From: a virus
Taxonomy: Duplodnaviria; Heunggongvirae; Uroviricota; Caudoviricetes
Reading direction: 5' to 3' (one strand)
Length of the DNA: 37,744 bases
Virus record (IMG/VR): IMGVR_UViG_2541047956_000006
Made by a program: the position numbers and the translations under genes. The notes beneath the pieces were generated by a model that had not been told where the DNA came from, did not search any database, and saw only the letters and a list, made by a program, of their open reading frames with translations. This document shows positions 1 to 37,744 of this stretch, in pieces (positions within the stretch are counted from its first letter, which is position 1; every line of letters begins with the position of its first letter).

Positions 1-33
1 CGCACCAAACAGCAACGTCAGATGTTGTGCCAG
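1..33 (-). other. Host flank; continuation of the host membrane-protein ORF interrupted by the prophage
   Basis: Joining 1..33 to 37217..37744 (prophage and one TSD copy removed) gives a continuous minus-strand frame ...[18 protein letters not shown]. Confidence 0.6.
29..33. repeat. Target-site duplication, left copy (GCCAG)
   Basis: GCCAG immediately precedes the prophage left end TGTATTGATTCACTTG at 34; identical pentamer follows the right end. Confidence 0.85.
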
Positions 34-210
34 TGTATTGATTCACTTGAAGTACGAAAAAAACCGGGAGGACATTGGATTATTCGGGATTTGGCGGGAT
101 TAGATTTAGTGGGGCTTGCAAGCCAGTAGGACAGATTTTAGCCGTTACATCTTGAAACGCGAAAGATTGTTGGAAACAGCTTTTGATTCATTAAAGACAC
201 GAAAAGCAAT
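34..210 (+). promoter_or_regulatory. Left end (attL) with MuA end-binding repeats L1-L3
   Basis: Repeated CGAAA(A) motifs at 54..60, 158..165 and 197..207, matching the Mu end-repeat consensus as I recall it. Confidence 0.7.
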
Positions 211-372
211 TACTTCACGCATCATTTCAAGTACAGCTTCAAAAATGCTTCAAAAGCGGTAACAACCAGGCTTTCAGCAAGTGATGTGTGTCAAAAACAA
301 TCATCACTGTTTGGGTATCTTACATATGTAATTACCTGGAGTGAAGTTTATGTCTTAGCTATTACCTGGTTG

Positions 373-897
373 TTATACAGCTTTCTTTACATCGTTTTCT
401 CTTACAGGGAAATTATGTTCTTTGCCTTCATACTGAGACAAAATCTCTCTTACTTTTTCCGGTGGTAATGCTTGAAGAGTTTGCAGGGTTTTCTGTTGCT
501 CCACAGTAATCCCTAATGCCTCTAATGCCTTATCTTTACTGACAATTGTAGGCATAAGTCCTTTAATCCCTGCTACACGAATGATCTCCACAGCTGCGGC
601 CTGCTCATCTGGTGTTAAAAAGCTCATTGCATAAATTAGCCTCTCATCAACTGTATGGGCGATTGATGTATGCACTGGTTTATCAGAAAGTGAGGCACCT
701 TTAATGGCCCTGCGTGTTTCTTCTGGCAGACTGTTGATGTGATACTCATAAGCGACACCTTTCCCACCGTGACGCTGACGTTTTACCCAATCTTCCGCCA
801 CAGCTTTCCTGGTAATGTTAGTCGCCAACTTTGGTACACCAGGCATCCCTTCCAGCTCTTTCGCATTAAACCATTCTTTGATTTCAAAAGACATCAT
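373..897 (-). CDS. c: Repressor c (Mu/D108 family)
   Basis: 174 aa, minus strand at the left end, divergent from ner/A; N-terminus ([25 protein letters not shown]) is visibly homologous to the N-terminus of the transposase at 1312. Confidence 0.9.
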   Translation of the reverse strand: MMSFEIKEWFNAKELEGMPGVPKLATNITRKAVAEDWVKRQRHGGKGVAYEYHINSLPEETRRAIKGASLSDKPVHTSIAHTVDERLIYAMSFLTPDEQAAAVEIIRVAGIKGLMPTIVSKDKALEALGITVEQQKTLQTLQALPPEKVREILSQYEGKEHNFPVRENDVKKAV

Positions 898-1082
898 TTA
901 AAATCCTAGTGATTTCAATAGAGACAAAATAAATTCATATAAAAATCATGCCGTTATATGAAATCATGGTAAATCCTCTCAAATCCCTATTGATTTGAGA
1001 GTGATTCCACACTACATTGCACGATATGCCGTGAGCTACTTTATAGCGTAGCTCACGGGGGAATCTGAAAGGATTACATGAA
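898..1082. promoter_or_regulatory. Early operator/promoter region between c and ner; contains an 11-bp inverted repeat, candidate Ner operator
   Basis: Divergent intergenic region; perfect inverted repeat CCGTGAGCTAC (1029..1039) / GTAGCTCACGG (1048..1058) with 8-bp spacer, 25 bp upstream of ner. Confidence 0.6.
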
Positions 1083-1304
1083 ATGCATATGAATAAAAGA
1101 ACTAACCGCCAAGATTGGCACAGAGCTGACATCGTTGCAGAGCTACGAAAACGCAATATGTCACTAGCTGAATTGGGAAGATCTAATCATCTTTCGTCTT
1201 CAACATTGAAAAATGCTTTGGATAAGAGATATCCGAAAGCGGAGAAAATCATTGCAGATGCACTGGGAATGACACCGCAAGATATTTGGCCGTCTCGATA
1301 CTAG
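1083..1304 (+). CDS. ner: Ner, early transcription regulator (not the Mu-proper sequence; D108-like)
   Basis: 73 aa; contains the DWHRADI ... IWPSRY motifs of Ner proteins; position immediately upstream of A. Start may be 1083 or 1089. Confidence 0.9.
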
Positions 1305-1311
1305 GTGCGCT

Positions 1312-3300
1312 ATGAAAGAATGGTATACAGCAAAAGAGTTGCTCGGTTTGGCAGGTTTACCAAAGCAAGCCACTAACATTACACGTAAGGCACAAAGAGA
1401 AGGCTGGGAGTTCAGGCAGGTTGCAGGGACTAAAGGTGTATCATTTGAATTCAATATCAAATCATTCCCTGTCGCATTACGTGCTGAAATTCTGTTGCAA
1501 CAAGGGAGAATTGAAACAAGTCAGGGGTATTTTGAAATCGCCCGCCCCACGCTGGAAGCCCATGATTATGATCGTGAGGCACTGTGGAGCAAATGGGATA
1601 ACGCCAGCGATTCCCAGCGCAGACTTGCTGAAAAATGGTTGCCTGCGGTTCAGGCTGCAGACGAAATGCTGAACCAGGGGATTTCAACAAAAACGGCTTT
1701 TGCGACCGTTGCAGGGCATTACCAGGTCAGCGCATCCACTTTGCGGGACAAGTATTACCAGGTACAGAAGTTTGCGAAGCCTGACTGGGCGGCTGCGCTT
1801 GTTGATGGACGTGGTGCATCCCGTCGCAACGTTCACAAAAGTGAATTTGACGAGGATGCCTGGCAGTTTCTGATTGCAGATTATCTGCGACCGGAAAAGC
1901 CCGCCTTCCGCAAATGTTATGAGCGTCTGGAACTGGCAGCCCGCGAGCATGGCTGGAGTATTCCCTCCCGTGCCACGGCCTTTCGCCGGATTCAGCAACT
2001 GGACGAGGCAATGGTTGTTGCCTGTCGTGAAGGTGAACATGCACTGATGCATCTGATACCGGCACAGCAGCGAACTGTGGAACACCTGGACGCCATGCAG
2101 TGGATCAACGGCGACGGTTATCTGCATAACGTCTTTGTACGCTGGTTTAACGGTGATGTGATCCGCCCGAAAACATGGTTCTGGCAGGATGTGAAAACCC
2201 GAAAAATTCTGGGCTGGCGCTGCGATGTAAGCGAGAACATCGACTCAATTCGCCTCTCGTTTATGGATGTGGTGACACGCTACGGCATCCCGGAGGATTT
2301 TCACATCACCATTGATAACACCCGTGGTGCAGCGAATAAATGGCTGACGGGGGGCGCGCCCAATCGTTACCGCTTTAAGGTAAAAGAGGACGATCCAAAG
2401 GGACTGTTTTTACTGATGGGCGCGAAAATGCACTGGACAAGCGTTGTTGCCGGTAAAGGCTGGGGCCAGGCAAAACCTGTTGAACGTGCTTTCGGTGTTG
2501 GTGGGCTTGAGGAATACGTTGATAAGCATCCGGCACTGGCTGGCGCATATACGGGGCCAAATCCGCAGGCAAAACCTGATAACTATGGCGACCGCGCTGT
2601 TGATGCAGAGCTGTTTCTGAAAACCCTTGCCGAAGGTGTGGCGATGTTCAATGCCAGAACAGGCCGTGAAACAGAAATGTGCGGAGGCAAACTTTCGTTT
2701 GATGACGTTTTTGAGCGTGAATACGCCAGAACGATTGTGCGTAAGCCTACCGAAGAGCAAAAACGGATGCTGTTACTGCCTGCCGAGGCGGTGAACGTTT
2801 CACGTAAAGGCGAGTTCGCGCTTAAAGTTGGCGGCTCCCTTAAAGGTGCGAAAAACGTTTATTACAACATGGCGTTAATGAATGCCGGAGTGAAAAAAGT
2901 TGTGGTCAGATTTGATCCACAGCAGTTACACAGCACGGTTTATTGCTACACCCTGGACGGTCGGTTTATCTGTGAAGCGGAATGTCTGGCACCTGTTGCG
3001 TTTAATGATGCTGCGGCAGGCCGTGAATATCGCCGCCGCCAGAAACAACTGAAATCTGCGACGAAAGCAGCGATTAAGGCACAAAAACAAATGGATGCAC
3101 TGGAAGTGGCAGAGCTGCTGCCGCAGATAGCCGAACCTGAAGCACCAGAATCACGAATTGTCGGCATTTTCCGGCCTTCCGGTAATACGGAACGGGTGAA
3201 GAATCAGGAGCGTGATGATGAATACGAAACTGAGCGTGATGAATATCTGAATCATTCGCTGGATATTCTGGAACAGAACAGACGTAAAAAAGCCATTTAA
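1312..3300 (+). CDS. A: DDE transposase MuA
   Basis: 662 aa; from about residue 75 to the C-terminus (…[16 protein letters not shown]) matches Mu A as I recall it; N-terminal ~70 aa differ. Confidence 0.97.
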
Positions 3301-3338
3301 TTAACGTTTAAACAAAATTTAATTACGAGGTTATTCAG

Positions 3339-4277
3339 ATGAATATTTCCGATATTCGCGCAGGACTGCGCACGCTTGTAGAAAATGAAGAAACCACCTT
3401 TAAACAAATTGCTCTTGAGAGCGGACTTTCTACCGGAACTATCAGTAGTTTTATCAATGATAAGTACAACGGGGATAACGAGCGTGTTTCACAAATGCTG
3501 CAACGCTGGCTGGAAAAATATCATGCAGTTGCAGAATTACCTGAACCGCCCCGCTTTGTGGAAACGCAGACGGTAAAACAAATCTGGACAAGTATGCGTT
3601 TTGCCAGCCTGACTGAAAGTATTGCTGTTGTATGTGGCAATCCTGGTGTGGGCAAAACCGAAGCGGCCCGTGAATATCGCCGCACCAATAACAATGTCTG
3701 GATGATCACCATTACGCCATCCTGTGCCAGCGTTCTGGAATGTCTTACTGAACTGGCGTTTGAGCTGGGAATGAATGACGCACCACGCCGTAAAGGGCCG
3801 CTCTCTCGCGCCCTGCGACGTCGCCTTGAAGGTACACAGGGGCTGGTTATCATCGACGAAGCTGATCATCTTGGTGCCGAAGTTCTGGAAGAACTCCGCC
3901 TGTTACAGGAATCAACCCGTATTGGCCTTGTACTGATGGGAAATCACCGGGTTTATTCAAATATGACGGGGGGTAACAGAACGGTTGAATTTGCCCGTCT
4001 GTTTTCCCGTATTGCAAAGCGCACTGCAATTAATAAAACCAAAAAAGCCGATGTAAAAGCTATTGCGGATGCCTGGCAGATTAACGGCGAAAATGAACTG
4101 GAGTTATTACAGCAGATTGCGCAGAAACCAGGTGCGCTTCGCATTCTGAATCATTCACTTCGCCTTGCCGCCATGACGGCTCACGGTAAAGGTGAGCGTG
4201 TTAACGAAGATTATCTGCGTCAGGCTTTCCGTGAATTAGACCTGGACGTTGATATTTCAACGCTGCTGCGTAATTAA
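3339..4277 (+). CDS. B: MuB ATP-dependent target DNA activator
   Basis: 312 aa; Walker A GNPGVGKT, Walker B VIIDEADHL; position directly after A. Confidence 0.95.
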   Translation: MNISDIRAGLRTLVENEETTFKQIALESGLSTGTISSFINDKYNGDNERVSQMLQRWLEKYHAVAELPEPPRFVETQTVKQIWTSMRFASLTESIAVVCGNPGVGKTEAAREYRRTNNNVWMITITPSCASVLECLTELAFELGMNDAPRRKGPLSRALRRRLEGTQGLVIIDEADHLGAEVLEELRLLQESTRIGLVLMGNHRVYSNMTGGNRTVEFARLFSRIAKRTAINKTKKADVKAIADAWQINGENELELLQQIAQKPGALRILNHSLRLAAMTAHGKGERVNEDYLRQAFRELDLDVDISTLLRN

Positions 4278-4292
4278 GAAGGAGAAGAAATT

Positions 4293-4520
4293 ATGATGGC
4301 CCGAAATATAAAAATGGCAACGGATGCGCAGAACTGGTTACAGGCGCGCGGGAGTCATGTAAATGAATCATATCTCGGCGTGGCGCGTCCGATTCTTGAA
4401 ATCACTTACCCACCGGTGGAACTGGTAAAAAACGCGGTCAGAATTATGGAGCATAAGTCCGGGGTGGCCCGTTCTGTATGGACGGCCCGTCTTAATGGTT
4501 GCCAGATTATCTGGAGATAA
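4293..4520 (+). CDS. kil: Kil (host killing/cell-division inhibition protein)
   Basis: 75 aa ORF immediately after B with RBS GAAGGAGAAG upstream; matches Mu Kil position and size. Confidence 0.8.
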
Positions 4521-4522
4521 CG

Positions 4523-4753
4523 ATGTGTATTAAAGCTGAAAAATATATTGAATGGGTTAAACACTGTCAGTGCCACGGGGTGCCGCTGACGACATATAAA
4601 TGCCCCGGATGCGGTGAACAGATTATGACGCAATGCTCACACGAAAAGGAAATTCGGGATTCCCTGACATGTTGTCCGTGGTGCAGCGCAGTTTTCTTTA
4701 AGCAGGTAAAAGGCGCGAAGGTAAAAGCCAGCGCAGTTATTCAGAATCAATAA
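4523..4753 (+). CDS. Cys-rich small early protein, zinc-ribbon-like
   Basis: 76 aa from ATG 4523 (RBS GGAGATAACG); CQC, CPGC and CCPWC motifs. Track ORF starts at 4499 but that overlaps kil. Confidence 0.6.
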   Translation: MCIKAEKYIEWVKHCQCHGVPLTTYKCPGCGEQIMTQCSHEKEIRDSLTCCPWCSAVFFKQVKGAKVKASAVIQNQ

Positions 4754-4764
4754 GGAGAAATAAA

Positions 4765-5028
4765 ATGGCAAAGGTAATTATTGAAATTAAAAATACAGTA
4801 TCTGGAATTAAAGGACGGAATTTGCGCACCAGCATTGCGGTGGACGGTAGTGCGGAACTGGACGGTGATGAGGGGACACTTGCTGGCATGGTGGCGTTAC
4901 TGGTGCTTAATAAAAGCCAGAAAATAATTAATGAGTCAGCCCATGAAGCTATTGAGATTTTGAAAAACGATGGTGTCATCACAGGTGGCAGTGTCACTGA
5001 AATGGCTGTTGAAAAAACATGTCACTGA
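4765..5028 (+). CDS. Hypothetical early protein
   Basis: 87 aa ORF with RBS AAGGAGAAATAAA upstream; tightly packed in early operon. Confidence 0.6.
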   Translation: MAKVIIEIKNTVSGIKGRNLRTSIAVDGSAELDGDEGTLAGMVALLVLNKSQKIINESAHEAIEILKNDGVITGGSVTEMAVEKTCH

Positions 5029-5462
5029 AAGGAACGCTGACAATGAACGTCAAAATCCGAAATGAAATTCAGGCATTAATCCGAATTCAGGAACGCAATA
5101 ACAACGGTGGTGAATTACGCGAGTTTATTTGCACCCGGAAAGTTGATGATTGTGGTGAAAAGACGTACCTGATCGCTTTCGACCATTACAGCATCTGTGC
5201 GCGTTATTGCGGCGAAAGCATATCCCGCGCCATTGCATTTGGCGGTGCGTTCAACGTGGATTTATGGGAGTACGTCATGGACCGGGAATACATCTGCGCA
5301 TCAGACCCTGAAGCCCGTGAAATGTGGCAGCGTATCTGGCGCGATTACCGGTTAATGGCAAAAGGCTGGGCGCGCTGCTGTTATTCCTCACTTGCCCTGA
5401 AAGCGGTTCAGTTATCGCTGCGGCATATTCCGGCATCACTGCGCGAGCCTCTGCTGTACTGA
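5019..5462 (+). CDS. Hypothetical early protein (start 5019 or 5043)
   Basis: 147 aa ORF; alternative ATG at 5043 has a better-spaced AGGA. Confidence 0.6.
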   Translation: MSLKGTLTMNVKIRNEIQALIRIQERNNNGGELREFICTRKVDDCGEKTYLIAFDHYSICARYCGESISRAIAFGGAFNVDLWEYVMDREYICASDPEAREMWQRIWRDYRLMAKGWARCCYSSLALKAVQLSLRHIPASLREPLLY

Positions 5463-5762
5463 ATGGTGGCTGACATGAAGTGTAATCGTAAGCGCTGGTC
5501 ACGCGAAGACCGGGAATTTATCGAAGCCAACGTCGGGAAAATGACCGTTGAAGAAATGGCGGAAAAACTGAAAGTCGCCACAACCGCCCTCCGGGCACAT
5601 GCCAGAAGGCACGGAATATCATTGTGTGTATACCGAATCAGTGAACACGACAAATATTTATGTCGTGAACTTTATAAAGAAGGACTGGATATTCATGTCA
5701 TTGCCCGAAAGATGGAATTAAGCAATCGAGCTGTATCCAGCATTGTATACAGCGGATATTAA
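5463..5762 (+). CDS. Small early protein with helix-turn-helix-like segment
   Basis: 99 aa; KRWSREDREFIEANVGKMTVEEMAEKLKV resembles a Myb/sigma-region-4 type HTH. Start 5463 or 5475. Confidence 0.6.
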   Translation: MVADMKCNRKRWSREDREFIEANVGKMTVEEMAEKLKVATTALRAHARRHGISLCVYRISEHDKYLCRELYKEGLDIHVIARKMELSNRAVSSIVYSGY

Positions 5763-5781
5763 TTAACAGGAGCTTTAATTT

Positions 5782-6306
5782 ATGGCTAAACCAGCAAAAC
5801 GTATCAAAAGTGCCGCAGCGGCTTATGTGCCACAAAACCGCGATGCGGTGATTACTGATATTAAACGCATCGGGGATTTACAGCGCGAAGCATCACGTCT
5901 GGAAACGGAAATGAATGATGCCATCGCGGAAATTACGGAGAAATTTGCGGCCCGGATTGCACCGATTAAAACCGATATTGAAACCCTTTCAAAAGGCGTT
6001 CAGGGATGGTGTGAAGCGAACCGCGACGAACTGACGAACGGCGGCAAAGTGAAAACGGCAAATCTTGTCACCGGTGATGTATCGTGGCGGGTCCGTCCAC
6101 CATCAGTAAGTATTCGTGGTATGGATGCAGTGATGGAAACGCTGGAGCGTCTTGGCCTGCAACGCTTTATTCGCACGAAGCAGGAAATCAACAAGGAAGC
6201 GATTTTACTGGAACCGAAAGCGGTCGCAGGTGTTGCCGGAATTACGGTTAAATCGGGAATTGAAGATTTTTCCATTATTCCATTTGAACAGGAAGCCGGT
6301 ATTTAA
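5782..6306 (+). CDS. gam: Gam, host-nuclease inhibitor / DNA-end binding protein
   Basis: 174 aa; sequence (MAKPAKRIKSAAAAYVPQNRDAV...) matches Mu Gam as I recall it. Confidence 0.93.
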   Translation: MAKPAKRIKSAAAAYVPQNRDAVITDIKRIGDLQREASRLETEMNDAIAEITEKFAARIAPIKTDIETLSKGVQGWCEANRDELTNGGKVKTANLVTGDVSWRVRPPSVSIRGMDAVMETLERLGLQRFIRTKQEINKEAILLEPKAVAGVAGITVKSGIEDFSIIPFEQEAGI

Positions 6307-6404
6307 TACCACCATTAATATTTAATTAATTCACATTCTTTTAATTATGGCGCGATGCGTCAGGGGATTGCTCGCGCCTGAAACAGATTACTGAGGAATA
6401 AAAC

Positions 6405-6935
6405 ATGGTTGATGCAAAAATTCTGAATGGTGTCAGCACATTATTACGGGCTTACGGACGCCTGACCTGCGGAGTTCTGGCTGAAAAAATGAAGATGCCT
6501 CCCTCATCAATGGTGTATTTCCTGCGTGATGCGGTTGATGCCGGCGTTCTCACCGAATGCAACGGATTTTATGACGTTCCGCGCCCGCGTCCGACGCCGC
6601 CTGTAAGACGAAACGCAACTGAGCAGCCTGCTGTTGATGATGCGGTGTGGTGCAACTGGCGTCGCTCATTACCCTGGGTGGAAGGTAATACCATCCCCGC
6701 GCTGGCAAAAGAGTTTGCGACGGGCGTGCTGACCTGTGAATCCGTTCACATCGTTGCAGAAGTGGACAACAGAATGTGCGAACAGGGAATGCCACGTTTT
6801 GTGATGGCTTATATCGATATCCGGCTGGGGCGGTTTATTTGCAGTTCAAGCGCCTGGAATATCACCGACCATGTACTGCGTTATCTCATTCTTGATTGTT
6901 CTCCGGCTCCCGTAGCGGTGCAGGAGGTGGCGTGA
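6405..6935 (+). CDS. Hypothetical early protein
   Basis: 176 aa ORF with RBS GAGGAATAAAAC; stop overlaps next start (ATGA at 6933..6937). Confidence 0.6.
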   Translation: MVDAKILNGVSTLLRAYGRLTCGVLAEKMKMPPSSMVYFLRDAVDAGVLTECNGFYDVPRPRPTPPVRRNATEQPAVDDAVWCNWRRSLPWVEGNTIPALAKEFATGVLTCESVHIVAEVDNRMCEQGMPRFVMAYIDIRLGRFICSSSAWNITDHVLRYLILDCSPAPVAVQEVA

Positions 6936-7465
6936 TGTTTTTTAAAACGTCAAATCCCGCAGCACTGCTGGCGTGGGACCAGTTTATGGCGGACTGTCTG
7001 AAACTACGCGAAGAAGCCCGCCATCTTGATAAGGTTCTGGGTTGTGGTTGCCGGTCAGTATTCAGCACAGGTATTGGTGGGCGTTATTTTCATGGTGTGA
7101 ACTTTCCGGGGAATGAGCGCCCTTTCTCGCGGGAGCTGTGGACCGTACAACGGCCCGCATCAGGTAACAGTTGCAGGCCAAGAACATCGCGCATTCCTGC
7201 ACATCTGCGGGAGCAGTCAAAAGAGCTGGCGAAAATATGGCAGGAGAATATTCCGGTCACTTATGCCCGTACTGACGCTCTCTTACCCGCACTGGGACTG
7301 GATTTCAGCGCAACAATATTCGGCCCGCTCCGGTGGTTCCGTGTTGGTGATGTGATTTACGTCATGACAGGGATGACTCCCGCACAGGGCCGCATGACTG
7401 AAATCCTTTCTGACGAATTTATCCGGGCGCAAAAACAGGCGGAGGTAAACAATGGAAAACAATGA
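6935..7465 (+). CDS. Hypothetical early protein
   Basis: 176 aa from ATG 6935, preceded by CAGGAGG; track ORF from 6896 overlaps the upstream gene. Confidence 0.6.
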   Translation: MFFKTSNPAALLAWDQFMADCLKLREEARHLDKVLGCGCRSVFSTGIGGRYFHGVNFPGNERPFSRELWTVQRPASGNSCRPRTSRIPAHLREQSKELAKIWQENIPVTYARTDALLPALGLDFSATIFGPLRWFRVGDVIYVMTGMTPAQGRMTEILSDEFIRAQKQAEVNNGKQ

Positions 7466-7634
7466 AACATCGTATTCGTGGCTGGGGAAATTTACCACGG
7501 TGAAACAGGAATGCCCGACCTGCGGTAATGAATCCCCTGAATATCTGAAAGAGTGCCCTCATTGTGGCGGGCAGAAATGTAACCACTGCGATATGGGCGA
7601 TGACACGGCGTGCATGAATTGTGAAGGTGAGTGA
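7452..7634 (+). CDS. Small zinc-finger-like protein (four CxxC pairs)
   Basis: 60 aa with CPTC, CPHC, CNHC, CMNC. Confidence 0.55.
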   Translation: MENNETSYSWLGKFTTVKQECPTCGNESPEYLKECPHCGGQKCNHCDMGDDTACMNCEGE

Positions 7635-7635
7635 C

Positions 7636-7944
7636 ATGAATAATGGTGTATTTTCAAAATCAGAAGAGCTTGCCGCCCTGCTGATTGCCGGTGGTTTGCC
7701 GAAAAAAGAAGTGCATGACTTTGTGAATTTTGTATATGAGCCGTCTCATGAAAAAGCTATTGATGAGGTCATGGCGTACCGGTTTGGCATTATTGCTGAG
7801 TCACTGAGTCCTCACTGGATTATTGAAAATCTCCGCGCTATTGCTGATGGCAACGATAAATCAGCAGCCGTTGCTGCACTGGATGTGTTACGGCAAATGA
7901 GTCTGAAATTTTATCCTGAATTTATTCTGAGGGCCGCAAAATGA
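7636..7944 (+). CDS. Hypothetical early protein
   Basis: 102 aa from ATG 7636 with RBS AAGGTGAG; track start 7621 is a GTG overlapping the previous gene. Confidence 0.6.
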   Translation: MNNGVFSKSEELAALLIAGGLPKKEVHDFVNFVYEPSHEKAIDEVMAYRFGIIAESLSPHWIIENLRAIADGNDKSAAVAALDVLRQMSLKFYPEFILRAAK

Positions 7945-8243
7945 ACAATGAAGATAAATTTACTCCCCTTAATATTGATAACGTCATGGCTGAAAAAGGG
8001 ATGCTGGAACGTGTTCGCGCTATCGTTGAATATGGTATTAAGCATAATCTCACCGCCAGAGAAGTCCGTGACATTATCAACCGCGAAATGAATCGTCTGG
8101 AAACAGTAGTGGCACTGCAAAATGAAACAGCCCGCGAGGAGTACATCCGCCGCAGGCTGGGGTTATCAGACCAGGATATTGTTACTGACGCTCATGTGTT
8201 TGAGGCTTTTGAGATCCGTCAGCATCTGGGTCTAACGAACTGA
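7941..8243 (+). CDS. Hypothetical early protein
   Basis: 100 aa; start overlaps previous stop (ATGA). Confidence 0.6.
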   Translation: MNNEDKFTPLNIDNVMAEKGMLERVRAIVEYGIKHNLTAREVRDIINREMNRLETVVALQNETAREEYIRRRLGLSDQDIVTDAHVFEAFEIRQHLGLTN

Positions 8244-8448
8244 TAATGTCTTCCATGATCTTTGACAGTTGCATGTTTTCGCGGCGGCTTGTTCTTATTG
8301 CAGGCGCATCTTTTAAAATCTCTGCTGAAGAGCTGAAAATGGCCTGGCCCTCTTCTGCGGTGATGATCGCCTTCTTCACCAGAAGGCGCACCAGTGCTGA
8401 TGCAATCGCATAACCTGCAACATCATAAGGTTGTACATTATTTTCCAT
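8182..8448 (-). CDS. Candidate antisense small protein (88 aa), unknown function
   Basis: Fills the largest plus-strand coding gap in the prophage (8244..8517); ATG at 8448 preceded by GAGAGGA with ~4-nt spacing; balanced, helix-like composition. Confidence 0.35.
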   Translation of the reverse strand: MENNVQPYDVAGYAIASALVRLLVKKAIITAEEGQAIFSSSAEILKDAPAIRTSRRENMQLSKIMEDIISSLDPDADGSQKPQTHERQ

Positions 8449-8517
8449 AAAATCCTCTCTGATTGATGTGTAAATTCAGGCGGTGTTGCAGCACCGCCTC
8501 TTTCCGGAGGTACGATC

Positions 8518-9069
8518 ATGAATCGCACATCCCTGATTAAATTAATCCATGTCGCCCGTCGGGAGCTACAACTCGACGACGACACTTACCGCGCTTTTCT
8601 GATGCAGAAAACGGGCAAAATCAGTTGCCGCGAGCTGACGGTTACGCAACTGGAACAGGTGCTCGATGCCATGAAAGAACGCGGCTTTAAGAAGCTGAAT
8701 AAACATCCACGTCGCCGCTTTAAGGGGCATGTCACGCCCCGCGAGAAGGTATACAAAGTCTGGCAGCAGATGGCAGAAGACGGTTTTATTACCGATGGCG
8801 GTGATGTGGCGCTGGATAAATATGTTCAGCGCCTGACGGCGAAACGTAATGGCGGACAGGGTGTTTCCACGCTGGCGTGGTGTCATGGCGACACCCTGTT
8901 GATTGTTCTCGAAACTCTCAAGCAGTGGCATATCCGCTGTATTCGTGAAGCCTTTTCCCGTCACGGGCTTCCGTTGCCAGTCAGTCCGTCCGGGCGTGAA
9001 CTGCGCGGCTATGATGCCATGACGGCGGCTTATGCCCGTGCCAGAAAGACACGGAGGATGGCACAATGA
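8518..9069 (+). CDS. gemA: GemA-like early protein
   Basis: 183 aa; RBS GGAGG 7 nt upstream; directly precedes mor with overlapping stop/start. Confidence 0.85.
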   Translation: MNRTSLIKLIHVARRELQLDDDTYRAFLMQKTGKISCRELTVTQLEQVLDAMKERGFKKLNKHPRRRFKGHVTPREKVYKVWQQMAEDGFITDGGDVALDKYVQRLTAKRNGGQGVSTLAWCHGDTLLIVLETLKQWHIRCIREAFSRHGLPLPVSPSGRELRGYDAMTAAYARARKTRRMAQ

Positions 9070-9455
9070 CGGAAGATTTATTTGGTGATTTGCAGGATGA
9101 CACCATCCTGGCACATCTTGACAATCCCGCAGAGGATACGTCACGCTTTCCGGCACTGCTGGCGGAGCTGAACGATTTACTGCGCGGGGAATTGTCCCGG
9201 TTAGGTGTTGACCCGGCCCATTCACTGGAGATTGTTGTGGCTATCTGTAAGCATCTGGGCGGCGGTCAGGTCTACATTCCACGCGGTCAGGTTCTGGATT
9301 CGCTTATTCGGGATTTGCGTATCTGGAATGATTTCAACGGTCGCAATGTTCACGAACTGGCAATCCGTCATGGTGTGACATTTAACACAGTCTATAAAGC
9401 CATCCGACGAATGCGGCGTATAAAGTATCGTCAGTATTCCCCCCCTTTGTTTTAA
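9066..9455 (+). CDS. mor: Mor, middle operon regulator
   Basis: 129 aa; shares the GG.QVYIP ... FNGRN motifs with C protein at 10434; matches Mu Mor as recalled. Confidence 0.93.
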   Translation: MTEDLFGDLQDDTILAHLDNPAEDTSRFPALLAELNDLLRGELSRLGVDPAHSLEIVVAICKHLGGGQVYIPRGQVLDSLIRDLRIWNDFNGRNVHELAIRHGVTFNTVYKAIRRMRRIKYRQYSPPLF

Positions 9456-9460
9456 ACAGT

Positions 9461-9486
9461 AAAGCCGGTTAATCCGGCTTTTTTTA
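9461..9486 (+). terminator. Intrinsic terminator ending the early operon
   Basis: Stem AAAGCCGG / CCGGCTTT with 5-nt loop followed by a T run, immediately after mor. Confidence 0.75.
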
Positions 9487-9537
9487 CGCCCTCAATATTC
9501 TGTTGTGACGATAAAACGTTCATGACAGGAGGGCAAC

Positions 9538-10098
9538 ATGCCTGAGTTTTCCCCTGCATTCCTTCATTCGCTGAATTTCGTTATACGCCCTGATGTTGAA
9601 GGTGGCTATGTTAATGATCCTGCCGACCGTGGCGGCGAAACGAAATACGGTATTTCTGACCGTCGCGACGGCGTTATTGATGGCAAAACCGATGTTAACG
9701 GTGACGGAAAACCTGATACCCGCATTAAGGATTTAACCCGCGAGCAGGCGGCGCAGATCTACTGGCGTGATTACTGGCTGGCGGCAAAGTGTAACGAATG
9801 GCCTGATGGCGTTTCCTTATTCGTTTTTGATGCTGCCGTTCAGCACGGTGTTAAACGCGCGATTCAGATCCTCCAGGCGGCAGCAGGTGTTGATGATGAT
9901 GGCATCGTCGGTAAAAACACACGCGCAGCCGTTCTGCGTGCCGATACTGACTGGCTGCTGTTGCAGTGCTTCCTGCGTCGTTCCCGCTATTACGCAGGGA
10001 TTATCAAATCCAGTGCCTCGCAGGGGAAATATCTGAATGGCTGGTTTAACCGTCTGGATCTGCTCGCCAGCGCCTGTCGGGAGGTTCTGCATGGGTAA
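9538..10098 (+). CDS. GH108-like muramidase with C-terminal peptidoglycan-binding (PG_binding_3-like) region
   Basis: 186 aa; EGGYVNDPADRGGETKYGIS motif typical of GH108 N-termini; later DDDGIVGKNTRAAV resembles the PG-binding domain. Confidence 0.7.
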   Translation: MPEFSPAFLHSLNFVIRPDVEGGYVNDPADRGGETKYGISDRRDGVIDGKTDVNGDGKPDTRIKDLTREQAAQIYWRDYWLAAKCNEWPDGVSLFVFDAAVQHGVKRAIQILQAAAGVDDDGIVGKNTRAAVLRADTDWLLLQCFLRRSRYYAGIIKSSASQGKYLNGWFNRLDLLASACREVLHG

Positions 10099-10321
10099 AG
10101 GGTGGGATGCGTCCTTTCAGTTCGGCAGGCGTGAACGTTTACGACAGGAGGTATTACATCGGGAGGCCGGAGGCCCACCACCAAAGCCAATGGATTACAC
10201 AGGGCACGATGGCACCCACGGCAGTTATTACATGAAAGGCTGGCAGTCAGTTGATATGCCGGAAATTCTTCACCACTGTCAACGTTATAAGGAAAAATAT
10301 TGTGTACAGAAAATTCAGTGA
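10091..10321 (+). CDS. Hypothetical middle-operon protein
   Basis: 76 aa from ATG 10091 preceded by GGGAGG; track ORF from 10037 overlaps upstream gene. Confidence 0.5.
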   Translation: MGKGWDASFQFGRRERLRQEVLHREAGGPPPKPMDYTGHDGTHGSYYMKGWQSVDMPEILHHCQRYKEKYCVQKIQ

Positions 10322-10421
10322 TGAATGTTTCGGGCCGTCCACGCTGATTAATGCGATAAAAGTGATTGCCCTTGTGGTTCTGATAACCATCAGTGCCGTG
10401 GTGTATCTTTTTGTCTGTTAA
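10302..10421 (+). CDS. Candidate 39-aa membrane protein (not in ORF track)
   Basis: GTG at 10302 preceded by AGGA ~9 nt upstream; translation VYRKFSDECFGPSTLINAIKVIALVVLITISAVVYLFVC with a C-terminal hydrophobic helix. Confidence 0.3.
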   Translation: MYRKFSDECFGPSTLINAIKVIALVVLITISAVVYLFVC

Positions 10422-10433
10422 CCGGGGGAAAAT

Positions 10434-10856
10434 ATGCAGCATGATTTATTTGAACACGATCCGGCAATTCGCCAGTTAATCGGACATATTGATAACATCC
10501 CGGCCCCGGAACTGGAATCACGCTGGCCCCGTTCGGTGGTTGATCTGATTGATGTTCTGGAAAACGAACTGAAACGCCAGAACGTCAGCAATCCCCGTGA
10601 ACTTGCCCGTAAACAGGCCGTCGCCCTGTCCTGTTTTCTGGGTGGACGGCAGTTTTACATCCCCTGCGGCGATACGATCCTGACCGCGTTACGCGACGAT
10701 TTGCTTTACTGCCAGTTTAATGGTCGTAACATGGAAGAACTGCGTCGCCAGTACCGCCTGTCCCAGCCGCAGATCTACCAGATTATTGCCCGCCAGAGAA
10801 AGCTGCATACACGACGTCATCAGCCTGATCTGTTCTCACCTGAAAGCCCAAAATAA
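10434..10856 (+). CDS. C: C protein, late transcription activator
   Basis: 140 aa; Mor paralog (GGRQFYIP, FNGRNMEEL); located just upstream of lys. Confidence 0.93.
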   Translation: MQHDLFEHDPAIRQLIGHIDNIPAPELESRWPRSVVDLIDVLENELKRQNVSNPRELARKQAVALSCFLGGRQFYIPCGDTILTALRDDLLYCQFNGRNMEELRRQYRLSQPQIYQIIARQRKLHTRRHQPDLFSPESPK

Positions 10857-10880
10857 CCGGCATCCTGCCGGTTATTTCCT
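10854..10880 (+). terminator. Hairpin at end of C, candidate middle-operon terminator
   Basis: 9-bp stem TAACCGGCA / TGCCGGTTA with 3-nt loop followed by TTTCCT. Confidence 0.55.
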
Positions 10881-10947
10881 GTCACCATAATCCCGCACCT
10901 GCCACCTGATTTTTTAGACTGCCATCAGAGCATTTTTTCAGGGAAGC

Positions 10948-11466
10948 ATGATGGCGGGGATACCAAAAAAACTGAAAGCCACACTGCTGGCGGCAACGAT
11001 TGCCGGTGGCGGTGTGGGTGGTTATCAGGAAATGACCCGTCAGTCTCTGATCCACCTGGAAAATATCGCTTATATGCCTTACCGCGATATTGGCGGTGTG
11101 CTTTCGGTCTGTGTGGGGCATACCGGGCCGGATATCGAAATGCGCCGTTACAGCCATGCGGAGTGTATGGCTCTCCTCGACAGTGATTTAAAACCGGTTT
11201 ATGCGGCAATCGATCGTCTTGTCAGGGTGCCGCTGACGCCATATCAGAAAACGGCGCTGGCAACGTTTATTTTCAACACCGGTGTTACCGCATTCAGTAA
11301 ATCAACGCTGCTGAAAAAACTCAATGCCGGTGATTACGCCGGAGCGCGTGACCAGATGGCCCGCTGGGTGTTTGCCGCAGGCCATAAATGGAAAGGACTG
11401 ATGAACCGTCGCGAAGTGGAAATGGCTATCTGGAATATCAGGGGGGCGGATGACCTTCGCCAGTAA
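10948..11466 (+). CDS. lys: SAR endolysin, T4-lysozyme-like (GH24)
   Basis: 172 aa; Gly/Ala-rich weakly hydrophobic N-terminus (ATLLAATIAGGGVGG); catalytic spacing E-8x-D-5x-S. Confidence 0.92.
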   Translation: MMAGIPKKLKATLLAATIAGGGVGGYQEMTRQSLIHLENIAYMPYRDIGGVLSVCVGHTGPDIEMRRYSHAECMALLDSDLKPVYAAIDRLVRVPLTPYQKTALATFIFNTGVTAFSKSTLLKKLNAGDYAGARDQMARWVFAAGHKWKGLMNRREVEMAIWNIRGADDLRQ

Positions 11467-11836
11467 AAGTTTACTGCTGGCAGCCGTGTTTGCCGCCGTT
11501 CTGTCCGGGGTGTTGTGGCACAGGCTGGACAGCACCCGCCACGATAACCAGACGCTGCGCCGTGAATTACAGACGGAGCAACAGGCCCGCAACACGGCTG
11601 AATGGTTGTTACACGGTCAGGAACAGACGATGCAGGTATTTTCCGCTATCCGTGCCGCAAATCGTGCCGCGCGGCTGGCAGATGAGACAGAACATCATGA
11701 TGCAAAACAAAAAATTACAACCGCCATTACCGGTGACAATTGCAGCACTCGTCCTGTGCCTGCCGTTGCTGCTGACAGGTTGCGGGAACTCGAAAAACGC
11801 ACCCGTGCCATCGGTGGTGATCCTGCCCGAAACTGA
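11450..11836 (+). CDS. i-spanin (Rz-like)
   Basis: 128 aa with N-terminal TM helix then charged coiled-coil-like region; overlaps lys end. Confidence 0.8.
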   Translation: MTFASKSLLLAAVFAAVLSGVLWHRLDSTRHDNQTLRRELQTEQQARNTAEWLLHGQEQTMQVFSAIRAANRAARLADETEHHDAKQKITTAITGDNCSTRPVPAVAADRLRELEKRTRAIGGDPARN

Positions 11837-12038
11837 TGCAGAACTGACGGAAGCAACGCCCGTTCCGCCCATGCCACAGCCCCTGACGTGGGGAGCATCC
11901 CTTCTCTGGAATGCTGACCTGTTGATGGCGCTCGGGCAGTGCAACCGCGACAAGGCATCAGTCCGGGAACAGGAGACCCGAAGGAAAGAAATTTATGAAC
12001 GAAGACCAGAACCGGGCGGTGGCGCTGCTGCTCGCTGA
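11682..12038 (+). CDS. o-spanin (Rz1-like lipoprotein), overlapped with i-spanin
   Basis: Other frame, starts inside i-spanin gene; signal peptide ending in lipobox LLLTGC; start may be 11682, 11697 or 11700. Confidence 0.65.
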   Translation: MRQNIMMQNKKLQPPLPVTIAALVLCLPLLLTGCGNSKNAPVPSVVILPETDAELTEATPVPPMPQPLTWGASLLWNADLLMALGQCNRDKASVREQETRRKEIYERRPEPGGGAAAR

Positions 12039-12189
12039 ACTCTGGCAGGGGGATACCCGTGATATTCCCCGCCCGGCGGCGTATGACCCGCCTGTATTGT
12101 GTGCCGGTTGCGGTCGTGAGCTGCGGCCTGATGTGCTGAGACAGCAGCCGATGACGAACTACTGCCACTGGTGCCGTGGAGCAGAATAA
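11995..12189 (+). CDS. Hypothetical small protein
   Basis: 64 aa ORF with CxxC...CxxC; follows spanins. Confidence 0.5.
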   Translation: MNEDQNRAVALLLAELWQGDTRDIPRPAAYDPPVLCAGCGRELRPDVLRQQPMTNYCHWCRGAE

Positions 12190-12488
12190 TGGATTTGATT
12201 TCAGTTTTAGCGTTATGGCCTTACCTGTTGCCTGTTGTGGCCGGTGGGGCCGTCTGGGCAATGCGTCGTAGTTTTGCCAGCACTGAGCGTGTGGAGCGTC
12301 TTGAAAACCGGATGACCGAAATGGAAACCCGCTACGCCAGCATCCCTGGCACAGAAGATGTACACGAAATGCGCCTGCGTATTGCAGAGCTGTCCGGCGA
12401 TATCCGGGTGCTGTCCCAGCGGGTGCAGTCATTTTCCCATCAACTGGAGCTGCTGCTTGAAAACGCAGTAAACCGGAGTAATTCATGA
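12189..12488 (+). CDS. Small membrane protein (Mu gp25-like position)
   Basis: 99 aa from ATG 12189 (TAATG overlap); N-terminal TM helix MDLISVLALWPYLLPVVAGGAVWAM then coiled-coil-like region. Confidence 0.6.
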   Translation: MDLISVLALWPYLLPVVAGGAVWAMRRSFASTERVERLENRMTEMETRYASIPGTEDVHEMRLRIAELSGDIRVLSQRVQSFSHQLELLLENAVNRSNS

Positions 12489-12775
12489 TTAACGATATTC
12501 TGACCGAAGACCGTCGTCTGGTCATCCTGCGTTCCCTGATGGACTGCAATAACGAAGCAAACGAATCCATCCTTCAGGACTGTCTGGATGCATACGGACA
12601 CAACGTTTCCCGCGATGTGGTTCGCGGCCAGATTGACTGGCTGGCAGAGCAGCAACTGGTCACCGTGGAAAACCTGCGCGGCTTTTATGTCGTAACGCTG
12701 ACCTCCCGAGGTCAGGATGTGGCAGAAGGTCGTGCCCGCGTTGCCGGTGTCAAGCGTCCTCGTCCCCGTGCATGA
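12485..12775 (+). CDS. Hypothetical protein preceding terminase
   Basis: 96 aa; RBS GGAG 8 nt upstream. Confidence 0.6.
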   Translation: MINDILTEDRRLVILRSLMDCNNEANESILQDCLDAYGHNVSRDVVRGQIDWLAEQQLVTVENLRGFYVVTLTSRGQDVAEGRARVAGVKRPRPRA

Positions 12776-12786
12776 CAGGAGGCGTG

Positions 12787-13362
12787 ATGGACAGGAAAAC
12801 ACGGGGCCGGGCTTCAAAAGTGGATTTACTGCCGGAAAACGTACGTAAAACGCTGCATGAAATGCTGCGTGATAAAGCGATCCCACAGGCCCGCATTCTG
12901 GAAGAAATTAACGCACTGATTGAAGACGCAGGCCTGCCGGATGAGATGAAACTCTCCCGTTCCGGTCTGAATCGTTACGCGACGAACGTCGAGCAGGTAG
13001 GCCATAACCTGCGACAGATGCGTGAAATGACGTCAGCACTGACCGCAGAACTTGGCGACAAGCCAATGGGAGAAACCACAAAGCTGATTCTGGAAATGGC
13101 CCGCAGCCAGCTTTTTAAGGCCATGATGCGGCAAATCGAAAACCCGGAATCTGACGTGGATATTGACCTGCTGAAAAATGCCATGCTGGCGGCACAGCGT
13201 CTGGAATCCACGGCAATGTCCAGCCACCGGCGCGAGAAAGAAATCCGCCAGGCATTCGCAGAAGAAGCGGCAAACGCCGTCAGTGAAGAACTGCGCGGGC
13301 AGGATGGCATCAGCGAAGAGCTGGAGCAGCGTATCCGTGATGTGCTGCTGGGTAAGGCATGA
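12787..13362 (+). CDS. Probable terminase small subunit
   Basis: 191 aa from ATG 12787 with strong AGGAGG RBS (track start 12772); directly upstream of large terminase. Confidence 0.7.
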   Translation: MDRKTRGRASKVDLLPENVRKTLHEMLRDKAIPQARILEEINALIEDAGLPDEMKLSRSGLNRYATNVEQVGHNLRQMREMTSALTAELGDKPMGETTKLILEMARSQLFKAMMRQIENPESDVDIDLLKNAMLAAQRLESTAMSSHRREKEIRQAFAEEAANAVSEELRGQDGISEELEQRIRDVLLGKA

Positions 13363-13369
13363 GAGGGTT

Positions 13370-15025
13370 ATGAACACCAGAGAAAACAATCTTAAAGCCC
13401 TTCATGCCCCCCGCAAAATCGACCTGCGCAAGGAGGCCGAACTGCTTGGCGTGAATATCGTGACCGATATCGGGGAAGCGCAGCCCCGCAATGAACCGGT
13501 TTTCCTGGGCTATCAGCGCCGCTGGTTTGAGGATGAAAGCCAGATTTGCATTGCTGAAAAATCCCGTCGTACCGGTCTGACATGGGCCGAAGCGGGCCGC
13601 AATGTCATGACGGCCGCAAAGCCGCGTCGCCGTGGTGGTCGCAACGTCTTTTATGTGGGTTCCCGTCAGGAAATGGCGCTGGAATACATCGCCGCCTGTG
13701 CCCTGTTTGCCCGCGCCTTTAACCAGCTGGCAAAGGCTGACGTCTGGGAGCAGACCTTCTGGGACAGCGACAAAAAAGAAGAAATCCTCACCTACATGAT
13801 CCGCTTTCCGAACAGTGGATTTAAGGTGCAGGCGCTTTCAAGCCGCCCGTCTAACCTGCGTGGTTTACAGGGGGATGTGGTGATTGATGAAGCGGCATTT
13901 CATGAAGCCCTGGACGAACTCCTGAAAGCGGCCTTTGCGCTCACCATGTGGGGTGCCCGCGTGCGGATCATATCGACACATAACGGCGTCGATAACCTGT
14001 TTAACCAGTACATTCAGGATGCGCGCGAGGGGCGCAAGGATTACAGCGTTCACCGCATCACGCTGGATGATGCCATCGCTGACGGACTGTACCGGCGTAT
14101 CTGTTACGTCACGAATCAGCCGTGGTCGCCGGAAGCGGAAAAAGCCTGGCGTGATGGCCTGTACCGGAATGCGCCGAATAAAGAGAGCGCCGACGAGGAA
14201 TACGGCTGTATTCCCAAAAAATCCGGTGGCGCTTACCTGTCCCGTGTCCTGATTGAAGCTGCCATGACACCCGCGCGGGATATCCCGGTTCTGCGTTTTG
14301 AAGCCCCGGACGATTTTGAATCGCTGACACCGCAGATGCGCCACGGTATCGTTCAGGACTGGTGTGAACAGGAGCTGCTCCCGTTGCTCGATGCGCTGTC
14401 ACCGCTCAATAAACACGTACTGGGCGAAGACTTTGCACGCCGTGGCGACCTGACGGTGTTTGTGCCGCTTGCCATCACTCCAGACTTACGCAAACGCGAA
14501 TGTTTCCGCGTGGAGCTGCGTAATGTGACCTATGACCAGCAGCGACAAATCCTTTTATTCATTCTGTCCCGTTTGCCCCGTTTTACCGGCGCTGCATTTG
14601 ATGCCACCGGTAACGGCGGTTATATGGCAGAAGCCGCCCGTCTGATTTATGGCCCGGAGATGATCGACTGTGTGAATCTGACCGCATCCTGGTATCAGGA
14701 GTGGATGCCAAAACTGAAAGGCGAGTTTGAAGCGCAGAACATCACGATTGCCCGGCACCAGACCACACTTGATGACCTGCTCCATATCAAGGTGGACAAA
14801 GGTATTCCGCAGATTGATAAGGGGCGCACAAAAGATGAAGGCGGTAAAGGCCGACGACATGGCGACTTTGCCGTGGCGCTCTGTATGGCTGTCAGGGCGT
14901 CTTATATGAATGGTTTTGTTATCGACGAGGACAGCATACAGGCGCTGCCACCACGCCACCGTGGTGATGATGTTGATAACGATGATTTTGATGATTATCA
15001 CCAGTTTGAACGAGGGGGCTGGTAA
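13370..15025 (+). CDS. Terminase large subunit
   Basis: 551 aa from ATG 13370 (track ORF start 13178 overlaps upstream gene); nuclease-like region LQGDVVIDEAAF; position before portal. Confidence 0.88.
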   Translation: MNTRENNLKALHAPRKIDLRKEAELLGVNIVTDIGEAQPRNEPVFLGYQRRWFEDESQICIAEKSRRTGLTWAEAGRNVMTAAKPRRRGGRNVFYVGSRQEMALEYIAACALFARAFNQLAKADVWEQTFWDSDKKEEILTYMIRFPNSGFKVQALSSRPSNLRGLQGDVVIDEAAFHEALDELLKAAFALTMWGARVRIISTHNGVDNLFNQYIQDAREGRKDYSVHRITLDDAIADGLYRRICYVTNQPWSPEAEKAWRDGLYRNAPNKESADEEYGCIPKKSGGAYLSRVLIEAAMTPARDIPVLRFEAPDDFESLTPQMRHGIVQDWCEQELLPLLDALSPLNKHVLGEDFARRGDLTVFVPLAITPDLRKRECFRVELRNVTYDQQRQILLFILSRLPRFTGAAFDATGNGGYMAEAARLIYGPEMIDCVNLTASWYQEWMPKLKGEFEAQNITIARHQTTLDDLLHIKVDKGIPQIDKGRTKDEGGKGRRHGDFAVALCMAVRASYMNGFVIDEDSIQALPPRHRGDDVDNDDFDDYHQFERGGW

Positions 15026-16563
15026 TGGGCCGTATTCTGGATATTTCCGGGCAGCCGTTTGATTTTGACGATGAAATGCAGACCCGCAGCGATGAGCTGG
15101 CAATGGTCATGAAGCGCACGCAGGAGCATCCTTCCAGTGGTGTAACGCCGAACCGGGCCGCGCAGATGCTGCGTGATGCCGAACGCGGTGATCTGACAGC
15201 ACAGGCTGACCTGGCCTTTGATATGGAAGAAAAGGACACCCACCTTTTTTCCGAACTGAGCAAACGCCGCCTTGCCATTCAGGCGCTGGAATGGCGCATC
15301 GCTCCGGCACGTGATGCCAGCGCACAGGAGAAAAAAGACGCCGACATGCTGAATGAATATCTGCATGATGCGGCGTGGTTTGAAGATGCCCTGTTTGATG
15401 CCGGTGATGCCATTCTCAAGGGCTATTCCATGCAGGAGATTGAATGGGGGTGGCTTGGGAAAATGCGCGTGCCGGTGGCGCTGCATCATCGCGATCCGGC
15501 GCTGTTCTGCGCGAACCCCGACAATCTGAACGAATTACGCCTGCGTGATGCGTCTTATCACGGGCTGGAGCTGCAACCGTTCGGCTGGTTTATGCACCGG
15601 GCCAAATCCCGCACCGGGTATGTCGGCACCAATGGCCTTGTGCGCACGCTTATCTGGCCTTTTATTTTTAAAAACTATTCCGTGCGTGATTTTGCAGAGT
15701 TTCTGGAAATTTACGGACTTCCCATGCGCGTCGGTAAATATCCGACCGGCTCAACGAACCGCGAGAAAGCCACGCTGATGCAGGCCGTGATGGATATCGG
15801 GCGACGTGCCGGTGGCATTATTCCGATGGGGATGACGCTGGATTTTCAGAGCGCCGCAGATGGTCAGTCAGACCCTTTTATGGCGATGATTGGCTGGGCA
15901 GAAAAAGCGATTTCAAAAGCCATTCTGGGCGGCACCCTGACCACAGAGGCTGGCGATAAAGGTGCGCGGTCGCTGGGTGAAGTGCATGATGAGGTTCGCC
16001 GGGAAATCCGTAACGCGGATGTGGGCCAGCTTGCCCGCAGTATTAACCGTGACCTGATTTATCCCCTGCTGGCACTGAACAGTGACAGTACCATTGATAT
16101 TAACCGCCTGCCGGGCATTGTATTTGATACCAGTGAAGCGGGTGATATTACGGCACTATCTGACGCCATTCCGAAACTGGCGGCGGGAATGCGTGTTCCG
16201 GTCTCCTGGATACAGGAAAAACTTCATATTCCACAGCCGGTCGGTGATGAAGCCGTGTTTACTGCTCAACCGGTTGTCCCGGATAACGGTCCGCAGAAAG
16301 AGGCCGCATTATCCGCTGAAGATATCCCGCCGGAGGATGATATCGACCGGATGGGCGTCTCACCGGAAGACTGGCAGCGTTCGGTTGATCCCCTGCTGAA
16401 ACCCGTCATTTTTTCTGTGCTGAAAGATGGCCCGGAAGCCGCCATGAACAAAGCCGCTTCATTATATCCCCAGATGGATGATGCAGAACTTATCGACATG
16501 CTGACCCGTGCCATTTTTGTTGCCGATATATGGGGGCGTCTGGATGCCGCAGCAGACCATTGA
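15025..16563 (+). CDS. H: Portal protein
   Basis: 512 aa; TAATG overlap with terminase; Mu late gene order. Confidence 0.9.
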   Translation: MGRILDISGQPFDFDDEMQTRSDELAMVMKRTQEHPSSGVTPNRAAQMLRDAERGDLTAQADLAFDMEEKDTHLFSELSKRRLAIQALEWRIAPARDASAQEKKDADMLNEYLHDAAWFEDALFDAGDAILKGYSMQEIEWGWLGKMRVPVALHHRDPALFCANPDNLNELRLRDASYHGLELQPFGWFMHRAKSRTGYVGTNGLVRTLIWPFIFKNYSVRDFAEFLEIYGLPMRVGKYPTGSTNREKATLMQAVMDIGRRAGGIIPMGMTLDFQSAADGQSDPFMAMIGWAEKAISKAILGGTLTTEAGDKGARSLGEVHDEVRREIRNADVGQLARSINRDLIYPLLALNSDSTIDINRLPGIVFDTSEAGDITALSDAIPKLAAGMRVPVSWIQEKLHIPQPVGDEAVFTAQPVVPDNGPQKEAALSAEDIPPEDDIDRMGVSPEDWQRSVDPLLKPVIFSVLKDGPEAAMNKAASLYPQMDDAELIDMLTRAIFVADIWGRLDAAADH

Positions 16564-17863
16564 TCTGGCGTATGCCGCACGCCTCCCGCCAAAGGAGGCT
16601 GTCGCGTATTTCCGCGCCAAAGGCTACAACATCACCTGGAACTGGTACGAACAACTGGCAGACGCGCACGCCCGCGCCTTTACCGTTGCCAAAGCCACCC
16701 GGATGGATGTACTGACCACAATCCGTGAGGAAGTGGAGCGGGCTGTCAGTGAAGGCATCACCCGTGAGGAATTTACCCGCACACTGGCCCCCCGGCTGCA
16801 AAAACTCGGATGGTGGGGAAAACAAATCATCGTGGATGCAGAGGGAAACGCAAAGGTAATCGAGCTGGGTAGTCCGCGTCGTCTGGCAACCATTTATAAC
16901 GTCAATACCCGTACGGCGTATGGGGCAGGACGTTATGCGCAGATGATGAATACCGCAGATTTGTATCCATACTGGCAGTACGTTGCCGTTATGGATGGCA
17001 GAACACGCCCGGAACATGCGCGGCTGCACAATATGGTTTTCAGGTATGACGACATTTTCTGGCAGACGCATTACCCACCCAATGGCTGGAACTGCCGCTG
17101 TCGCGTCCGGGCGGTGTCTGCGGCCCGCATGAAAGAACTGGGGCTACAGGTCAGTTATGGTGCGTCATTCATGAATACCCGCGAAGTGGACGCCGGTATG
17201 GATGAAAGCACCGGAGAGATTTTCCGCACATCGTCAACCACGTTTGACAACGGTCGGGTAAAAATGACGCCGGATGTGGGCTGGTCATATAACCCGGGTT
17301 CGGCGGCGTTTGGTACGGATCAGGCACTGATTCGAAAACTGGTGGAAATTCGCGACGCGCAGTTGCGTGAGCAGGTTGTTCAGACGCTGAATAACAGCCG
17401 GGAGCGTCAGCTTGCTTTTTCCCTCTGGCTTAAACGCCTGGCAGGATCACGTCAGACCGCTCATGAAATCCGGGCACTGGGTTTTATGACGGAATCGGTA
17501 GCTGAAGCCGTACATCAGCGCACCGGGAATATGCCAGCCCGTCTGCTTGTGATGAACTGGAAAAGTCTGGCGACCACTGCTGATGCCGCCCTGAAACCGG
17601 AGGATTTACAGCATCTGCCGTCGCTGATGGCAAAACCACAGGCAGTATTGTGGGACAGGGAGAACCACCAGTTGCTGTATGTTGTGGCAACCCGTGACGG
17701 CATGGCCCGGATTGTGGTCAGAACATCACAGACAGTCGGCAGGCAGAATGACCGTGCGGATGTGCTGGTCAGTATCAGCCGCGTATCTGCACAGTCGCTT
17801 GAAACCGCGATTGCTGACGGGATGATTGACGTACTGGAGGGGCATGTGGAGGTGAATAAGTGA
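16544..17863 (+). CDS. F: Head morphogenesis protein F
   Basis: 439 aa from ATG 16544 (track start 16508); follows portal. Confidence 0.85.
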   Translation: MPQQTIDLAYAARLPPKEAVAYFRAKGYNITWNWYEQLADAHARAFTVAKATRMDVLTTIREEVERAVSEGITREEFTRTLAPRLQKLGWWGKQIIVDAEGNAKVIELGSPRRLATIYNVNTRTAYGAGRYAQMMNTADLYPYWQYVAVMDGRTRPEHARLHNMVFRYDDIFWQTHYPPNGWNCRCRVRAVSAARMKELGLQVSYGASFMNTREVDAGMDESTGEIFRTSSTTFDNGRVKMTPDVGWSYNPGSAAFGTDQALIRKLVEIRDAQLREQVVQTLNNSRERQLAFSLWLKRLAGSRQTAHEIRALGFMTESVAEAVHQRTGNMPARLLVMNWKSLATTADAALKPEDLQHLPSLMAKPQAVLWDRENHQLLYVVATRDGMARIVVRTSQTVGRQNDRADVLVSISRVSAQSLETAIADGMIDVLEGHVEVNK

Positions 17864-18330
17864 GTCTTGATATGAACGTTGCCGTGGATGTGCGACGTAT
17901 TCAGCTTGCACTGGATGAACTGGGAACCGTCACACGTGACCGCGCCATTCCCCGTGTGATGGCTGCGGCGCTGCTGTCATCCACGGAACAGGCATTTGAA
18001 CGGCAGGCAGACCCGGATACAGGGAAAGGCTGGGAAGCGTGGAGCGATTCGTGGCAGGCATGGCGTCAGGATCATGGTTTTGTTCCGGGCAGTATCCTTA
18101 CCCTGCATGGCGATCTGGCACGCAGCATTACCACCGATTATGGACAGGATTATGCCCTGATTGGTTCGCCAAAAATTTATGCTGCCATTCATCAGTGGGG
18201 CGGTACACCCGATATGGCACCCCGCCCGGCAGGCGTTCCTGCGCGTCCTTATATGGGGCTGGATAAGACCGGGGAACAGGAAATTTTTGATGCCATCAGA
18301 AAACGTGTCAGCGCCGCTCTGAGGCAATAA
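17860..18330 (+). CDS. G: Virion morphogenesis protein G
   Basis: 156 aa from GTG 17860 preceded by GGAGG. Confidence 0.8.
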   Translation: MSLDMNVAVDVRRIQLALDELGTVTRDRAIPRVMAAALLSSTEQAFERQADPDTGKGWEAWSDSWQAWRQDHGFVPGSILTLHGDLARSITTDYGQDYALIGSPKIYAAIHQWGGTPDMAPRPAGVPARPYMGLDKTGEQEIFDAIRKRVSAALRQ

Positions 18331-18526
18331 ACGGAATCAGACATGAAATCAGCCGCACAGATTTTTTAAAACGCGCCACGGGATTTTTAAACCGGTATTT
18401 AACGGTGTATGAATCCCGTTTTATCTTCATTCCACTTTCTTTCTCCAGTACTCAAATAGCATAACCCCAGATTTTCCCGCACCTCCCGCAAACTGACTGC
18501 TCACAAACCATGATGAGCAGCAGGAC
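18331..18526. promoter_or_regulatory. Central intergenic region between G and I: candidate strong gyrase site and late promoter
   Basis: 196-bp non-coding gap about 100-300 bp left of the prophage midpoint; in Mu the strong gyrase site lies between G and I (established knowledge). Confidence 0.45.
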
Positions 18527-19609
18527 ATGAAAAAACACGCGATTGGCATTGCCGCACTGAATGCGCTGTCCATTGACGATGACGGCTGGTGCCAGCTATT
18601 GCCTGCCGGTCATTTCAGTGCCCGTGATGGTCGTCCGTTTGATGTGACAGGCGGTCAGGGGTGGTTCATCGACGGTGAGATTGCCGGGCGTCTGATTGAA
18701 GGCGTTCGCGCGCTCAACCAGGACGTGCTGATTGATTACGAGCATAACCAGCTACGTAAGGACAAAGGATTACCCCCGGAACAACTCGTCGCGGCTGGCT
18801 GGTTTAACGCCGATGAAATGCAGTGGCGTGAAGGTGAAGGGTTATTTATCCACCCACGCTGGACGGCGGCGGCCCAGCAGCGCATCGATGACGGCGAATT
18901 TGGTTATCTCTCTGCGGTTTTTCCGTATGACACCGCCACCGGTGCGGTGCTGCAAATCCGCCTTGCTGCGCTGACCAATGACCCCGGTGCCACCGGCATG
19001 AAAAAGCTGACCGCACTGGCGGCAGACCTTCCCGACATCCTTCAACAGGAGAACAAACCCATGAATGAAACGCTGCGCAAGCTGCTTGCGCGTCTTGGGG
19101 TGACTGTCCCCGAAAATGCAGACATCACCGATGAACAGGCAACAGCGGCACTGACCGCGCTGGACACGCTGGAAATTAATGCCGGGAAAGTGGCGGCGTT
19201 GTCTGCCGAACTGGAAAAGGCACAGAAAGCCGCCGTTGACCTGACGAAATACGTCCCGGTGGAAAGCTACAACGCCCTGCGTGATGAACTGGCACAGGCG
19301 ACTGCACAAAGCGCCACAGCCAGCCTGAGCGCCGTTCTGGACAAGGCGGAACAGGAAGGCCGCATTTTCAAAAGCGAACGTACCTATCTGGAACAGCTTG
19401 GCGGTCAGATTGGCGTGGCGGCACTGTCGGCACAGCTTGAGAAAAAACAGCCCATCGCTGCGTTATCTGCCATGCAGACCACCACAGCGAAAATCCCGTC
19501 GCAGGAAAAACCGGCGGTGGCGGTGCTGTCTGCGGAAGATCTCGCCGCAGCCCGTCTGCTGGGTAAAACCGAAGCAGAATTTCTGAAACTGAAAGAGGAT
19601 TCAAAATAA
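18527..19609 (+). CDS. I: Head protease / scaffold protein I
   Basis: 360 aa; Ala/Glu-rich coiled-coil C-terminal half typical of a nested scaffold. Confidence 0.88.
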   Translation: MKKHAIGIAALNALSIDDDGWCQLLPAGHFSARDGRPFDVTGGQGWFIDGEIAGRLIEGVRALNQDVLIDYEHNQLRKDKGLPPEQLVAAGWFNADEMQWREGEGLFIHPRWTAAAQQRIDDGEFGYLSAVFPYDTATGAVLQIRLAALTNDPGATGMKKLTALAADLPDILQQENKPMNETLRKLLARLGVTVPENADITDEQATAALTALDTLEINAGKVAALSAELEKAQKAAVDLTKYVPVESYNALRDELAQATAQSATASLSAVLDKAEQEGRIFKSERTYLEQLGGQIGVAALSAQLEKKQPIAALSAMQTTTAKIPSQEKPAVAVLSAEDLAAARLLGKTEAEFLKLKEDSK

Positions 19610-20547
19610 TGCCAACTCCGATTACTCCTGCGATGATCACCTCGCTGATGACCGGCTACCGTGGCGATTTTCAGGCTGGTATGGCAATGGCCCCGTCGCA
19701 GTACCAGAAAATTGCAATGACCGTGCCATCCACGTCGAAATCCAACACGTACGGCTGGCTGGGCCAGTTTCCGCAATTCCGTGAGTGGATTGGTTCGCGT
19801 GTCATCGAGAAGATGAAAGCCTATGGCTATTCCATTGTGAACAAAACCTTTGAAGGCACGGTAGCCATTAGCCGGGATGACTTCGAAGACGACAATCTCG
19901 GTATTTATTCTCCACTGTTCCAGGAGATGGGCCGAGCCGCAGCGGCACAGCCGGACGAACTGGTGTTCGCAGCTCTGCGTGACGGTGTGAAAGTCGCCTG
20001 TTATGACGGACAGAACTTCTTCGATACCGAACATCCTGTTTATCCGAAAGTGGATGGCACCGGAGATGTGAAGAACGTCAGTAATAAATTTGTGGCACAG
20101 ACTGCCGAAAAAAGCGATTACACCGGTCCTGCCTGGTATCTGCTTGACTGTTCCCGCGCTGTGAAACCGCTGATTTATCAGGATCGCCGAAAGGCAGAAC
20201 TGGTTGCCCAGACCAAAGTCGATGAAGGCCGGGCCTTTACGGATAACGAGTTTGTGTTTGGTGCATCAGCCCGCCGCAATGTGGGGTACGGCTTCTGGCA
20301 GATGGCTTACATGATGCAGGCACCGCTGACGCTGGATAATCTCTGGCTCGGCTGGTCGGCCATGCGTGAATTTACGGCTGATGGCGGGCGCAAGCTGGGG
20401 ATTAAGCCCACGCACATTGTGGTGCCCACCTCTCTGGAAAAACAGGCGGTGCAGTTACTGGAACGCGAACTGTTCGCGGATGGCAATACCACCGTCTCCA
20501 ACGAGATGAAGGGTAAGCTGCAACTGGTTGTCGCTGACTACCTGTAA
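19609..20547 (+). CDS. T: Major head (capsid) protein T
   Basis: 312 aa; TAATG overlap with I; followed by a terminator hairpin. Confidence 0.9.
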   Translation: MPTPITPAMITSLMTGYRGDFQAGMAMAPSQYQKIAMTVPSTSKSNTYGWLGQFPQFREWIGSRVIEKMKAYGYSIVNKTFEGTVAISRDDFEDDNLGIYSPLFQEMGRAAAAQPDELVFAALRDGVKVACYDGQNFFDTEHPVYPKVDGTGDVKNVSNKFVAQTAEKSDYTGPAWYLLDCSRAVKPLIYQDRRKAELVAQTKVDEGRAFTDNEFVFGASARRNVGYGFWQMAYMMQAPLTLDNLWLGWSAMREFTADGGRKLGIKPTHIVVPTSLEKQAVQLLERELFADGNTTVSNEMKGKLQLVVADYL

Positions 20548-20555
20548 CCGTCGTT

Positions 20556-20579
20556 AAAAGGCGGTTCAGGCCGCCTTTT
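20556..20579 (+). terminator. Hairpin after major head gene
   Basis: 9-bp stem AAAAGGCGG / CCGCCTTTT with 6-nt loop. Confidence 0.65.
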
Positions 20580-20613
20580 AACCTGATTTAAAGGAAAAGG
20601 AGGAGCATGTGTT

Positions 20614-21024
20614 ATGTCAGGCACTTCGCTTAATTCACAACGGCTGGACACTTCTCGCATCACTTGCACGGCGATTATTAAATGCCTTCGTCCGGTCTAC
20701 CGCCGCGCCGGAATCGCCTTTACGCGTGGCGAAAACACCGTGGAAGTCACCGAAGAACAACTGGCGATCATTCGTGCCGACAGCGTGCTGTCTGTGGTAT
20801 CTGCATCGTCAGCAGAAACGCTCGCTGAGGCTGGGGGGCTGGACGTTCTGGGTGTGGGCGATCTGAATACCCGTATCCGTGCGACCGTTGCCGGTCTGGA
20901 TAAGGCAAACCCGGAGCACTTTACCGCAGGGGGAGAACCCAAAGTGAAAGCCGTCAGTGCGGCGCTGGGAGAACCGGTGAGCAGTGCGCAAATCAAAGCG
21001 GCGCTGGCTGAGGCGGATGCATGA
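20614..21024 (+). CDS. Hypothetical head-region protein
   Basis: 136 aa; strong RBS AAGGAGGAG upstream of ATG 20614. Confidence 0.6.
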   Translation: MSGTSLNSQRLDTSRITCTAIIKCLRPVYRRAGIAFTRGENTVEVTEEQLAIIRADSVLSVVSASSAETLAEAGGLDVLGVGDLNTRIRATVAGLDKANPEHFTAGGEPKVKAVSAALGEPVSSAQIKAALAEADA

Positions 21025-21446
21025 ATTACGCGACGGTAAATGACCTGTGCGCCCGCTATACACGTACGCGGCTGGATATTCTCACCCGCCCTAAAACAGC
21101 GGACGGTCAGCCGGATGATGCCGTGGCAGAACAGGCACTGGCAGATGCTTCGGCCTTTATTGATGGCTATCTCGCCGCGCGCTTTGTTCTGCCGCTTACC
21201 GTCGTCCCCTCACTGCTGAAACGGCAGTGTTGCGTGGTGGCCTGGTTTTATCTGAATGAATCACAACCCACAGAGCAGATCACCGCAACTTACAGGGACA
21301 CGGTGCGCTGGCTGGAACAGGTGCGCGATGGCAAAACAGATCCCGGTGTGGAAAGCAGGACGGCAGCCTCGCCGGATGGCGAAAACCTTGTGCAGGTGCA
21401 GTCTGACACGCCGGTCTTCTCACGAAAACAGAAGGGGTTTATCTGA
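21021..21446 (+). CDS. J: Head completion protein J
   Basis: 141 aa; position and size match Mu J. Confidence 0.78.
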   Translation: MNYATVNDLCARYTRTRLDILTRPKTADGQPDDAVAEQALADASAFIDGYLAARFVLPLTVVPSLLKRQCCVVAWFYLNESQPTEQITATYRDTVRWLEQVRDGKTDPGVESRTAASPDGENLVQVQSDTPVFSRKQKGFI

Positions 21447-21994
21447 TGCTGGAAGAAACCGAAGCCGCACTGCTGGCGCGCGTTCGTGAGTTGTTTGGGG
21501 CAACCTTGCGGCAGGTGGAACCCCTTACCGGCACATGGACTAACGAGGATGTACACCGTCTCTTTCTGGCCCCTCCATCGGTATTTCTGGCATGGATGGG
21601 CTGTGGTGAGGGGCGTACGCGTCGGGAAGTTGAAAGTCGCTGGGCATTTTTTGTCGTGGCGGAGTTGCTGAACGGGGAACCGGTAAACCGGCCCGGTATT
21701 TATCAGATTGTGGAGCGACTGATTGCCGGTGTTAACGGTCAGACGTTTGGCCCGACCACCGGGATGAGACTGACGCAGGTCAGAAATCTTTGTGACGACA
21801 ACCGTATCAATGCCGGTGTGGTGCTTTACGGCGTTCTGTTCAGTGGCACTACCCCGCTGCCGTCCGTGGTGGACATGGATTCGCTGGATGATTACGAGCG
21901 TCACTGGCAGACCTGGAAATTCCCGGACGAAACCCCGGAATTTGCCGCACATATCAATGTGAATCAGGAAAAGGATCATGATGCTGAAAATTAA
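21446..21994 (+). CDS. K: Neck / tail completion protein K
   Basis: 182 aa; Mu late gene order. Confidence 0.78.
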   Translation: MLEETEAALLARVRELFGATLRQVEPLTGTWTNEDVHRLFLAPPSVFLAWMGCGEGRTRREVESRWAFFVVAELLNGEPVNRPGIYQIVERLIAGVNGQTFGPTTGMRLTQVRNLCDDNRINAGVVLYGVLFSGTTPLPSVVDMDSLDDYERHWQTWKFPDETPEFAAHINVNQEKDHDAEN

Positions 21995-22184
21995 ACCCGC
22001 AGCGGGAAAAGCCATCCGTGACCCGCTCACGATGAAATTACTGGCTCCGGAGGGAGAAGAAAAGCCCCGTAACAGTTTCTGGATACGTCGCCTTGCAGCC
22101 GGTGATGTGGTTGAAGTCGGGAACACCGAAAACACGGCGGATGATACCGACGCTGCGCCGAAAAAACGGAGTAAATCGAAATGA
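21978..22184 (+). CDS. Hypothetical small late protein
   Basis: 68 aa; basic C-terminus (PKKRSKSK); overlaps K end. Confidence 0.55.
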
Positions 22185-23668
22185 GCGATATTTCATTTAA
22201 CGCGATCCCGTCAGATGTTCGCGTTCCTCTGACGTATATCGAATTTGATAACAGTAATGCCGTCAGCGGAACACCGGCACCCCGTCAGCGCGTGCTGATG
22301 TTCGGGCAAAGCGGAAGTAAAGCCAGTGCGGCACCAAACGTGCCTGTCCGTATCCGTTCCGGCTCACAGGCCAGTGCGGCGTTTGGTCAGGGTTCCATGC
22401 TGGCACTGATGGCAGATGCATTCCTGAACGCTAACCGCGTGGCGGAGCTGTGGTGTATTCCGCAGGGGAACGGCACCGGTAATGCTGCTGTCGGTGAAAT
22501 CTCACTGTCAGGAACGGCAGGCGAAAACGGCTCGCTTGTGACTTACATTGCCGGTCAGCGACTGGCGGTATCTGTCGCAGCAGGTGCAACGGGAGCGGCG
22601 CTGGCTGACCTGCTGGTTGCCCGAATCAAAGGCCAGCCGGATTTACCGGTGACGGCAGAAGTTCGCGCAGACAGCGGGGATGATGACACCCATGCAGATG
22701 TGGTTCTGAGTGCAAAATTTACGGGTGCATTATCTGCCGTGGACGTGCGCTGGAACTATTACGCGGGTGAAACCACCCCTTACGGGATTATCACGGCATT
22801 CAAAGCCGCCTCCGGGAAAAATGGCAACCCGGATATCAGCGCAAGTATCGCGGGAATGGGCGATCTGCAATACAAATATATTGTGATGCCCTATACCGAT
22901 GAACCGAACCTGAATCTGTTACGCACTGAATTGCAGGAACGCTGGGGACCGGTCAATCAGGCTGATGGCTTTGCCGTGACAGTGCTGTCCGGCACGTATG
23001 GGGATATTTCTACGTTTGGTGTCAGTCGTAATGACCATCTGATCTCCTGTATGGGGATTGCCGGTGCACCGGAACCGTCATACCTGTACGCCGCCACACT
23101 GTGTGCTGTTGCCAGCCAGGCGCTTTCCATCGACCCGGCGCGTCCTCTCCAGACGCTGACGTTGCCCGGAAGAATGCCGCCTGCGGTGGGGGATCGTTTC
23201 ACCTGGTCAGAACGTAATGCGCTGCTGTTTGACGGCATCTCCACGTTTAACGTGAATGATGGTGGTGAAATGCAGATTGAACGCATGATCACGATGTACC
23301 GCACAAACAAGTACGGTGACAGCGATCCGTCTTATCTGAACGTGAATACCATCGCCACGCTGAGTTATCTGCGTTATTCGCTGCGAACCCGCATCACGCA
23401 GAAATTCCCGAACTACAAGCTGGCAAGTGATGGCACCCGCTTTGCCACCGGTCAGGCCGTGGTAACGCCATCCGTGATCAAAACGGAACTGCTGGCACTG
23501 TTTGAAGAATGGGAAAACGCCGGGCTGGTCGAGGATTTCGACACGTTCAAAGAGGAGCTGTATGTGGCACGTAACAAGGACGACAAAGACCGTCTTGATG
23601 TGCTGTGCGGCCCGAATCTGATTAACCAGTTCCGCATTTTCGCGGCACAAGTTCAGTTCATTCTGTAA
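22181..23668 (+). CDS. L: Tail sheath protein L
   Basis: 495 aa, followed directly by a 118-aa tube-sized gene. Confidence 0.9.
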
Positions 23669-23677
23669 GGAGCATTT

Positions 23678-24034
23678 ATGGCTGGAAATCAGCGTCAGGG
23701 GGTGGCGTTCATCCGTGTCAATGGCATGGAGCTTGAAACGATGGAAGGGGCCTCCTTCACGCCTTCCGGCATCACCCGTGAAGAAGTGACCGGCTCGCGG
23801 GTTTATGGCTGGAAAGGTAAACCACGTGCCGCAAAGCTGGAATGCAAAATTCCGGGCGGTGGTGATATCGGTCTGGATGAAATCATCGGCTGGGAAAACA
23901 TCACGGCAGAGTTTCAGGCAGACACCGGTGAAACCTGGATGATGGCGAATGCCTGGCAGGCAGATGAACCGAAAAACGACGGCGGCGAAATTTCGCTGGT
24001 ACTGATGGCAAAACAAAGCAAACGCATTGCATAA
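23678..24034 (+). CDS. M: Tail tube protein M
   Basis: 118 aa; sheath-tube pair. Confidence 0.87.
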   Translation: MAGNQRQGVAFIRVNGMELETMEGASFTPSGITREEVTGSRVYGWKGKPRAAKLECKIPGGGDIGLDEIIGWENITAEFQADTGETWMMANAWQADEPKNDGGEISLVLMAKQSKRIA

Positions 24035-24043
24035 GGGGAAACA

Positions 24044-24478
24044 ATGGACGAAATGAATTTAAGTCCTGAAGCACAGGAACTGCATGACAGCATTGTGGCT
24101 GAGCTTCAGTCCGGTGGTCTGAAACTGAAAGACGGCCTGCCGTTCGGCACCGGTGACGAGACTGAAATGCAGTATGACGTGACACTGCGTGAACTGACCG
24201 CAGGCGATCTGATTGATGCCCAGGCGGCTGCTGAAAAGCTGGTAATGAGCAAGGAAGGCCCGGTGCTGGTCAGTTCCCCGTCCCGGATGGGACTGGAAAT
24301 GCTGCGCCGACAGATTGCCAGCGTGGGCTGCATCAAAGGCCCGTTATCGCTGGCGCTGATGCGCAAGCTGTCTGTTGATGACTTCCAGCGTCTGTCGCTG
24401 GCTACAGAGATGCACGACATGGCTGTGGCGGCATCGCTGACGCAAGAACGGGGGCGAGTGGCTGCGGTGCCGGAATGA
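24044..24478 (+). CDS. Y: Tail assembly chaperone-like protein Y
   Basis: 144 aa between tube and tape measure genes. Confidence 0.7.
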   Translation: MDEMNLSPEAQELHDSIVAELQSGGLKLKDGLPFGTGDETEMQYDVTLRELTAGDLIDAQAAAEKLVMSKEGPVLVSSPSRMGLEMLRRQIASVGCIKGPLSLALMRKLSVDDFQRLSLATEMHDMAVAASLTQERGRVAAVPE

Positions 24479-24622
24479 TATTGAGAAAGCGGCGACAGCG
24501 ATTGGCGTTATTCTGAAAAGTGGCCCGGAATGGGCCTTGTCTCTCCCGCTGTCCCGCTTTTTCCGGCACTGCCAGCAGGCGAAAACCCTCTCTCAATATC
24601 ACCGTTAAATCAGGAAATCTCT

Positions 24623-26695
24623 ATGACCGGGAAACGCTTAAAGGCGTCTGTCATTATTGATCTTAATGGCAATCTTTCCCGGCGTTCCCGCCAGTATTCG
24701 AACCAGATAAACGCCCTGTCCCGTAGCGGGCAAAGTTCCCTTCGTGCCCTGCGTATGGAGGTTGTGCGCGTTTCTGGTGCCATTGACAGAATGGGTTCTC
24801 TGTCAACCCGTACATTCCGAATGCTGTCAGCCGGGGCGCTGGGTATCGCTGGCGTGGGTTACACCGCCAATAAACTGTTTATTGGTGCAGCCGCCCAGCG
24901 TGAGCAACAGATTATCGCCATGAACTCGCTGTATCACGGCGATAAGGTCAGAGCGCAGGCCATGATGGCCTGGGCAAAGCAGAACGCGAAGGACACCACG
25001 TGGGGGCTGAGTGGTGTTCTGGATGAGATCCGTTCGTCAAAAGGCTTCGGCATGACGGATGAACAGACGAAACAGTTCATCACCATGTTGCAGGATCAGG
25101 GGGCCATGCACGGCTGGGATTTACCCACTGCACAGGGTGCCTCACTGCAACTGAAACAGATGTTTGCCCGCCAGCAAATCACAGCGGCGGATGCCAACCT
25201 GCTGACCGGTTACGGTATTAACGTTTACCAGACGCTGGCGGATGCACTGGGTAAAGACGTTAAGGATATCCGCAAACAAGGTGAAAAAGGCAAGCTGGGC
25301 CTGAAATCCATTCTGACGGTATTCAGAACGCTGTCAGAACAGTCAAAAGGTGCACAGGCCAGTGCGATGAACTCCTGGGACGGGATGTTCGCCCAGATGG
25401 AAGCTAACCTGCTTGAATTTCGCATAAAGGTGGCAAACAGCGGCCCCTTTGAAGAAATCAAGAACGAGATGCGCTGGGTGCTTAACTGGCACGACATGGC
25501 GGATAAATCCGGGGAACTTGATGCACTGGCAGAAAACATTGGTCAGAAATTTCTGACCACGTTCAGAACGGTAAAAATCGCGGCACAGGAATTATGGCGC
25601 TGGCTGAAACCGGGTAAAGATGCGCTGGCATGGGTTGACCAGAATATTGTCAGCCTGAAAAAACTGGCTGCTGTTCTGGTGTCTGTCTGGCTTGCCAATA
25701 AAGCCCTGAGAGCAGGCTGGGCCGTGGCAAAACCCTCATGGCAGGTTGCCAGTTATCCGTTTAAAACCGGGCGTCGTATGTGGCGCTGGATGCGAAACCG
25801 CAAACGTGGGCAGGCAGGGCTGCCGGTCCCGGATGCCATGACGTCTGAGACGCTGTTGCAGGGTATCGGCATTCAGCGTGTGTTTGTCATCAACTGGCCC
25901 CGTGGATTTGGTGGCTACGGGAGTGGCGGCGGTCGTCGCGTACGGAGCGGCGGAAGAATGGCCCCGCTGTTACCCCGCCAGCCGTTATTGCTGTCCGGGC
26001 CACAGCCGCTGGCATTACCTGCACCACGCCCTGTACTGGCATTACCCCCACCCGGCGTACCGGTAACGGCACGGCCTGCACCATTACCTTTACCCGGTAA
26101 ATCCGGTCTTCTGAGCAGGCTTGCAGGCAGTGCTGCCGGGCAACTGGTTACGGGAACGGTCGGAAAGCTGGCTGATGCCGGGCGTGCCGCTGGCGGGTGG
26201 TTTTCCGGTATCGGAAACAAACTTGCAGGCAGTGCGATCGGTCGGGTTGTGACAAAAGGTGCCGGGGCGCTGGGCTGGATGGGGAAAGGTGCCGGTCGTG
26301 CGTTGTCACGTCTGGGTGGCCCGGTAATGGGGGCACTCCAGCTTGCCCCCGTCCTGATGGATGAGCAGGCGTCAACCCATGAAAAAGCAGGCGCAATTGG
26401 CAGTACAGCCGGTGCATGGCTCGGCGGTGCCGTTGGCAGCCTTGCCGGACCGCTGGGTACGGTTGCCGGTGCCACGCTGGGCAGTGTCGCCGGGGAGTAT
26501 CTGGGCGGTTTTGTAACCGACCTGTATCAGAAATGGACGGCCACGGATAAGGAACCGCAGGAACAAAAAGTCAATGCGGAAGCCTCGCTGCGCGTCGAAC
26601 TTGGCGAGGGGTTACGTCTGACCAGTTCCCGCGTCACCGAGGACGGTATGGGGCTGAATATTTACGCGGGCGATAACTACATTACGGGCTGGTAA
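24623..26695 (+). CDS. N: Tail tape measure protein N
   Basis: 690 aa from ATG 24623 (RBS AGGAA; track start 24530 also possible); Gly/Ala/Pro-rich low-complexity segment. Confidence 0.88.
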
Positions 26696-26699
26696 AACC

Positions 26700-28187
26700 A
26701 TGTTTGAAGATGCTTTAAATGCCGTTAATGCTGTCCGGGATAAAACCGGTGGAGGCAGGAAAACAACCGGCAAAGGCACGTTCCGTAACGTGCCGTTTCT
26801 CGTCATCGAGGAGCAAAAACAGGCTGGCGGACGTCGCCTGGTTAAACGCGAGTACCCGTTACGTGATACCGGCGGCGTCAATGACCTGGGGAAAAAGCTT
26901 CGCTCCCGTACATTCAGCGCCTGCATTCTGAACAGCAACGCAGAAACAGCCAGAGATGAAGCGGGTGCGCTGATGGATGCTCTTGATGCTCCGGGTAGCG
27001 GTGAGCTGGTACATCCTGATTTCGGCACTGTGGACGTCATGGTGGATTCATGGGAATGCCGCACTAAAGCGGATGAACTGAATTATTACGCGTTCACCGT
27101 TACCGTTTATCCGTCGTTGCAGGATACAGCCCCGGACGCAGAGACAGACACCAGTGCAGCCGTACCGGCACAGGCCGTTGCTGTAACCGGTTCTCTGGGA
27201 GATACGCTGTCCTCTGTCTGGCAGACTGTAAAAGATGGCACTGCGGCGGCAACCGCCGTGATGGAAGCTGTAACCGGTGTCATCGATGATATCAGTGATG
27301 CGGTGGACAATCTGGGGGTTACGCAGACTGTCAGCGGTCTGATGGGATCGCTTTCTGCGATGAAAGGCTCTGTGACCAGCCTGATTAACCAGCCTGCCAT
27401 GCTGGCCTCCTCGCTGATGGGGGCGCTGTCCGGCGTTTCATCGTTATGCGATACCCGGACAGCATTTTCCACATGGAACCGTCTGGCGCAGCGATTCGAA
27501 CGTCGCCATGCCGCCACCGCAGGCAAACAGGGGACAATCACAACCTCGTACAACAGTCCGGTTGCAGAAAAAAATATTGCCACACTGAACTACGTCATGC
27601 TGGCAGCGGCGCAGACATACCGGGCAGAAGCTGCCAGCCAGGCACTGACTGCGGCACTGGATTTCAGTCGCCGGATGGATAATGCCGCCCGTGCACCTGT
27701 ACTGGATGCCCCGTCCACCACAACCGGCACAGCCAGCGGGGCCAGCAGCACATCTGCTACCGTCACACAGGGACAGTTACAGTTAACTGCCATAACCCCG
27801 GACGGCGGCTTTTCACAGGTATCCTTTTCAGACAGTGGTACAGCCACGCCCCCGGTATTTGAAAGTGTGTCCGATATCGGAAAAACAGCCGCCATGCTGG
27901 GGGCTGCACTGGATACCGTCATTCTGACGGCATCTGAGCAGGGCTTTTCGACAGACAGTGTTCAGCTTACGCAACTGCGTCTGCTGGTTGTTGCCGACCT
28001 GGAAAAACGCGGGCTGCAACTGGCGGGCAGTGAAACGCACCGCCTGCCGGAGACGATGCCTGCAATGGTGGCCCTGTACCGTTACACAGGAAACAGCCGG
28101 AACTGGCAACGGCTGGCCCGCAGGAACGGTATCAGCAACCCGTTGTTTGTTCCCGGTGGTGTCAGTATTGAGGTGATTAATGAGTAA
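26700..28187 (+). CDS. P: Tail/DNA circularisation protein P
   Basis: 495 aa after tape measure; Mu gene order. Confidence 0.85.
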
Positions 28188-29319
28188 TACCGTCACGCTG
28201 CGAACGGATGGCAGGCTTTTTACCGGCTGGACGTCAGTCTCTGTCACCCGCTCCATTGAATCCGTAGCCGGATATTTTGAGCTGGGGGTGAACGTGCCAC
28301 CGGGCACGGATTTATCCGGGCTGGCACCGGGGAAGGCGTTCACGCTGGAAATCGACGGGCAGATTGTCTGCACCGGTTATATCGATTCGCGGCGACGCCA
28401 GATGACCGCTGACAGCATGAAAATCACTATCGCCGGACGTGACAAAACGGCTGACCTGATTGACTGTGCTGCCGTTTACAGTGGCGGACAGTGGAAAAAC
28501 CGCACACTGGAGCAGATTGCGCGTGACCTGTGCGCTCCTTATGGCGTTACCGTTCGCTGGGAGCTTTCCGATAAGGAAAGTTCGGCAGCTTTTCCCGGCT
28601 TCACGCTGGACCATTCAGAAACCGTTTATGAGGCGCTGGTGCGTGCCTCCCGCGCACGCGGTGTACTGATGACCAGCAATGCCGCAGGAGAGCTGGTATT
28701 CAGCCGGGCTGCCAGCACAGCAACTGATGAGCTGGTTCTCGGAGAAAATCTGCTGACACTGGATTTTGAGGAAGACTTCCGCGACCGGTTCAGCGAATAC
28801 ACCGTCAAGGGGTATGCCCGCGCAAACGGTGCTGAGGGTGATGATATTGATGCGAAAAGTATCGTCTCCCGGAAAGGGACCGCCACTGACAGTGATGTGA
28901 CCCGTTACAGACCGATGATCATCATTGCCGACAGCAAAATTACGGCGAAGGATGCACAGGCCCGCGCCCTGCGTGAGCAACGCCGCAGACTGGCAAAATC
29001 CATCACCTTTGAGGCAGAAATTGACGGATGGACACGCAAGGACGGGCAACTCTGGTTGCCGAACCTGCTGGTCACTATTGATGCCTCGAAATATGCCATC
29101 AAAACCACAGAATTACTGGTCAGCAAAGTCACCCTGATACTGAATGACCAGGACGGGCTGAAAACCCGCGTCAGCCTTGCACCACGCGAAGGCTTTCTGG
29201 TGCCGGTTGAAAGCGACCGTAAAAACAGGAAAAGCGGCGACAGTAACGGCGGTATTGATGCGCTGGTTGAAGATTATTATCGCAGACACCCGGAGAAAAC
29301 GCCGCCGTGGAAAGAGTAA
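28180..29319 (+). CDS. Q: Baseplate hub protein Q
   Basis: 379 aa; Mu gene order. Confidence 0.85.
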
Positions 29320-29900
29320 ATGATTTCGCCATGAACCGCCTGCTGACACCGCTGATGCGTCGTGTGCGCCTGATGCTTGCGCGCGCTGTTGTTAACGTGA
29401 TTAACGACGGGCGAAAGGTTCAGAACCTGCAGGTCGGTCTGCTGGATGATGAGGAATCCGATGAAGTGGAGCGCCTGCAAAATTACGGACATTTCAGCGT
29501 TCCCCTGCCGGGCGCAGAGGCGCTGATTGCCTGTGTGGGTGCACAACGTGATCAGGGGATCGCCGTTGTGGTGGAAGACCGCCGCTACCGCCCGACAAAT
29601 CTTGAACCGGGTGATGCAGGCATTTACCACCATGAGGGGCATCGTATCCGGCTGACAAAGGACGGACGCTGCATCATTACCTGTAAAACGGTTGAGGTTT
29701 ACGCTGATGAAAGTATGACCGTTGACACACCCAGAACCACGTTTACCGGCGACGTTGAGATCCAGAAAGGTCTGGGCGTTAAAGGTAAAAGCCAGTTCGA
29801 CAGCAATATTACTGCCCCGGATGCCATCATCAATGGCAAATCGACGGATAAGCATATCCACCGTGGCGACAGCGGCGGAACCACGGGGCCAATGCAATGA
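29307..29900 (+). CDS. V: Baseplate spike protein V
   Basis: 197 aa; Mu gene order. Confidence 0.82.
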   Translation: MERVNDFAMNRLLTPLMRRVRLMLARAVVNVINDGRKVQNLQVGLLDDEESDEVERLQNYGHFSVPLPGAEALIACVGAQRDQGIAVVVEDRRYRPTNLEPGDAGIYHHEGHRIRLTKDGRCIITCKTVEVYADESMTVDTPRTTFTGDVEIQKGLGVKGKSQFDSNITAPDAIINGKSTDKHIHRGDSGGTTGPMQ

Positions 29901-30334
29901 CCGATTTAGCCATTATCTGGACGAACGGACGCGGCGATATTGCACAGGATGGCATTGACATGCTGACCGACGACAGCCTGACAACCGATGTGACAATCTC
30001 CCTGTTTACAGACCGGCGCGCGCTGGATTCTGACACGCTGCCGGATGGTTCAGATGATCGCCGTGGATGGTGGGGTGACAGTTACCGCGACCGCCCCATC
30101 GGTTCGCGGTTGTGGCTGTTATCACGTGAAAAAGCCACACCGGATACGCTGGAACGCGCCAGAGGGTATGCCGAAGAGGCGCTGGAATGGCTGAAAACAG
30201 CGGGCCGGGTAAGTGCGATTAACGTCAGAGCGGAACAGTTACATCAGGGCTGGTTATACCTCTACATTGCACTGACATTACCGGATGGTTCCGTTATTCC
30301 TTATGAGTTTAAAGCAGCATTTAACGGGGTTTAA
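29897..30334 (+). CDS. W: Baseplate protein W
   Basis: 145 aa; Mu gene order. Confidence 0.82.
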   Translation: MTDLAIIWTNGRGDIAQDGIDMLTDDSLTTDVTISLFTDRRALDSDTLPDGSDDRRGWWGDSYRDRPIGSRLWLLSREKATPDTLERARGYAEEALEWLKTAGRVSAINVRAEQLHQGWLYLYIALTLPDGSVIPYEFKAAFNGV

Positions 30335-31417
30335 ATGGCTTATTCACCACCGACATTATCATCGCTGATTGCCCGTACAGAACAGAATATTGAACAGCGC
30401 CTGCCGGGTAGCTGGCCTCAGGCCCGTGAAAAAACGCTGAGTGCCATTGCTTATGCTCAGGCGGGCCTTGCTGCCGGTTGTCACGAGCATATTTCATGGG
30501 TTGGACGGCAGATTATCCCGTCGACAGCAGATGAAGATGAGTTGCTGGAGCACTGCCGGTTCTGGGGCGTGCGCCGCAAACAGGCGACAGCCGCCAGCGG
30601 CCCGCTGACTGTCACCACATCGGCAGCGACCACCATTCCTGCCGGTACACGCTGGCAGCGTGCTGATGGTGTGGTTTACAGCCTGGCTGATGCCATTGTG
30701 ATTGACCGTGCAGGAACGACGGAAATTACCGTTACCGCACTGGCTGCCGGTGAGGCAGGAAATACCGGTGAGAATACCCTTTTAACGTTGATCACCCCGG
30801 TTGCCTGTGTTGTTTCCGATGCCATCACTGTAAAAGGGTTTTCCGGTGGGGCTGATATTGAGAGTGCAGCGGAGCTGCTGTCACGGCTGGAATATCGTGT
30901 CCAGTATCCTCCGTTCGGCGGTAATCAGTTTGATTATGTTCGCTGGGCGCGTGAAGTCAGCGGCGTTACCCGTGCCTGGTGTTTTCCGACATGGAAAGGC
31001 GGTGGCACAGTCGGGGTGACGTTTGTTATGGATAACCGGAGCAATATTTTTCCACAACCGGCAGACGTGGAACGCGTGGCGGATTATATCGCCGGTCATA
31101 CTGACCCGATCACTGGTCTGATTGTCGGACAGCCTGATGGTGTAAATGTCACGGTATTTGCGGCAAAGGCAAAGCCGGTAAATCCACGGATTTATATATC
31201 ACCGAAGACAGCCGAACTGAAACAGGCTATTACTCACGCCATTAATACCATGTTTTTTAATGAGGTGACGCCGGGCGGCGCACTTGCCCCCTCCCGTATT
31301 ATCCGTGCGGTGGCAGGTGTTACCGGTCTGGATGATTTTGAAGTGCGTTTCCCGACAGAGATCCAGCGTTCGGAGAATACGGAACTGTTAACACCGGGGA
31401 CAATTGAATGGCTGTAA
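30335..31417 (+). CDS. R: Baseplate J-like protein R
   Basis: 360 aa; Mu gene order. Confidence 0.85.
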   Translation: MAYSPPTLSSLIARTEQNIEQRLPGSWPQAREKTLSAIAYAQAGLAAGCHEHISWVGRQIIPSTADEDELLEHCRFWGVRRKQATAASGPLTVTTSAATTIPAGTRWQRADGVVYSLADAIVIDRAGTTEITVTALAAGEAGNTGENTLLTLITPVACVVSDAITVKGFSGGADIESAAELLSRLEYRVQYPPFGGNQFDYVRWAREVSGVTRAWCFPTWKGGGTVGVTFVMDNRSNIFPQPADVERVADYIAGHTDPITGLIVGQPDGVNVTVFAAKAKPVNPRIYISPKTAELKQAITHAINTMFFNEVTPGGALAPSRIIRAVAGVTGLDDFEVRFPTEIQRSENTELLTPGTIEWL

Positions 31418-31950
31418 CACCCTATCAGACGGCCTTTCTGCAATTACTGCCGTCAGGGCTTGCCTGGAATAAAAGCCCCGACAGCAAATTATCTGCGCTG
31501 GCGCAGGCCATCAGCGACGTGATTGCCACTGCGGCGGATGATGCGCGGCAAATGCTGCGGGAGCGTTTCCCGTCCACATCCCGCTGGTATCTGGGGGAGT
31601 GGGAATCATTTCTGGGGTTGCCTGACTGTACCAGCGAAAACGGCACCCTGTCCGAACGCCAGCGGGCTGCCGCGAATAAAATGCGTATGACCGGCAATCT
31701 GAGTCGGCGCTTTTATGAATGGCTGGCTGCGCAGTACGGTTTTACCGTCAGGCTGACGGATTCCACAGAAGGCCAGTGGGTTACGCAGGTCAATATTTAC
31801 GGTATTAAAAATTATCGCAACGCAACGGTGCTGGATAATGTTCTGACGCCGTTACGTGTTTATGAATCGGGTGCGCTGGAATGTTTACTGGAGAAATATA
31901 AACCCGCGCATCAGATTTATAAATTTGTTTACCATGACGGAGATAACTAA
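31408..31950 (+). CDS. Tail/baseplate protein preceding tail fibre
   Basis: 180 aa; position before S. Confidence 0.75.
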   Translation: MAVTPYQTAFLQLLPSGLAWNKSPDSKLSALAQAISDVIATAADDARQMLRERFPSTSRWYLGEWESFLGLPDCTSENGTLSERQRAAANKMRMTGNLSRRFYEWLAAQYGFTVRLTDSTEGQWVTQVNIYGIKNYRNATVLDNVLTPLRVYESGALECLLEKYKPAHQIYKFVYHDGDN

Positions 31951-33473
31951 TGTTTTATATTGATAACGACAGCGGCGTAACCGTCATGCCGCCCGTATCC
32001 GCCCAGCGTAGTGCTATCGTTCGCTGGTTTTCAGAAGGTGACGGGAATAATGTTATCACATGGCCCGGCATGGACTGGTTTAATATTGTGCAGGCGGAGT
32101 TATTAAACACGCTGGAAGAAGCCGGTATTCAACCGGATAAAACAAAATTAAACCAGCTTGCACTGTCCATTAAAGCCATTATGAGCAATAACGCGCTGCT
32201 GATAAAAAATAACCTCAGCGAAATTAAAACTGCCGGGGCATCAGCACAGCGTACAGCACGTGAAAATCTGGATATCTATGATGCCAGCCTGAACAAAAAA
32301 GGACTCGTTCAGCTAACCAGTGCCACTGACAGCCCCAGTGAAACGCTGGCAGCCACCGCAAAAGCGGTGAAAATTGCGATGGATAATGCCAATGCCCGTC
32401 TGGCAAAAGACCGGAACGGAGCAGATATTCCCAATAAGCCGCTGTTTATCCAAAACCTCGGTTTACAGGAAACGGTAAATCAGGCTTCTGGCGCATTACA
32501 GAAAAACCAGAACGGCGCAGATATTCCCGATAAAAAACTATTCCTGCGTAATATCGGCACAACAAATTCAACAACCATGTCTTTTAGTGGTGGTGCTGGA
32601 TGGTTCAAACTGGCAACTGTAACAATGCCACAAGCCAGTTCCGTGGTTTACATAAGCCTGATTGGTGGCGCAGGGTTTAACGTTGGCTCCCCGCATCAAG
32701 CAGGCATCTCTGAGCTGGTTCTGCGTGCCGGAAATGGAAATCCAAAAGGTATTACTGGTGCATTATGGCGACGGACCTCGGTTGGATTTACTAATTTTGC
32801 ATGGGTGAATACATCCGGTGATACCTATGATGTTTATGTTGAAATAGGTAATTACGCCACAGGTGTTAATATTCAGTGGGATTATACCAGTAACGCCAGC
32901 GTAACGATTCATACATCACCAACTTATACAGCGAATAAACCAACAGGCCTGACAGATGGAACTGTATATGTAATTTACAGTTCGCACATTAAACCGACAG
33001 CTGCTGAGGTTGGGGCGTTGTCATTATCTGGCGGTCAATTGAATGGTGCACTGGGCATCGGAACATCCAGTGCTCTTGGTGGTAACTCGATTGTTTTGGG
33101 TGATAATGACACGGGATTTAAACAAAATGGCGACGGGTATCTGGATGTTTATGCTAATAACGTCCATGTTATGCGCTTTGTCTCCGGCAGTATTCAAAGT
33201 AATAAAACCATAAATATTACAGGTCGTGTTAATCCCTCAGATTACGGTAACTTTGATTCCCGTTATGTGAAAGATGTTCGACTTGGTTCACAGCAATATT
33301 ATGGCGTGAAAAACTGGCAAACATGGAATTTCCAGTGCCCGTCAGGTCATGTATTGACTGGTATTAATGTTCAGGATACAGGGTCCAATTCTGCCGATAA
33401 TATAGCGGGCGTTTATTACAGACCCGTTCAAAAGTATATAAATGGCACCTGGTATAATGTAGCGAGCGTTTAA
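31950..33473 (+). CDS. S: Tail fibre protein S (constant part plus currently expressed variable part)
   Basis: 507 aa; the left gix inverted repeat lies inside the gene at 32446..32494, marking the constant/variable junction. Confidence 0.9.
32446..32494. repeat. Left inverted repeat of G segment containing gixL (26-mer at 32446..32471)
   Basis: TTATCCAAAACCTCGGTTTACAGGAA...; reverse complement present at 35483..35531 with 2 mismatches over 49 bp. Confidence 0.85.
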
Positions 33474-33474
33474 T

Positions 33475-34002
33475 ATGATGCACTTAAAGAACATAAAAGC
33501 GGGTAACGCTAAAACACTGGAACAGTATGAGTTAACAAAGAAACACGGAGTTATCTGGCTTTACTCTGAGGACGGAAAAAACTGGTATGAGGAAGTGAAA
33601 AACTTTCAGCCAGACACCATAAAGATTGTTTACGATGAAAATAATATTATTGTCGCCATCACCAAAGATGCCTCCACGCTTAACCCTGAAGGTTTTAGCG
33701 TCGTTGAGGTTCCCGATATAACAACCAATCGTCGGGCCGATGATTCCGGTAAGTGGATGTTTAAGGACGGAGCTGTGGTTAAACGGATTTATACAGCTGA
33801 CGAACAGCAACAACAGGCCGAATCACAAAAGGCCGCGTTACTTTCCGAAGCAGAAAGCGTTATTCAGCCACTGGAGCGCGCTGTCAGGCTGAATATGGCG
33901 ACGGATGAGGAACGCGCACGACTGGAATCATGGGAACGCTACAGTGTTCTGGTCAGCCGTGTGGATACGGCAAATCCTGAATGGCCACAAAAGCCTGAAT
34001 AA
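33475..34002 (+). CDS. U: Tail fibre assembly protein U
   Basis: 175 aa; N-terminal ~120 aa clearly paralogous to the minus-strand ORF at 34031..34564. Confidence 0.88.
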
Positions 34003-34030
34003 AAATTAAGGCCCGATATCGGGCCTTCTC

Positions 34031-34564
34031 TCATTCTGGTTGTTCGGGAAACGTTACTGGCAGGCTGGAAGTGTCTGTAGATTCGACTTTCTGCGCAAAG
34101 AGCATCCACTCTGTTAATTTTTGTTTATTCTCGTCGGAAATGATGCCCAGCCGTAGCTGTGAGTCCCATAGCTGGGTTTTATCCCTGACAAGTTGCAACA
34201 GGCTTTGCTTTTCATTCTCTGCCTGCTGCCTCTGTTCCTCCTCGGTATAAGTTCGCTTTATCACTACGCCATCTTTGAACATCCATTTACCCGAAATATC
34301 AGCACGGCGATTTGCTGTAATATCAGGAACCTCAACGACGCTTGCGCCTTCTGGATTAATTGCTGAAACATCCTTTTCAATACAAATAATAACGCCGTTG
34401 TGGTCATAGACCATTTTCAACGTATCAGGCTGAAAGTTCTTTTGTTCCTCATACCAGTTTTTCCCATCCTCTGTATAAAGCCATTTGATGTTAAATTGTT
34501 TCGTTAGCTGGTATTGCTCTTTTGTTTTAGGGTTGCCAGCAGTAATATTTTTTAAGTGCATCAT
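34031..34564 (-). CDS. Alternative tail fibre assembly protein U'
   Basis: 177 aa, paralog of U, inside the G segment in inverted orientation. Confidence 0.85.
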   Translation of the reverse strand: MMHLKNITAGNPKTKEQYQLTKQFNIKWLYTEDGKNWYEEQKNFQPDTLKMVYDHNGVIICIEKDVSAINPEGASVVEVPDITANRRADISGKWMFKDGVVIKRTYTEEEQRQQAENEKQSLLQLVRDKTQLWDSQLRLGIISDENKQKLTEWMLFAQKVESTDTSSLPVTFPEQPE

Positions 34565-34566
34565 AA

Positions 34567-35518
34567 TTAAATACTCCCCGCGTTATACCACGTTCCATTA
34601 ATGCAATACTGAATTGGCCTTGCCTGAGTTGTATCAATTAATTCATCACGGTTTCCGTTAACTGAACCCGTAACGACATAACCTGACCTGTCAGACCAGC
34701 CGGGACCATTCCATGTCTGAACAGATGACAGACCGCCAAGGCGAATACCTGTAATAAACCTTGAGTTACATTCTGCCTGCGTGTATGCACCAACATCTCC
34801 CGCAGAGGGTTTGCGGGTTGTGGTGTAAAACTCTGACCAGTCAGCTTCAAAGCCATAACCATCACGCGCTGAACGATAAAAGATACCGCCATTTCTGTAA
34901 TTCACGCGGAACTGTACAGCAGGGCAGCTCCCCGTATTCATATTGAAGTGGAGGATTAATGTCGATGCGCCACCAATATTTGCGTTATAGACCCCGCTAT
35001 TCCAGTTCCAGCCAACAGCTTTATCATTTCCGACAGTGCTTCCTGTTTGCCCTAAAGCAAATGCAGACTGCTGGTTTTTCGTGTTGTAGTCTCGTCGCCA
35101 GCCAGGAGCATAAGCATCACCATGATTAATATAGGTGAATTGAGCGTTAGTAATTCCGCCACCGCTGGAAGTGCTCGGGGTGGTTACACGGATGGTCATG
35201 GCTCCTTTATTACCCATAACCTCAATAACGCAACCTGCAAGATGAATAGTTCCACAGCCAGTATCGGTAATAATTTTATTATTGCCGTATGACCATGAAC
35301 ATTTGCACATCCAGTATGGGTGATTGAATGCCCCTTGAGAATCCAGCCATTCAATCAATTGTGCCGTCGTCCAGTTTCCTGCACCTGTGCTAATAGCACC
35401 ATGAAAAGAGCGGCAAGCACCTATTGTTTGCGTAAATTTATCTTTGTTTGGAATATCTGCGCCATTCTGGTTTTTCTGCAACGCACCAGAAGCCTGATTT
35501 ACCGTTTCCTGTAAACCG
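34567..35518 (-). CDS. Alternative tail fibre variable C-terminal part S' (no own start; fused to the constant part of S after inversion)
   Basis: Open frame running into the right gix repeat; its first codons ([11 protein letters not shown]) repeat the sequence at the constant/variable junction of S. Track start at 35481 is a TTG. Confidence 0.8.
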
Positions 35519-35531
35519 AGGTTTTAGATAA
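35483..35531. repeat. Right inverted repeat of G segment containing gixR (26-mer at 35506..35531)
   Basis: Reverse complement of 32446..32494 with 2 mismatches. Confidence 0.85.
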
Positions 35532-35585
35532 TGGCTGTTTCCGGCCTGCATGGCATGATTTGCGCTTTTAAACGGGAGATCCAGA

Positions 35586-36167
35586 GTGCTGATTGGCTAT
35601 GTAAGGGTATCAACAAATGACCAGAATACAGACCTGCAACGAAACGCTCTTGTTTGTGCAGGATGTGAACAAATATTTGAAGATAAATTAAGCGGAACAA
35701 GGACAGACAGACCTGGATTAAAACGCGCTTTAAAGCGTCTTCAAAAAGGTGACACACTGGTTGTCTGGAAACTGGATCGCCTCGGGCGAAGCATGAAACA
35801 TTTGATTTCTCTCGTAGGGGAATTACGAGAGCGAGGGATTAATTTTCGCAGTCTTACTGACAGTATTGATACGTCATCTCCAATGGGGCGTTTTTTCTTC
35901 CACGTTATGGGTGCCCTGGCTGAGATGGAACGAGAACTAATCATCGAGAGAACGATGGCTGGACTTGCTGCTGCCAGAAATAAAGGCCGTATCGGTGGGC
36001 GACCACCTAAACTAACCAAAGCGGAATGGGAGCAGGCCGGGCGTTTATTAGCACAAGGAATCCCCCGCAAGCAGGTCGCATTGATCTACGATGTGGCCCT
36101 GTCAACGCTGTATAAAAAACACCCCGCCAAACGAACGCATATAGAAAACGACGATCGAATCAATTGA
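35586..36167 (+). CDS. gin: Gin DNA invertase (serine recombinase)
   Basis: 193 aa from GTG 35586; catalytic N-terminus LIGYVRVSTNDQ; matches Mu Gin as I recall it. Confidence 0.97.
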   Translation: MLIGYVRVSTNDQNTDLQRNALVCAGCEQIFEDKLSGTRTDRPGLKRALKRLQKGDTLVVWKLDRLGRSMKHLISLVGELRERGINFRSLTDSIDTSSPMGRFFFHVMGALAEMERELIIERTMAGLAAARNKGRIGGRPPKLTKAEWEQAGRLLAQGIPRKQVALIYDVALSTLYKKHPAKRTHIENDDRIN

Positions 36168-36261
36168 ATCGATCGGTAATACAGATCGATTATGCCCCAA
36201 TAACCACACTCAACCCACGATGTTTTTTAAGATAGTGGCGAATTGATGCAAAGGAGGTGAG
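36153..36261 (+). promoter_or_regulatory. mom promoter regulatory region with three clustered GATC (Dam) sites
   Basis: GATC at 36153, 36171 and 36184 within 35 bp, spanning the gin stop and upstream of com. Confidence 0.7.
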
Positions 36262-36450
36262 ATGAAATCAATTCGCTGTAAAAACTGCAACAAACTGTTA
36301 TTTAAGGCGGATTCCTTTGATCACATTGAAATCAGGTGTCCGCGTTGCAAACGTCACATCATAATGCTGAATGCCTGCGAGCATCCCACGGAGAAACATT
36401 GTGGGAAAAGAGAAAAAATCACGCATTCTGACGAAACCGTGCGTTATTGA
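36262..36450 (+). CDS. com: Com, zinc-finger translational activator of mom
   Basis: 62 aa with CKNC...CPRC; strong RBS AGGAGGTGAG; overlaps start of mom. Confidence 0.9.
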
Positions 36451-37096
36451 GTATGAAGGCCAGATTGTTGGCTATGGTTCAAAGGAACTGCGCGTTGAAA
36501 CCATATCCTGCTGGCTGGCCCGCACAATTATTCAGACAAAGCACTATTCCCGCCGTTTTGTGAATAACTCTTACCTCCACCTGGGAGTATTCAGCGGACG
36601 CGATCTGGTTGGCGTTCTCCAGTGGGGATATGCCCTTAACCCCAACTCAGGTCGTCGTGTCGTGCTTGAAACGGATAACCGGGGCTATATGGAGTTGAAT
36701 CGCATGTGGCTACACGACGACATGCCCCGCAACTCTGAATCACGGGCCATCAGCTACGCGCTGAAAGTTATCAGATTACTGTATCCGTCAGTGGAGTGGG
36801 TTCAGTCATTTGCTGACGAACGCTGCGGACGCGCAGGCGTTGTGTATCAGGCGTCGAATTTTGATTTTATTGGCAGCCATGAAAGCACGTTCTACGAGCT
36901 GGATGGTGAGTGGTATCACGAGATAACGATGAACGCGATTAAGCGGGGTGGACAACGAGGCGTGTATTTACGGGCTAATAAAGAGCGTGCCGTGGCGCAC
37001 AAATTTAATCAGTATCGCTACATCAGATTCCTGAACAAGCGAGCAAGGAAGCGGCTAAATACCAAACTATTCAGGGTTCAGCCATACCCTAAGTGA
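36371..37096 (+). CDS. mom: Mom DNA modification protein (start uncertain: ATG 36371 or GTG 36401)
   Basis: Last gene before right end; overlaps com in another frame. Confidence 0.85.
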
Positions 37097-37116
37097 TCCC
37101 CATGTAATGAATAAAA

Positions 37117-37140
37117 AGCAGTAATTAATACTGCTGTTTC
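37117..37140 (+). terminator. Hairpin after mom, candidate terminator
   Basis: 7-bp stem AGCAGTA / TACTGCT with 5-nt loop followed by GTTTC. Confidence 0.55.
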
Positions 37141-37211
37141 ATTTGAAGCGCGAAAGCTAAAGTTTTCGCATTTATCGTGAAACGCTTTCGCGTTTTTCGT
37201 GCGCCGCTTCA
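37141..37211 (+). promoter_or_regulatory. Right end (attR) with MuA end-binding repeats R1-R3
   Basis: GCGAAAG/CGAAAA-type repeats in both orientations; terminal ...GCGCCGCTTCA. Confidence 0.8.
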
Positions 37212-37744
37212 GCCAGCGCGTCGTCAAACACATCCTGACGGTTGGCGTATTCTTTCATTAACGAGAGATCGTTAAGCGTGCCGGAGTACAGCAACCACAG
37301 CGGAACAATGGCAATCTGCATATGCAACAACCAGCGCCACAGCGGATGCGTGGAGATTCGGCGGATGGCATCGCTACAGGCCAGCAGTGCCAGCGCCGCA
37401 GCCAGCCAGAAACCACTTCCGAGGCAGGTACGCGCCAGCGCACTACCATTTTGCGCCAGTTGTGTCGCCGCCTTTCCAGCTCCCCACACCAGCAATACGA
37501 AGACGAATTGCGCCAGAATGAGTGCAAAAATGCTGCCTTTTTTAGCGGGAATAAAACAGGCTGTCAGCCAGGCGCAACCAACGCCCACCAGCATCCAGAG
37601 AGTTTGCGGCCACAGCTGCCAGAGATGACGCCCCTCACCCGAAACTAAACGATTAGGTGCGTAACTGATAAACGGCAGCGCCGCTGCGATTGCCGTCAGC
37701 AACAGCAGCAGCGCCAGAACAGGATTAATACGGAAATAAGTCAC
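37172..37744 (-). CDS. Host integral membrane protein, 5' portion; last 13 codons come from the prophage right end (gene split by insertion). 5' end runs off the window
   Basis: Minus-strand ORF with several hydrophobic helices; frame continues across the reconstructed empty site into 33..1. Confidence 0.7.
37212..37216. repeat. Target-site duplication, right copy (GCCAG)
   Basis: Identical to 29..33. Confidence 0.85.

Follow-up and report, generated by a model that had tools for sequence, protein, structure and literature searches.

A full-length Mu/D108-type transposable prophage with a 5-bp target duplication in Escherichia coli yehY

The stretch of DNA analyzed here (the window, 37,744 nucleotides) almost certainly carries a full-length temperate phage of the Mu group that inserted by transposition in Escherichia coli yehY and that arose as a recombinational mosaic. 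The element spans 37,178 bp on the plus strand (34-37211), as defined by alignments to Mu, D108, and SfMu.

The ends of the element and the interrupted host gene

The sequence, read directly, has a copy of the pentamer GCCAG on each side of the element, at 29-33 on the left and 37212-37216 on the right. The element itself begins with TG at 34-35 and ends with CA at 37210-37211. The base that precedes the pentamer is T on the left and A on the right, and the base that follows it is T on the left and C on the right; because the adjoining bases differ on both sides, the repeat is confined to exactly 5 bp. BLAST alignments place base 34 at base 1 of the Mu, D108, and SfMu records and base 37211 at the last base of the Mu and SfMu records. 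The first 54 nt are the same as in Mu and D108, and the final 80 and 90 nt are the same as in Mu and SfMu, respectively. Since these alignments fix the ends apart from the repeat, the chance of finding matching pentamers beside them is about 1 in 1024. A sequence-only reading of this DNA had claimed base-exact TG and CA ends with GCCAG on each side, and had proposed that the ends should align to Mu/D108 termini; the alignments and the 5-bp repeat bear out all of this.

The pentamer fits four of the five positions of CYSRG, the target consensus of Mu (PMC7350765). The left end of the element lies beside various host genes in about 40 complete E. coli genomes, with most of the matches listed starting at base 34. 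At the unrelated sites that relatives occupy, we found the pentamers GCCGA (E24377A) and GCCGT (JNEC-KY180), each as a 5-bp duplication, and all three pentamers agree with the central YSR of the consensus (PMC7350765). Prophages that depend on a site-specific integrase are also flanked by short direct repeats, and GCCAG could in principle be a short att core. However, the pentamer differs among the many unrelated sites that close relatives occupy, the element is bounded by TG and CA and has MuA-binding sites at its ends, and among the element's genes there is no integrase, the Gin invertase being the sole recombinase. We therefore consider integrase-mediated integration to have a negligible probability. 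No sequence that contradicts a Mu-type insertion was seen in the window.

The flanking DNA belongs to yehY. On the left, positions 1-33 (minus strand, including the left GCCAG) are the distal side of the interrupted gene, which runs past the window. On the right, a 190-aa open reading frame on the minus strand (37172-37744) consists of about 177 YehY codons and 13 codons from the Mu right end. When rejoined with a single pentamer, the flanks (561 nt) aligned to CFT073 yehY at 100% identity, without a single mismatch or gap, and among 5,426 complete E. coli genomes, 5,424 carry a 264-nt stretch spanning the junction as uninterrupted yehY. With one pentamer kept, the rejoined frame is open from end to end; it acquires a frameshift and a stop with both kept, and is also free of stops with both removed. 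A stop-free frame after removal is weak evidence because the left flank, at 28-33 nt, is too short to discriminate; alignment with the empty yehY allele, rather than the stop-free frame, was taken as the decisive test of insertion. On this test the earlier claim that removing the element restores the host frame stands, and the uninserted allele that the same reading had suggested looking for, yehY with a single GCCAG, exists.

The flanks match E. coli CFT073, Nissle 1917, and related genomes. The exact junction reading frame was found in the NCBI assembly GCA_000461715.1, with osmF-bglX-dld adjoining, and in a Logan assembly. None of the approximately 40 complete E. coli genomes bearing this left end has the yehY insertion, which is on record only in the draft GCA_000461715.1 and in Logan assemblies. 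That the source is a draft assembly, and that Mu derivatives are common mutagenesis tools, could suggest junctions created by misassembly or a laboratory Mu or mini-Mu insertion. However, the right junction is the same in a 1.09 Mb NCBI contig and in the Logan assembly, which was built independently and is seen in several samples, and the element has long 100% matches to wild prophages. Furthermore, its D108-type immunity, GH108 gene, different T allele, and different fiber tip indicate that it is not laboratory Mu, and marker and cloning sequences are absent because each open reading frame maps to a phage gene. An artifactual or laboratory origin is thus very improbable.

The insertion cuts YehY, which has 385 codons, short near codon 177. 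The 37-kb element is oriented against the operon, and yehX and yehW, the downstream genes of the operon, should lose expression through a polar effect. As a consequence, the OsmF-YehYXW glycine-betaine transporter should be disabled.

Transposition, immunity and phage genes

Both ends carry the binding sites expected for a MuA-type transposase. At the left end, L1 (44-60, plus strand; a 17-mer core 11-27 bp from the end) has 0 mismatches to YMYNWRAARYRCGAAAR and is placed as in Mu, D108, and SfMu. L2 (149-165, plus; 116-132 bp from the end) and L3 (189-205, plus; 156-172 bp from the end, the position annotated in the D108 record) are identical in sequence to their D108 counterparts. At the right end lie R3 (37140-37156, plus; 56-72 bp from the end), which is inverted relative to the other two, R2 (37163-37179, minus; 33-49 bp), and R1 (37185-37201, minus; 11-27 bp). 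The three left sites are spaced and the three right sites contiguous, and all six positions equal those of Mu and SfMu and are within 1 bp of those of D108.

The early module has repressor c on the minus strand and ner, A, and B on the plus strand, with Pfam matches to HTH_Tnp_Mu_1 and HTH_35. The repressor (373-897; PF02316) is of the D108 immunity type, with 172 of 174 residues identical to D108 c and about 30% identity to Mu c. Ner (1083-1304; 73/73 residues) and the 662-aa transposase A (1312-3300; 662/662 residues) are identical to the D108 proteins. The catalytic DDE triad of A, D268/D335/E391, aligns with D269/D336/E392 of MuA. B, the transposition ATPase and target-capture protein (3339-4277, plus), is 99.7% identical to Mu B. 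From the biology of Mu, a MuA tetramer would have joined the infecting linear phage DNA to a target captured by MuB, the 3'-OH ends attacking 5 bp apart, and gap filling by host repair would have generated the GCCAG duplication. The D108-type repressor would now hold the early promoter off, and upon induction the prophage would undergo replicative transposition followed by headful packaging from the left end. For SfMu, induction with UV or mitomycin C has been reported (PMC4406740); repressors of the D108 type respond to heat only when mutant.

Over the whole element, full-length intact homologs of 53 of the 54 Mu genes occur in Mu order, with no internal stops. Leaving aside the exchanged immunity module and the T allele, the 53 common genes are 88-100% identical to those of Mu. 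The semi-essential early region (4293-8243, plus; kil, gp6-gp9, gam, and gp11-gp14) includes a 107-aa reading frame (7621-7944, plus) that is common to SfMu and missing from Mu and D108. It is followed on the plus strand by gemA and the middle-promoter activator mor (8518-9455) and by the late-gene activator C (10434-10856; 99.3% identical to Mu C). The lysis region (10948-12488, plus) comprises lys (gp22), the spanin gp23, gp24, and gp25, a DUF2730 releasin homolog (roles from PMC9239132), and the packaging and head genes gp27, gp28, gp29, gp30, and G occupy 12772-18330 (plus).

A homolog of the central strong gyrase site of Mu lies at 18291-18411 (121 nt, 96.7% identical to Mu 17820-17940), and the gyrase cut site annotated in the Mu record corresponds to approximately 18350 here. 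Beyond it on the plus strand are the head protease/scaffold I (18527-19609) and the major head protein T (19609-20547), a divergent allele that has 68.5% amino-acid identity to Mu T and is the same as that of JNEC-KY180. The divergent T adjoins a Mu-like protease/scaffold, and for their compatibility we can point to one thing, the same pairing in JNEC-KY180. The genes for head-tail joining, sheath, tube, tape measure, N, and baseplate (gp35-gp48) extend over 20614-31950 (plus). At the right end, com and mom (36262-37096, plus) encode DNA-modification proteins 100% and 99.2% identical to Mu Com and Mom. For com-mom modification and the gyrase site, it is the presence of the sequences that is claimed. 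An Rfam scan of the whole window returned 0 families above threshold.

The earlier description of the element as a complete Mu-type prophage is upheld by this inventory in the sense that, judged by sequence, 53 of the 54 genes of Mu are intact. A Mu-like element of this kind could nonetheless be a cryptic or defective remnant that no longer transposes or makes particles: sequence alone cannot reveal activity, and the remnant in E24377A, with 12.6 kb between intact ends, retains its 5-bp duplication. By contrast, the element described here has all 53 common genes at full length; its end sites, gix sites, DDE triad, and two fiber sets are intact, and its 37,178 bp is the size of viable Mu, D108, and SfMu (36.7-37.2 kb). 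We consider a defective remnant unlikely. The element is apparently intact, and might still harbor point mutations that inactivate a gene without shortening it.

Mosaic relationships and the invertible G segment

DNA identity to type members of the Mu group is 96-97% across approximately 90% of the length, with collinear gene order. As judged from alignments with its relatives, the element is a mosaic with a D108-type left end (c, ner, and A) and a Mu/SfMu-type right end; it is neither Mu nor D108 proper, and belongs to the genus Muvirus. The Mu-type identity assigned in the sequence-only reading held, and is refined here to a natural mosaic. The modules of this mosaic circulate among Mu-like prophages of E. 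coli.

The resemblance to D108 (GQ357916) is greatest in the left 4.8 kb, which is 98.7% identical and includes identical L1-L3 sites; gene order is also collinear, and most of the late region is about 97% identical. However, D108 ceases to align at 37092 and matches again, at only 82%, over the final 86 nt, the D108-specific gene 56 is missing, the element's R2, R3, and gp7 are Mu-type, a GH108 gene stands in for gp19, and T and the S tip differ. Mu (NC_000929) shares the termini, the six MuA-site positions, and identical R1-R3 sequences with the element, and is 96-97% identical to it from 1.5 kb to the right end, with Gin, Com, and Mom at 99-100%. By contrast, identity to Mu is only about 30% for c, 49% for Ner, 50% for the first 80 residues of A, and 68.5% for T; the element also has the added 107-aa reading frame, GH108 in place of gp19, and an unrelated S tip.

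Shigella phage SfMu (NC_027382) has the 107-aa reading frame, a D108-like repressor, and the Mu-type right end, at 99% identity from 35.5 kb on. However, its left 6 kb is only about 92% identical, gp36-37 differ, it lacks the GH108 gene, and its record shows the G segment inverted relative to that of the element. The prophage of JNEC-KY180 (NZ_AP045177.1) is 100% identical at about 7.5-29 kb, a region that includes the GH108 gene and the T allele, and differs in its immunity region, its fiber tip, and its location in a prophage S49 peptidase gene with the duplication GCCGT. An identical GH108 cassette occurs in the Yersinia phages vB_YpM_5 and vB_YpM_6, whose immunity region and A N-terminus are of a third type. 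The E24377A element, 99.9% identical in the left 1.5 kb, was considered as the closest full-length relative and rejected as a deleted remnant. Mu relatives with at least 95% identity over the terminase-portal region were found in 44 of 5,426 complete E. coli genomes; close relatives of Mu are uncommon in this species.

The tail-fiber genes lie within and beside an invertible G segment. In the present orientation, the tail fiber S (31950-33473, plus; 507 aa) is constant to approximately 32458 and then continues into a variable tip that has no counterpart in Mu, D108, or SfMu. The tail-fiber assembly protein U follows at 33475-34002 (plus), and U' and the variable part of S', the alternative fiber set that is expressed upon G inversion, lie on the minus strand at 34031-35544. 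The segment is bounded by gixL (32446-32471, plus), which is identical to Mu gixL TTATCCAAAACCTCGGTTTACAGGAA, and by gixR (35506-35531, minus), which has 1 mismatch to gixL and shares its central TC. The invertase gene gin (35586-36167, plus) encodes a protein 99.5% identical to Mu Gin. When we simulated G inversion with the crossover set at the central TC dinucleotide of gix, as Gin does, the product encoded an intact 486-aa S' and a 177-aa U'. A T in the outer half of gixR would create TAA if it were moved into the S frame.

A GH108 muramidase-like gene and the place of the element in the Mu group

The GH108 gene is the sole feature that goes beyond textbook Mu biology. It encodes a 186-aa muramidase-like protein with GH108 and PG_binding_3 domains and an EGGY motif (9538-10098, plus), and it takes the place of gp19, the one Mu gene without a counterpart in the element. 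In Mu, gp19 has been reported to be dispensable for lysis (PMC9239132). The GH108 gene is the first past the mor terminator, its product is signal-less (soluble), and its synteny is conserved in a Klebsiella Mu-like phage. In a PADLOC scan, no defense model was matched by the GH108 or 107-aa reading frame. Mu reportedly lacks a holin and lyses its host with a SAR endolysin and a releasin. It is therefore conceivable, though doubtful, that the GH108 muramidase reaches the wall without a holin, either in a manner dependent on the DUF2730 releasin or in a TtsA-like remodeling of the wall. If so, lysis or development in this Mu lineage would include a new accessory step.

Collectively, the element is an ordinary transposable prophage of the Mu/D108 group with well-documented biology, an already known type that raises no new question about transposition. 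Its value is as a clean, fully checkable case in which a base-exact insertion and the empty-site allele are both available. As a natural mosaic of a D108 left end and a Mu right end, which brings with it an alternative capsid gene, a shuffled fiber tip, and a GH108 gene, it adds a data point for module exchange within Muvirus.

Ends of the prophage and insertion in yehY

We located the prophage at 34-37211 (37,178 bp) by reading the window sequence, which shows TG at 34-35, CA at 37210-37211, and a copy of GCCAG on either side (29-33 and 37212-37216). Because the bases adjoining the two copies differ, the repeat is exactly 5 bases. In megablast and blastn searches, alignments to Escherichia phages Mu (NC_000929) and D108 (GQ357916) and to Shigella phage SfMu (NC_027382) began at window base 34, corresponding to base 1 of each record, and those to Mu and SfMu ended at 37211, the final base of both. 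The initial 54 nt of the element are identical in Mu and D108; at the other end, identity extends over the terminal 80 nt with Mu and the terminal 90 nt with SfMu. The same left end occurs in about 40 complete E. coli genomes at differing host genes (ssuA, nrdE, potE, pduA and others), and in most genomes among the matches listed the match starts at base 34. The end positions are thereby supported independently of the repeat. With the ends so fixed, the chance of an identical flanking pentamer is about 1 in 1024. The sequence-only reading had proposed ends of Mu type, and the termini do align with the Mu and D108 ends.

We reconstructed the empty site by joining 1-33 to 37217-37744 with a single pentamer kept. 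The resulting 561 nt matched yehY of E. coli CFT073 with 0 mismatches and 0 gaps. An uninterrupted yehY spans the join (264-nt query) in 5,424 of 5,426 complete E. coli genomes, and this stretch is 100% identical in CFT073, Nissle 1917, ABU 83972, ATCC 25922 and others. An uninserted allele with one GCCAG exists, bearing out the proposed target duplication, and the overall interpretation as a complete Mu-type prophage in a host reading frame was supported. In CFT073, yehY is 1,158 nt long and lies inside osmF-yehY-yehX-yehW, with the target pentamer at nt 529-533 of the gene. The window retains a truncated 190-aa yehY ORF (37172-37744, minus strand) of about 177 YehY codons followed by 13 codons of the phage right end. 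An identical fusion protein is recorded on a 1.09-Mb contig of NCBI assembly GCA_000461715.1, where it is adjoined by osmF, bglX, dld and pbpG, and the fusion was also found in a Logan assembly; both sequences are 100% identical to the window across the shared stretch. The insertion cuts the YehY permease short, and because the element is oriented against the operon direction, we infer a polar effect that should likewise abolish yehX and yehW expression. Separately, a related Mu-like prophage adjoins yehR, in the same yeh neighbourhood, in a human E. coli clone (RIVM_C0xxxxx genomes), which is probably a coincidence.

In Mu, a tetramer of MuA assembled at the end sites links the 3'-OH CA ends to phosphates that lie 5 bp apart in the target; the target is delivered by MuB, and the 5-bp duplication is made through host repair. 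We read the anatomy of the element from its sequence and took the remaining mechanism from established Mu biology. The element would have inserted in yehY by Mu-type MuA strand joining, with a 5-bp stagger yielding the GCCAG duplication. Its D108-type repressor would maintain lysogeny, and induction would lead to replication by transposition and headful packaging. The Mu target consensus, a property of MuA, is CYSRG (PMC7350765). GCCAG matches four of the five positions, whichever strand is read, and the duplications of independently inserted relatives, GCCGA in E. coli E24377A and GCCGT in JNEC-KY180, both agree with the central YSR.

Gene content, transposition sites and the G segment

Full-length, uninterrupted counterparts of 53 of the 54 annotated Mu proteins were present with their order kept. 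These comprise early and regulatory genes (c, ner, A, B, kil, gam, gemA, mor and C), lysis genes (lys, spanin and a homologue of the gp25 releasin), head genes (terminase, portal, protease/scaffold and major head protein), tail genes (sheath, tube, tape measure, N, baseplate, S/U and U'/S') and the right-end genes gin, com and mom. No integrase was found in the element. Transposase A has a DDE triad at positions aligned with MuA D269, D336 and E392. A 17-mer consensus taken from the D108 record picked out six MuA sites near the termini: three at the left end (11-27, 116-132 and 156-172 bp inward) and three at the right (11-27, 33-49 and 56-72 bp inward), of which R3 is inverted. The identical scan gave the same positions and orientations in Mu and SfMu and positions agreeing within 1 bp in D108. 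Window-wide, the pattern had 10 matches against 5.3 expected, an enrichment that is not significant; what carries weight here is where the six end sites lie. A homologue of Mu's central strong gyrase site lies at ~18350, and a search of the window against Rfam found no family. Between gp13 and gp14 lies a 107-aa ORF (phrog_1988; 7621-7944, plus strand), common to SfMu, Yersinia phage vB_YpM_5 and E. coli prophages but missing from Mu and D108, with no Pfam or PADLOC match.

The invertible G segment, which carries the alternative tail-fibre sets, is flanked by 89-nt inverted arms containing the 26-bp gix crossover sites of Gin. gixL is identical to that of Mu, whereas gixR (35506-35531) has T in its outer half-site where gixL has C (TTATCTAAAACC). 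Carried over into the S frame, this T would create a TAA stop, but crossover at the central TC dinucleotide leaves it outside the frame, and S' is intact on inversion. Inversion simulated at this dinucleotide gave an intact 486-aa S' and then a 177-aa U', so by sequence the host-range switch is intact.

A mosaic of D108 and Mu type

A 500-nt identity map and blastn pieces show that the element is a recombinant. From 34 to ~4800 it is D108-type (98.7%), and A (662/662 residues), Ner (73/73) and c (172/174) are identical or nearly so to the D108 proteins. By contrast, Mu aligns weakly over 34-393 (~80%) and not at all from 393 to 1500; its c is ~30% identical and residues 1-80 of its A are 50% identical. 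At 37092-37211 the right end is of the Mu/SfMu type, and gene 56 of D108 is absent from it. Binding of the operator/enhancer region is a function of the A N-terminal domain, which fits a joint transfer of c, the operators, ner and the A N-terminus as a single D108-type module, with end sites interchangeable. The JNEC-KY180 prophage is 100% identical to the element over ~7.5-29 kb, and the deleted remnant in E24377A is ~100% identical over the left 3.5 kb, 29.5-31.5 kb and 35-37.2 kb.

Three stretches differ from Mu, D108 and SfMu alike. In the first (9504-10089), a GH108 gene stands in gp19's place. The second is major head gene T (19609-20547, plus strand), 68.5% identical to Mu T and the same allele as in the JNEC-KY180 prophage. 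Its flanking genes are Mu-like (protease/scaffold I, 96%; gp35, 100%), a pattern that suggests a clean exchange of one capsid gene. The third is the part of S for the receptor-binding fibre tip (32528-33227, plus strand). None of the three phages has a counterpart to it; in Yersinia phages vB_YpM_5 and vB_YpM_6 the alternative fibre, S', is 94% identical to the tip, and P2-type fibre genes are 80% identical to the C-terminal half of the tip. The tip is a typical case of fibre-cassette shuffling.

The GH108 gene (9538-10098, plus strand) is a side observation, separate from the insertion. It encodes a 186-aa muramidase-like protein (GH108 and PG_binding_3) replacing Mu gp19, with an EGGY motif at residues 21-24; a simple hydropathy scan found no transmembrane or signal segment. 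It is the initial ORF downstream of the mor terminator, and solved-structure relatives of its product include 'secretion activator' proteins and TtsA-like muramidases. The gene is uncommon in E. coli, being present in 8 of 5,426 complete genomes. Identical DNA occurs in vB_YpM_5 and vB_YpM_6, annotated as hypothetical, and the order gemA-mor-GH108-gp18 is conserved in a Klebsiella Mu-like phage at 72% protein identity. By a published account (PMC9239132), Mu has no holin and lyses by a SAR endolysin and a releasin, and its middle genes gp19 and gp20 are dispensable.

The Mu-like prophage of E. coli FDAARGOS_1059 (NZ_CP066032.1, 4018000-4057500) is flanked by a fragment of a ycjP-like permease gene at one side and of an SDR oxidoreductase gene at the other; because these come from two different genes, they suggest Mu-mediated deletion or rearrangement. 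In this prophage and in vB_YpM_5, the immunity region and the A N-terminus are of a third type, which had no match to window 34-3200.

Of 5,426 complete E. coli genomes, 44 carry a close relative, and related phages in the literature include SfMu (PMC4406740) and Mu-like Yersinia phages (PMC10434027). The element has all testable defining features of the Mu group and departs from D108 proper in one, the right end with gene 56. This kind of element is already known, every module being present in annotated public records, and the best description of it is a strain-level mosaic in Muvirus with a D108 left and a Mu right part.

Follow-up and report, generated by a model that had tools for sequence, protein, structure and literature searches.

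A D108-type immunity and early-control cassette at the left end of a Mu-like Escherichia coli prophage

The Mu-like prophage analyzed here appears to carry, close to its left end, the immunity and early-control cassette of phage D108 instead of that of Mu. We put at roughly 93% the probability that positions 394 to about 1526 of the window (the whole stretch of viral DNA under study, 37,744 nucleotides of IMG/VR record IMGVR_UViG_2541047956_000006) constitute a D108-type allele of the Mu-family immunity cassette, and that the element which hosts it is Mu-like and apparently intact. The immunity regions of D108 and Mu are the classic case in which repressor and transposase share a DNA-binding domain and in which one site serves both as operator and as transposition enhancer. 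The presence of such a cassette in place of Mu's own is a feature that has been known since 1986; the window represents one further natural instance of it and adds little beyond a correct annotation. The matching arrangement was reportedly described by Mizuuchi, Weisberg & Mizuuchi in 1986 (NAR 14:3813), and work on D108 and Mu was also published by Harshey et al. in 1985 (PNAS 82:7676).

Extent and junctions of the cassette

An earlier note on this DNA had suggested a D108-like immunity region that differs from Mu between positions 373 and 1500, and had proposed alignment to the Mu and D108 genomes as a check. The alignments bear out this assignment. Positions 34 to 4533 match D108 (GQ357916) without a gap at 98.8% identity in blastn, the gapless alignment to the D108 genome (GQ357916/NC_013594) holds over 34 to 4797 at 98.7%, and the cassette stretch from 373 to 1500 is 98.6% identical at the DNA level. 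While D108 is continuous over the entire block, a blastn search with positions 1 to 4600 against Mu (AF083977; word size 7, E ≤ 1e-3) yielded two matches only, 34 to 393 (79.6% identity) and 1500 to 4481 (98.1%), and not a single alignment within 394 to 1499. Near-identity to Mu across 394 to 1499 was specifically looked for and was not observed. The Mu immunity set itself (c, operators, ner and the 5' end of A) does not account for a stretch that lacks any such match, and Mu proper altered by drift is ruled out, as no DNA similarity was detected in 394 to 1499 even at word size 7. On the level of sequence, these comparisons support the classification of the region as D108-type and not Mu-type.

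The divergent block as such is real, but it begins at about 394 and not at 373 as had been proposed, since c shares its final seven codons (..VKKAV) as well as its stop codon with Mu, whose repressor ends in the same C-terminal tail. At the right edge, all Mu-type matches obtained by megablast against all phage records begin exactly at 1500. In a three-way DNA alignment, Mu identity returns at about 1510, and the final block-specific differences occur at about 1524/1526, which corresponds to residue 71 of the transposase A (Q versus L). The adjacent right flank (1500 to 7645) is 97.6% identical to Mu. It includes the gene for the transposition protein B (3339 to 4277, plus strand), which lies outside the cassette, is common to Mu and D108 and is 99.7% identical to each of them. 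To the left, the terminus of the prophage (attL), together with the DNA lying downstream of c (34 to 393, plus strand), is of D108 type when compared with both phages by blastn, even though this stretch can still be aligned to Mu. Transferring the D108 annotation (11-27 and 156-172) with an offset of 33 places transposase-binding sites at positions 44 to 60 and 189 to 205. Similarity to the window is lost at 393 in both Mu and the Mu-like prophage of E. coli SE11, and in both it is back at 1500 to 1509. The two conserved junctions, one within the last codons of c (together with the attL-proximal DNA beyond) and one within the linker between domains I-alpha and I-beta of A, may act as recombination points.

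Repressor, Ner and transposase

The c repressor (373 to 897, minus strand) is an intact ORF product of 174 aa with an N-terminal Mu-type winged-helix DNA-binding domain at about residues 8 to 65. It is identical to D108 c in 172 of 174 residues (98.9%), as compared to an identity of about 29 to 31% to Mu c. The two substitutions are Y50N and A80V, the residues in the present protein being Y50 and A80. An identical c protein is translated from four of six natural E. coli prophages that were sampled, and bears the RefSeq label WP_000986830.1. The repressor allele found here appears to be of the common natural type, with the sequenced laboratory D108 carrying two private substitutions. Ner, the early negative regulator of 73 aa (1083 to 1304, plus strand), is encoded directly upstream of A and is identical to D108 Ner over its entire length (73/73), with 49 to 53% identity to Mu Ner. 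It matches Pfam family PF13693 (HTH_35; E = 1e-28, 99.3 bits at a cut-off of 25) as well as the structures of Mu Ner (PDB 1NEQ, E = 1.7e-18) and EnrR (7F9H, E = 1.5e-22). The transposase A is of full length (1312 to 3300, plus strand, 662 aa), matches all of PF02316, PF09039, PF02914 and PF09299, and is 100% identical to that of D108 (662/662). Its overall identity to MuA is 93.5%, which is distributed very unevenly: only 32 of residues 1 to 72 are identical (44%), as opposed to 580 of 582 (99.7%) from residue 80 to the end, a part in which five phages share 99.1 to 100%. The D108-specific part of A is domain I-alpha, the enhancer-binding winged helix (residues 1 to 71 or 72; 1312 to 1526, plus strand), which forms the right edge of the cassette. 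The earlier note had described the repressor, Ner and the first ~70 residues of A as unlike Mu, and A as Mu-like from about residue 75; the former agrees well with identities of about 29%, about 50% and 44%, and the latter with a junction at residue 71.

The same note had regarded the N-termini of the repressor and the transposase as homologous, and this is likewise what we observed. Residues 1 to 60 of A and 6 to 65 of c are 55% identical over 60 aa (E = 7e-22), and both proteins match PF02316 (c, E = 3.2e-51; A, E = 1.3e-41). Both also match the 76-aa MuA I-alpha domain (PDB 1TNS; A, E = 6.9e-17; c, E = 6.9e-8) and the Mu repressor DNA-binding domain (1QPM/1G4D; for 1G4D, A, E = 1.6e-4; c, E = 6e-4). 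The similarity lies well beyond chance and identifies the two N-termini as paralogous winged-helix domains. In the alignment, the candidate recognition segment ATNITRKA is found in both proteins of the window and AGVxYxA in both Mu proteins, and within a 29-aa core delimited by two tryptophans (W..W) c and A share 19 of 29 residues in the window and 14 of 29 in Mu, but only 6 to 11 of 29 across phages. Such co-variation within each phage is what one would predict for two proteins that recognize a common set of phage-specific sites.

Alternatively, the likeness might stem from a recent intragenomic gene conversion or duplication involving the 5' ends of c and A instead of from selection for a shared DNA target. 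Consistent with such an event, positions 1312 to 1382 are 74.6% identical to the reverse complement of 812 to 882 over these 71 nt, the two 5' ends lie in inverted orientation only about 430 bp apart, and the paralogues within the phage (55%) are closer to each other than the orthologues are (c-c, 28%; A-A, 44%). However, a DNA divergence of 25% is not recent, and Mu independently exhibits the same pattern (c versus A, 41% identity, with the core count given above), which argues for recurring co-evolution and not for one accident. In addition, published work on Mu places the enhancer on the operators, the overlap being drawn in Fig. 6 of PMC3820752. We thus consider conversion unlikely as the explanation in its own right; the two processes are compatible, and conversion could have been the route by which the co-variation of c and A arose.

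The region between c and ner

The sequence between the two divergent genes supports the view that the cis-acting sites have been exchanged together with the proteins. A putative operator and transposition-enhancer region (880 to 996, no strand assigned) contains eight AAATC/GATTT cores arranged in two clusters (880 to 915 and 971 to 996) around an AT-rich center. With a background frequency of 3.8 per kb, the eight cores found in these 117 bp form the densest cluster of the window, and as the motif was derived de novo here, the operator boundaries may differ from the D108 footprints. Five of the cores are invariant in all ten D108/SfMu-type sequences compared, and a sixth in all those of D108 type. 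In the operator region of Mu (900 to 1100), no AAATC core is found, and CTTTT/AAAAG predominates there. The region from 880 to 996 is a plausible common target of c and domain I-alpha of A, and we infer that both proteins bind there.

The c-ner intergenic region aligns to D108 without gaps and with seven substitutions at 952 to 1001, all of which are located outside the AAATC cores, and we assume that the DNA-binding specificity is identical to that of D108 despite these changes. The operator variant present here forms a perfect 10-bp palindrome, CTCTCAAATC-N6-GATTTGAGAG, at 976 to 1001. In combination with Y50 and A80 in c, this variant might cause the natural allele to differ from laboratory D108 in immunity specificity, repression strength or inducibility, a possibility to which we assign little probability. 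If true, the operator polymorphism of natural D108-type prophages would represent ongoing immunity diversification within one cassette type. As the repeated AAATC core is left untouched by natural variation in this part of the DNA, it offers a guess, made from sequence, at what the proteins recognize.

Further elements are located between and downstream of the core clusters. A sequence resembling the IHF consensus, AATCATGCCGTTA (944 to 956, plus strand, one mismatch), is a weak candidate situated between the two clusters. Since a pattern search of the window returned 22 IHF-like matches where 29 were expected, and hence no enrichment, its position, which is analogous to that of the Mu IHF site, is the one argument in its favor. 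A candidate early promoter, Pe (990 to 1018, plus strand), consists of a -35 hexamer TTGATT (990 to 995), a 17-nt spacer and a -10 hexamer TACATT (1013 to 1018). It was read by eye, agrees with the consensus in 8 of 12 positions and overlaps the right-hand AAATC cluster. A promoter and terminator scan of 300 to 1400 returned no credible early or repressor promoter and one weak match inside c, so that the candidate is sub-threshold in the scan, and it is the invariance of both hexamers in the ten related sequences that points to Pe. Just downstream, a perfect 11-bp inverted repeat, CCGTGAGCTAC-N8-GTAGCTCACGG (1029 to 1058, no strand assigned), has arms that are 100% complementary. The repeat is identical in D108, its arms are invariant in the ten sequences whereas the 8-bp spacer varies in the SfMu type, and no copy of the arm occurs anywhere in the Mu genome; the repeat is probably the binding site of Ner. 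Cores, repeat arms and candidate promoter hexamers are thus constant among the related sequences, while adjacent bases vary.

Based on homology and on published work on Mu and D108, the cassette is best understood as three DNA-binding modules that form a co-adapted unit with their sites. The N-terminal winged helix of c would bind the AAATC-rich operators at about 880 to 996 and would thereby keep the early promoter off and maintain lysogeny. During lytic growth, Ner would bind the inverted repeat at 1029 to 1058 and damp both early and repressor transcription. Domain I-alpha of A (residues 1 to 71), the paralogue of the repressor domain, would occupy these operators as well, so that they double as the transposition enhancer. 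Replacement has affected proteins and sites jointly, while the remainder of A, which is responsible for end binding, catalysis and interaction with B, is 99.7% Mu-like. The predicted outcome is transposition in the manner of Mu along with blindness to the Mu repressor, and Mu is expected to be equally blind to the repressor of this prophage. Such heteroimmunity with Mu is suggested by the lack of DNA similarity, the repressor identity of about 29% and the different operator motifs and, like the sharing of operator and enhancer DNA by c and A, by the published work on D108 and Mu cited above.

The prophage and its relatives

The element is a transposable Mu-like prophage (Muvirus) with Mu-type ends, a 5-bp target-site duplication and intact A and B. 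It spans positions 34 to 37211, its ends align to Mu positions 1 and 36717, and it is flanked by two copies of GCCAG (no strand assigned), the left one at 29 to 33 in host yehY DNA and the right one at 37212 to 37216, following the prophage terminus ...GCGCCGCTTCA at 37211. The flanking yehY sequence of E. coli is identical to the allele of strains Nissle 1917, ATCC 25922 and ABU 83972. The 5-bp duplication in yehY marks the prophage as a genuine insertion by transposition. Neither an Rfam search nor a tRNA scan of the full window gave a match.

As the cassette also occurs in decayed elements, it might be argued that it resides in a non-functional remnant in which the regulatory logic is out of use. 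The copy in E24377A, which is 99.9% identical over 34 to 3640, is indeed a remnant in which all of the DNA from inside B as far as the baseplate genes is missing, and the c gene of elppa5 has a frameshift at its start. In the present element, however, the reading frames of c, ner, A and B are intact, homologues of 52 of 53 Mu proteins were identified by tblastn without in-frame stops (49 of them at full length), both prophage termini are present in full, as is the 5-bp duplication, and the operator cores and the inverted repeat are conserved. A decayed prophage is accordingly quite improbable.

Given the gapless alignment over 34 to 4797 and the complete identity of A and Ner, it might further be asked whether the window is phage D108 itself, be it the laboratory isolate or something copied directly from it. 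This is highly improbable. The element is mosaic with respect to D108, with unaligned segments that include 4798 to 5027, 7646 to 8478, 9504 to 10089 and 32528 to 33413; D108 as a whole genome is ruled out by this map, as the near-identity is not collinear throughout. Moreover, the right end is of Mu/SfMu type, the D108-specific gene 56 is absent, a GH108 gene is extra and a gp19 homologue is missing. The repressor differs from D108 c at the two positions mentioned and equals the form of the natural prophages, and the element is inserted into yehY with a target duplication. Rather than D108, the window contains a mosaic prophage of natural origin that appears to be intact.

Among 5,426 complete E. 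coli genomes, the D108-type cassette was found in 45 to 46 and the Mu-type cassette in 27, the latter figure also counting laboratory strains (for example, BW2952 and S17-1). The A core occurs in 89 E. coli genomes. Among natural E. coli Mu-like prophages, D108-type immunity appears to be commoner than Mu-type immunity.

Compared to named relatives, the cassette is closest to that of D108, with which it shares gene order, spacing and the inverted repeat, while the rest of the present element is a different mosaic that also diverges in T and S. Mu has the same overall layout of a leftward c, intergenic operators and rightward ner-A-B, with the same families PF02316 and PF13693, its own paralogy between the N-termini of c and A, the VKKAV tail, and an A protein that matches from the I-alpha/I-beta linker onward. 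It differs in the length of c (196 aa versus 174 aa), in an operator motif of CTTTT/AAAAG instead of AAATC and in lacking any equivalent of the 11-bp inverted repeat. Shigella phage SfMu (KP010268) and about five E. coli prophages of the same subtype possess a D108-family cassette that is 86% identical to the window at the DNA level over 373 to 1500 (c, about 91%; Ner, 98.6%; A, 98.6%). It has kept the inverted-repeat arms and most AAATC cores, whereas divergence is seen in the center of the operator region and in the middle part of c, and changes are present in three of the eight cores, at 943, 961 and 992. The c and Ner proteins of SfMu have been described as 89% and 98% identical to those of D108, and 24% and 47% to those of Mu (PMC4406740). 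The prophage of E. coli SE11 (NC_011415) represents a third immunity type at the same two junctions, similarity being lost at 393 and regained at 1509. Its A core is 99.8% identical from residue 80 and its repressor ends in VKKAV, but the N-terminal domain of this repressor is of the Cro/C1 type (HTH_3) instead of a Mu winged helix, and Ner and domain I-alpha of A are only 39% and 40% identical, respectively. The boundaries of the cassette fall at a linker between protein domains, and at least three immunity cassettes that are unrelated to one another have made use of them.

The immunity cassette and its edges

An earlier note had read the immunity region as D108-like and unlike Mu, in a hetero-immune relative of Mu, and comparison with both phage genomes confirms the observed differences and supports this reading. 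D108 (GQ357916) aligns with the window over 34-4797 at 98.7% identity without a single gap, while blastn against Mu (AF083977) at word size 7 gives matches at 34-393 (79.6%) and from 1500 onward (about 98%), and none between 394 and 1499. In a search of all phage records, the whole query was covered only by D108, Mu_3F6 and SfMu, and the Mu-type genomes (Mu itself, PhiR68_1 and the Yersinia phages vB_YpM_3 and vB_YpM_23) all begin to match exactly at 1500. In a three-way alignment, the c stop codon and the last seven codons (..VKKAV) are common to Mu, so that the divergence begins at about 394; on the right, identity with Mu is back from about 1510, the last cassette-specific differences lying at about 1524/1526, in residue 71 of A (Q in the window, L in Mu). 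The borders proposed earlier, 373-1500 and about residue 75 of the transposase, were thus right to within a few codons.

The repressor c (373-897, minus strand, 174 aa) is 98.9% identical to that of D108 and 29-31% to that of Mu, and the early negative regulator Ner (1083-1304, 73 aa) 100% and 49-53%, respectively. The transposase A (1312-3300, 662 aa) is 100% identical to D108 A and 93.5% overall to Mu A, and the transposition protein B (312 aa) 99.7% to both. A departs from MuA almost only near its N-terminus: the first domain has 32/72 identities and the part from residue 80 onward 580/582, which bears out the expectation of a Mu-like later transposase. The variable stretch is the counterpart of MuA domain I-alpha, of which the 76-residue structure PDB 1TNS matches A(1-75) with E=7e-17. 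Compared with the window's c, that of laboratory D108 carries Y50N and A80V (codons 50 and 80; window 748-750 and 658-660). The window's c equals the translated c of four of six sampled natural prophages (RefSeq label WP_000986830.1), and in SfMu c the residue corresponding to position 50 is likewise Y. The two changes in D108 c may be laboratory mutations and, as a speculation, possibly represent a temperature-sensitive allele.

Repressor, transposase and their putative DNA sites

The suggested homology between the N-termini of c and A was confirmed: A(1-60) aligns with c(6-65) at 55% identity (E=7e-22), and both proteins match the Pfam family PF02316 'Mu DNA-binding domain' as well as the known structures of MuA I-alpha and of the DNA-binding domain of the Mu repressor. 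The coding DNA of the two N-termini, in inverted orientation, is 74.6% identical across 71 nt. Within a 29-residue W..W core, c and A agree at 19/29 positions in the window and at 14/29 in Mu, compared to 6-11/29 for any cross-phage pair; in the alignment, window c and A share ATNITRKA where c and A of Mu share AGVxYxA. Such co-variation within each phage would be expected if both domains read the same phage-specific DNA.

The putative DNA sites have been replaced along with the proteins. Between c and ner and in the first codons of c, 117 bp (880-996) hold eight AAATC/GATTT cores, the densest cluster of the window (background 3.8 per kb), in two groups, 880-915 and 971-996, flanking an AT-rich centre. 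None occurs in Mu 900-1100, where the commonest pentamer is AAAAG/CTTTT. A perfect 11-bp inverted repeat, CCGTGAGCTAC-N8-GTAGCTCACGG, is located at 1029-1058, and its arm was found nowhere in Mu; the arrangement agrees with the Ner sites described for D108, inverted repeats of 11 bp separated by 8 bp. From these patterns we infer that the AAATC clusters represent the operator/enhancer and the inverted repeat the Ner site. Among ten D108/SfMu-type sequences (the window, D108, SfMu, E24377A and six further E. coli prophages), the repeat arms and a candidate -35 (TTGATT, 990-995) and -10 (TACATT, 1013-1018) are unchanged in all ten, as are five of the eight cores; a sixth is unchanged in all D108-type sequences, and the substitutions are located between the cores. 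The operator region at 951-1001 is polymorphic among natural D108-type prophages, and the window's substitutions form a perfect 10-bp palindrome, CTCTCAAATC-N6-GATTTGAGAG (976-1001), which D108 does not have; the AAATC cores are left unchanged.

In Mu, operator and enhancer are drawn as one element (O/E), and the left end, enhancer and right end interact in order (PMC3820752). By homology with Mu and D108, operator-bound c would block the early promoter and keep A off the enhancer; after derepression, Ner, bound to its site a short way downstream of this promoter, would limit transcription of both the early genes and the repressor. The I-alpha domain of A would contact the same operator DNA, there serving as transposition enhancer, and the Mu-identical I-beta/gamma, catalytic and C-terminal domains would take care of end binding, catalysis and the contact with B. 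As the differences from Mu would be confined to the parts that determine specificity, heteroimmunity is expected: the phage should be insensitive to the Mu repressor, and Mu to that of the phage.

A mosaic prophage in yehY

The Mu-like prophage (34-37211) starts with TGTATTGATTCACTTGAAGTACGAAA at base 34 and ends with ...GCGCCGCTTCA at 37211, and the termini of Mu and D108 align with both ends. It is bordered on both sides by GCCAG (29-33 and 37212-37216), a 5-bp target duplication of the kind that Mu transposition leaves. The prophage interrupts E. coli yehY, encoding a glycine betaine ABC transporter permease, whose flanks form 1-33 and 37212-37744; on the right, the flanking sequence matches the allele of Nissle 1917, ATCC 25922 and ABU 83972 at 100% identity. 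Since 52 of 53 Mu proteins have homologues whose aligned parts contain no in-frame stop, and 49 of these 52 are matched at full length, the prophage looks intact.

The element is not D108 itself, as the alignment to D108 leaves out 4798-5027, 7646-8478, 9504-10089 and 32528-33413. Gene 56 ('D108-specific protein') is absent and the right end (37093-37211) is Mu/SfMu-like, with 99% identity to SfMu, so D108 immunity is not linked with a D108 right end. An extra 186-aa ORF with Glyco_hydro_108 (GH108) and PG_binding_3 domains (9538-10098, plus strand), located between mor and the gp18 homologue, is found in neither Mu, D108 nor SfMu, and for the gp19 membrane protein of Mu no homologue was found in the window. 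The major head protein (19609-20547, plus strand, 312 aa) has only 68.5% identity to Mu T, against 96-100% for the neighbouring head genes, and so marks a mosaic patch of local extent.

The variable C-terminal part of the tail-fibre gene S (32528-33413) is unmatched in Mu, D108, SfMu and the E24377A remnant, and a portion of the invertible G region (33228-35531) aligns with SfMu only in the opposite direction. Two ORFs of the semi-essential early region, at 7621-7944 (plus strand, 107 aa) and 8182-8448 (minus strand, 88 aa), had no match in Pfam; the former lies in a stretch (7646-7937) aligned to neither Mu nor D108, the latter, on the opposite strand, in one matched by Mu and not by D108.

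Distribution and related immunity types

Among 5,426 complete E. coli genomes, the window's cassette type occurs in 45-46, that of Mu in 27, including the laboratory strains BW2952 and S17-1, and the common A core in 89. No identical copy of the immunity region was found in the complete E. coli genomes of the collection, the best being 99.8%. The left end of the window is most closely related (99.9% over 34-3640) to a prophage remnant in ssuA of E. coli E24377A (1062302-1074785), in which a deletion has removed all genes from a point inside B as far as the baseplate genes.

In the Mu-like prophage of E. coli SE11 (L006), similarity to the window stops at 393 and resumes at 1509, the same two points as in Mu. 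The right junction falls in the A linker between I-alpha and I-beta, and from residue 80 A is 99.1-100% identical among the window, D108, SfMu, Mu and SE11. The junctions at 393/394 and 1500-1510 (1225 and 2410 in L006) bound three unrelated immunity cassettes, those of D108-type, Mu and SE11-type. The SE11 repressor (L006 1205-1813, minus strand) has an N-terminal Cro/C1-type HTH_3 instead of the Mu winged helix, fused in front of a Mu-repressor-like C-terminal part ending VKKAV, whereas an I-alpha-like domain is still present in its transposase (2204-2500). Given the HTH_3 N-terminus, the c/A paralogy would not be universal in this phage group; it may not hold for the SE11 immunity type, in which the shared operator/enhancer logic is perhaps absent as well.

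The cassette, correctly recognised in the earlier note, is that of D108, a textbook case of heteroimmunity and nothing new, carried here by a natural Mu-like prophage of mosaic make-up. It was reportedly described by Mizuuchi, Weisberg & Mizuuchi (1986), and Harshey et al. (1985) reportedly also dealt with D108 and Mu; PMC3820752 cites both. SfMu is a third phage with the same D108-like, Mu-unlike pattern, its c and Ner being 89% and 98% identical to those of D108, compared to 24% and 47% for Mu (PMC4406740).

Follow-up and report, generated by a model that had tools for sequence, protein, structure and literature searches.

The short leftward OOP RNA of phage lambda is non-coding; it overlaps the 3′ end of the rightward early gene cII and ends at an intrinsic terminator. 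In phage Mu, where mor is the master switch to middle and late transcription, what lies just upstream of gemA-mor depends on the record that is consulted. A leftward gene, gp15, is annotated there as Mup15 in the RefSeq record NC_000929 and as gp16 in SfMu, and PGAP also calls it as a CDS in E. coli; the primary Mu record, GenBank AF083977.1, has dropped gp15 and now places a 55-aa ORF, Mu_54, on the plus strand instead. Two public annotations of a reference phage therefore conflict over a stretch of 274 nt. The gene call discussed here is not new, since gp15 already figures in some Mu records, and comparative evidence, as analysed below, settles the choice of strand in favour of gp15, a useful piece of housekeeping for Mu biology rather than a surprise. 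Beyond the records, we add a covarying, predicted minus-strand terminator in gp14, a link with a gene of phage D108 and a recurrent antisense accessory slot before gemA-mor. Literature searches on gp15, including by accession, found nothing, and papers on SfMu and on Yersinia Mu-like phages do not mention it.

The window (the whole stretch of DNA that was analysed, 37,744 nt) is a prophage of the Mu/SfMu type. Its DNA is 100% identical to that of Yersinia phage vB_YpM_5, and the identity is 99.9% with SfMu and 97% with Mu. An earlier note on this DNA described the rightward early operon as made of overlapping or abutting genes. The coordinates bear this out (7452..7634, 7621..7944, 7941..8243, then 8518..9069 and 9066..9455), and the interval 8244..8517 (274 nt) indeed holds no plus-strand ORF of at least 60 aa. 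That interval had been taken for the largest of its kind in the prophage; this is so inside the early operon, but in the whole window it comes fifth, after 469..1082, 34003..34760, 34947..35319 and the end segment 1..285, and the three internal larger gaps contain minus-strand ORFs (373..897, 34031..34564 and 34567..35481). The antisense ORF of 88 aa that had been proposed to cover it is there, on the minus strand at 8182..8448, with its ATG at 8448..8446 and its TAA at 8184..8182, and so is its ribosome-binding site GAGAGGA (8459..8453), which can be read directly from the sequence 4 nt upstream of the ATG. The competing plus-strand ORF of 55 aa, at 8246..8413, exists as well: it is Mu_54.

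The antisense frame and its flanking signals

As judged from its match to the family profile, the minus-strand ORF is the orthologue of Mu gp15 (Mup15, NP_050619.1), of SfMu gp16 (YP_009152202.1) and of PHROG 8747, against which it aligns end to end (residues 1-88 on an 88-position profile, E 1.3e-60). Its product is identical (100%) to SfMu gp16 and shares 95.5% of its residues with Mu gp15, from which it differs at four positions only (Q35K, I51M, N58K and M59L). Position, strand, length, overlap with gp14 and the 69-nt spacer to gemA are the same as in Mu and SfMu, and nothing substantive sets the window gene apart. Its last 62 nt overlap, tail to tail, the 3′ end of gp14, an early gene of PHROG 6075 on the plus strand (7941..8243). 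This arrangement is conserved in other lineages, with an overlap of 45-62 nt, as is the position immediately upstream of gemA-mor.

Three prophage clades, with a protein identity of only 43-51%, retain a minus-strand ORF of 86-88 codons together with its start, its Shine-Dalgarno (SD) sequence and its stop. In clade B (about 74% nucleotide identity) the ORF has 88 codons and 50% amino acid identity; in clade C it has 86 codons and 43-45% identity. The SD sequence and the start codon are retained in every lineage of the antisense gene, the equivalents of GAGAGGA being AGAGGAAG in clade B, AGAAGG in clade C and AAGGAAA in D108. Only on the minus strand does codon usage resemble that of genes: the log-odds per codon is 0.26 in the minus frame and 0.06 in the plus frame, where real genes average 0.33 and none falls below 0.12. 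GC and AT skew also flip across the minus ORF. The constraint on the protein is nevertheless moderate, with about 50% identity between clades versus 82% for GemA.

Past the stop codon, the minus strand carries a predicted strong intrinsic terminator for gp15 (8159..8117), which lies inside the coding sequence of gp14. It begins 22 nt beyond the TAA with a GC-rich stem-loop at 8159..8128, CAGCCUGCGGCGGAUGUACUCCUCGCGGGCUG, of about -20 kcal/mol, followed directly by a tail at 8127..8117, UUUCAUUUUGC, which on the transcribed strand gives the U-rich tract UUUCAUUUU. Among only seven terminator-like sites in the whole window (75 kb, both strands counted) it is the strongest, and AF083977.1 lists this element too, as a TransTermHP terminator. 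An equivalent hairpin with its T-run is found in clades B and C, in D108 and in lineage L034. When 32-nt segments chosen by anchoring on the hairpin are compared over these five lineages, the nine outer stem pairs are paired throughout (45/45 cells, 100%) with three compensatory pairs, so that the element appears to be conserved via compensatory and G·U changes. The G·U pairs are valid only in minus-strand RNA, and in four of the five lineages the RNA of the minus strand folds more stably than that of the plus strand. The reading of this stretch as an opposite-strand gene thus gains support from frame scores, from codon usage, from the break of the plus ORF in clade C (see below) and from a minus-strand terminator in five lineages. 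That the ORF at 8182..8448 is a real protein gene with its own terminator we take as highly probable.

The other hairpin of the region belongs to the opposite strand. The earlier note had placed a hairpin with a 7-bp stem before gemA; it does exist, at 8479..8498 rather than at 8471..8490, as the conserved and GC-rich GGCGGTG-TTGCAG-CACCGCC; on the plus strand, a T-rich run comes next and then the SD sequence of gemA (GGAGG, 8506..8510). The hairpin folds at -21.6 kcal/mol (z -2.5), and is 100% paired across lineages with compensatory changes in 3/7 pairs; in lineage L027 it has a T8 tail. It is present in vB_YpM_3, D108 and L031-L034, and because it is kept in phages that do not have gp15 we assign it to the gemA module; it also falls within the 5′ region of gp15. 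Its appearance is that of a terminator or an attenuator acting on the plus strand, or else of a structure in the mRNA ahead of gemA. By analogy with Pm/t9.2, the dyad was also considered as a Mor-type activator site, and rejected, its spacing to any -10 box and to the gp15 ATG being unfit. A scan of 7800..8800 with Rfam 15 returned two chance-level matches (E 0.11 and 0.85), far below gathering scores.

Scans with consensus sigma-70 elements found no site on the minus strand upstream of gp15, and a PWM scan of four lineages found no convincing or conserved sigma-70 promoter, either for gp15 or for a plus-strand Pgem. A weak candidate for gp15 is located on the minus strand at 8540..8512, with a -35 box TTAATC (8540..8535), a 17-nt spacer and a -10 box GATCGT (8517..8512); its PWM score of 3.2 is no better than that of about 1000 other sites of the window. 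Its counterpart in clade B scores 6.8, with a -10 box TATCGT. The candidate, the best of those conserved in position, overlaps the start of gemA, and would place the hairpin 8479..8498 in the 5′ UTR of gp15. The record AF083977.1 has a ‘semi-early promoter’ feature at Mu 8151..8217, corresponding to about 8436..8502 in the window, hence over the start of gp15. Conservation at synonymous sites of the gemA 5′ end is only slightly raised (0.20 versus 0.27-0.35).

Transcript, opposite frame or control DNA

The alternative that survives best would see the leftward unit as mainly a matter of RNA, or of the act of transcription, the ORF being secondary. In one variant an antisense transcript would target the early mRNA where gp14 meets gemA, as OOP targets cII; in another, head-on transcription would damp read-through into gemA-mor. 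The geometry of the locus speaks for such a role, with its conserved 3′ overlap, its place before gemA-mor, a terminator embedded in gp14 and a terminator-like plus-strand hairpin just before gemA; low-level transcription from Pe has moreover been reported in lysogens (PMC3820752). What it leaves aside is the protein, conserved through synonymous changes as witnessed by the motif YDVAGY, retained in clade C despite three third-position changes. The protein domain is kept in D108-type cassettes where the DNA is unrelated and, as we have seen, SD and start codon never disappear. A pure RNA function would need none of these, and phages that have no cassette are viable. We consider this reading to be quite improbable.

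It could next be supposed that Mu_54 (8246..8413) is the real gene of the early operon, and that the minus ORF is its antisense shadow. This would keep the operon unidirectional and agree with the curated primary record of Mu; clades A and B leave the Mu_54 frame open, with a dN/dS (0.20-0.46) well under that of the other four frames, and its codon score of +0.06 is above that of typical shadow frames (maximum -0.15). The low dN/dS is explained by the third codon positions that Mu_54 has in common with the minus frame. For the same reason dN/dS alone is weak in separating the strands, and in the comparison of clade B with clade C it is 0.20 for both frames. The periodicity of substitutions (24/18/39 differences by codon position) was likewise dropped as a strand test, because the two ORFs share third positions, and within-clade polymorphisms, mostly non-synonymous (6/9 and 14/23), do not discriminate between the frames. 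The nature of the substitutions is more telling. Across clade pairs dN/dS is lowest in the minus frame (0.20-0.36), which also has the highest amino acid identity, a BLOSUM sum of 172 and a mean substitution score of +0.15 to +0.31, the only positive one of all frames. In the Mu_54 frame the BLOSUM sum is 109-121 and the changes are radical, with a mean score of -0.42 to -0.95, as in the shadow frames of gemA and gp14, the control genes on which the tests were calibrated and which displayed the same true-versus-shadow pattern. The comparison of synonymous with non-synonymous change that had been suggested as a check was thus run, and it favours the minus frame over the 55-aa ORF.

Further features set Mu_54 apart from a gene. 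In clade C its frame lacks an ATG and is interrupted by a stop; in clade B its start is displaced by one codon and its stop comes later. It has no SD sequence (the Mu record lists a 3-nt ‘RBS’) and no PHROG or Pfam match, its codon log-odds is below that of every training gene, and it misses 8414..8448, where conservation peaks and where the most conserved motif, YDVAGY, is encoded. Open shadow frames are not exceptional here, as the frame opposite gp14 runs without stops over 75 codons, and a plus-strand gene would leave the D108-type cassette and the minus-strand terminator unexplained. On the sequences of clade C, the view of Mu_54 as a gene appears largely refuted; we read it as an antisense shadow of gp15, and would be most surprised to see it reinstated. 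A compromise, in which both strands would be translated as a true pair of antisense overlapping genes, draws on the two frames being open in clades A and B and on a codon usage slightly better than that of typical shadows, yet it meets the same broken frame in clade C, the absence of Mu_54 from D108-type cassettes, its shadow-like substitutions and its missing SD, and we find it just as hard to believe. The idea that the stretch is non-coding control DNA, i.e. the region of a semi-early promoter Pgem with a chance open frame on the minus strand, would suit the promoter feature of AF083977.1 and an older literature where the E15-E16 interval was intergenic (annotation of the 1991 era lists only ‘putative’ reverse ORFs), but it is next to impossible to reconcile with 3-periodic substitutions, gene-like codon usage, an ORF kept in five lineages with homology at profile level, an SD and a terminator, while the annotated promoter spans no more than 13 nt at the 5′ end of the ORF and has no good conserved sigma-70 match on the plus strand.

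The protein, its relatives and the slot before gemA

The gp15 product would be a small, slightly acidic, cytoplasmic protein. AF2 models of moderate confidence (pLDDT 66) predict three helices, a hairpin of helices that is confidently modelled at residues 10-46, and a tail that is disordered, acidic and rich in proline. Its conserved part is the N-terminal helical hairpin (approximately residues 6-38), YDVAGYxIASxLxxLLVxKGxITxEEGxxI. Fold searches with the model returned generic helical bundles and no informative match, and sequence profiles from Pfam, NCBIfam, PADLOC and the PDB gave no usable functional homology; PADLOC models matched neither gp15, nor its homologues in clades B and C, nor the D108 ORF, gp14 or the DUF2513 protein mentioned below. 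The family is tiny: word-indexed and exhaustive protein searches found proteins of enterobacterial Mu-type prophages only. Two further matches were set aside, a 1438-aa D/T-rich repeat protein (P0007), whose 12 matches look compositional, and a Verrucomicrobiota tblastn match (L008, 36% identity over 61 residues) which is probably due to chance.

The one trace of a described domain, below threshold, points to SHOCT (Eberhardt et al. 2013, PMC3581485). Members of this clan (Pfam PF09851) have, like gp15, two amphipathic helices folded into a hairpin of some 30 residues, whose pattern is hydrophobic-x-x-L-hydrophobic-x-K-G-hydrophobic-I-T-x-E-E. SHOCT-type models are the best Pfam match of four of the ten members of the gp15 family, all far below gathering scores (at most 16 bits versus 24-27); the best, for one member of clade B, has E 0.0014 and 16 bits versus a cut-off of 27. 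The window protein itself, where Ala replaces a conserved Gly, has no match to Pfam SHOCT, and the domain is typically C-terminal whereas the hairpin of gp15 is N-terminal.

That small genes of this kind are often accessory, as had been anticipated, agrees with a clean 223-nt deletion (8245..8467) in vB_YpM_3 and vB_YpM_23, which are plaque-forming Yersinia phages, and in an E. coli prophage (OZ040490). Because it is cleanly deleted in plaque-forming phages, we class gp15 as accessory, and, judging from the same genomes, it is dispensable for lytic growth. Occasional copies are frameshifted or disrupted by an IS, and in lineage L031 gp14 and gp15 are both lost. A PHROG 6075 gene stands upstream in all five lineages that have an antisense gene of the gp15 superfamily, and none of the six lineages where a different gene abuts gemA has such an antisense gene. 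As far as genome comparison tells, gp15 and gp14 travel together as a cassette that can be acquired, lost or exchanged; gp14 is the constant convergent partner, and it supplies the DNA for the C-terminal tail of gp15 and for the embedded terminator.

This slot has other occupants. In D108, directly upstream of gemA, it is filled by an antisense ORF of 119 aa (PHROG 38610, also present in Mu_3F6) which the D108 records leave unannotated. This ORF has no detectable DNA similarity and no pairwise BLASTP similarity to gp15; at the protein level, both the D108 ORF and that of L034, found in the same slot immediately upstream of gemA and sharing the N-terminal hairpin, match the related PHROG 32893 over the same stretch as gp15 does, and hhalign gives a probability of 82% (E 1e-5). 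The ORF of D108 and Mu_3F6 thus resembles gp15 in its slot, its orientation, its tail-to-tail overlap with a PHROG 6075 gene, its downstream minus-strand terminator and its N-terminal helical-hairpin domain; it differs by an N-terminal extension of 27 residues and by another C-terminal half. In a further lineage (L036), a DUF2513 gene is found as alternative cargo at the slot.

The proposed leftward unit and known systems

We can understand gp15 as the coding part of a compact leftward unit that would be nested convergently in the rightward early operon, in the order SD (8459..8453), ATG (8448), 88 codons, TAA (8184..8182) and terminator (8159..8117) in gp14. That a genuine gp15 gene forms such a unit inside the operon is the best overall explanation, and a very probable one. 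Its transcript, predicted at about 330-390 nt, would unavoidably be complementary to the early mRNA across the junction of gp14 and gemA. Because the unit would run head-on against early transcription driven from Pe, its expression would be most likely when Pe is quiet, in the prophage or ahead of full induction. The protein would most likely bind another protein, or associate with itself via its amphipathic hairpin, and could act as an accessory factor in interaction with the host or the phage. Timing and mechanism, taken jointly, make a tentative proposal, more apt to fail in one of its parts than to hold as a whole. If gp15 is expressed in lysogens, it would be among the very few Mu genes that are read against the early operon, and a candidate to explain those phenotypes of lysogens, so far poorly mapped, that belong to the semi-essential early region.

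A bolder view, which we hold to be unlikely, would make of gp14 and the antisense gene of the gp15 superfamily a co-inherited convergent module acting as a brake or a sensor in the lysogenic phase. Placed directly before the plus-strand attenuator hairpin and gemA-mor, this module would use its leftward transcript and its hairpin protein to suppress, or to report, leaky read-through into mor in the prophage; on full induction of Pe it would be silenced by head-on transcription. Alternatively, it might provide an exclusion or host-modulating function expressed in the lysogen. Were this true, Mu-type phages would have in this slot an antisense accessory locus that had gone unrecognised, able to host unrelated cargo such as DUF2513 as well.

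Returning to the leftward gp15 gene as such, we may compare it with two kinds of known elements. Like the morons of phages (lambda bor and lom, or those of the HK97 type), it is small, present or absent among near-identical phages, provided with its own (predicted) terminator, unneeded for plaque formation and located at a mosaic boundary that hosts other cassettes (DUF2513 in L036). Unlike them, it yielded no convincing promoter in sigma-70 scans, its base composition is not deviant (GC 0.47-0.49 across the ORF, with flanks at 0.40-0.55), and it overlaps a neighbour gene rather than sitting between genes, its terminator being inside that neighbour. With the OOP RNA of lambda it shares a leftward orientation, a 3′ overlap of approximately 55-62 nt with an early gene and an end at an intrinsic terminator, which is here predicted; in contrast to OOP, its putative transcript would encode a conserved protein, from an ORF that has its own SD sequence.

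Coding strand between gene 14 and gemA

The antisense open reading frame at 8182..8448 (minus strand, 88 aa), re-read from the sequence just as the earlier note had described it, with its Shine-Dalgarno (SD) motif GAGAGGA at 8459..8453 of the minus strand, 4 nt from the ATG, has the semi-essential early genes of Mu as its neighbours, and is therefore located between Mu gene 14 and gemA. It falls in PHROG 8747 (E 1.3e-60), and is annotated as Mup15/gp15 in the RefSeq Mu record NC_000929, as gp16 in SfMu and by PGAP in E. coli prophages; a 1991 left-end record has a 134-aa 'putative' reverse ORF. As the feature is the already annotated gp15 of Mu, its novelty is low. The public Mu records are at odds here, NC_000929.1 having gp15 on the minus strand and the updated primary record, AF083977.1, having removed it in favour of a plus-strand ORF of 55 aa, Mu_54 (8246..8413, found where the earlier note had seen it), with an RBS feature of only 3 nt, so that the question becomes which strand codes. 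AF083977.1 also places a 'semi-early promoter' at Mu 8151..8217, that is at about 8436..8502 of the window, spanning the gp15 start and the hairpin that precedes gemA. What is added here is a resolution of this conflict, an embedded covarying terminator, a link to an unannotated ORF of phage D108 and a recurrent antisense slot upstream of gemA.

The 274-nt stretch 8244..8517 is indeed free of plus-strand ORFs of 60 aa or more; its description as the largest gap holds within the early operon and fails for the window, where three larger internal gaps hold minus-strand ORFs. The gp15 and Mu_54 frames share third codon positions, as follows from their coordinates, so that periodicity is unable to separate them and divergent relatives are required. 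These were clade B, from E. coli genomes (approximately 74% nucleotide identity over 8100..8600), and clade C, from Salmonella, recovered by an exhaustive phmmer search (P0009; loci L023-L026). These two clades and that of the window (three of three) each keep a minus-strand ORF, 86-88 codons long and preceded by an SD, with start and stop region in common, at 43-51% amino acid identity. When the comparison of frames is restricted to the 204 nt without gp14 overlap, the minus frame displays a dN/dS of 0.20-0.36, an amino acid identity of 46-51%, a BLOSUM sum of 172 and a mean substitution score of +0.15 to +0.31, to be set against 0.20-0.46, 42-48%, 109-121 and -0.42 to -0.95 for the Mu_54 frame, the remaining four frames having a dN/dS of 0.6-2.1. 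As a control, two established genes, gemA and gp14, were put through the identical calculation: substitutions score on average about +0.2 in their true frames and -0.9 to -1.6 in the shadow frames that share their third positions, the same signature as that of the minus frame versus Mu_54.

The view implied by AF083977.1, that Mu_54 is the true gene, meets further difficulties: in clade C its frame has an internal stop and its ATG is absent, while in clade B the start has moved by one codon and the stop comes five codons later. The best-conserved motif, YDVAGY, encoded at about 8410..8427, lies largely past the Mu_54 stop, and clade C retains it via three synonymous changes. With 25 long genes of the window prophage as training set, codon-usage log-odds reach +0.26 per codon in the minus ORF, +0.36 in its non-overlapping part and +0.06 in Mu_54, where real genes average 0.33 and none falls below 0.12; GC and AT skew are both inverted across the gp15 ORF. 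Substitution scores, breakage in clade C, codon usage and skew thus led us to reject Mu_54 as a gene, in favour of a shadow of gp15. It is common here for a real gene to have a long open shadow ORF on its other strand. The frame antisense to gp14 that shares its third positions, for example, remains without stop over 75 codons (7956..8181), in the window and in clade B, which makes an open antisense ORF unremarkable. We conclude from this comparison of sequences that the minus ORF is the gene and Mu_54 its shadow, gp15 being very likely a real gene; conservation, in favouring the minus frame over the 55-aa ORF, bears out the antisense reading first proposed.

Structures flanking gp15

For the minus strand an intrinsic terminator is predicted, located 22 nt beyond the gp15 stop and inside the coding sequence of gp14 (7941..8243, plus strand); it is made of a stem-loop (8159..8128) followed by UUUCAUUUUGC (8127..8117). 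This leftward stem-loop, at -20.6 kcal/mol, is the strongest of seven terminator-like sites on both strands of the 37.7-kb window, and in AF083977.1 it is annotated as a TransTermHP terminator. A hairpin and T-run occupy the equivalent place in clades B and C, in D108 and in an E. coli prophage (L034), even with a differing gp14 protein. In 32-mers from five lineages, picked by eye and aligned with the hairpin as anchor, pairing holds for the nine outer pairs in 45 of 45 cells; three stem pairs have compensatory changes, there are G·U pairs for which the rightward RNA would have A·C mismatches, and in four of the five lineages it is the leftward RNA that forms the more stable hairpin. Of the indirect evidence at hand, this putative terminator speaks most strongly for a discrete leftward transcript, and it would explain why the antisense gene travels with gp14.

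The second structure, GGCGGTG-TTGCAG-CACCGCC, directly 5' of the gemA SD, does exist, at 8479..8498, the coordinates first given for it being eight bases too far to the left; apart from this shift and the 'largest gap' wording, the earlier observation was essentially right, and its interpretation is supported. Its loop is variable and its stem conserved, invariant or compensated (three of seven pairs compensatory, 100% of cells paired in five lineages). Along the plus strand the hairpin leads into a T-rich run, a perfect T8 in the Salmonella locus L027, and then into the gemA SD; it is conserved also in L027, L033 and L034. As it is kept in phages that lack gp15 (vB_YpM_3, L031, L032 and L033), the hairpin belongs to the gemA side, and is most simply read as a putative rightward terminator or attenuator, or an mRNA structure, ahead of gemA-mor, which the Mu records compared do not annotate as terminator or attenuator. 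It may also lie within the gp15 5' UTR, depending on the gp15 transcription start site.

A recurrent antisense slot

DNA homology between D108 and the window ends at the hairpin, and neither of the two D108 records annotates a gene in the 376-nt interval before gemA. An antisense ORF of 119 aa is present there (NC_013594.1; L028:811..1170, minus strand), matching PHROG 38610 (E 8e-83) and called in Mu_3F6, with a related minus ORF in L034. Pairwise BLASTP found no similarity between gp15 and these D108/L034-type ORFs. PHROG 32893 is matched, over the same N-terminal region, by all five proteins (gp15, E 2e-4; clade B, 1e-7; clade C, 2e-5; D108, 5e-7; L034, 2e-10), and profile-profile comparison aligns gp15 residues 1-38 with D108-type residues 27-64 (probability 82%, E 1e-5). 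These proteins have in common a helical hairpin, (Y/F)x(V/I)(A/T)(G/A)(Y/F)...L...L(V/I)x(K/N)G(V/I/L)I...(D/E)(A/G)..I, predicted by AF2 as helices 10-25 and 31-46, the highest-confidence part of the model (block-mean pLDDT 79-90).

The rightward gene that these ORFs overlap tail-to-tail is, in each of the five lineages, of PHROG 6075, the gp14 family, and in the six lineages where another gene abuts gemA the gp15-superfamily gene is absent every time, three of these upstream genes being assigned to other PHROGs. Were the protein not made, its conservation among cassettes whose DNA is unrelated would be hard to account for. One lineage (L036, E. coli MIN10, NZ_CP069677.1) has an unrelated antisense gene in the same slot: located at 754..1170 of the minus strand, 30 nt upstream of gemA and overlapping the preceding rightward gene, it codes for 138 aa and is named 'DUF2513 domain-containing' by PGAP, the Pfam scan giving this match only below threshold (E 0.017). 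The GGCGGTG hairpin is missing from L036. Separately, a metagenomic protein of 1438 aa with D/T-rich tandem repeats (P0007) has 12 matches to gp15 residues 28-80 (E 1e-23), which are probably compositional or repeat-driven and not a sign of homology.

Dispensability, possible role and neighbourhood

Two phages that form plaques, vB_YpM_3 and vB_YpM_23, as well as one E. coli prophage, lack exactly positions 8245..8467 (a 223-nt deletion with TGAT microhomology), so that the SD, the start and 68 codons of gp15 are gone, gp14 and the hairpin remaining in place. Another prophage lacks both gp14 and gp15, one gp15 copy (P0004) is frameshifted, and in L027, a Salmonella Aberdeen contig, the 3' end of the homologue is disrupted by an IS256-family (Transposase_mut) element (4236..5444), resulting in an aberrant 90-aa protein (P0008). 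Protein identity between clades is about 50% for gp15, 82% for GemA and 73% for gp14, and many within-clade polymorphisms of gp15 are non-synonymous. Clean deletion in plaque-forming phages, broken copies and moderate constraint make up the profile of an accessory gene, in keeping with the character first attributed to it.

Nothing above threshold was found for a function of gp15 in Pfam, NCBIfam, PADLOC, PDB or Rfam; four of ten family members have as their best match, below threshold, a two-helix domain of the SHOCT type (lowest E 0.0014), SHOCT being itself of unknown function (PMC3581485), and fold searches returned generic helical bundles only. Scans identified no sigma-70 promoter for gp15. 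The unit stands head-on to the strong transcript of the rightward early promoter Pe, with its own predicted terminator, and the most economical reading of this arrangement is that it would be active while Pe is quiet, either in the lysogen or at a stage before induction is complete. The leftward RNA would necessarily be antisense to the gp14-gemA junction, and the small protein, with its amphipathic hairpin, would act by binding to a partner. This mechanism, expression when Pe is quiet together with partner binding, is tentative, and we hold it with low confidence only. In a Pseudomonas transposable phage small lysogen-expressed genes exclude superinfecting phages (PMC9936078), and low-level Pe read-through is documented in Mu lysogens (PMC3820752); both observations are compatible with activity under a quiet Pe, and neither counts as evidence for it.

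The 1-kb stretch around gp15 is 100% identical to the Yersinia phages vB_YpM_5 and vB_YpM_6, 99.9% to the Shigella phage SfMu and 97% to coliphage Mu; among the neighbours of gp15 are gemA (8518..9069; Pfam GemA, E 2e-30) and mor (9066..9455). The Salmonella loci L023 and L024 carry a second gene opposite the early operon strand (3052..3387, locus coordinates), which codes for 111 aa without a family match; it lies downstream of gemA, and a further small gene (2860..3051) separates it from mor. L025 and L026, similar in other respects, lack it. Directly after mor, the window has at 9538..10098 a glycoside hydrolase family 108 gene (so named by PGAP in L007, an E. coli locus of identical sequence), whereas Mu and SfMu have at this position the small genes 18-20 and C, so that the middle region of the window prophage is organised unlike that of the reference phages.

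Follow-up and report, generated by a model that had tools for sequence, protein, structure and literature searches.

Bacteriophage Mu has no holin, reportedly as the first tailed phage for which this was established, and its gp19 and gp20 do not act as holins (PMC9239132). The middle operon of Mu consists of Pm-gp18-gp19-gp20-C, and the dependence of Pm on Mor was established experimentally (PMC4390567). The lysis system of Mu comprises the SAR endolysin gp22, which was the subject of experimental work (PMC9239132), the spanins gp23/23.1 and the releasin gp25. We used both units for comparison. PMC9239132 leaves open how the many Mu-like phages with cytoplasmic endolysins lyse their hosts and which function DUF2730 proteins have in them. 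For nine Vibrio Mu-like phages, a protein with GH108 and PG_binding_3 domains is listed as the endolysin (Chamblee et al., PMC9239132 Table S1).

The closest known counterparts of the gene described here are the endolysins of Vibrio phage 1.028.O (AUR82803), Shewanella phage MuM16-2 (p20) and Klebsiella phage Kp4866-3. They have the same two domains, are signal-less and show 43-72% full-length identity. In these three phages GH108 lies right after Mor and is followed by a gp18 homologue and, further on, by DUF2730, gp26 and the small terminase subunit, as in the phage described here. The Vibrio and Shewanella proteins differ in having no D-rich insertion, and their genes have a different upstream hairpin, while the enterobacterial relatives have the promoter core in common with this phage. 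Compared with the Mu-like phages in which GH108 is the only lysozyme found, this phage has no putative holin and no TraR, but it has C, a SAR GH24 lysozyme and spanins. Since C and the SAR lysozyme are present, GH108 is one of two muramidases here and belongs to a 'middle' and not to a 'late' unit.

More distant members of the family are known from other settings. Family GH108 was founded on an N-acetylmuramidase, gp61 of coliphage N4 (Stojkovic and Rothman-Denes 2007, cited in PMC13284979). Together with the GH108 endolysins of Acinetobacter phages, gp61 shares the Pfam family, the EGGY motif and the role of a signal-less endolysin, but these proteins have, N4 gp61 presumably included, approximately 40% identity or less, unrelated gene contexts and no D-rich insertion. 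TtsA and Sen1395, muramidases of type 10 secretion, and SagA of Brucella have the same fold and are signal-less as well. Unlike the phage gene, they are bacterial genes for non-lytic secretion or secretion-system assembly.

A GH108 muramidase gene in a Muvirus genome

We analysed a window of 37,744 nt, the whole stretch of DNA in IMG/VR record IMGVR_UViG_2541047956_000006, which is a Muvirus genome. All features given below lie on its plus strand. A sequence-only reading of this DNA had proposed a GH108-like muramidase with a PG_binding_3 segment at 9538..10098 and had named a Pfam search as one check. We ran this search and both domains scored above their cut-offs. Glyco_hydro_108 (PF05838) matched aa 20-104 (9595..9849) with E 9.3e-25 and 87.4 bits against a cut-off of 21.2, covering profile positions 7-85 of 85. 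PG_binding_3 (PF09374) matched aa 107-173 (9856..10056) with E 6.8e-14 and 52.3 bits against 24.6. The protein also belongs to PHROG 315 'endolysin' (E 1.4e-51). The gene is one uninterrupted frame of 186 aa, which cannot be extended upstream because of an in-frame TGA at 9523-9525. The translation reads EGGYVNDPADRGGETKYGIS at aa 21-40, where E21-G22-G23-Y24 (9598-9609) forms the EGGY motif and Glu21 is the putative catalytic residue. We conclude that 9538..10098 encodes a GH108 family protein with a PG_binding_3 domain, which would act as an N-acetylmuramidase.

Residues E21, Y24-N26-D27-P28, D30 and G32-G33-E34-T35 did not change in 38 enterobacterial homologues, and the same residues were fixed in an alignment of 18 homologues that included the Vibrio and Shewanella orthologues. 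The motif is followed by a clade-specific insertion, DRRDGVIDGKTDVNGDGKPD (aa 41-60, 9658..9717), with a D-x-N-x-D-G pattern. D41, R43, D44, G45, D48, G49, D52, G55, D56, P59 and D60 of this insertion were fixed in the 38 enterobacterial homologues, while the insertion as such is missing from NMB1012 and from the Vibrio and Shewanella orthologues. Judging from the motif, it is a candidate Ca2+-binding loop.

Sequence matches in the PDB were GH108-type proteins, namely NMB1012, SagA, Sen1395 and TtsA. The AlphaFold model (pLDDT 82.7, pTM 0.83, with low confidence at residues 25-32 and 43-46) was compared with solved structures by Foldseek. The best match was SagA (7DNP, Brucella; TM 0.73), followed by NMB1012 (2IKB; TM 0.64) and by Sen1395 (6V3Z) and TtsA (6V40) with TM 0.54-0.59. 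The predicted model thus has the helical lysozyme-like fold of the solved GH108 members.

We found no signal, SAR or transmembrane segment in this soluble protein, and its maximum 19-residue Kyte-Doolittle hydropathy was 0.93. The N-terminus, MPEFSPAFLHSLNFVIRPDVEGG, has no weakly hydrophobic segment of the SAR type, so the protein does not qualify as a SAR endolysin; its first 40 aa are acidic (3 basic and 6 acidic residues). Without any of these segments the protein has no access to the wall as long as the cell is intact. RefSeq already annotates the gene as GH108 and, apart from the lysis system in which it is found, it is an ordinary, correctly annotatable member of an endolysin family.

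Promoter, terminator and neighbouring genes

The gene was said to follow the terminator of the early operon directly, and our analysis bears this out. A hairpin, AAAGCCGG-TTAAT-CCGGCTTT with a T-run, at 9461..9485 (-12.2 kcal/mol, z -2.7) is the intrinsic terminator that ends the early operon. It is identical in Mu (AF083977), where it is annotated (TransTermHP) as the terminator after mor, within Pm. Our built-in terminator scan did not list this hairpin, perhaps, as we guess, because its rule counts the T's of the stem; folding and the annotation of Mu confirm it. A search of Rfam found no structured RNA family anywhere in the window.

The hairpin overlaps the putative Mor-binding element of Pm, AGTAAAGCCGGTTAAT (9458..9473), in which 5-bp inverted repeats flank a G/C-rich hexamer. 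Its position follows from Mu, where Mor binds a 16-bp element with its centre at -43.5 (PMC4390567), and all 16 bases are the same in both phages. Over 9453-9503, 49 of 51 bases are identical to Mu Pm, including a -10 hexamer TATTCT at 9496..9501 (TATCCT in Mu) that we recognise by this homology. By homology to Mu, whose +1 we deduced from primer MLK7 (+10 to -9) in PMC4390567, transcription would start at about 9508-9509. The GH108 start lies approximately 30 nt downstream of this predicted position, and a strong Shine-Dalgarno sequence, AGGAGG (9527..9532), ends 5 nt before its ATG. GH108 would therefore be the first gene after the early-operon terminator, in a Mor-dependent middle operon upstream of C. 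The homology to Mu Pm also agrees with the earlier proposal that the gene stands outside the C-dependent late lysis operon.

The next gene, at 10091..10321, encodes the homologue of Mu gp18 (76 aa; alignment to Mu; PHROG 2121, E 3.8e-38). Its ATG overlaps the GH108 stop (ATGGGTAA), which suggests translational coupling. It is followed by a homologue of Mu gp20 (10302..10421; 39 aa, one transmembrane segment, GTG start; PHROG 19823, E 2.6e-30) and by C, the late-gene activator and last gene of the middle operon (10434..10856; Pfam Mor family, E 9.4e-34), with 99.3% amino-acid identity to Mu C. The first gene of the C-dependent lys operon, at 10948..11466, encodes a Mu-type SAR endolysin (GH24 Phage_lysozyme, Pfam E 3.8e-36), which is the other peptidoglycan hydrolase that had been noticed. 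It differs from Mu gp22 by four substitutions only, including T52S. We considered a weakened SAR lysozyme tied to the presence of GH108 and rejected it: this phage and vB_YpM_5 share T52S, yet the GH108-bearing elppa5 prophage has T52.

Mu and this phage have Pm, gp18, gp20, C, lys, the i-spanin gene and DUF2730 (gp25) in the same order. They differ in that Mu has a stretch of 14 nt in place of about 570 bp with GH108, and also has the four-transmembrane gp19, which is missing here and in SfMu. A search of the interval 5000-16000 of the window for the PHROG 1544 putative holin found no homologue. We do not claim a fusion of gp18 with this putative holin: the PHROG 2121 profile spans gp18-like and PHROG 1544-like parts, but all 64 gp18 homologues that we found stand alone, with 51-96 aa.

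The position of the gene also bears on whether its product could be a virion-associated lysin that helps the tail to pass through the wall at infection. Peptidoglycan hydrolases are present in the virions of some phages, and the peptidoglycan-binding domain would suit such a role. Nevertheless, we find it scarcely credible, as the gene lies outside the structural modules and before the late genes, and Mu, D108 and SfMu infect without GH108. Moreover, no other endolysin candidate was found in the relatives, and GH108 is the assigned endolysin of the Vibrio phages (PMC9239132).

Mu-like relatives and the origin of the gene

We surveyed approximately 80 related Mu-like loci, searching for lysozymes within 6 kb on either side with two lysozyme queries. 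In 67 loci the order was Mor-[TM110]-GH108-gp18-[gp19]-putative holin-TraR-DUF2730-gp26-terS, and neither of the two lysozyme types was found within 6 kb of these GH108 genes. In 13 Muvirus-type loci it was Mor-GH108-gp18-[gp19]-gp20-C-lysozyme-DUF2730, with spanins in the subset in which the second lysozyme is the Mu-type SAR enzyme. In 77 of 81 related loci a 23-nt promoter/hairpin core precedes the GH108 start by 54-75 nt, and the 903 kb searched contain it at no other place. gp18 follows GH108 in every surveyed locus long enough to show it, and DUF2730 (Mu gp25) homologues accompany the cytoplasmic GH108 in all relatives surveyed. The unit of Pm core, GH108 and gp18 is thus conserved, and in the relatives that have no C, GH108 stands at the start of the sole Mor-dependent unit.

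That GH108 is the only lysozyme of these relatives rests on the 6-kb search with two queries, on a single genome with full annotation and on a published table; in Shewanella MuM16-2 it is the sole annotated lysozyme. Mu-like prophages of Klebsiella and MuSo of Shewanella are further examples of the GH108-only type. The label of putative holin for PHROG 1544 comes from sub-threshold Pfam matches to GTA_holin_3TM (18 bits against a cut-off of 24.8, E about 0.004) and should be read as a hint.

In this context, GH108 most likely represents the ancestral endolysin, of the cytoplasmic type, which a minority of Muvirus phages have retained. As the same enzyme is the sole identified lysis enzyme of most Mu-like phages, the gene appears to be inherited and still selected, and not a mysterious addition. 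In the wider Mu-like group, the Mor-dependent operon starts with the Mor-site/hairpin promoter core, GH108 and gp18, and continues with the putative holin, TraR, DUF2730 and the head genes. In the Mu lineage, gp20, C and a second lysozyme (with spanins if it is the Mu-type SAR enzyme) would have taken the place of the putative holin and TraR, ahead of DUF2730. Through this replacement the genes next to the promoter would have become a 'middle' operon of their own, so the 'early' timing of GH108 would be due to C having split a once-single Mor-dependent operon. Subsequently, Mu, D108 and SfMu would have lost GH108, while this phage and a minority of relatives kept it.

Loss in Mu rather than gain here is suggested by distribution and co-divergence. 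In Mu, D108 and SfMu the flanks match and the GH108 gene is missing. Compared with Klebsiella phage Kp4866-3, identity was 72% for GH108, 71% for gp18, 62% for Mor and 51% for GemA, so GH108 has diverged comparably to gp18 and less than Mor and GemA. We looked for a deletion or insertion scar at the junctions. Downstream of the -10 hexamer, only about 17 nt of leader sequence can be aligned between this phage and Mu (p about 0.006), and the remainder of the 14-nt filler of Mu shows no match to the leader of GH108 or to its 3' end. As no scar decides the matter, the direction, loss in Mu or gain here, cannot be read from the junctions.

The sequence-only reading had treated the second hydrolase as an unexplained extra, possibly for cell-wall remodelling or superinfection. 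Its observations and part of its interpretation (the identity of the protein, its place in the operon and the second lysozyme) were upheld, while the unexplained extra role was not: the gene is the orthologue of the only identified endolysin of the relatives and occupies the same promoter-proximal place. The idea amounts to a moron, a recent accessory gene with a role outside lysis, such as wall remodelling, superinfection exclusion or a lysogen phenotype. Morons are typically present in some genomes and absent from others at a site next to a promoter, as GH108 is, and SagA, one of the fold matches, supports the type IV system of Brucella. Among GH108 proteins elsewhere, TtsA has a non-lytic role in toxin secretion (PMC13284979). 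However, the same gene, place and promoter core recur across the Mu-like group, in which we found no further lysozyme. Composition is not foreign (GC 52.9% for the gene and 52.0% for the genome), and there was no closer donor among 5.8 billion proteins, the next cluster having 73-74% identity. In addition to lacking an export signal, the protein had no match among the PADLOC defence-system models and reached 71.2 bits against a cut-off of 240 with the TtsA equivalog model of type 10 secretion (NCBIfam NF040573). A lysogen phenotype is unlikely because Pm requires Mor and is therefore silent in Mu lysogens (PMC4390567). We consider a moron very improbable.

Selection on the gene and its probable role at lysis

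We compared the gene with its copies in other genomes. There were 13 synonymous and no nonsynonymous differences from the copy in elppa5, and 23 synonymous and 2 nonsynonymous differences from the copy in SE11 (dN/dS 0.024). JNEC-KY180, an E. coli prophage, has the same sequence as this phage across the operon. GH108 is therefore under strong purifying selection, with dN/dS of 0-0.024 against E. coli prophage copies; against Kp4866-3 the value was 0.15. At the same time, the gene is dispensable for plaque formation. Yersinia phages vB_YpM_5 and vB_YpM_6 have it, vB_YpM_3 and vB_YpM_23 do not, and all four form plaques. We rejected a link with host range in these phages, since Y. enterocolitica is lysed by vB_YpM_6 and vB_YpM_23 while GH108 is present in vB_YpM_5 and vB_YpM_6.

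These data can be set against the idea that GH108 is a functionless leftover of the ancestral lysis cassette, heading for deletion as in Mu, D108 and SfMu. Most Muvirus genomes have no GH108, it is present in only 8 of 48 E. coli genomes (prophages) with a Mu-like middle operon, its absence leaves the phages fully viable and no holin partner remains here. On the other hand, the frame was intact in all 13 Muvirus-type copies surveyed, and the catalytic motif and the entire D-rich insertion were invariant. Taken with the low dN/dS, this makes a relic decidedly unlikely.

We think it probable that the gene is the orthologue of the endolysin of the wider Mu-like group, retained by this phage as an auxiliary or back-up muramidase at lysis. 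GH108 would be made from Pm after Mor appears and would build up in the cytoplasm, which contains no substrate for it; early synthesis would be harmless because the protein has no export signal. Peptidoglycan would come within its reach only with the breach of the inner membrane at lysis, and the enzyme would then work alongside the SAR endolysin. Like canonical soluble endolysins the protein has no signal, but no holin is found in the same phage and, by homology, it would not be co-expressed with the late genes. As no holin is recognisable here and experiments showed Mu itself to be holin-less (PMC9239132), GH108 would have no evident way to the wall until the SAR endolysin and spanins have wrecked the envelope. 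A purely post-lysis role is, in turn, hard to square with the strong purifying selection.

GH108 might instead be exported without a holin. In that case gp18, gp20 or the DUF2730 protein gp25 would move or release it across the inner membrane, and it would act ahead of the SAR endolysin or jointly with it; it might, for instance, thin the wall and so set the time of lysis or allow lysis of walls that GH24 handles poorly. Assisted passage through the membrane is known for signal-less GH108 enzymes such as TtsA in type 10 secretion (PMC13284979), and the role of DUF2730, present beside cytoplasmic GH108 in all the relatives, is open where the endolysin is not of the SAR type (Chamblee et al., PMC9239132). 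Further points in favour are the strong selection in spite of a complete Mu-type lysis set and the constant place of gp18 next after GH108, with overlapping genes here. However, we know of no transport function for gp18, gp20 or gp25. No match to gp18 was found in our local Pfam, NCBIfam and PADLOC copies, its AlphaFold model consists of three helices without a membrane segment, and a PDB fold search gave no significant match (best E 0.6). In Mu, gp19, gp20 and gp25 were non-lethal after DNP, and genes 19 and 20 are dispensable (PMC9239132). The relatives have a putative holin, so gp18 and DUF2730 need not export GH108 there. We therefore regard export as rather unlikely.

A more specific form, in which gp18, gp20 or the DUF2730 'releasin' of a holin-less Mu-type phage delivers the signal-less middle-operon enzyme to the wall or activates it there, perhaps with a Ca2+-dependent switch in the D-x-N-x-D-G insertion, is in our opinion unlikely. 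If true, it would be a second, holin-independent deployment of a cytoplasmic endolysin, and would explain why DUF2730 stands beside non-SAR endolysins throughout the Mu-like phages.

Natural Mu relatives infecting E. coli or Yersinia that have both the ancestral GH108 and the SAR endolysin/releasin set of Mu provide a tractable genetic system for the questions left open on cytoplasmic endolysins and DUF2730. The poorly understood middle-operon genes of Mu also appear in a new light: gp18, and also gp19 in the phages that have it, appear to be what is left of an ancestral lysis cassette.

The GH108 protein and its domains

We analyzed the gene at 9538..10098 (+ strand), a single ORF of 186 aa, which the sequence-only reading had described as a GH108-like muramidase with a PG_binding_3 segment. 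Pfam HMM searches confirmed this description, as both matches were significant and far over the curated cut-offs (Glyco_hydro_108: 87.4 bits, E 9.3e-25, aa 20-104; PG_binding_3: 52.3 bits, E 6.8e-14, aa 107-173). The protein also matched PHROG 315, "endolysin" (E 1.4e-51), and its RefSeq name is already "glycoside hydrolase family 108 protein". A longer N-terminus is ruled out by an in-frame TGA at 9523-9525, upstream of the ATG. Residues 21-40 are EGGYVNDPADRGGETKYGIS; Glu21 of the EGGY motif and the YVNDPxDxGGET block were invariant among all aligned homologues. A PDB sequence search returned NMB1012, Brucella SagA, a Porphyromonas "secretion activator", Sen1395 and TtsA. The AlphaFold model (pLDDT 82.7, pTM 0.83) was closest in fold to SagA (7DNP, TM 0.73), followed by NMB1012, Sen1395 and TtsA. 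Profile, EGGY motif with its Glu, fold and PG_binding_3 partner, all the testable marks of the family, are present in this protein.

Two other identities were rejected: a TtsA-type secretion muramidase equivalog (71 bits against a cut-off of 240) and a SAR endolysin, since no hydrophobic segment is present (19-residue hydropathy reaches at most 0.93). On this ground, and given its acidic N-terminus, we consider the protein cytoplasmic. There was no match to defence-system models.

Residues 41-60 (9658-9717, + strand; DRRDGVIDGKTDVNGDGKPD) form a clade-specific insertion, rich in D and with a D-x-N-x-D-G pattern, that NMB1012 and the orthologues from Vibrio and Shewanella lack. Eleven of its residues were invariant across 38 enterobacterial homologues; the AlphaFold confidence was low in part of this region. 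D52-x-N54-x-D56-G57 fits the DxDxDG calcium-loop pattern, and the insertion may be a calcium-binding loop. Speculatively, the enzyme could be kept quiet in the cytoplasm by an activity switch that depends on Ca2+.

The middle operon and neighbouring genes

The window contains a complete Muvirus (Mu-type) genome, at 34-37211, whose left end resembles D108/SfMu from base 34 and whose right end resembles Mu up to base 37211. The flanks of 33 nt (1-33) and 533 nt (37212-37744) show no likeness to Mu; presumably they are host DNA, either next to a prophage or packaged with the genome. GemA (8518-9069) and Mor (9066-9455; Pfam Mor, E 5.9e-30) precede the GH108 gene. The 51 bases following the mor stop codon (9453-9503) agree with Mu at 49 positions; the Mu record gives this region two annotations, a predicted terminator and Pm, the middle promoter that Mor activates. 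In Mu the Mor site is a 16-bp element, centred at -43.5, with a pair of 5-bp inverted repeats, and the Mu start site is fixed by primer MLK7 (+10 to -9) (Ma and Howe, PMC4390567). Transferred from Mu, the predicted Mor site lies at 9458-9473 (+; sequence identical to Mu), the predicted -10 hexamer TATTCT at 9496-9501 (+) and the predicted transcription start near 9508 (+). Folding gave -12.2 kcal/mol for the hairpin at 9461-9481 and its T-run. A strong Shine-Dalgarno AGGAGG (9527-9532, +) precedes the GH108 ATG. The GH108 stop codon is overlapped by the ATG of the Mu gp18 homologue (ATGGGTAA; 10091-10321, +), which is followed by homologues of gp20 (10302-10421, +) and of the late activator C (10434-10856, +). 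The gene had been placed in the middle operon, behind the early terminator and before the late lysis genes; this was right, by homology to the experimentally characterised Pm of Mu.

The gp18 family (precomputed Pfam PF26867, PHROG 2121) was also located at 4570-4788 and 4535-4795 in the surveyed loci L004 and L005. Its members always adjoin GH108 downstream, from Enterobacterales to Vibrio and Shewanella, and purifying selection acts on them (dN/dS 0.05-0.11); a fold of three helices is predicted, for which the PDB gave no match. The four-transmembrane gp19 of Mu is absent from the window (near 10321, between gp18 and gp20) and from SfMu, and present in Mu, the elppa5 and SE11 prophages and many GH108-only relatives. 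It is an independent presence/absence polymorphism within the same operon, noted also at 2245-2607 of locus L001.

GemA shares 99.5% identity with SfMu, whereas Mor shares 93% with Mu/SfMu and 100% with the elppa5 prophage; in IMG/VR locus L018, GH108 occurs together with a Mu-type Mor 3' end. These mixed affinities indicate that the region around GH108 was shuffled by recombination.

Distribution and origin of the GH108 gene

The Yersinia phages vB_YpM_5 and vB_YpM_6 were 99.2% identical to the window over 9000-11500, and Mu, D108 and SfMu covered 75-77% of that region. In the alignment, Mu and SfMu carry a short filler in place of the approximately 570 bp with GH108; on the left, homology to Mu reaches about 17 nt beyond the -10 hexamer, and on the right it begins again precisely with the gp18 ATG. 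Among 5426 complete E. coli genomes, 48 had a matching Mu-like middle operon, and eight of these (8/48) had GH108; the elppa5 and SE11 prophages show the fuller order Mor-GH108-gp18-gp19-(gp20)-C-lysozyme. By tblastn of phage records we detected homologues in Klebsiella phage Kp4866-3 (72% identity), in Shewanella phage MuM16-2 (43%) and in nine Mu-like phages of Vibrio; every one of them sits directly after Mor, 8-10 kb from the left end.

Further, an IMG/VR scan gave 79 loci (GH108 identity 65-100%), which we annotated together with reference loci and the window by a panel of neighbour proteins. The order GemA-Mor-[TM110]-GH108-gp18-[gp19]-PHROG1544 protein-TraR-DUF2730-gp26-small terminase was observed in 67 loci, where neither Mu-type nor SE11-type lysozyme was detected within 6 kb on either side. 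Another 13, with GH108 98-100% identical, had GemA-Mor-GH108-gp18-[gp19]-gp20-C-lysozyme-[spanin]-DUF2730-gp26-small terminase. In all loci reaching far enough, gp18 followed GH108. In 77 of 81 loci a 23-nt promoter core, AAGCCGGT[AT]AATCCGGCTTTTTT, preceded the GH108 start by 54-75 nt; it was present nowhere else in the 903 kb of these loci. Of the remaining four, two had near-matches; the other two, from Vibrio and Shewanella, carry at the corresponding position, 20-70 nt before GH108, another hairpin with a T-run (AAAAGCACAAT...GGTTGTGCTTTT), and this suggests that terminator and activator site are arranged analogously there, in a different sequence. In IMGVR_UViG_2531839192_000008, otherwise Muvirus-type, part of the Pm hairpin/Mor-site region is duplicated, about 100 nt before GH108 begins.

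Amino-acid identities to Kp4866-3 were 72% for GH108, 71% for gp18, 62% for Mor and 51% for GemA, so the divergence of GH108 is similar to that of gp18 and smaller than that of Mor or GemA. No recent donor was visible in a search of 5.8 billion proteins, where the nearest sequence outside the Muvirus cluster had 73-74% identity, and the GC content of the gene (52.9%) is close to that of the genome (52.0%). Together with the conserved promoter-GH108-gp18 unit, these results favour an ancestral gene that this phage retained and that Mu, D108 and SfMu lost; we state this as an inference, since the comparison with Mu revealed no decisive scar at the junctions.

The gene is under purifying selection in the Mu-type context. 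All Muvirus-type copies were full-length, and dN/dS was 0 against the elppa5 copy (13 synonymous, 0 nonsynonymous), 0.024 against SE11 (23 and 2) and 0.15 against Kp4866-3 (81.8 and 76.2). GH108 is present in vB_YpM_5 and vB_YpM_6 and absent from vB_YpM_3 and vB_YpM_23, all four isolated as plaque formers; it is therefore not essential for plaque formation.

Possible role beside the SAR endolysin

The second hydrolase of this phage is real: ORF 10948-11466 matched Phage_lysozyme (E 3.8e-36) and differs from the Mu SAR endolysin gp22 by four substitutions. That its coexistence with GH108 is unexplained, as the sequence-only reading held, did not stand, as it is largely accounted for by a probably ancestral Mu-like endolysin kept in a Muvirus minority. 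GH108 endolysins of Mu-like phages are already in the literature, and the RefSeq name is correct. A GH108+PG_binding_3 protein is listed as the endolysin of Vibrio phages, and a GH24 enzyme alone for vB_YpM_5 and vB_YpM_6, whose second muramidase is thus unrecorded there (Chamblee et al., PMC9239132, Table S1). The literature searched contained no remark on GH108 coexisting with the Mu SAR system.

Canonical endolysins accumulate ahead of holin triggering. A cytoplasmic GH108 enzyme would have no substrate until the inner membrane opens, so its early synthesis would be harmless. Among relatives with Mor only, GH108 heads the one Mor-dependent unit, to which the lysis and head genes also belong; the Mu lineage has C and a C-dependent lys promoter downstream of GH108, which is thereby left in the later "middle" operon. 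The "early" timing is best read as a matter of history.

The only lysozyme in the fully annotated Shewanella genome is GH108. In GH108-only phages a protein of about 200 aa (PHROG 1544; 5176-5781 in L004, 4780-5388 in L005) follows gp18/gp19; it is absent from Mu-type genomes, and no homologue was found in window 5000-16000. Hydrophobic C-terminal segments, read from its sequence, and sub-threshold GTA_holin_3TM matches make it a plausible but unproven candidate for the missing holin of this group. The PHROG 2121 profile covers gp18-like and PHROG 1544-like parts; no fused protein was found among gp18 homologues. We infer that Mu gp18 and gp19 are tied to a former lysis cassette. The GH108 protein is orthologous to the endolysins of other Mu-like phages and probably works as they do, whereas the window phage lacks the putative holin, has a second, SAR-type muramidase and carries GH108 in the middle operon.

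The simplest reading is an auxiliary muramidase, which would join after the SAR endolysin and spanins breach the envelope. The strong selection on GH108 fits poorly with a purely auxiliary role, and therefore we keep the rival explanation that gp18, gp20 or the DUF2730 protein gives GH108 access to the wall. DUF2730 homologues of Mu gp25 (25-32% identity) occur along with GH108 in all relatives. In Mu, experiments showed that there is no holin and that none of gp19, gp20 and gp25 acts as one (PMC9239132). This phage is mainly of value as a tractable system for the working of DUF2730 proteins and cytoplasmic endolysins in Mu-like phages that seem to have no holin.

The SE11 prophage (L008) has a different, shorter lysozyme of 142 aa with a hydrophobic N-terminus (4929-5357); DUF2730 follows it directly, and no spanin genes were annotated. 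The Mu-type SAR endolysin of the window carries T52S (Mu numbering), as does vB_YpM_5, and T52 is kept in Mu, SfMu and the GH108-bearing elppa5 prophage; in the Mu annotation residue 52 is the third of the catalytic triad E37, D46, T52.

Follow-up and report, generated by a model that had tools for sequence, protein, structure and literature searches.

A probable Gin/gix tail-fibre inversion switch in a Mu/D108-like prophage of Escherichia coli

Introduction

Two sets of tail-fibre and chaperone genes lie on opposite strands near the end of this viral genome, enclosed by inverted repeats that are not quite identical. The locus raises the question of whether it is a two-state host-range switch, and of what the imperfection of its repeats, which places a stop codon in the frame of the silent fibre gene, would mean for such a switch. 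The original prediction was that of a Gin/gix invertible tail-fibre segment governing host range, and the crossover sites, the invertase, the start of its gene, the division of S into constant and variable parts, and the paired chaperones described below all lend support to it. With a probability of about 0.93, we regard the region as a G segment belonging to a Mu/D108-like transposable prophage and acting as a two-state host-range inversion switch. The system is a known one with no new biology, one more classic Gin/gix host-range switch. From its sequence the G segment looks intact; that this copy inverts at present, and which bacteria each fibre recognises, we infer.

Results and Discussion

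The prophage and its tail-fibre genes

The window (the whole stretch of DNA analysed, 37,744 nt, IMG/VR record IMGVR_UViG_2541047956_000006) holds a complete Mu/D108-like prophage at 34-37211, inserted in E. coli yehY. It has Mu-type ends (left TGTATTG from 34, right ...CGCTTCA to 37211) and is flanked by a 5-bp target duplication, GCCAG, at 29-33 and 37212-37216. The same yehY insertion was found in none of the complete E. coli genomes of the collection. Colinearity with D108 extends over the whole genome, 93% of the first 25 kb matches D108 at 96.5% identity, and positions 33411-37211 are colinear with Mu in the G(+) orientation at 93%. The fibre and chaperone genes are arranged as follows:

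31950-32459, plus strand: Sc, the constant N-terminal part of S, outside the invertible segment save for the outer half of gixL
32460-33473, plus strand: Sv, the variable C-terminal part now fused to Sc, with an open reading frame
33475-34002, plus strand: U, the assembly chaperone of the Sv tail fibre, in the expressed orientation
34008-34027, no strand assigned: GC-rich palindromic hairpin AAGGCCCGATATCGGGCCTT between the convergent U and U'
34031-34564, minus strand: U', the alternative chaperone, in the silent orientation
34567-35517, minus strand: Sv', the second variable part, silent here and lacking both an N-terminal part and its own start codon

Genes and sites run Sc-gixL-Sv-U-U'-Sv'-gixR-gin-com-mom, as in the G segments of Mu (NC_000929) and D108 (NC_013594). 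Identity to the Mu proteins is 100% for Sc (170 of 170 residues), 99.5% for Gin, 98.9% for U', 92.6% for U and 89.3% for Sv', and the start of gin, including its GTG codon, is likewise the same. The window differs from Mu in Sv, where some 295 residues (32528-33411) have been swapped for an unrelated cassette. At the nucleotide level this core is matched in none of Mu, D108 and SfMu, and the likeness of Sv to Mu Sv is limited to the first 16 residues and the last 83 (52%). The core is, instead, 94% identical over 759 nt to the cassette of the Yersinia Mu-like phages vB_YpM_5, vB_YpM_6 and vB_YpM_39 (PMC10434027) and 96% identical to its counterparts in E. coli, one in the JCKP02 prophage and one on the ATCC 25922 plasmid. 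The fibre tip expressed here is thus not that of Mu, and predictions of host range made for Mu G(+) are not transferable to this phage.

As assembled, the full S coding sequence spans 31950-33473 and encodes 507 residues. Its constant part carries the Pfam domain Phage_fiber_2 (residues 113-153), residues 1-188 of S are matched by PDB entry 5yvq ('Tail fiber protein S'), and the solved Mu S/U and S/S' structures match the proteins of the window. From the crossover onward the silent Sv' frame runs open through 316 codons, and it carries the Pfam domain gp37_C. When inversion of the segment was simulated, Sv' became fused to Sc to give an intact S' of 486 residues, with the reading frame kept at the junctions. 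For annotation this means that S', although 'partial', should not be called a pseudogene, and that the orientation seen in the assembly represents one of two states. Only the first 27 and the last ~70 residues are common to Sv and Sv', and their divergence between these shared ends fits the recognition of different receptors. The two G orientations confer different host ranges in Mu, according to van de Putte et al. 1980 as cited in PMC4406740.

U and U' were predicted to be clear paralogs on opposite strands, and they are: the proteins are 57% identical (E=2e-74) and both belong to the Pfam family Caudo_TAP (E=1e-37 for U), with U also matching PDB 5yvq_B ('Tail fiber assembly protein U'). 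The hairpin between the two genes gives a terminator-like match on the minus strand and has a predicted fold of -14.9 kcal/mol (z=-3.3). Terminators on both strands are annotated at the equivalent place in D108, and the hairpin is likely to be a two-way terminator.

In the mechanism that we propose, S is split so that Sc, outside the segment, would be transcribed with the late tail genes, while the ~3.06-kb segment carries the Sv + U and Sv' + U' pairs, converging head to head on the central hairpin. By homology with Mu, Gin dimers would bind both gix sites and host Fis would bind an enhancer in the 5' end of gin; Gin would then cut both sites at the central TC, rotate and religate them, and the segment would flip. 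In the assembled state Sc is fused to Sv with U expressed, and in the inverted state Sc would be fused to Sv' (486 residues) with U' expressed. A TAA in the non-moving outer half-site permanently closes the variable half, Sv or Sv', that lies silent beside gin.

The gix sites and their repeats

The segment is bounded by an 89-nt inverted repeat (arms 32446-32534 and 35443-35531, 91% complementary), in which base-by-base comparison gives eight mismatches across the arms and a longest perfect run of 40 bp (32452-32491). The original prediction described 49-bp inverted repeats with two differences, one of them creating a TAA in the outer half of the right repeat. Both statements were borne out: the two mismatches in the first 49 nt set C at 32451 against T at 35526, and C at 32492 against T at 35485, and the TAA reads 35526-35524 on the minus strand. 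The crossover sites and the stop codon are:

32446-32471, plus strand: gixL crossover site, TTATCCAAAACC-TC-GGTTTACAGGAA, central TC at 32458-32459, identical to Mu gixL
35506-35531, minus strand: gixR crossover site, with the minus-strand sequence TTATCTAAAACC-TC-GGTTTACAGGAA, central TC at 35519-35518, one base off gixL, in the outer half-site
35524-35526, minus strand: in-frame TAA in the outer half of gixR, the CAA of the left copy having become TAA through the C-to-T mismatch

Read on the other strand, gixL includes the published native 20-bp gix core CTGTAAACCGAGGTTTTGGA (PMC5175349). gixL and gixR are inverted with respect to each other, with the same central TC, identical inner halves and a single mismatch in the outer half. 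Exactly two copies of the 26-bp site are present in the 37.7-kb window when up to three mismatches are allowed, and shuffled sequences gave none. The window holds no additional gix-like sites of the kind that a multi-segment system would have, whether the full site was sought with up to three mismatches or the AAACCNNGGTTT core with up to one; a shufflon-like arrangement was rejected, the two gix sites standing alone. A direct repeat nearby (32406-32437 and 32502-32533) was also rejected as a recombination site, as it is a protein-level fibre repeat, K-D/N-R/Q-NGADIP-N/D-K.

The inverted repeat is 89 nt long, rather than the 34 bp of Mu, because the two variable halves open with an identical stretch of 27 residues of the Mu S' type. 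Five of the six mismatches past the 26-bp gix site are synonymous in the shared S frame, so that the repeat beyond ~34 bp reflects the protein sequence with which both variable halves start, and not a longer recombination site. Its length, its 91% identity and its 40-bp perfect run nevertheless bear on whether inversion might be driven mainly by RecA-dependent homologous recombination between the repeats and not by Gin at the gix core. Perfect homology of 40 bp allows only very rare RecA events, the mismatches past the gix core have been kept as synonymous differences and not homogenised, and Gin and the gix sites are intact, with the region of the candidate enhancer also present. Moreover, in a pair of E. 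coli ATCC 25922 assemblies carrying a related cassette in opposite orientations (see below), flanking polymorphic bases confine the exchange to CCTCGGTTT, that is, to the gix core, and do not place it along the repeat. We regard RecA as an extremely improbable main driver of inversion, and Gin acting at gix as the better account.

The in-frame stop codon

The TAA was predicted to close the silent S' frame from outside in this orientation. The closure was confirmed, but its restriction to one orientation was not: in the simulated inversion the TAA stays put, outside the crossover at the central TC, and the silent frame is closed in both orientations. Lying outside the crossover, the TAA closes whichever fibre half is silent.

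The stop codon was rejected as a mutation private to this genome, since most relatives have it. The TTATCT right site is common to D108, SfMu, Mu_3F6, Tongde and vB_YpM_3 (five of the seven sequenced Mu-like phages), and it occurs with its TAA in 70 of the 71 IMG/VR contigs that have this right junction. Phage Mu is the exception, with a right site TTATCC and the codon CAA, and in Mu the annotated S' fragment ORF continues beyond the G boundary. The window has a gixL identical to that of Mu and a gixR, with its TAA, identical to that of D108 and unlike that of Mu. A search for the right-junction pattern in the representative-genome collection gave no matches, a result of little weight given that this collection has one genome per species. 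The one-base gix asymmetry is what the site next to the invertase gene normally shows in this group, and the commonness of the allele suggests that the single-base difference should not impair recombination. The inner 12 bp of gix are reported to be important for the activity of the Gin catalytic domain (PMC5175349), and the variant base of gixR falls outside them.

The near-universal T in the outer half of gixR, which gives TAA on the fibre strand and TAGATAAT on the gin strand, might alternatively make the site asymmetry a functional feature kept by selection and not a neutral one. It could block translation into the silent fibre half from outside, or adjust a gin promoter or an overlap with Gin binding, and so the rate of flipping. 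The first of these ideas draws on Mu, where the ORF runs out of the G segment when the TAA is lacking. We think a selected function rather unlikely.

The invertase gene and its candidate enhancer

Downstream of gixR lie the invertase gene and, within it, a candidate enhancer:

35586-36167, plus strand: gin, encoding a serine DNA invertase and starting with GTG, as does Mu gin
35631-35693, plus strand: candidate Fis-dependent recombinational enhancer, a pair of Fis-like 15-mers at gin +46 and +94 (spacing 48 bp), positioned by motif scan

The original prediction had named a defective gin among the observations that would count against it. No such defect is seen: the gene found here encodes a protein identical to Mu Gin at 192 of 193 residues, with Ser9 present, MLIGYVRVS(9)TNDQ, with the Pfam domains Resolvase (E=7e-50) and HTH_7 (E=2e-17), and with matches over its full length to PDB entries 3uj3 and 4m6f ('DNA-invertase'). 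Nucleotides 1-123 of gin are identical to those of Mu, D108 and SfMu, and the three changes in nucleotides 124-230 are shared with D108 and/or SfMu. The candidate enhancer was placed using a 48-bp separation, which we take to be the spacing of the Fis sites. The presence of the stimulating site inside the invertase gene is the finding announced in the title of Kahmann et al. 1985. A scan for consensus sigma-70-like promoters detected none for gin at its threshold. The gene is said to be weakly expressed. By eye, a weak GATAAT -10 motif can be seen overlapping gixR.

Taken with the gix sites, these results bear on whether the segment might be a relic, in which inversion is blocked by the asymmetric gix sites, low Gin or a damaged enhancer and only the Sc-Sv fibre is made. 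gixL and gixR are indeed not identical, the scan gave no sigma-70-like promoter ahead of gin, and the SfMu authors suggested that a 1-bp change in a repeat could reduce or abolish inversion and saw no change of host range (PMC4406740). The SfMu change (AAAACG), however, adjoins the central dinucleotide and is absent from the window, where gixL is that of Mu; the sole difference within the sites of the window lies outside the inner 12 bp and is the majority natural allele (70/71). Gin and the first 123 nt of its gene are essentially those of Mu, both silent genes are fully open, as would be expected with periodic use, and relatives are found in both orientations. A frozen switch is, in our judgement, very unlikely, and a segment still able to invert is the reading that we prefer.

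Orientation and exchange of the cassette among relatives

Relatives capture the segment in either state. The U'-Sv' module is oppositely oriented in the Mu-like SfMu, Mu_3F6 and IMG/VR contig L039, and in IMG/VR contig L023 the whole cassette is inverted relative to the Gin-like gene. Among contigs with the right site described here, 26 have the Sv' type in the silent position and 16 have it in the expressed one. Two E. coli ATCC 25922 assemblies, CP158444 and CP009073, carry a cassette 96% identical to that of the window in opposite orientations. The outer half-sites are fixed in this pair and the inner half-sites swapped, a pattern that puts the crossover at the central TC. JCKP02, the nearest Mu-like relative to carry this cassette, has it in the orientation of the window. 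The original prediction took the orientation to reflect the state of the population. On induction, Mu lysogens are reported to yield roughly equal numbers of G(+) and G(-) particles (PMC4406740), so the orientation in which a prophage is assembled may be close to arbitrary.

Cassettes 92-96% identical to this one are also present on E. coli P2-like prophages and a phage-plasmid, and such near-identical copies could mislead short-read assemblers, so we considered whether the structure might be an assembly artefact, for instance a wrong join across tail-fibre cassettes repeated on another prophage or plasmid of the strain. Against this, Sc-gixL-Sv-U-U'-Sv'-gixR-gin-com-mom is colinear with the independent complete JCKP02 prophage at 96.2% across 3201 bp, including both flanks, and both junctions keep their reading frames exactly. 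An assembly artefact is scarcely credible, and we take the region as a genuine G segment.

The JCKP02 Mu-like prophage of E. coli (NZ_CP195759) shares the segment and its flanks, the orientation, gixL and gixR; JCKP02 and the Yersinia phages differ from the window in being 4-6% divergent and in their insertion sites or hosts. The P2-like prophages and the 48.5-kb ATCC 25922 phage-plasmid share the Sv-U-U'-Sv' cassette and its inversion at the central TC. They differ in having another, much longer constant part (fibres of ~740-815 residues), other outer half-sites, TTATCGAATACC and TTCGCAAAAACC, other invertase genes and another phage backbone. One 3-kb cassette moves among Mu-like phages, P2-like phages and phage-plasmids, an example of modular exchange in which receptor-binding modules travel along with their inversion sites. 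More distantly related is the C segment of P1 and P7 (Cin/cix), where P1 matches U-U'-Sv' at ~91%.

Organisation of the G segment

The region is a textbook Mu-type G segment in the common D108-like allelic form, the Gin/gix G segment being a known system. The observation is real, and its identification as an invertible tail-fibre segment in the original prediction is essentially right, judging from the gix pair, the Mu-like Gin, the split S and the paired U/U' genes. The gene order is Sc-gixL-Sv-U-hairpin-U'-Sv'-gixR-gin-com-mom, where Sc is the constant N-terminal part of the tail-fibre protein S, Sv and Sv' are the alternative variable parts, and U and U' are chaperones; in the window Sc is fused to Sv, and Sv' and U' are silent. 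The features are:

31950-32459: Sc, 170/170 identical to Mu
32446-32471, plus strand: left gix site (gixL), TTATCCAAAACC-TC-GGTTTACAGGAA
33475-34002: U, 92.6% identical to Mu
34008-34027: perfect GC-rich palindrome between the convergent U and U'
34031-34564: U', 98.9% identical to Mu
34567-35517: Sv', 89.3% identical to Mu
35531-35506, minus strand: right gix site (gixR), TTATCTAAAACC-TC-GGTTTACAGGAA
35586-36167: Gin, 192/193 identical to Mu, with a GTG start as in Mu, Ser9, and matches to Resolvase and HTH_7

Among solved structures, Mu S with U and an S/S' fusion match the fibre and chaperone. U and U', predicted to be clear paralogs on opposite strands, indeed share 57% identity, and at the place in D108 equivalent to the palindrome between them terminators are annotated on both strands.

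The gix sites and the inverted repeat

A repeat finder returned an inverted repeat with arms of 89 nt (32446-32534 and 35443-35531; 91% complementary, spacing 2908 nt), and the gix site is the outermost 26 bp of either arm. Compared base by base, the arms differ at 8 positions, with a longest perfect run of 40 bp; two of these mismatches (32451 C versus 35526 T, and 32492 C versus 35485 T) lie within the outer 49 nt, exactly the 49 bp with two differences first described. Of the six mismatches past the 26-bp site, five are synonymous, and the extension of the repeat past gix is therefore conserved protein rather than a longer recombination site. The first 27 residues are the same in both variable halves; because Sv starts in the manner of Mu S', the repeat reaches 89 nt, compared with 34 bp in Mu. 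A direct repeat (32406-32437 and 32502-32533, 88%) flanks gixL and encodes the fibre motif K(D/N)(R/Q)NGADIP(N/D)K, so that a copy is found in Sc and also where each variable half begins.

A multi-site shufflon was considered and rejected, since the gix 26-mer (at up to 3 mismatches) occurs at only two places in the 37.7 kb, with none in shuffled sequences, and the AAACCNNGGTTT core is also found at just two positions, giving a simple two-site, two-state layout.

The stop codon at the right site

The C-to-T change converts an in-frame CAA at the left site into TAA at the right site (35526-35524, minus strand). The right site reads TTATCT in D108, SfMu, Mu_3F6, Tongde and vB_YpM_3, and TTATCC in Mu and PhiR68_1 only; in a right-junction scan of IMG/VR that permitted either base at the variant position, the T form was present in 70 of the 71 contigs returned. 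The imperfect gix and its TAA, common to relatives, are thus no peculiarity of this genome. That this near-universal asymmetry, or the TAA, at the invertase-proximal site is under selection we regard as unlikely. The variant base falls in the outer half-site of gixR, outside the crossover and outside the inner 12 bp, which reportedly matter for the catalytic domain of Gin (PMC5175349). The change that worried the authors of the SfMu study was another one, at the base adjoining the crossover in gixL (AAAACG) (PMC4406740); it is absent from gixL of the window.

Inversion was simulated at the central TC. This regenerated both gix sites unchanged and fused Sc in frame with Sv', so that an intact S' of 486 aa resulted. 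The prediction that the TAA closes the silent frame held, but its restriction to the present orientation did not, because the TAA stays beside gin after inversion and then closes the silent Sv. In Mu, which has no stop at the right site, the annotated S' fragment ORF extends 29 nt past the G boundary.

Gin and its enhancer

Over its full length, the Gin of the window matches two solved structures of Gin, 3uj3 and 4m6f. Nucleotides 1-123 of gin are identical among the window, Mu, D108 and SfMu, and the following hundred nucleotides contain three changes, common to D108 and/or SfMu. Kahmann et al. are said to have located, in 1985, the G-inversion stimulating site inside the invertase gene. Within the identical 123-nt stretch a motif scan found two Fis-like 15-mers, at gin +46 and +94, 48 bp apart, which is the spacing of the Fis sites in the enhancer. 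They mark the inferred position of a candidate Fis enhancer in gin.

By homology with Mu, gixL and gixR would be bound by Gin dimers, which would be activated by Fis sitting on the enhancer in gin; Gin acts by cutting at the central TC, rotation and religation (PMC3575834). The switch would change the fibre tip and the chaperone linked to the constant, transcribed Sc. Current activity, flipping rate and the receptor of each fibre are matters that we infer.

Evidence for inversion

The U'-Sv' module lies opposite to the window in Mu-like SfMu, Mu_3F6 and an IMG/VR sequence (L039), and in another (L023) the entire cassette is inverted relative to a Gin-like gene. Of the IMG/VR contigs with the same right site, 26 have the Sv' type silent and 16 have it expressed; seven contain the Sv type of the window, and in every one of them it is silent, opposite to its state in the window. 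The most direct evidence comes from one strain, ATCC 25922, whose two assemblies (CP158444 and CP009073) differ in the orientation of a 3.07-kb tail-fibre cassette on the 48.5-kb plasmid, 96% identical to that of the window. Polymorphic outer half-sites remain with the flanks and polymorphic inner half-sites have moved along with the segment; the exchange is thereby located within CCTCGGTTT. From this pair the cassette and its sites are seen to be invertible; it does not establish that the window Gin is active, as another invertase acts there. One of the assemblies annotates the now-silent half as an 'incomplete' pseudogene.

Established here are the gix pair and the open frames, a Gin and an enhancer-bearing region near-identical to those of Mu, and the occurrence of relatives in both orientations. 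Evidence that the G segment of the window itself inverts, drawn from those relatives' sequences, is indirect but strong. Induced Mu lysogens reportedly yield G(+) and G(-) particles in roughly equal numbers (PMC4406740), so the orientation in the consensus, predicted to reflect the population state, may be close to arbitrary.

In IMGVR_UViG_2695420708_000013 two same-strand copies of the right-junction pattern are separated by 1.2 kb (5178-5204 and 6377-6403) and could represent a duplicated or multi-site inversion region.

The expressed variable half

The one real difference from Mu is the expressed Sv. At the nucleotide level nothing in Mu, D108, SfMu, Mu_3F6, Tongde or PhiR68_1 matches its core (32528-33411), and the likeness of the protein to Mu Sv is limited to the first 16 and last 83 residues. 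The fibre cassette is already represented in public genomes: the same cassette is present in the Yersinia Mu-like phages vB_YpM_5, 6 and 39 (94% identity), the 48.5-kb ATCC 25922 phage-plasmid (96%) and P2-like prophages (92-95%), and the E. coli JCKP02 Mu-like prophage is 96.2% identical over the whole segment and both flanks.

The surrounding prophage

The window holds a complete Mu/D108-like prophage, beginning TGTATTG at 34 and ending CGCTTCA at 37211, with a 5-bp duplication of GCCAG (29-33 and 37212-37216); a target-site duplication of this length bordering Mu-type ends is the signature of Mu transposition. It interrupts yehY, a glycine betaine ABC transporter permease gene of E. coli, and the flanking DNA is 100% identical to strains of the Nissle/ATCC 25922/CFT073 group; the prophage-yehY junction is absent from all complete E. 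coli genomes in the collection.

D108 is colinear with the whole window except for five small blocks, and positions 34-25000 are 96.5% identical to it over 93% of their length. Positions 9504-10089 have no D108 counterpart, and an ORF there (9538-10098, plus strand, 186 aa, Glyco_hydro_108 and PG_binding_3) is a second lysozyme-like gene, directly downstream of mor, besides the usual lys. Two more blocks of the early (semi-essential) region, 7646-8478 and 4798-5027, likewise match nothing in D108 and could be accessory or anti-defence cargo; Pfam gave no matches for ORFs 7621-7944 (plus), 7941-8243 (plus) and 8182-8448 (minus). The right end past mom (37093-37211) matches Mu and SfMu but not D108, which has there an extra 'D108-specific protein 56', and the genome is thus mosaic, D108-like in its left part and Mu/SfMu-like at the right end.

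Follow-up and report, generated by a model that had tools for sequence, protein, structure and literature searches.

Insertions of phage Mu are classically strongly polar, and MudII protein fusions rely on a reading frame that stays open through the right end of the phage. Lysogens of Mu and D108 share with Mud fusions the TG...CA termini, a 5-bp duplication of the form N-Y-S-R-N and an essentially random site in the host, and in Mud-lac fusions host transcription comes in through the right (S) end. The N-Y-S-R-N target consensus of Mu has been described (PMC2602771; PMC12486242).

On the host side, betaine uptake by E. coli proceeds mainly via ProP and ProU. The glycine-betaine ABC transporter OsmF-YehYXW (also YehZYXW), whose permease YehY is b2130 in E. 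coli K-12, is orthologous to OsmU of Salmonella, which we take to be its counterpart. EcoCyc (PMC5210515), citing Lang et al., 2015, gives osmF, yehY, yehX and yehW as a glycine betaine ABC transporter; the osmF-yehYXW operon is cited in PMC10654073 as RpoS-dependent (Checroun and Gutierrez, 2004), and a review (PMC13033924) counts osmU (osmVWXY) of Salmonella as a third osmoprotectant ABC transporter besides proP and proU.

Here we analyzed a stretch of 37,744 nt (hereafter the window) that carries a Mu-family prophage with host DNA at both edges. The interrupted host gene is yehY, the gene for the membrane subunit of the low-affinity glycine-betaine ABC importer. The locus has the termini, the duplication and the essentially random placement of the systems above; it differs from classical Mu mutagenesis in being a prophage of natural origin, carried by a clinical-type B2-like strain, and not a laboratory construct. 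The reading that we favor, at a probability of about 95%, is Mu-type transposition of a D108/Mu mosaic prophage into yehY, at codon 178, in a CFT073-like strain, with an allele that would be null and polar at a small cost to the cell.

Boundaries, content and relatives of the prophage

The prophage occupies positions 34..37211 on the plus strand (37,178 bp), with TG...CA termini defined by reading of the ends and by similarity to D108 and Mu. Its left end begins at 34 with TGTATTGATTCACTTGAAGTACG... (terminal sequence TGTATTGATTCACTTGAAGTACGAAAAAAACC) and its right end closes at 37211 with ...CGTGCGCCGCTTCA (...TTTTTCGTGCGCCGCTTCA), which reads TGAAGCGGCGCACGAAAAACGCGAAAGCG on the opposite strand; both termini have MuA-binding sequences like those of Mu. 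The pentamer GCCAG stands immediately outside both ends, at 29..33 on the left and 37212..37216 on the right, and this perfect 5-bp duplication fits the Mu target consensus. Genes were assigned from the ORF listing and from the Pfam labels of identical genes: repressor c (174 aa, 373-897, minus strand), ner (1083-1304, plus strand), transposase A (662 aa, 1312-3300, plus strand) and, close to the right end, mom (36371-37096, plus strand). Proteins identical to the transposase carry PF02316, PF09039, PF02914 and PF09299 elsewhere, next to a neighboring gene with PF09077 (MuB C-terminal domain). The element thus encodes the DDE transposase MuA, MuB and a Mu-type repressor.

Comparison with the two reference phages gave different results for the two ends. 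Over the first 25 kb, the match to D108 starts at base 1 of that phage (93% coverage, 96.5% identity), whereas Mu matches this part only from query position 1467 (window 1500), so the immunity and left-end region, with the repressor and ner, is D108-like. Over the last 12 kb, the match to Mu extends to base 36717, where Mu ends (92% coverage, 96.6% identity); the D108 match stops about 120 nt short of the extreme right end, which matches Mu to the last base. About 7-9% of each prophage half has no megablast match to D108 or Mu. Judged by these matches, the prophage is a D108/Mu-family mosaic and not Mu, combining a D108-like left end and immunity region with a Mu-like right end; compared with Mu (36,717 bp), it is 37,178 bp long at about 96.5% identity.

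Identical copies of the repressor were found in 4190 index blocks of public E. coli assemblies and identical copies of the transposase in 1408, and this D108-like lineage seems to be frequent among the natural prophages of E. coli. Among the 18 loci listed, the host genes flanking the left end of the prophage differ, except for two loci with a common flank; such differing flanks are what one expects of an element that transposes and uses no fixed attachment site. We also observed, at 10526-19096 of a locus from GCA_041227795.1, a related Mu-like prophage whose left end lies about 5-8 kb from an intact yehW-yehX-yehY-osmF cluster and which adjoins DUF1307 and DUF1456 genes, a response-regulator/histidine-kinase pair and mlrA. 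This second match in the neighborhood of the yeh genes is probably a coincidence.

Identity of the interrupted gene and its chimeric reading frame

The ORF listing contains a minus-strand ORF of 190 aa with a GTG start at 37172..37744. The first base of this GTG (37742-37744) is the edge of the window, and the annotated start of yehY in CFT073 (C_RS12620) coincides with position 37744. The window therefore ends exactly on the yehY start, which is why the ORF looks complete in the ORF list while touching the window edge. Positions 37217..37744 (minus strand) hold codons 1-176 of yehY and are 100% identical to the CFT073 gene. The right copy of GCCAG supplies, on the yehY strand, codon 177 (CTG, 37216-37214, the final codon made entirely of host DNA) and the first two bases of codon 178. 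The remaining 37172..37211 (minus strand) belong to the phage: one base completes the junction codon, GCT at 37213-37211, which retains the alanine of the native GCA, and 12 sense codons lying wholly within the phage (37210-37175) are followed by TAA at 37174-37172. The product therefore consists of 178 native YehY residues and 12 phage-encoded residues, and the insertion point lies after nucleotide 533 of the gene, inside codon 178 of 385.

On the other side of the prophage, positions 1..28 (minus strand) complete codon 178 with its third base and continue through codons 179-187 (...A QHLTLLFGA) as far as the window edge, with 100% identity to CFT073, and the frame is kept once one copy of the duplication is removed. 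Joining 37744..37217 to 33..1 gives 561 nt; read codon by codon, the join keeps the frame and contains zero stops. Nucleotides 1-561 of yehY are identical to this reconstruction at 561 of 561 positions in CFT073, Nissle 1917, ABU 83972, ATCC 25922 and relatives. A DNA similarity search matched the reconstruction in all 5426 complete RefSeq E. coli genomes, at an identity of at least 90% in every genome searched, and the RefSeq label at the matches was always ‘yehY: glycine betaine ABC transporter permease YehY’. Since the reconstructed DNA is 100% identical to annotated yehY, the ORF at 37172..37744 is not a chance ORF. One record, NZ_CP007799.1 (E. coli Nissle 1917, 5.44 Mb), has three separate matches to the 5′ region of yehY where the other Nissle assembly and the median genome have one; this may reflect a duplication or an assembly problem of the record.

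Each point that the sequence-only reading had proposed is borne out. The host membrane-protein gene that it saw as split by a Mu-type insertion is confirmed as such by the termini, the GCCAG duplication, the in-frame rejoining and the identity to yehY, and its continuation of the gene at 33..1 holds, as the rejoined 561 nt are open and 100% identical to CFT073 yehY. The 13 codons that it counted from the Mu right end before the stop are correct if the stop is included, with 12 residues added, and the codon reading (178 native and 12 phage residues) agrees with its description of a truncated and C-terminally chimeric host protein. A homolog of the reconstructed ORF does exist, yehY in 5426 of 5426 genomes, and the frame is intact in uninserted relatives, with 5423 of the 5426 complete genomes holding at least 80% of the 561 nt.

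The genomic context is that of yehY as well. In CFT073 the intact gene (1158 nt, 385 aa) stands in the order bglX-osmF-yehY-yehX-yehW-yohO-mlrA, as the second gene of the osmF-yehY-yehX-yehW operon, in which osmF encodes the substrate-binding protein, yehX the ATPase and yehW the second permease. On the source scaffold KE702617.1, osmF (a 305-aa gene with an OpuAC domain) lies directly upstream of yehY, with bglX before it, and a mere 6 nt separate the end of osmF from the start of yehY. Over the 3,500 nt that precede yehY on this scaffold, 3 nt differ from CFT073, which identifies the host as a CFT073-like E. coli strain.

The three frames that enter the right end of the prophage add 0, 12 or 43 residues, and yehY uses the one with 12. 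Where MudII-type fusions use an open right-end frame (43 codons here), the yehY frame stops after 12 residues. A second minus-strand ORF of 51 aa (37078-37233) has its ATG in host DNA (37233) and continues through the right end in the 43-codon open frame; most likely this second ORF has arisen by chance. At the left junction, a TAA closes the yehY frame four codons into the phage end, which rules out a phage ORF fused in frame to distal yehY.

The missing permease core and the remaining N-terminal extension

A Pfam scan of intact CFT073 YehY found BPD_transp_1 (PF00528) at residues 195-376 as the sole domain, and the roughly 175 residues ahead of it form an N-terminal extension; in the 243-aa partner permease YehW, the same domain lies at 68-238. 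The host sequence in the window lies wholly in the YehY extension. The break precedes the entire BPD_transp_1 domain, the interrupted ORF ending at native residue 178. The reconstructed 187-aa fragment had zero matches in scans against Pfam and NCBIfam, as the fragment consists only of the family-specific extension, and by the same scans the BPD_transp_1 permease core with its cytoplasmic coupling loop is absent from the interrupted ORF. The gene was identified through DNA similarity and scans of the intact CFT073 protein. On these grounds we regard the interrupted ORF as a disrupted allele of its gene and not as a functional member of the permease family.

The core of intact YehY (approximately residues 170-372) aligns to ProW (NF008196), ChoW (TIGR03416) and the solved OpuA permease (7ahc), that is, to the ProW/OpuA-type permeases (TC 3.A.1.12), but all scores are far below the equivalog cut-offs (76 bits versus 363-439). 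NCBIfam models including ProW, ChoW and MetI align only from about residue 170-190 of YehY onward and likewise stay far below their cut-offs, and the solved homologs OpuA 7ahc, MetI 3dhw and PotB only from about residue 170; the 178-aa N-terminal part matches none of the ProW/ChoW/OpuA-type permeases. An ABC-transporter-type permease with an N-terminal extension had been guessed from the sequence, and this guess proved right, with BPD_transp_1 found only at 195-376 of the 385-aa protein.

The multiple hydrophobic helices noted in the same reading were recovered by two approaches. Kyte-Doolittle analysis (threshold 1.6) gave four membrane segments in the fragment (9-27, 49-67, 72-90 and 106-124). 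An AlphaFold2 model of the 190-aa product (18-sequence alignment, mean pLDDT 72.7, pTM 0.65) showed five long helices (8-21, 48-64, 67-99, 110-130 and 134-154) followed by a low-confidence helical tail. Since the model adds a long helix at 134-154 to the four Kyte-Doolittle segments, we adopted five. Under the positive-inside rule (KK 68-69, RR 128-129), this number of helices would place the N-terminus of YehY in the cytoplasm and the break in a periplasmic linker just ahead of the first core helix (182-200).

Homologs of the extension were found in Enterobacterales only, with about 69% identity in Salmonella and 45-55% in Kluyvera, Leclercia and Pantoea; the entries are mostly partial (100-311 aa, against 385 aa for the full-length protein) and were used to judge how widely the extension is distributed and how well it is conserved, not to judge its domain architecture. 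The most conserved stretch comprises 14 residues (160-173, window 37263-37222) immediately before the insertion point. L160, L162, E165, Y166, N168, R169 and F173 are invariant in the 18 sequences, and the rest of the extension is divergent. AlphaFold2 confidence is lowest at these conserved residues.

Probable consequences for the operon and competing explanations

A Mu-family prophage has inserted into codon 178 of yehY, duplicating GCCAG. Compared with intact yehY, the gene is split after nucleotide 533 of 1158, and the predicted product has 190 aa instead of 385, without the BPD_transp_1 core. This predicted product keeps residues 1-178, with five predicted helices, and adds 12 phage residues. 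Without the whole conserved core (195-376), it is predicted to be unable to supply its permease half to the transporter. In an ABC importer of the YehY type, both permease subunits must contribute their core domains, and we therefore infer that the yehY allele is null for transport.

Effects on the rest of the operon would follow from the orientation of the prophage. Transcripts from the osmF promoter would enter the phage right end, antisense to mom. A promoter/terminator scan found a terminator-like hairpin (AGCAGTA-TTAAT-TACTGCT followed by TTTTATT) at 37117..37135 on the minus (yehY) strand, a consensus match with a putative function; on this strand it lies 37 nt past the chimeric stop, and its plus-strand face follows mom. 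Past the putative hairpin, osmF-promoter transcripts would face 37 kb of phage DNA. In the intact operon of CFT073, the end of yehY and the start of yehX share 8 nt, suggesting a translational coupling of yehX to yehY that the insertion would abolish. Antisense entry, the hairpin, the 37 kb of phage DNA and the lost coupling together lead us to infer that yehX and yehW are uncoupled from the promoter, and the insertion is probably polar on both genes, cutting them off from the osmF promoter. The distal part of yehY, yehX and yehW are assumed to be intact in the strain on the basis of the clean duplication, 33 nt of distal host DNA being contained in the window. Because betaine uptake relies mainly on ProP and ProU, the cost of yehY loss to the cell is probably small, and this would explain the persistence of a randomly placed prophage.

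Loss of function would be incomplete if transcription of repressor c (897..373, minus strand) crossed the phage left end and continued into distal yehY and yehX-yehW. Lysogens would in that case still make the ATPase and the second permease, and an internal start might yield a YehY core shortened at its N-terminus. Repressor c and the distal fragment of yehY do share a strand, a simple scan found no minus-strand terminator-like site between 373 and 34, and the distal fragment would hold the whole BPD_transp_1 domain (195-376). However, after the TAA four codons into the phage end no start codon follows in the yehY frame within the window, and the next Met downstream of the break is residue 255 of the CFT073 protein, within the core domain. 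The translational coupling suggested by the 8-nt overlap would be lost, and the strong polarity that is classical for Mu insertions also speaks against read-out, which we consider very unlikely. A more far-reaching proposal is that the operon has been rewired, constitutive repressor read-out giving yehX-yehW, and possibly a shortened YehY core, an expression coupled to lysogeny and not to RpoS, while the free five-helix YehY module (with its conserved 14-residue motif, in Enterobacterales only) forms a stable membrane protein that is active by itself; we would give this proposal, too, only a slight chance.

We return to the insertion itself and the reality of its junctions. The exact 190-aa chimeric protein is encoded both on KE702617.1 (GCA_000461715.1, 1.095 Mb) and on a Logan contig from SRR958843, so that the right junction is reproduced in two assemblies; the window has 0 mismatches to KE702617.1 over 10,573 nt and 0 mismatches over 2,249 nt to the independent Logan contig, which is reported for 5 samples. 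An assembly artefact, in which a phage contig was wrongly fused to the yehY region or the assembly picked up a minority subpopulation that arose when the phage replicated, the chromosome itself keeping an intact yehY, could be imagined from a draft scaffold and from Mu-type phages that replicate by transposition and fill induced cultures with many transient junctions, but with both junctions in one gene, a perfect 5-bp duplication, an exact in-frame reconstruction of the empty site, that mismatch-free independent contig and a location within a 1.095-Mb scaffold, its probability is close to nil.

The same phage-host junction was found in none of the 5426 complete RefSeq E. coli genomes, where matches cover either the phage half or the host half alone. 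In 5419 of these genomes at least 80% of yehY is present as one contiguous stretch, and in at most 7 the gene is interrupted or incomplete. The allele is thus rare, but biologically unsurprising.

Transposition into yehY adds one more Mu-family prophage at an essentially random chromosomal site in natural E. coli, and the locus gives base-exact prophage boundaries (34..37211). It is an insertional knockout of a well-known and apparently non-essential gene, an event of an ordinary and already understood kind. The 190-aa ORF is better labelled a prophage-disrupted yehY pseudogene than a hypothetical membrane protein, and the low-affinity betaine importer YehZYXW (OsmU-type) is predicted to be missing from the strain.
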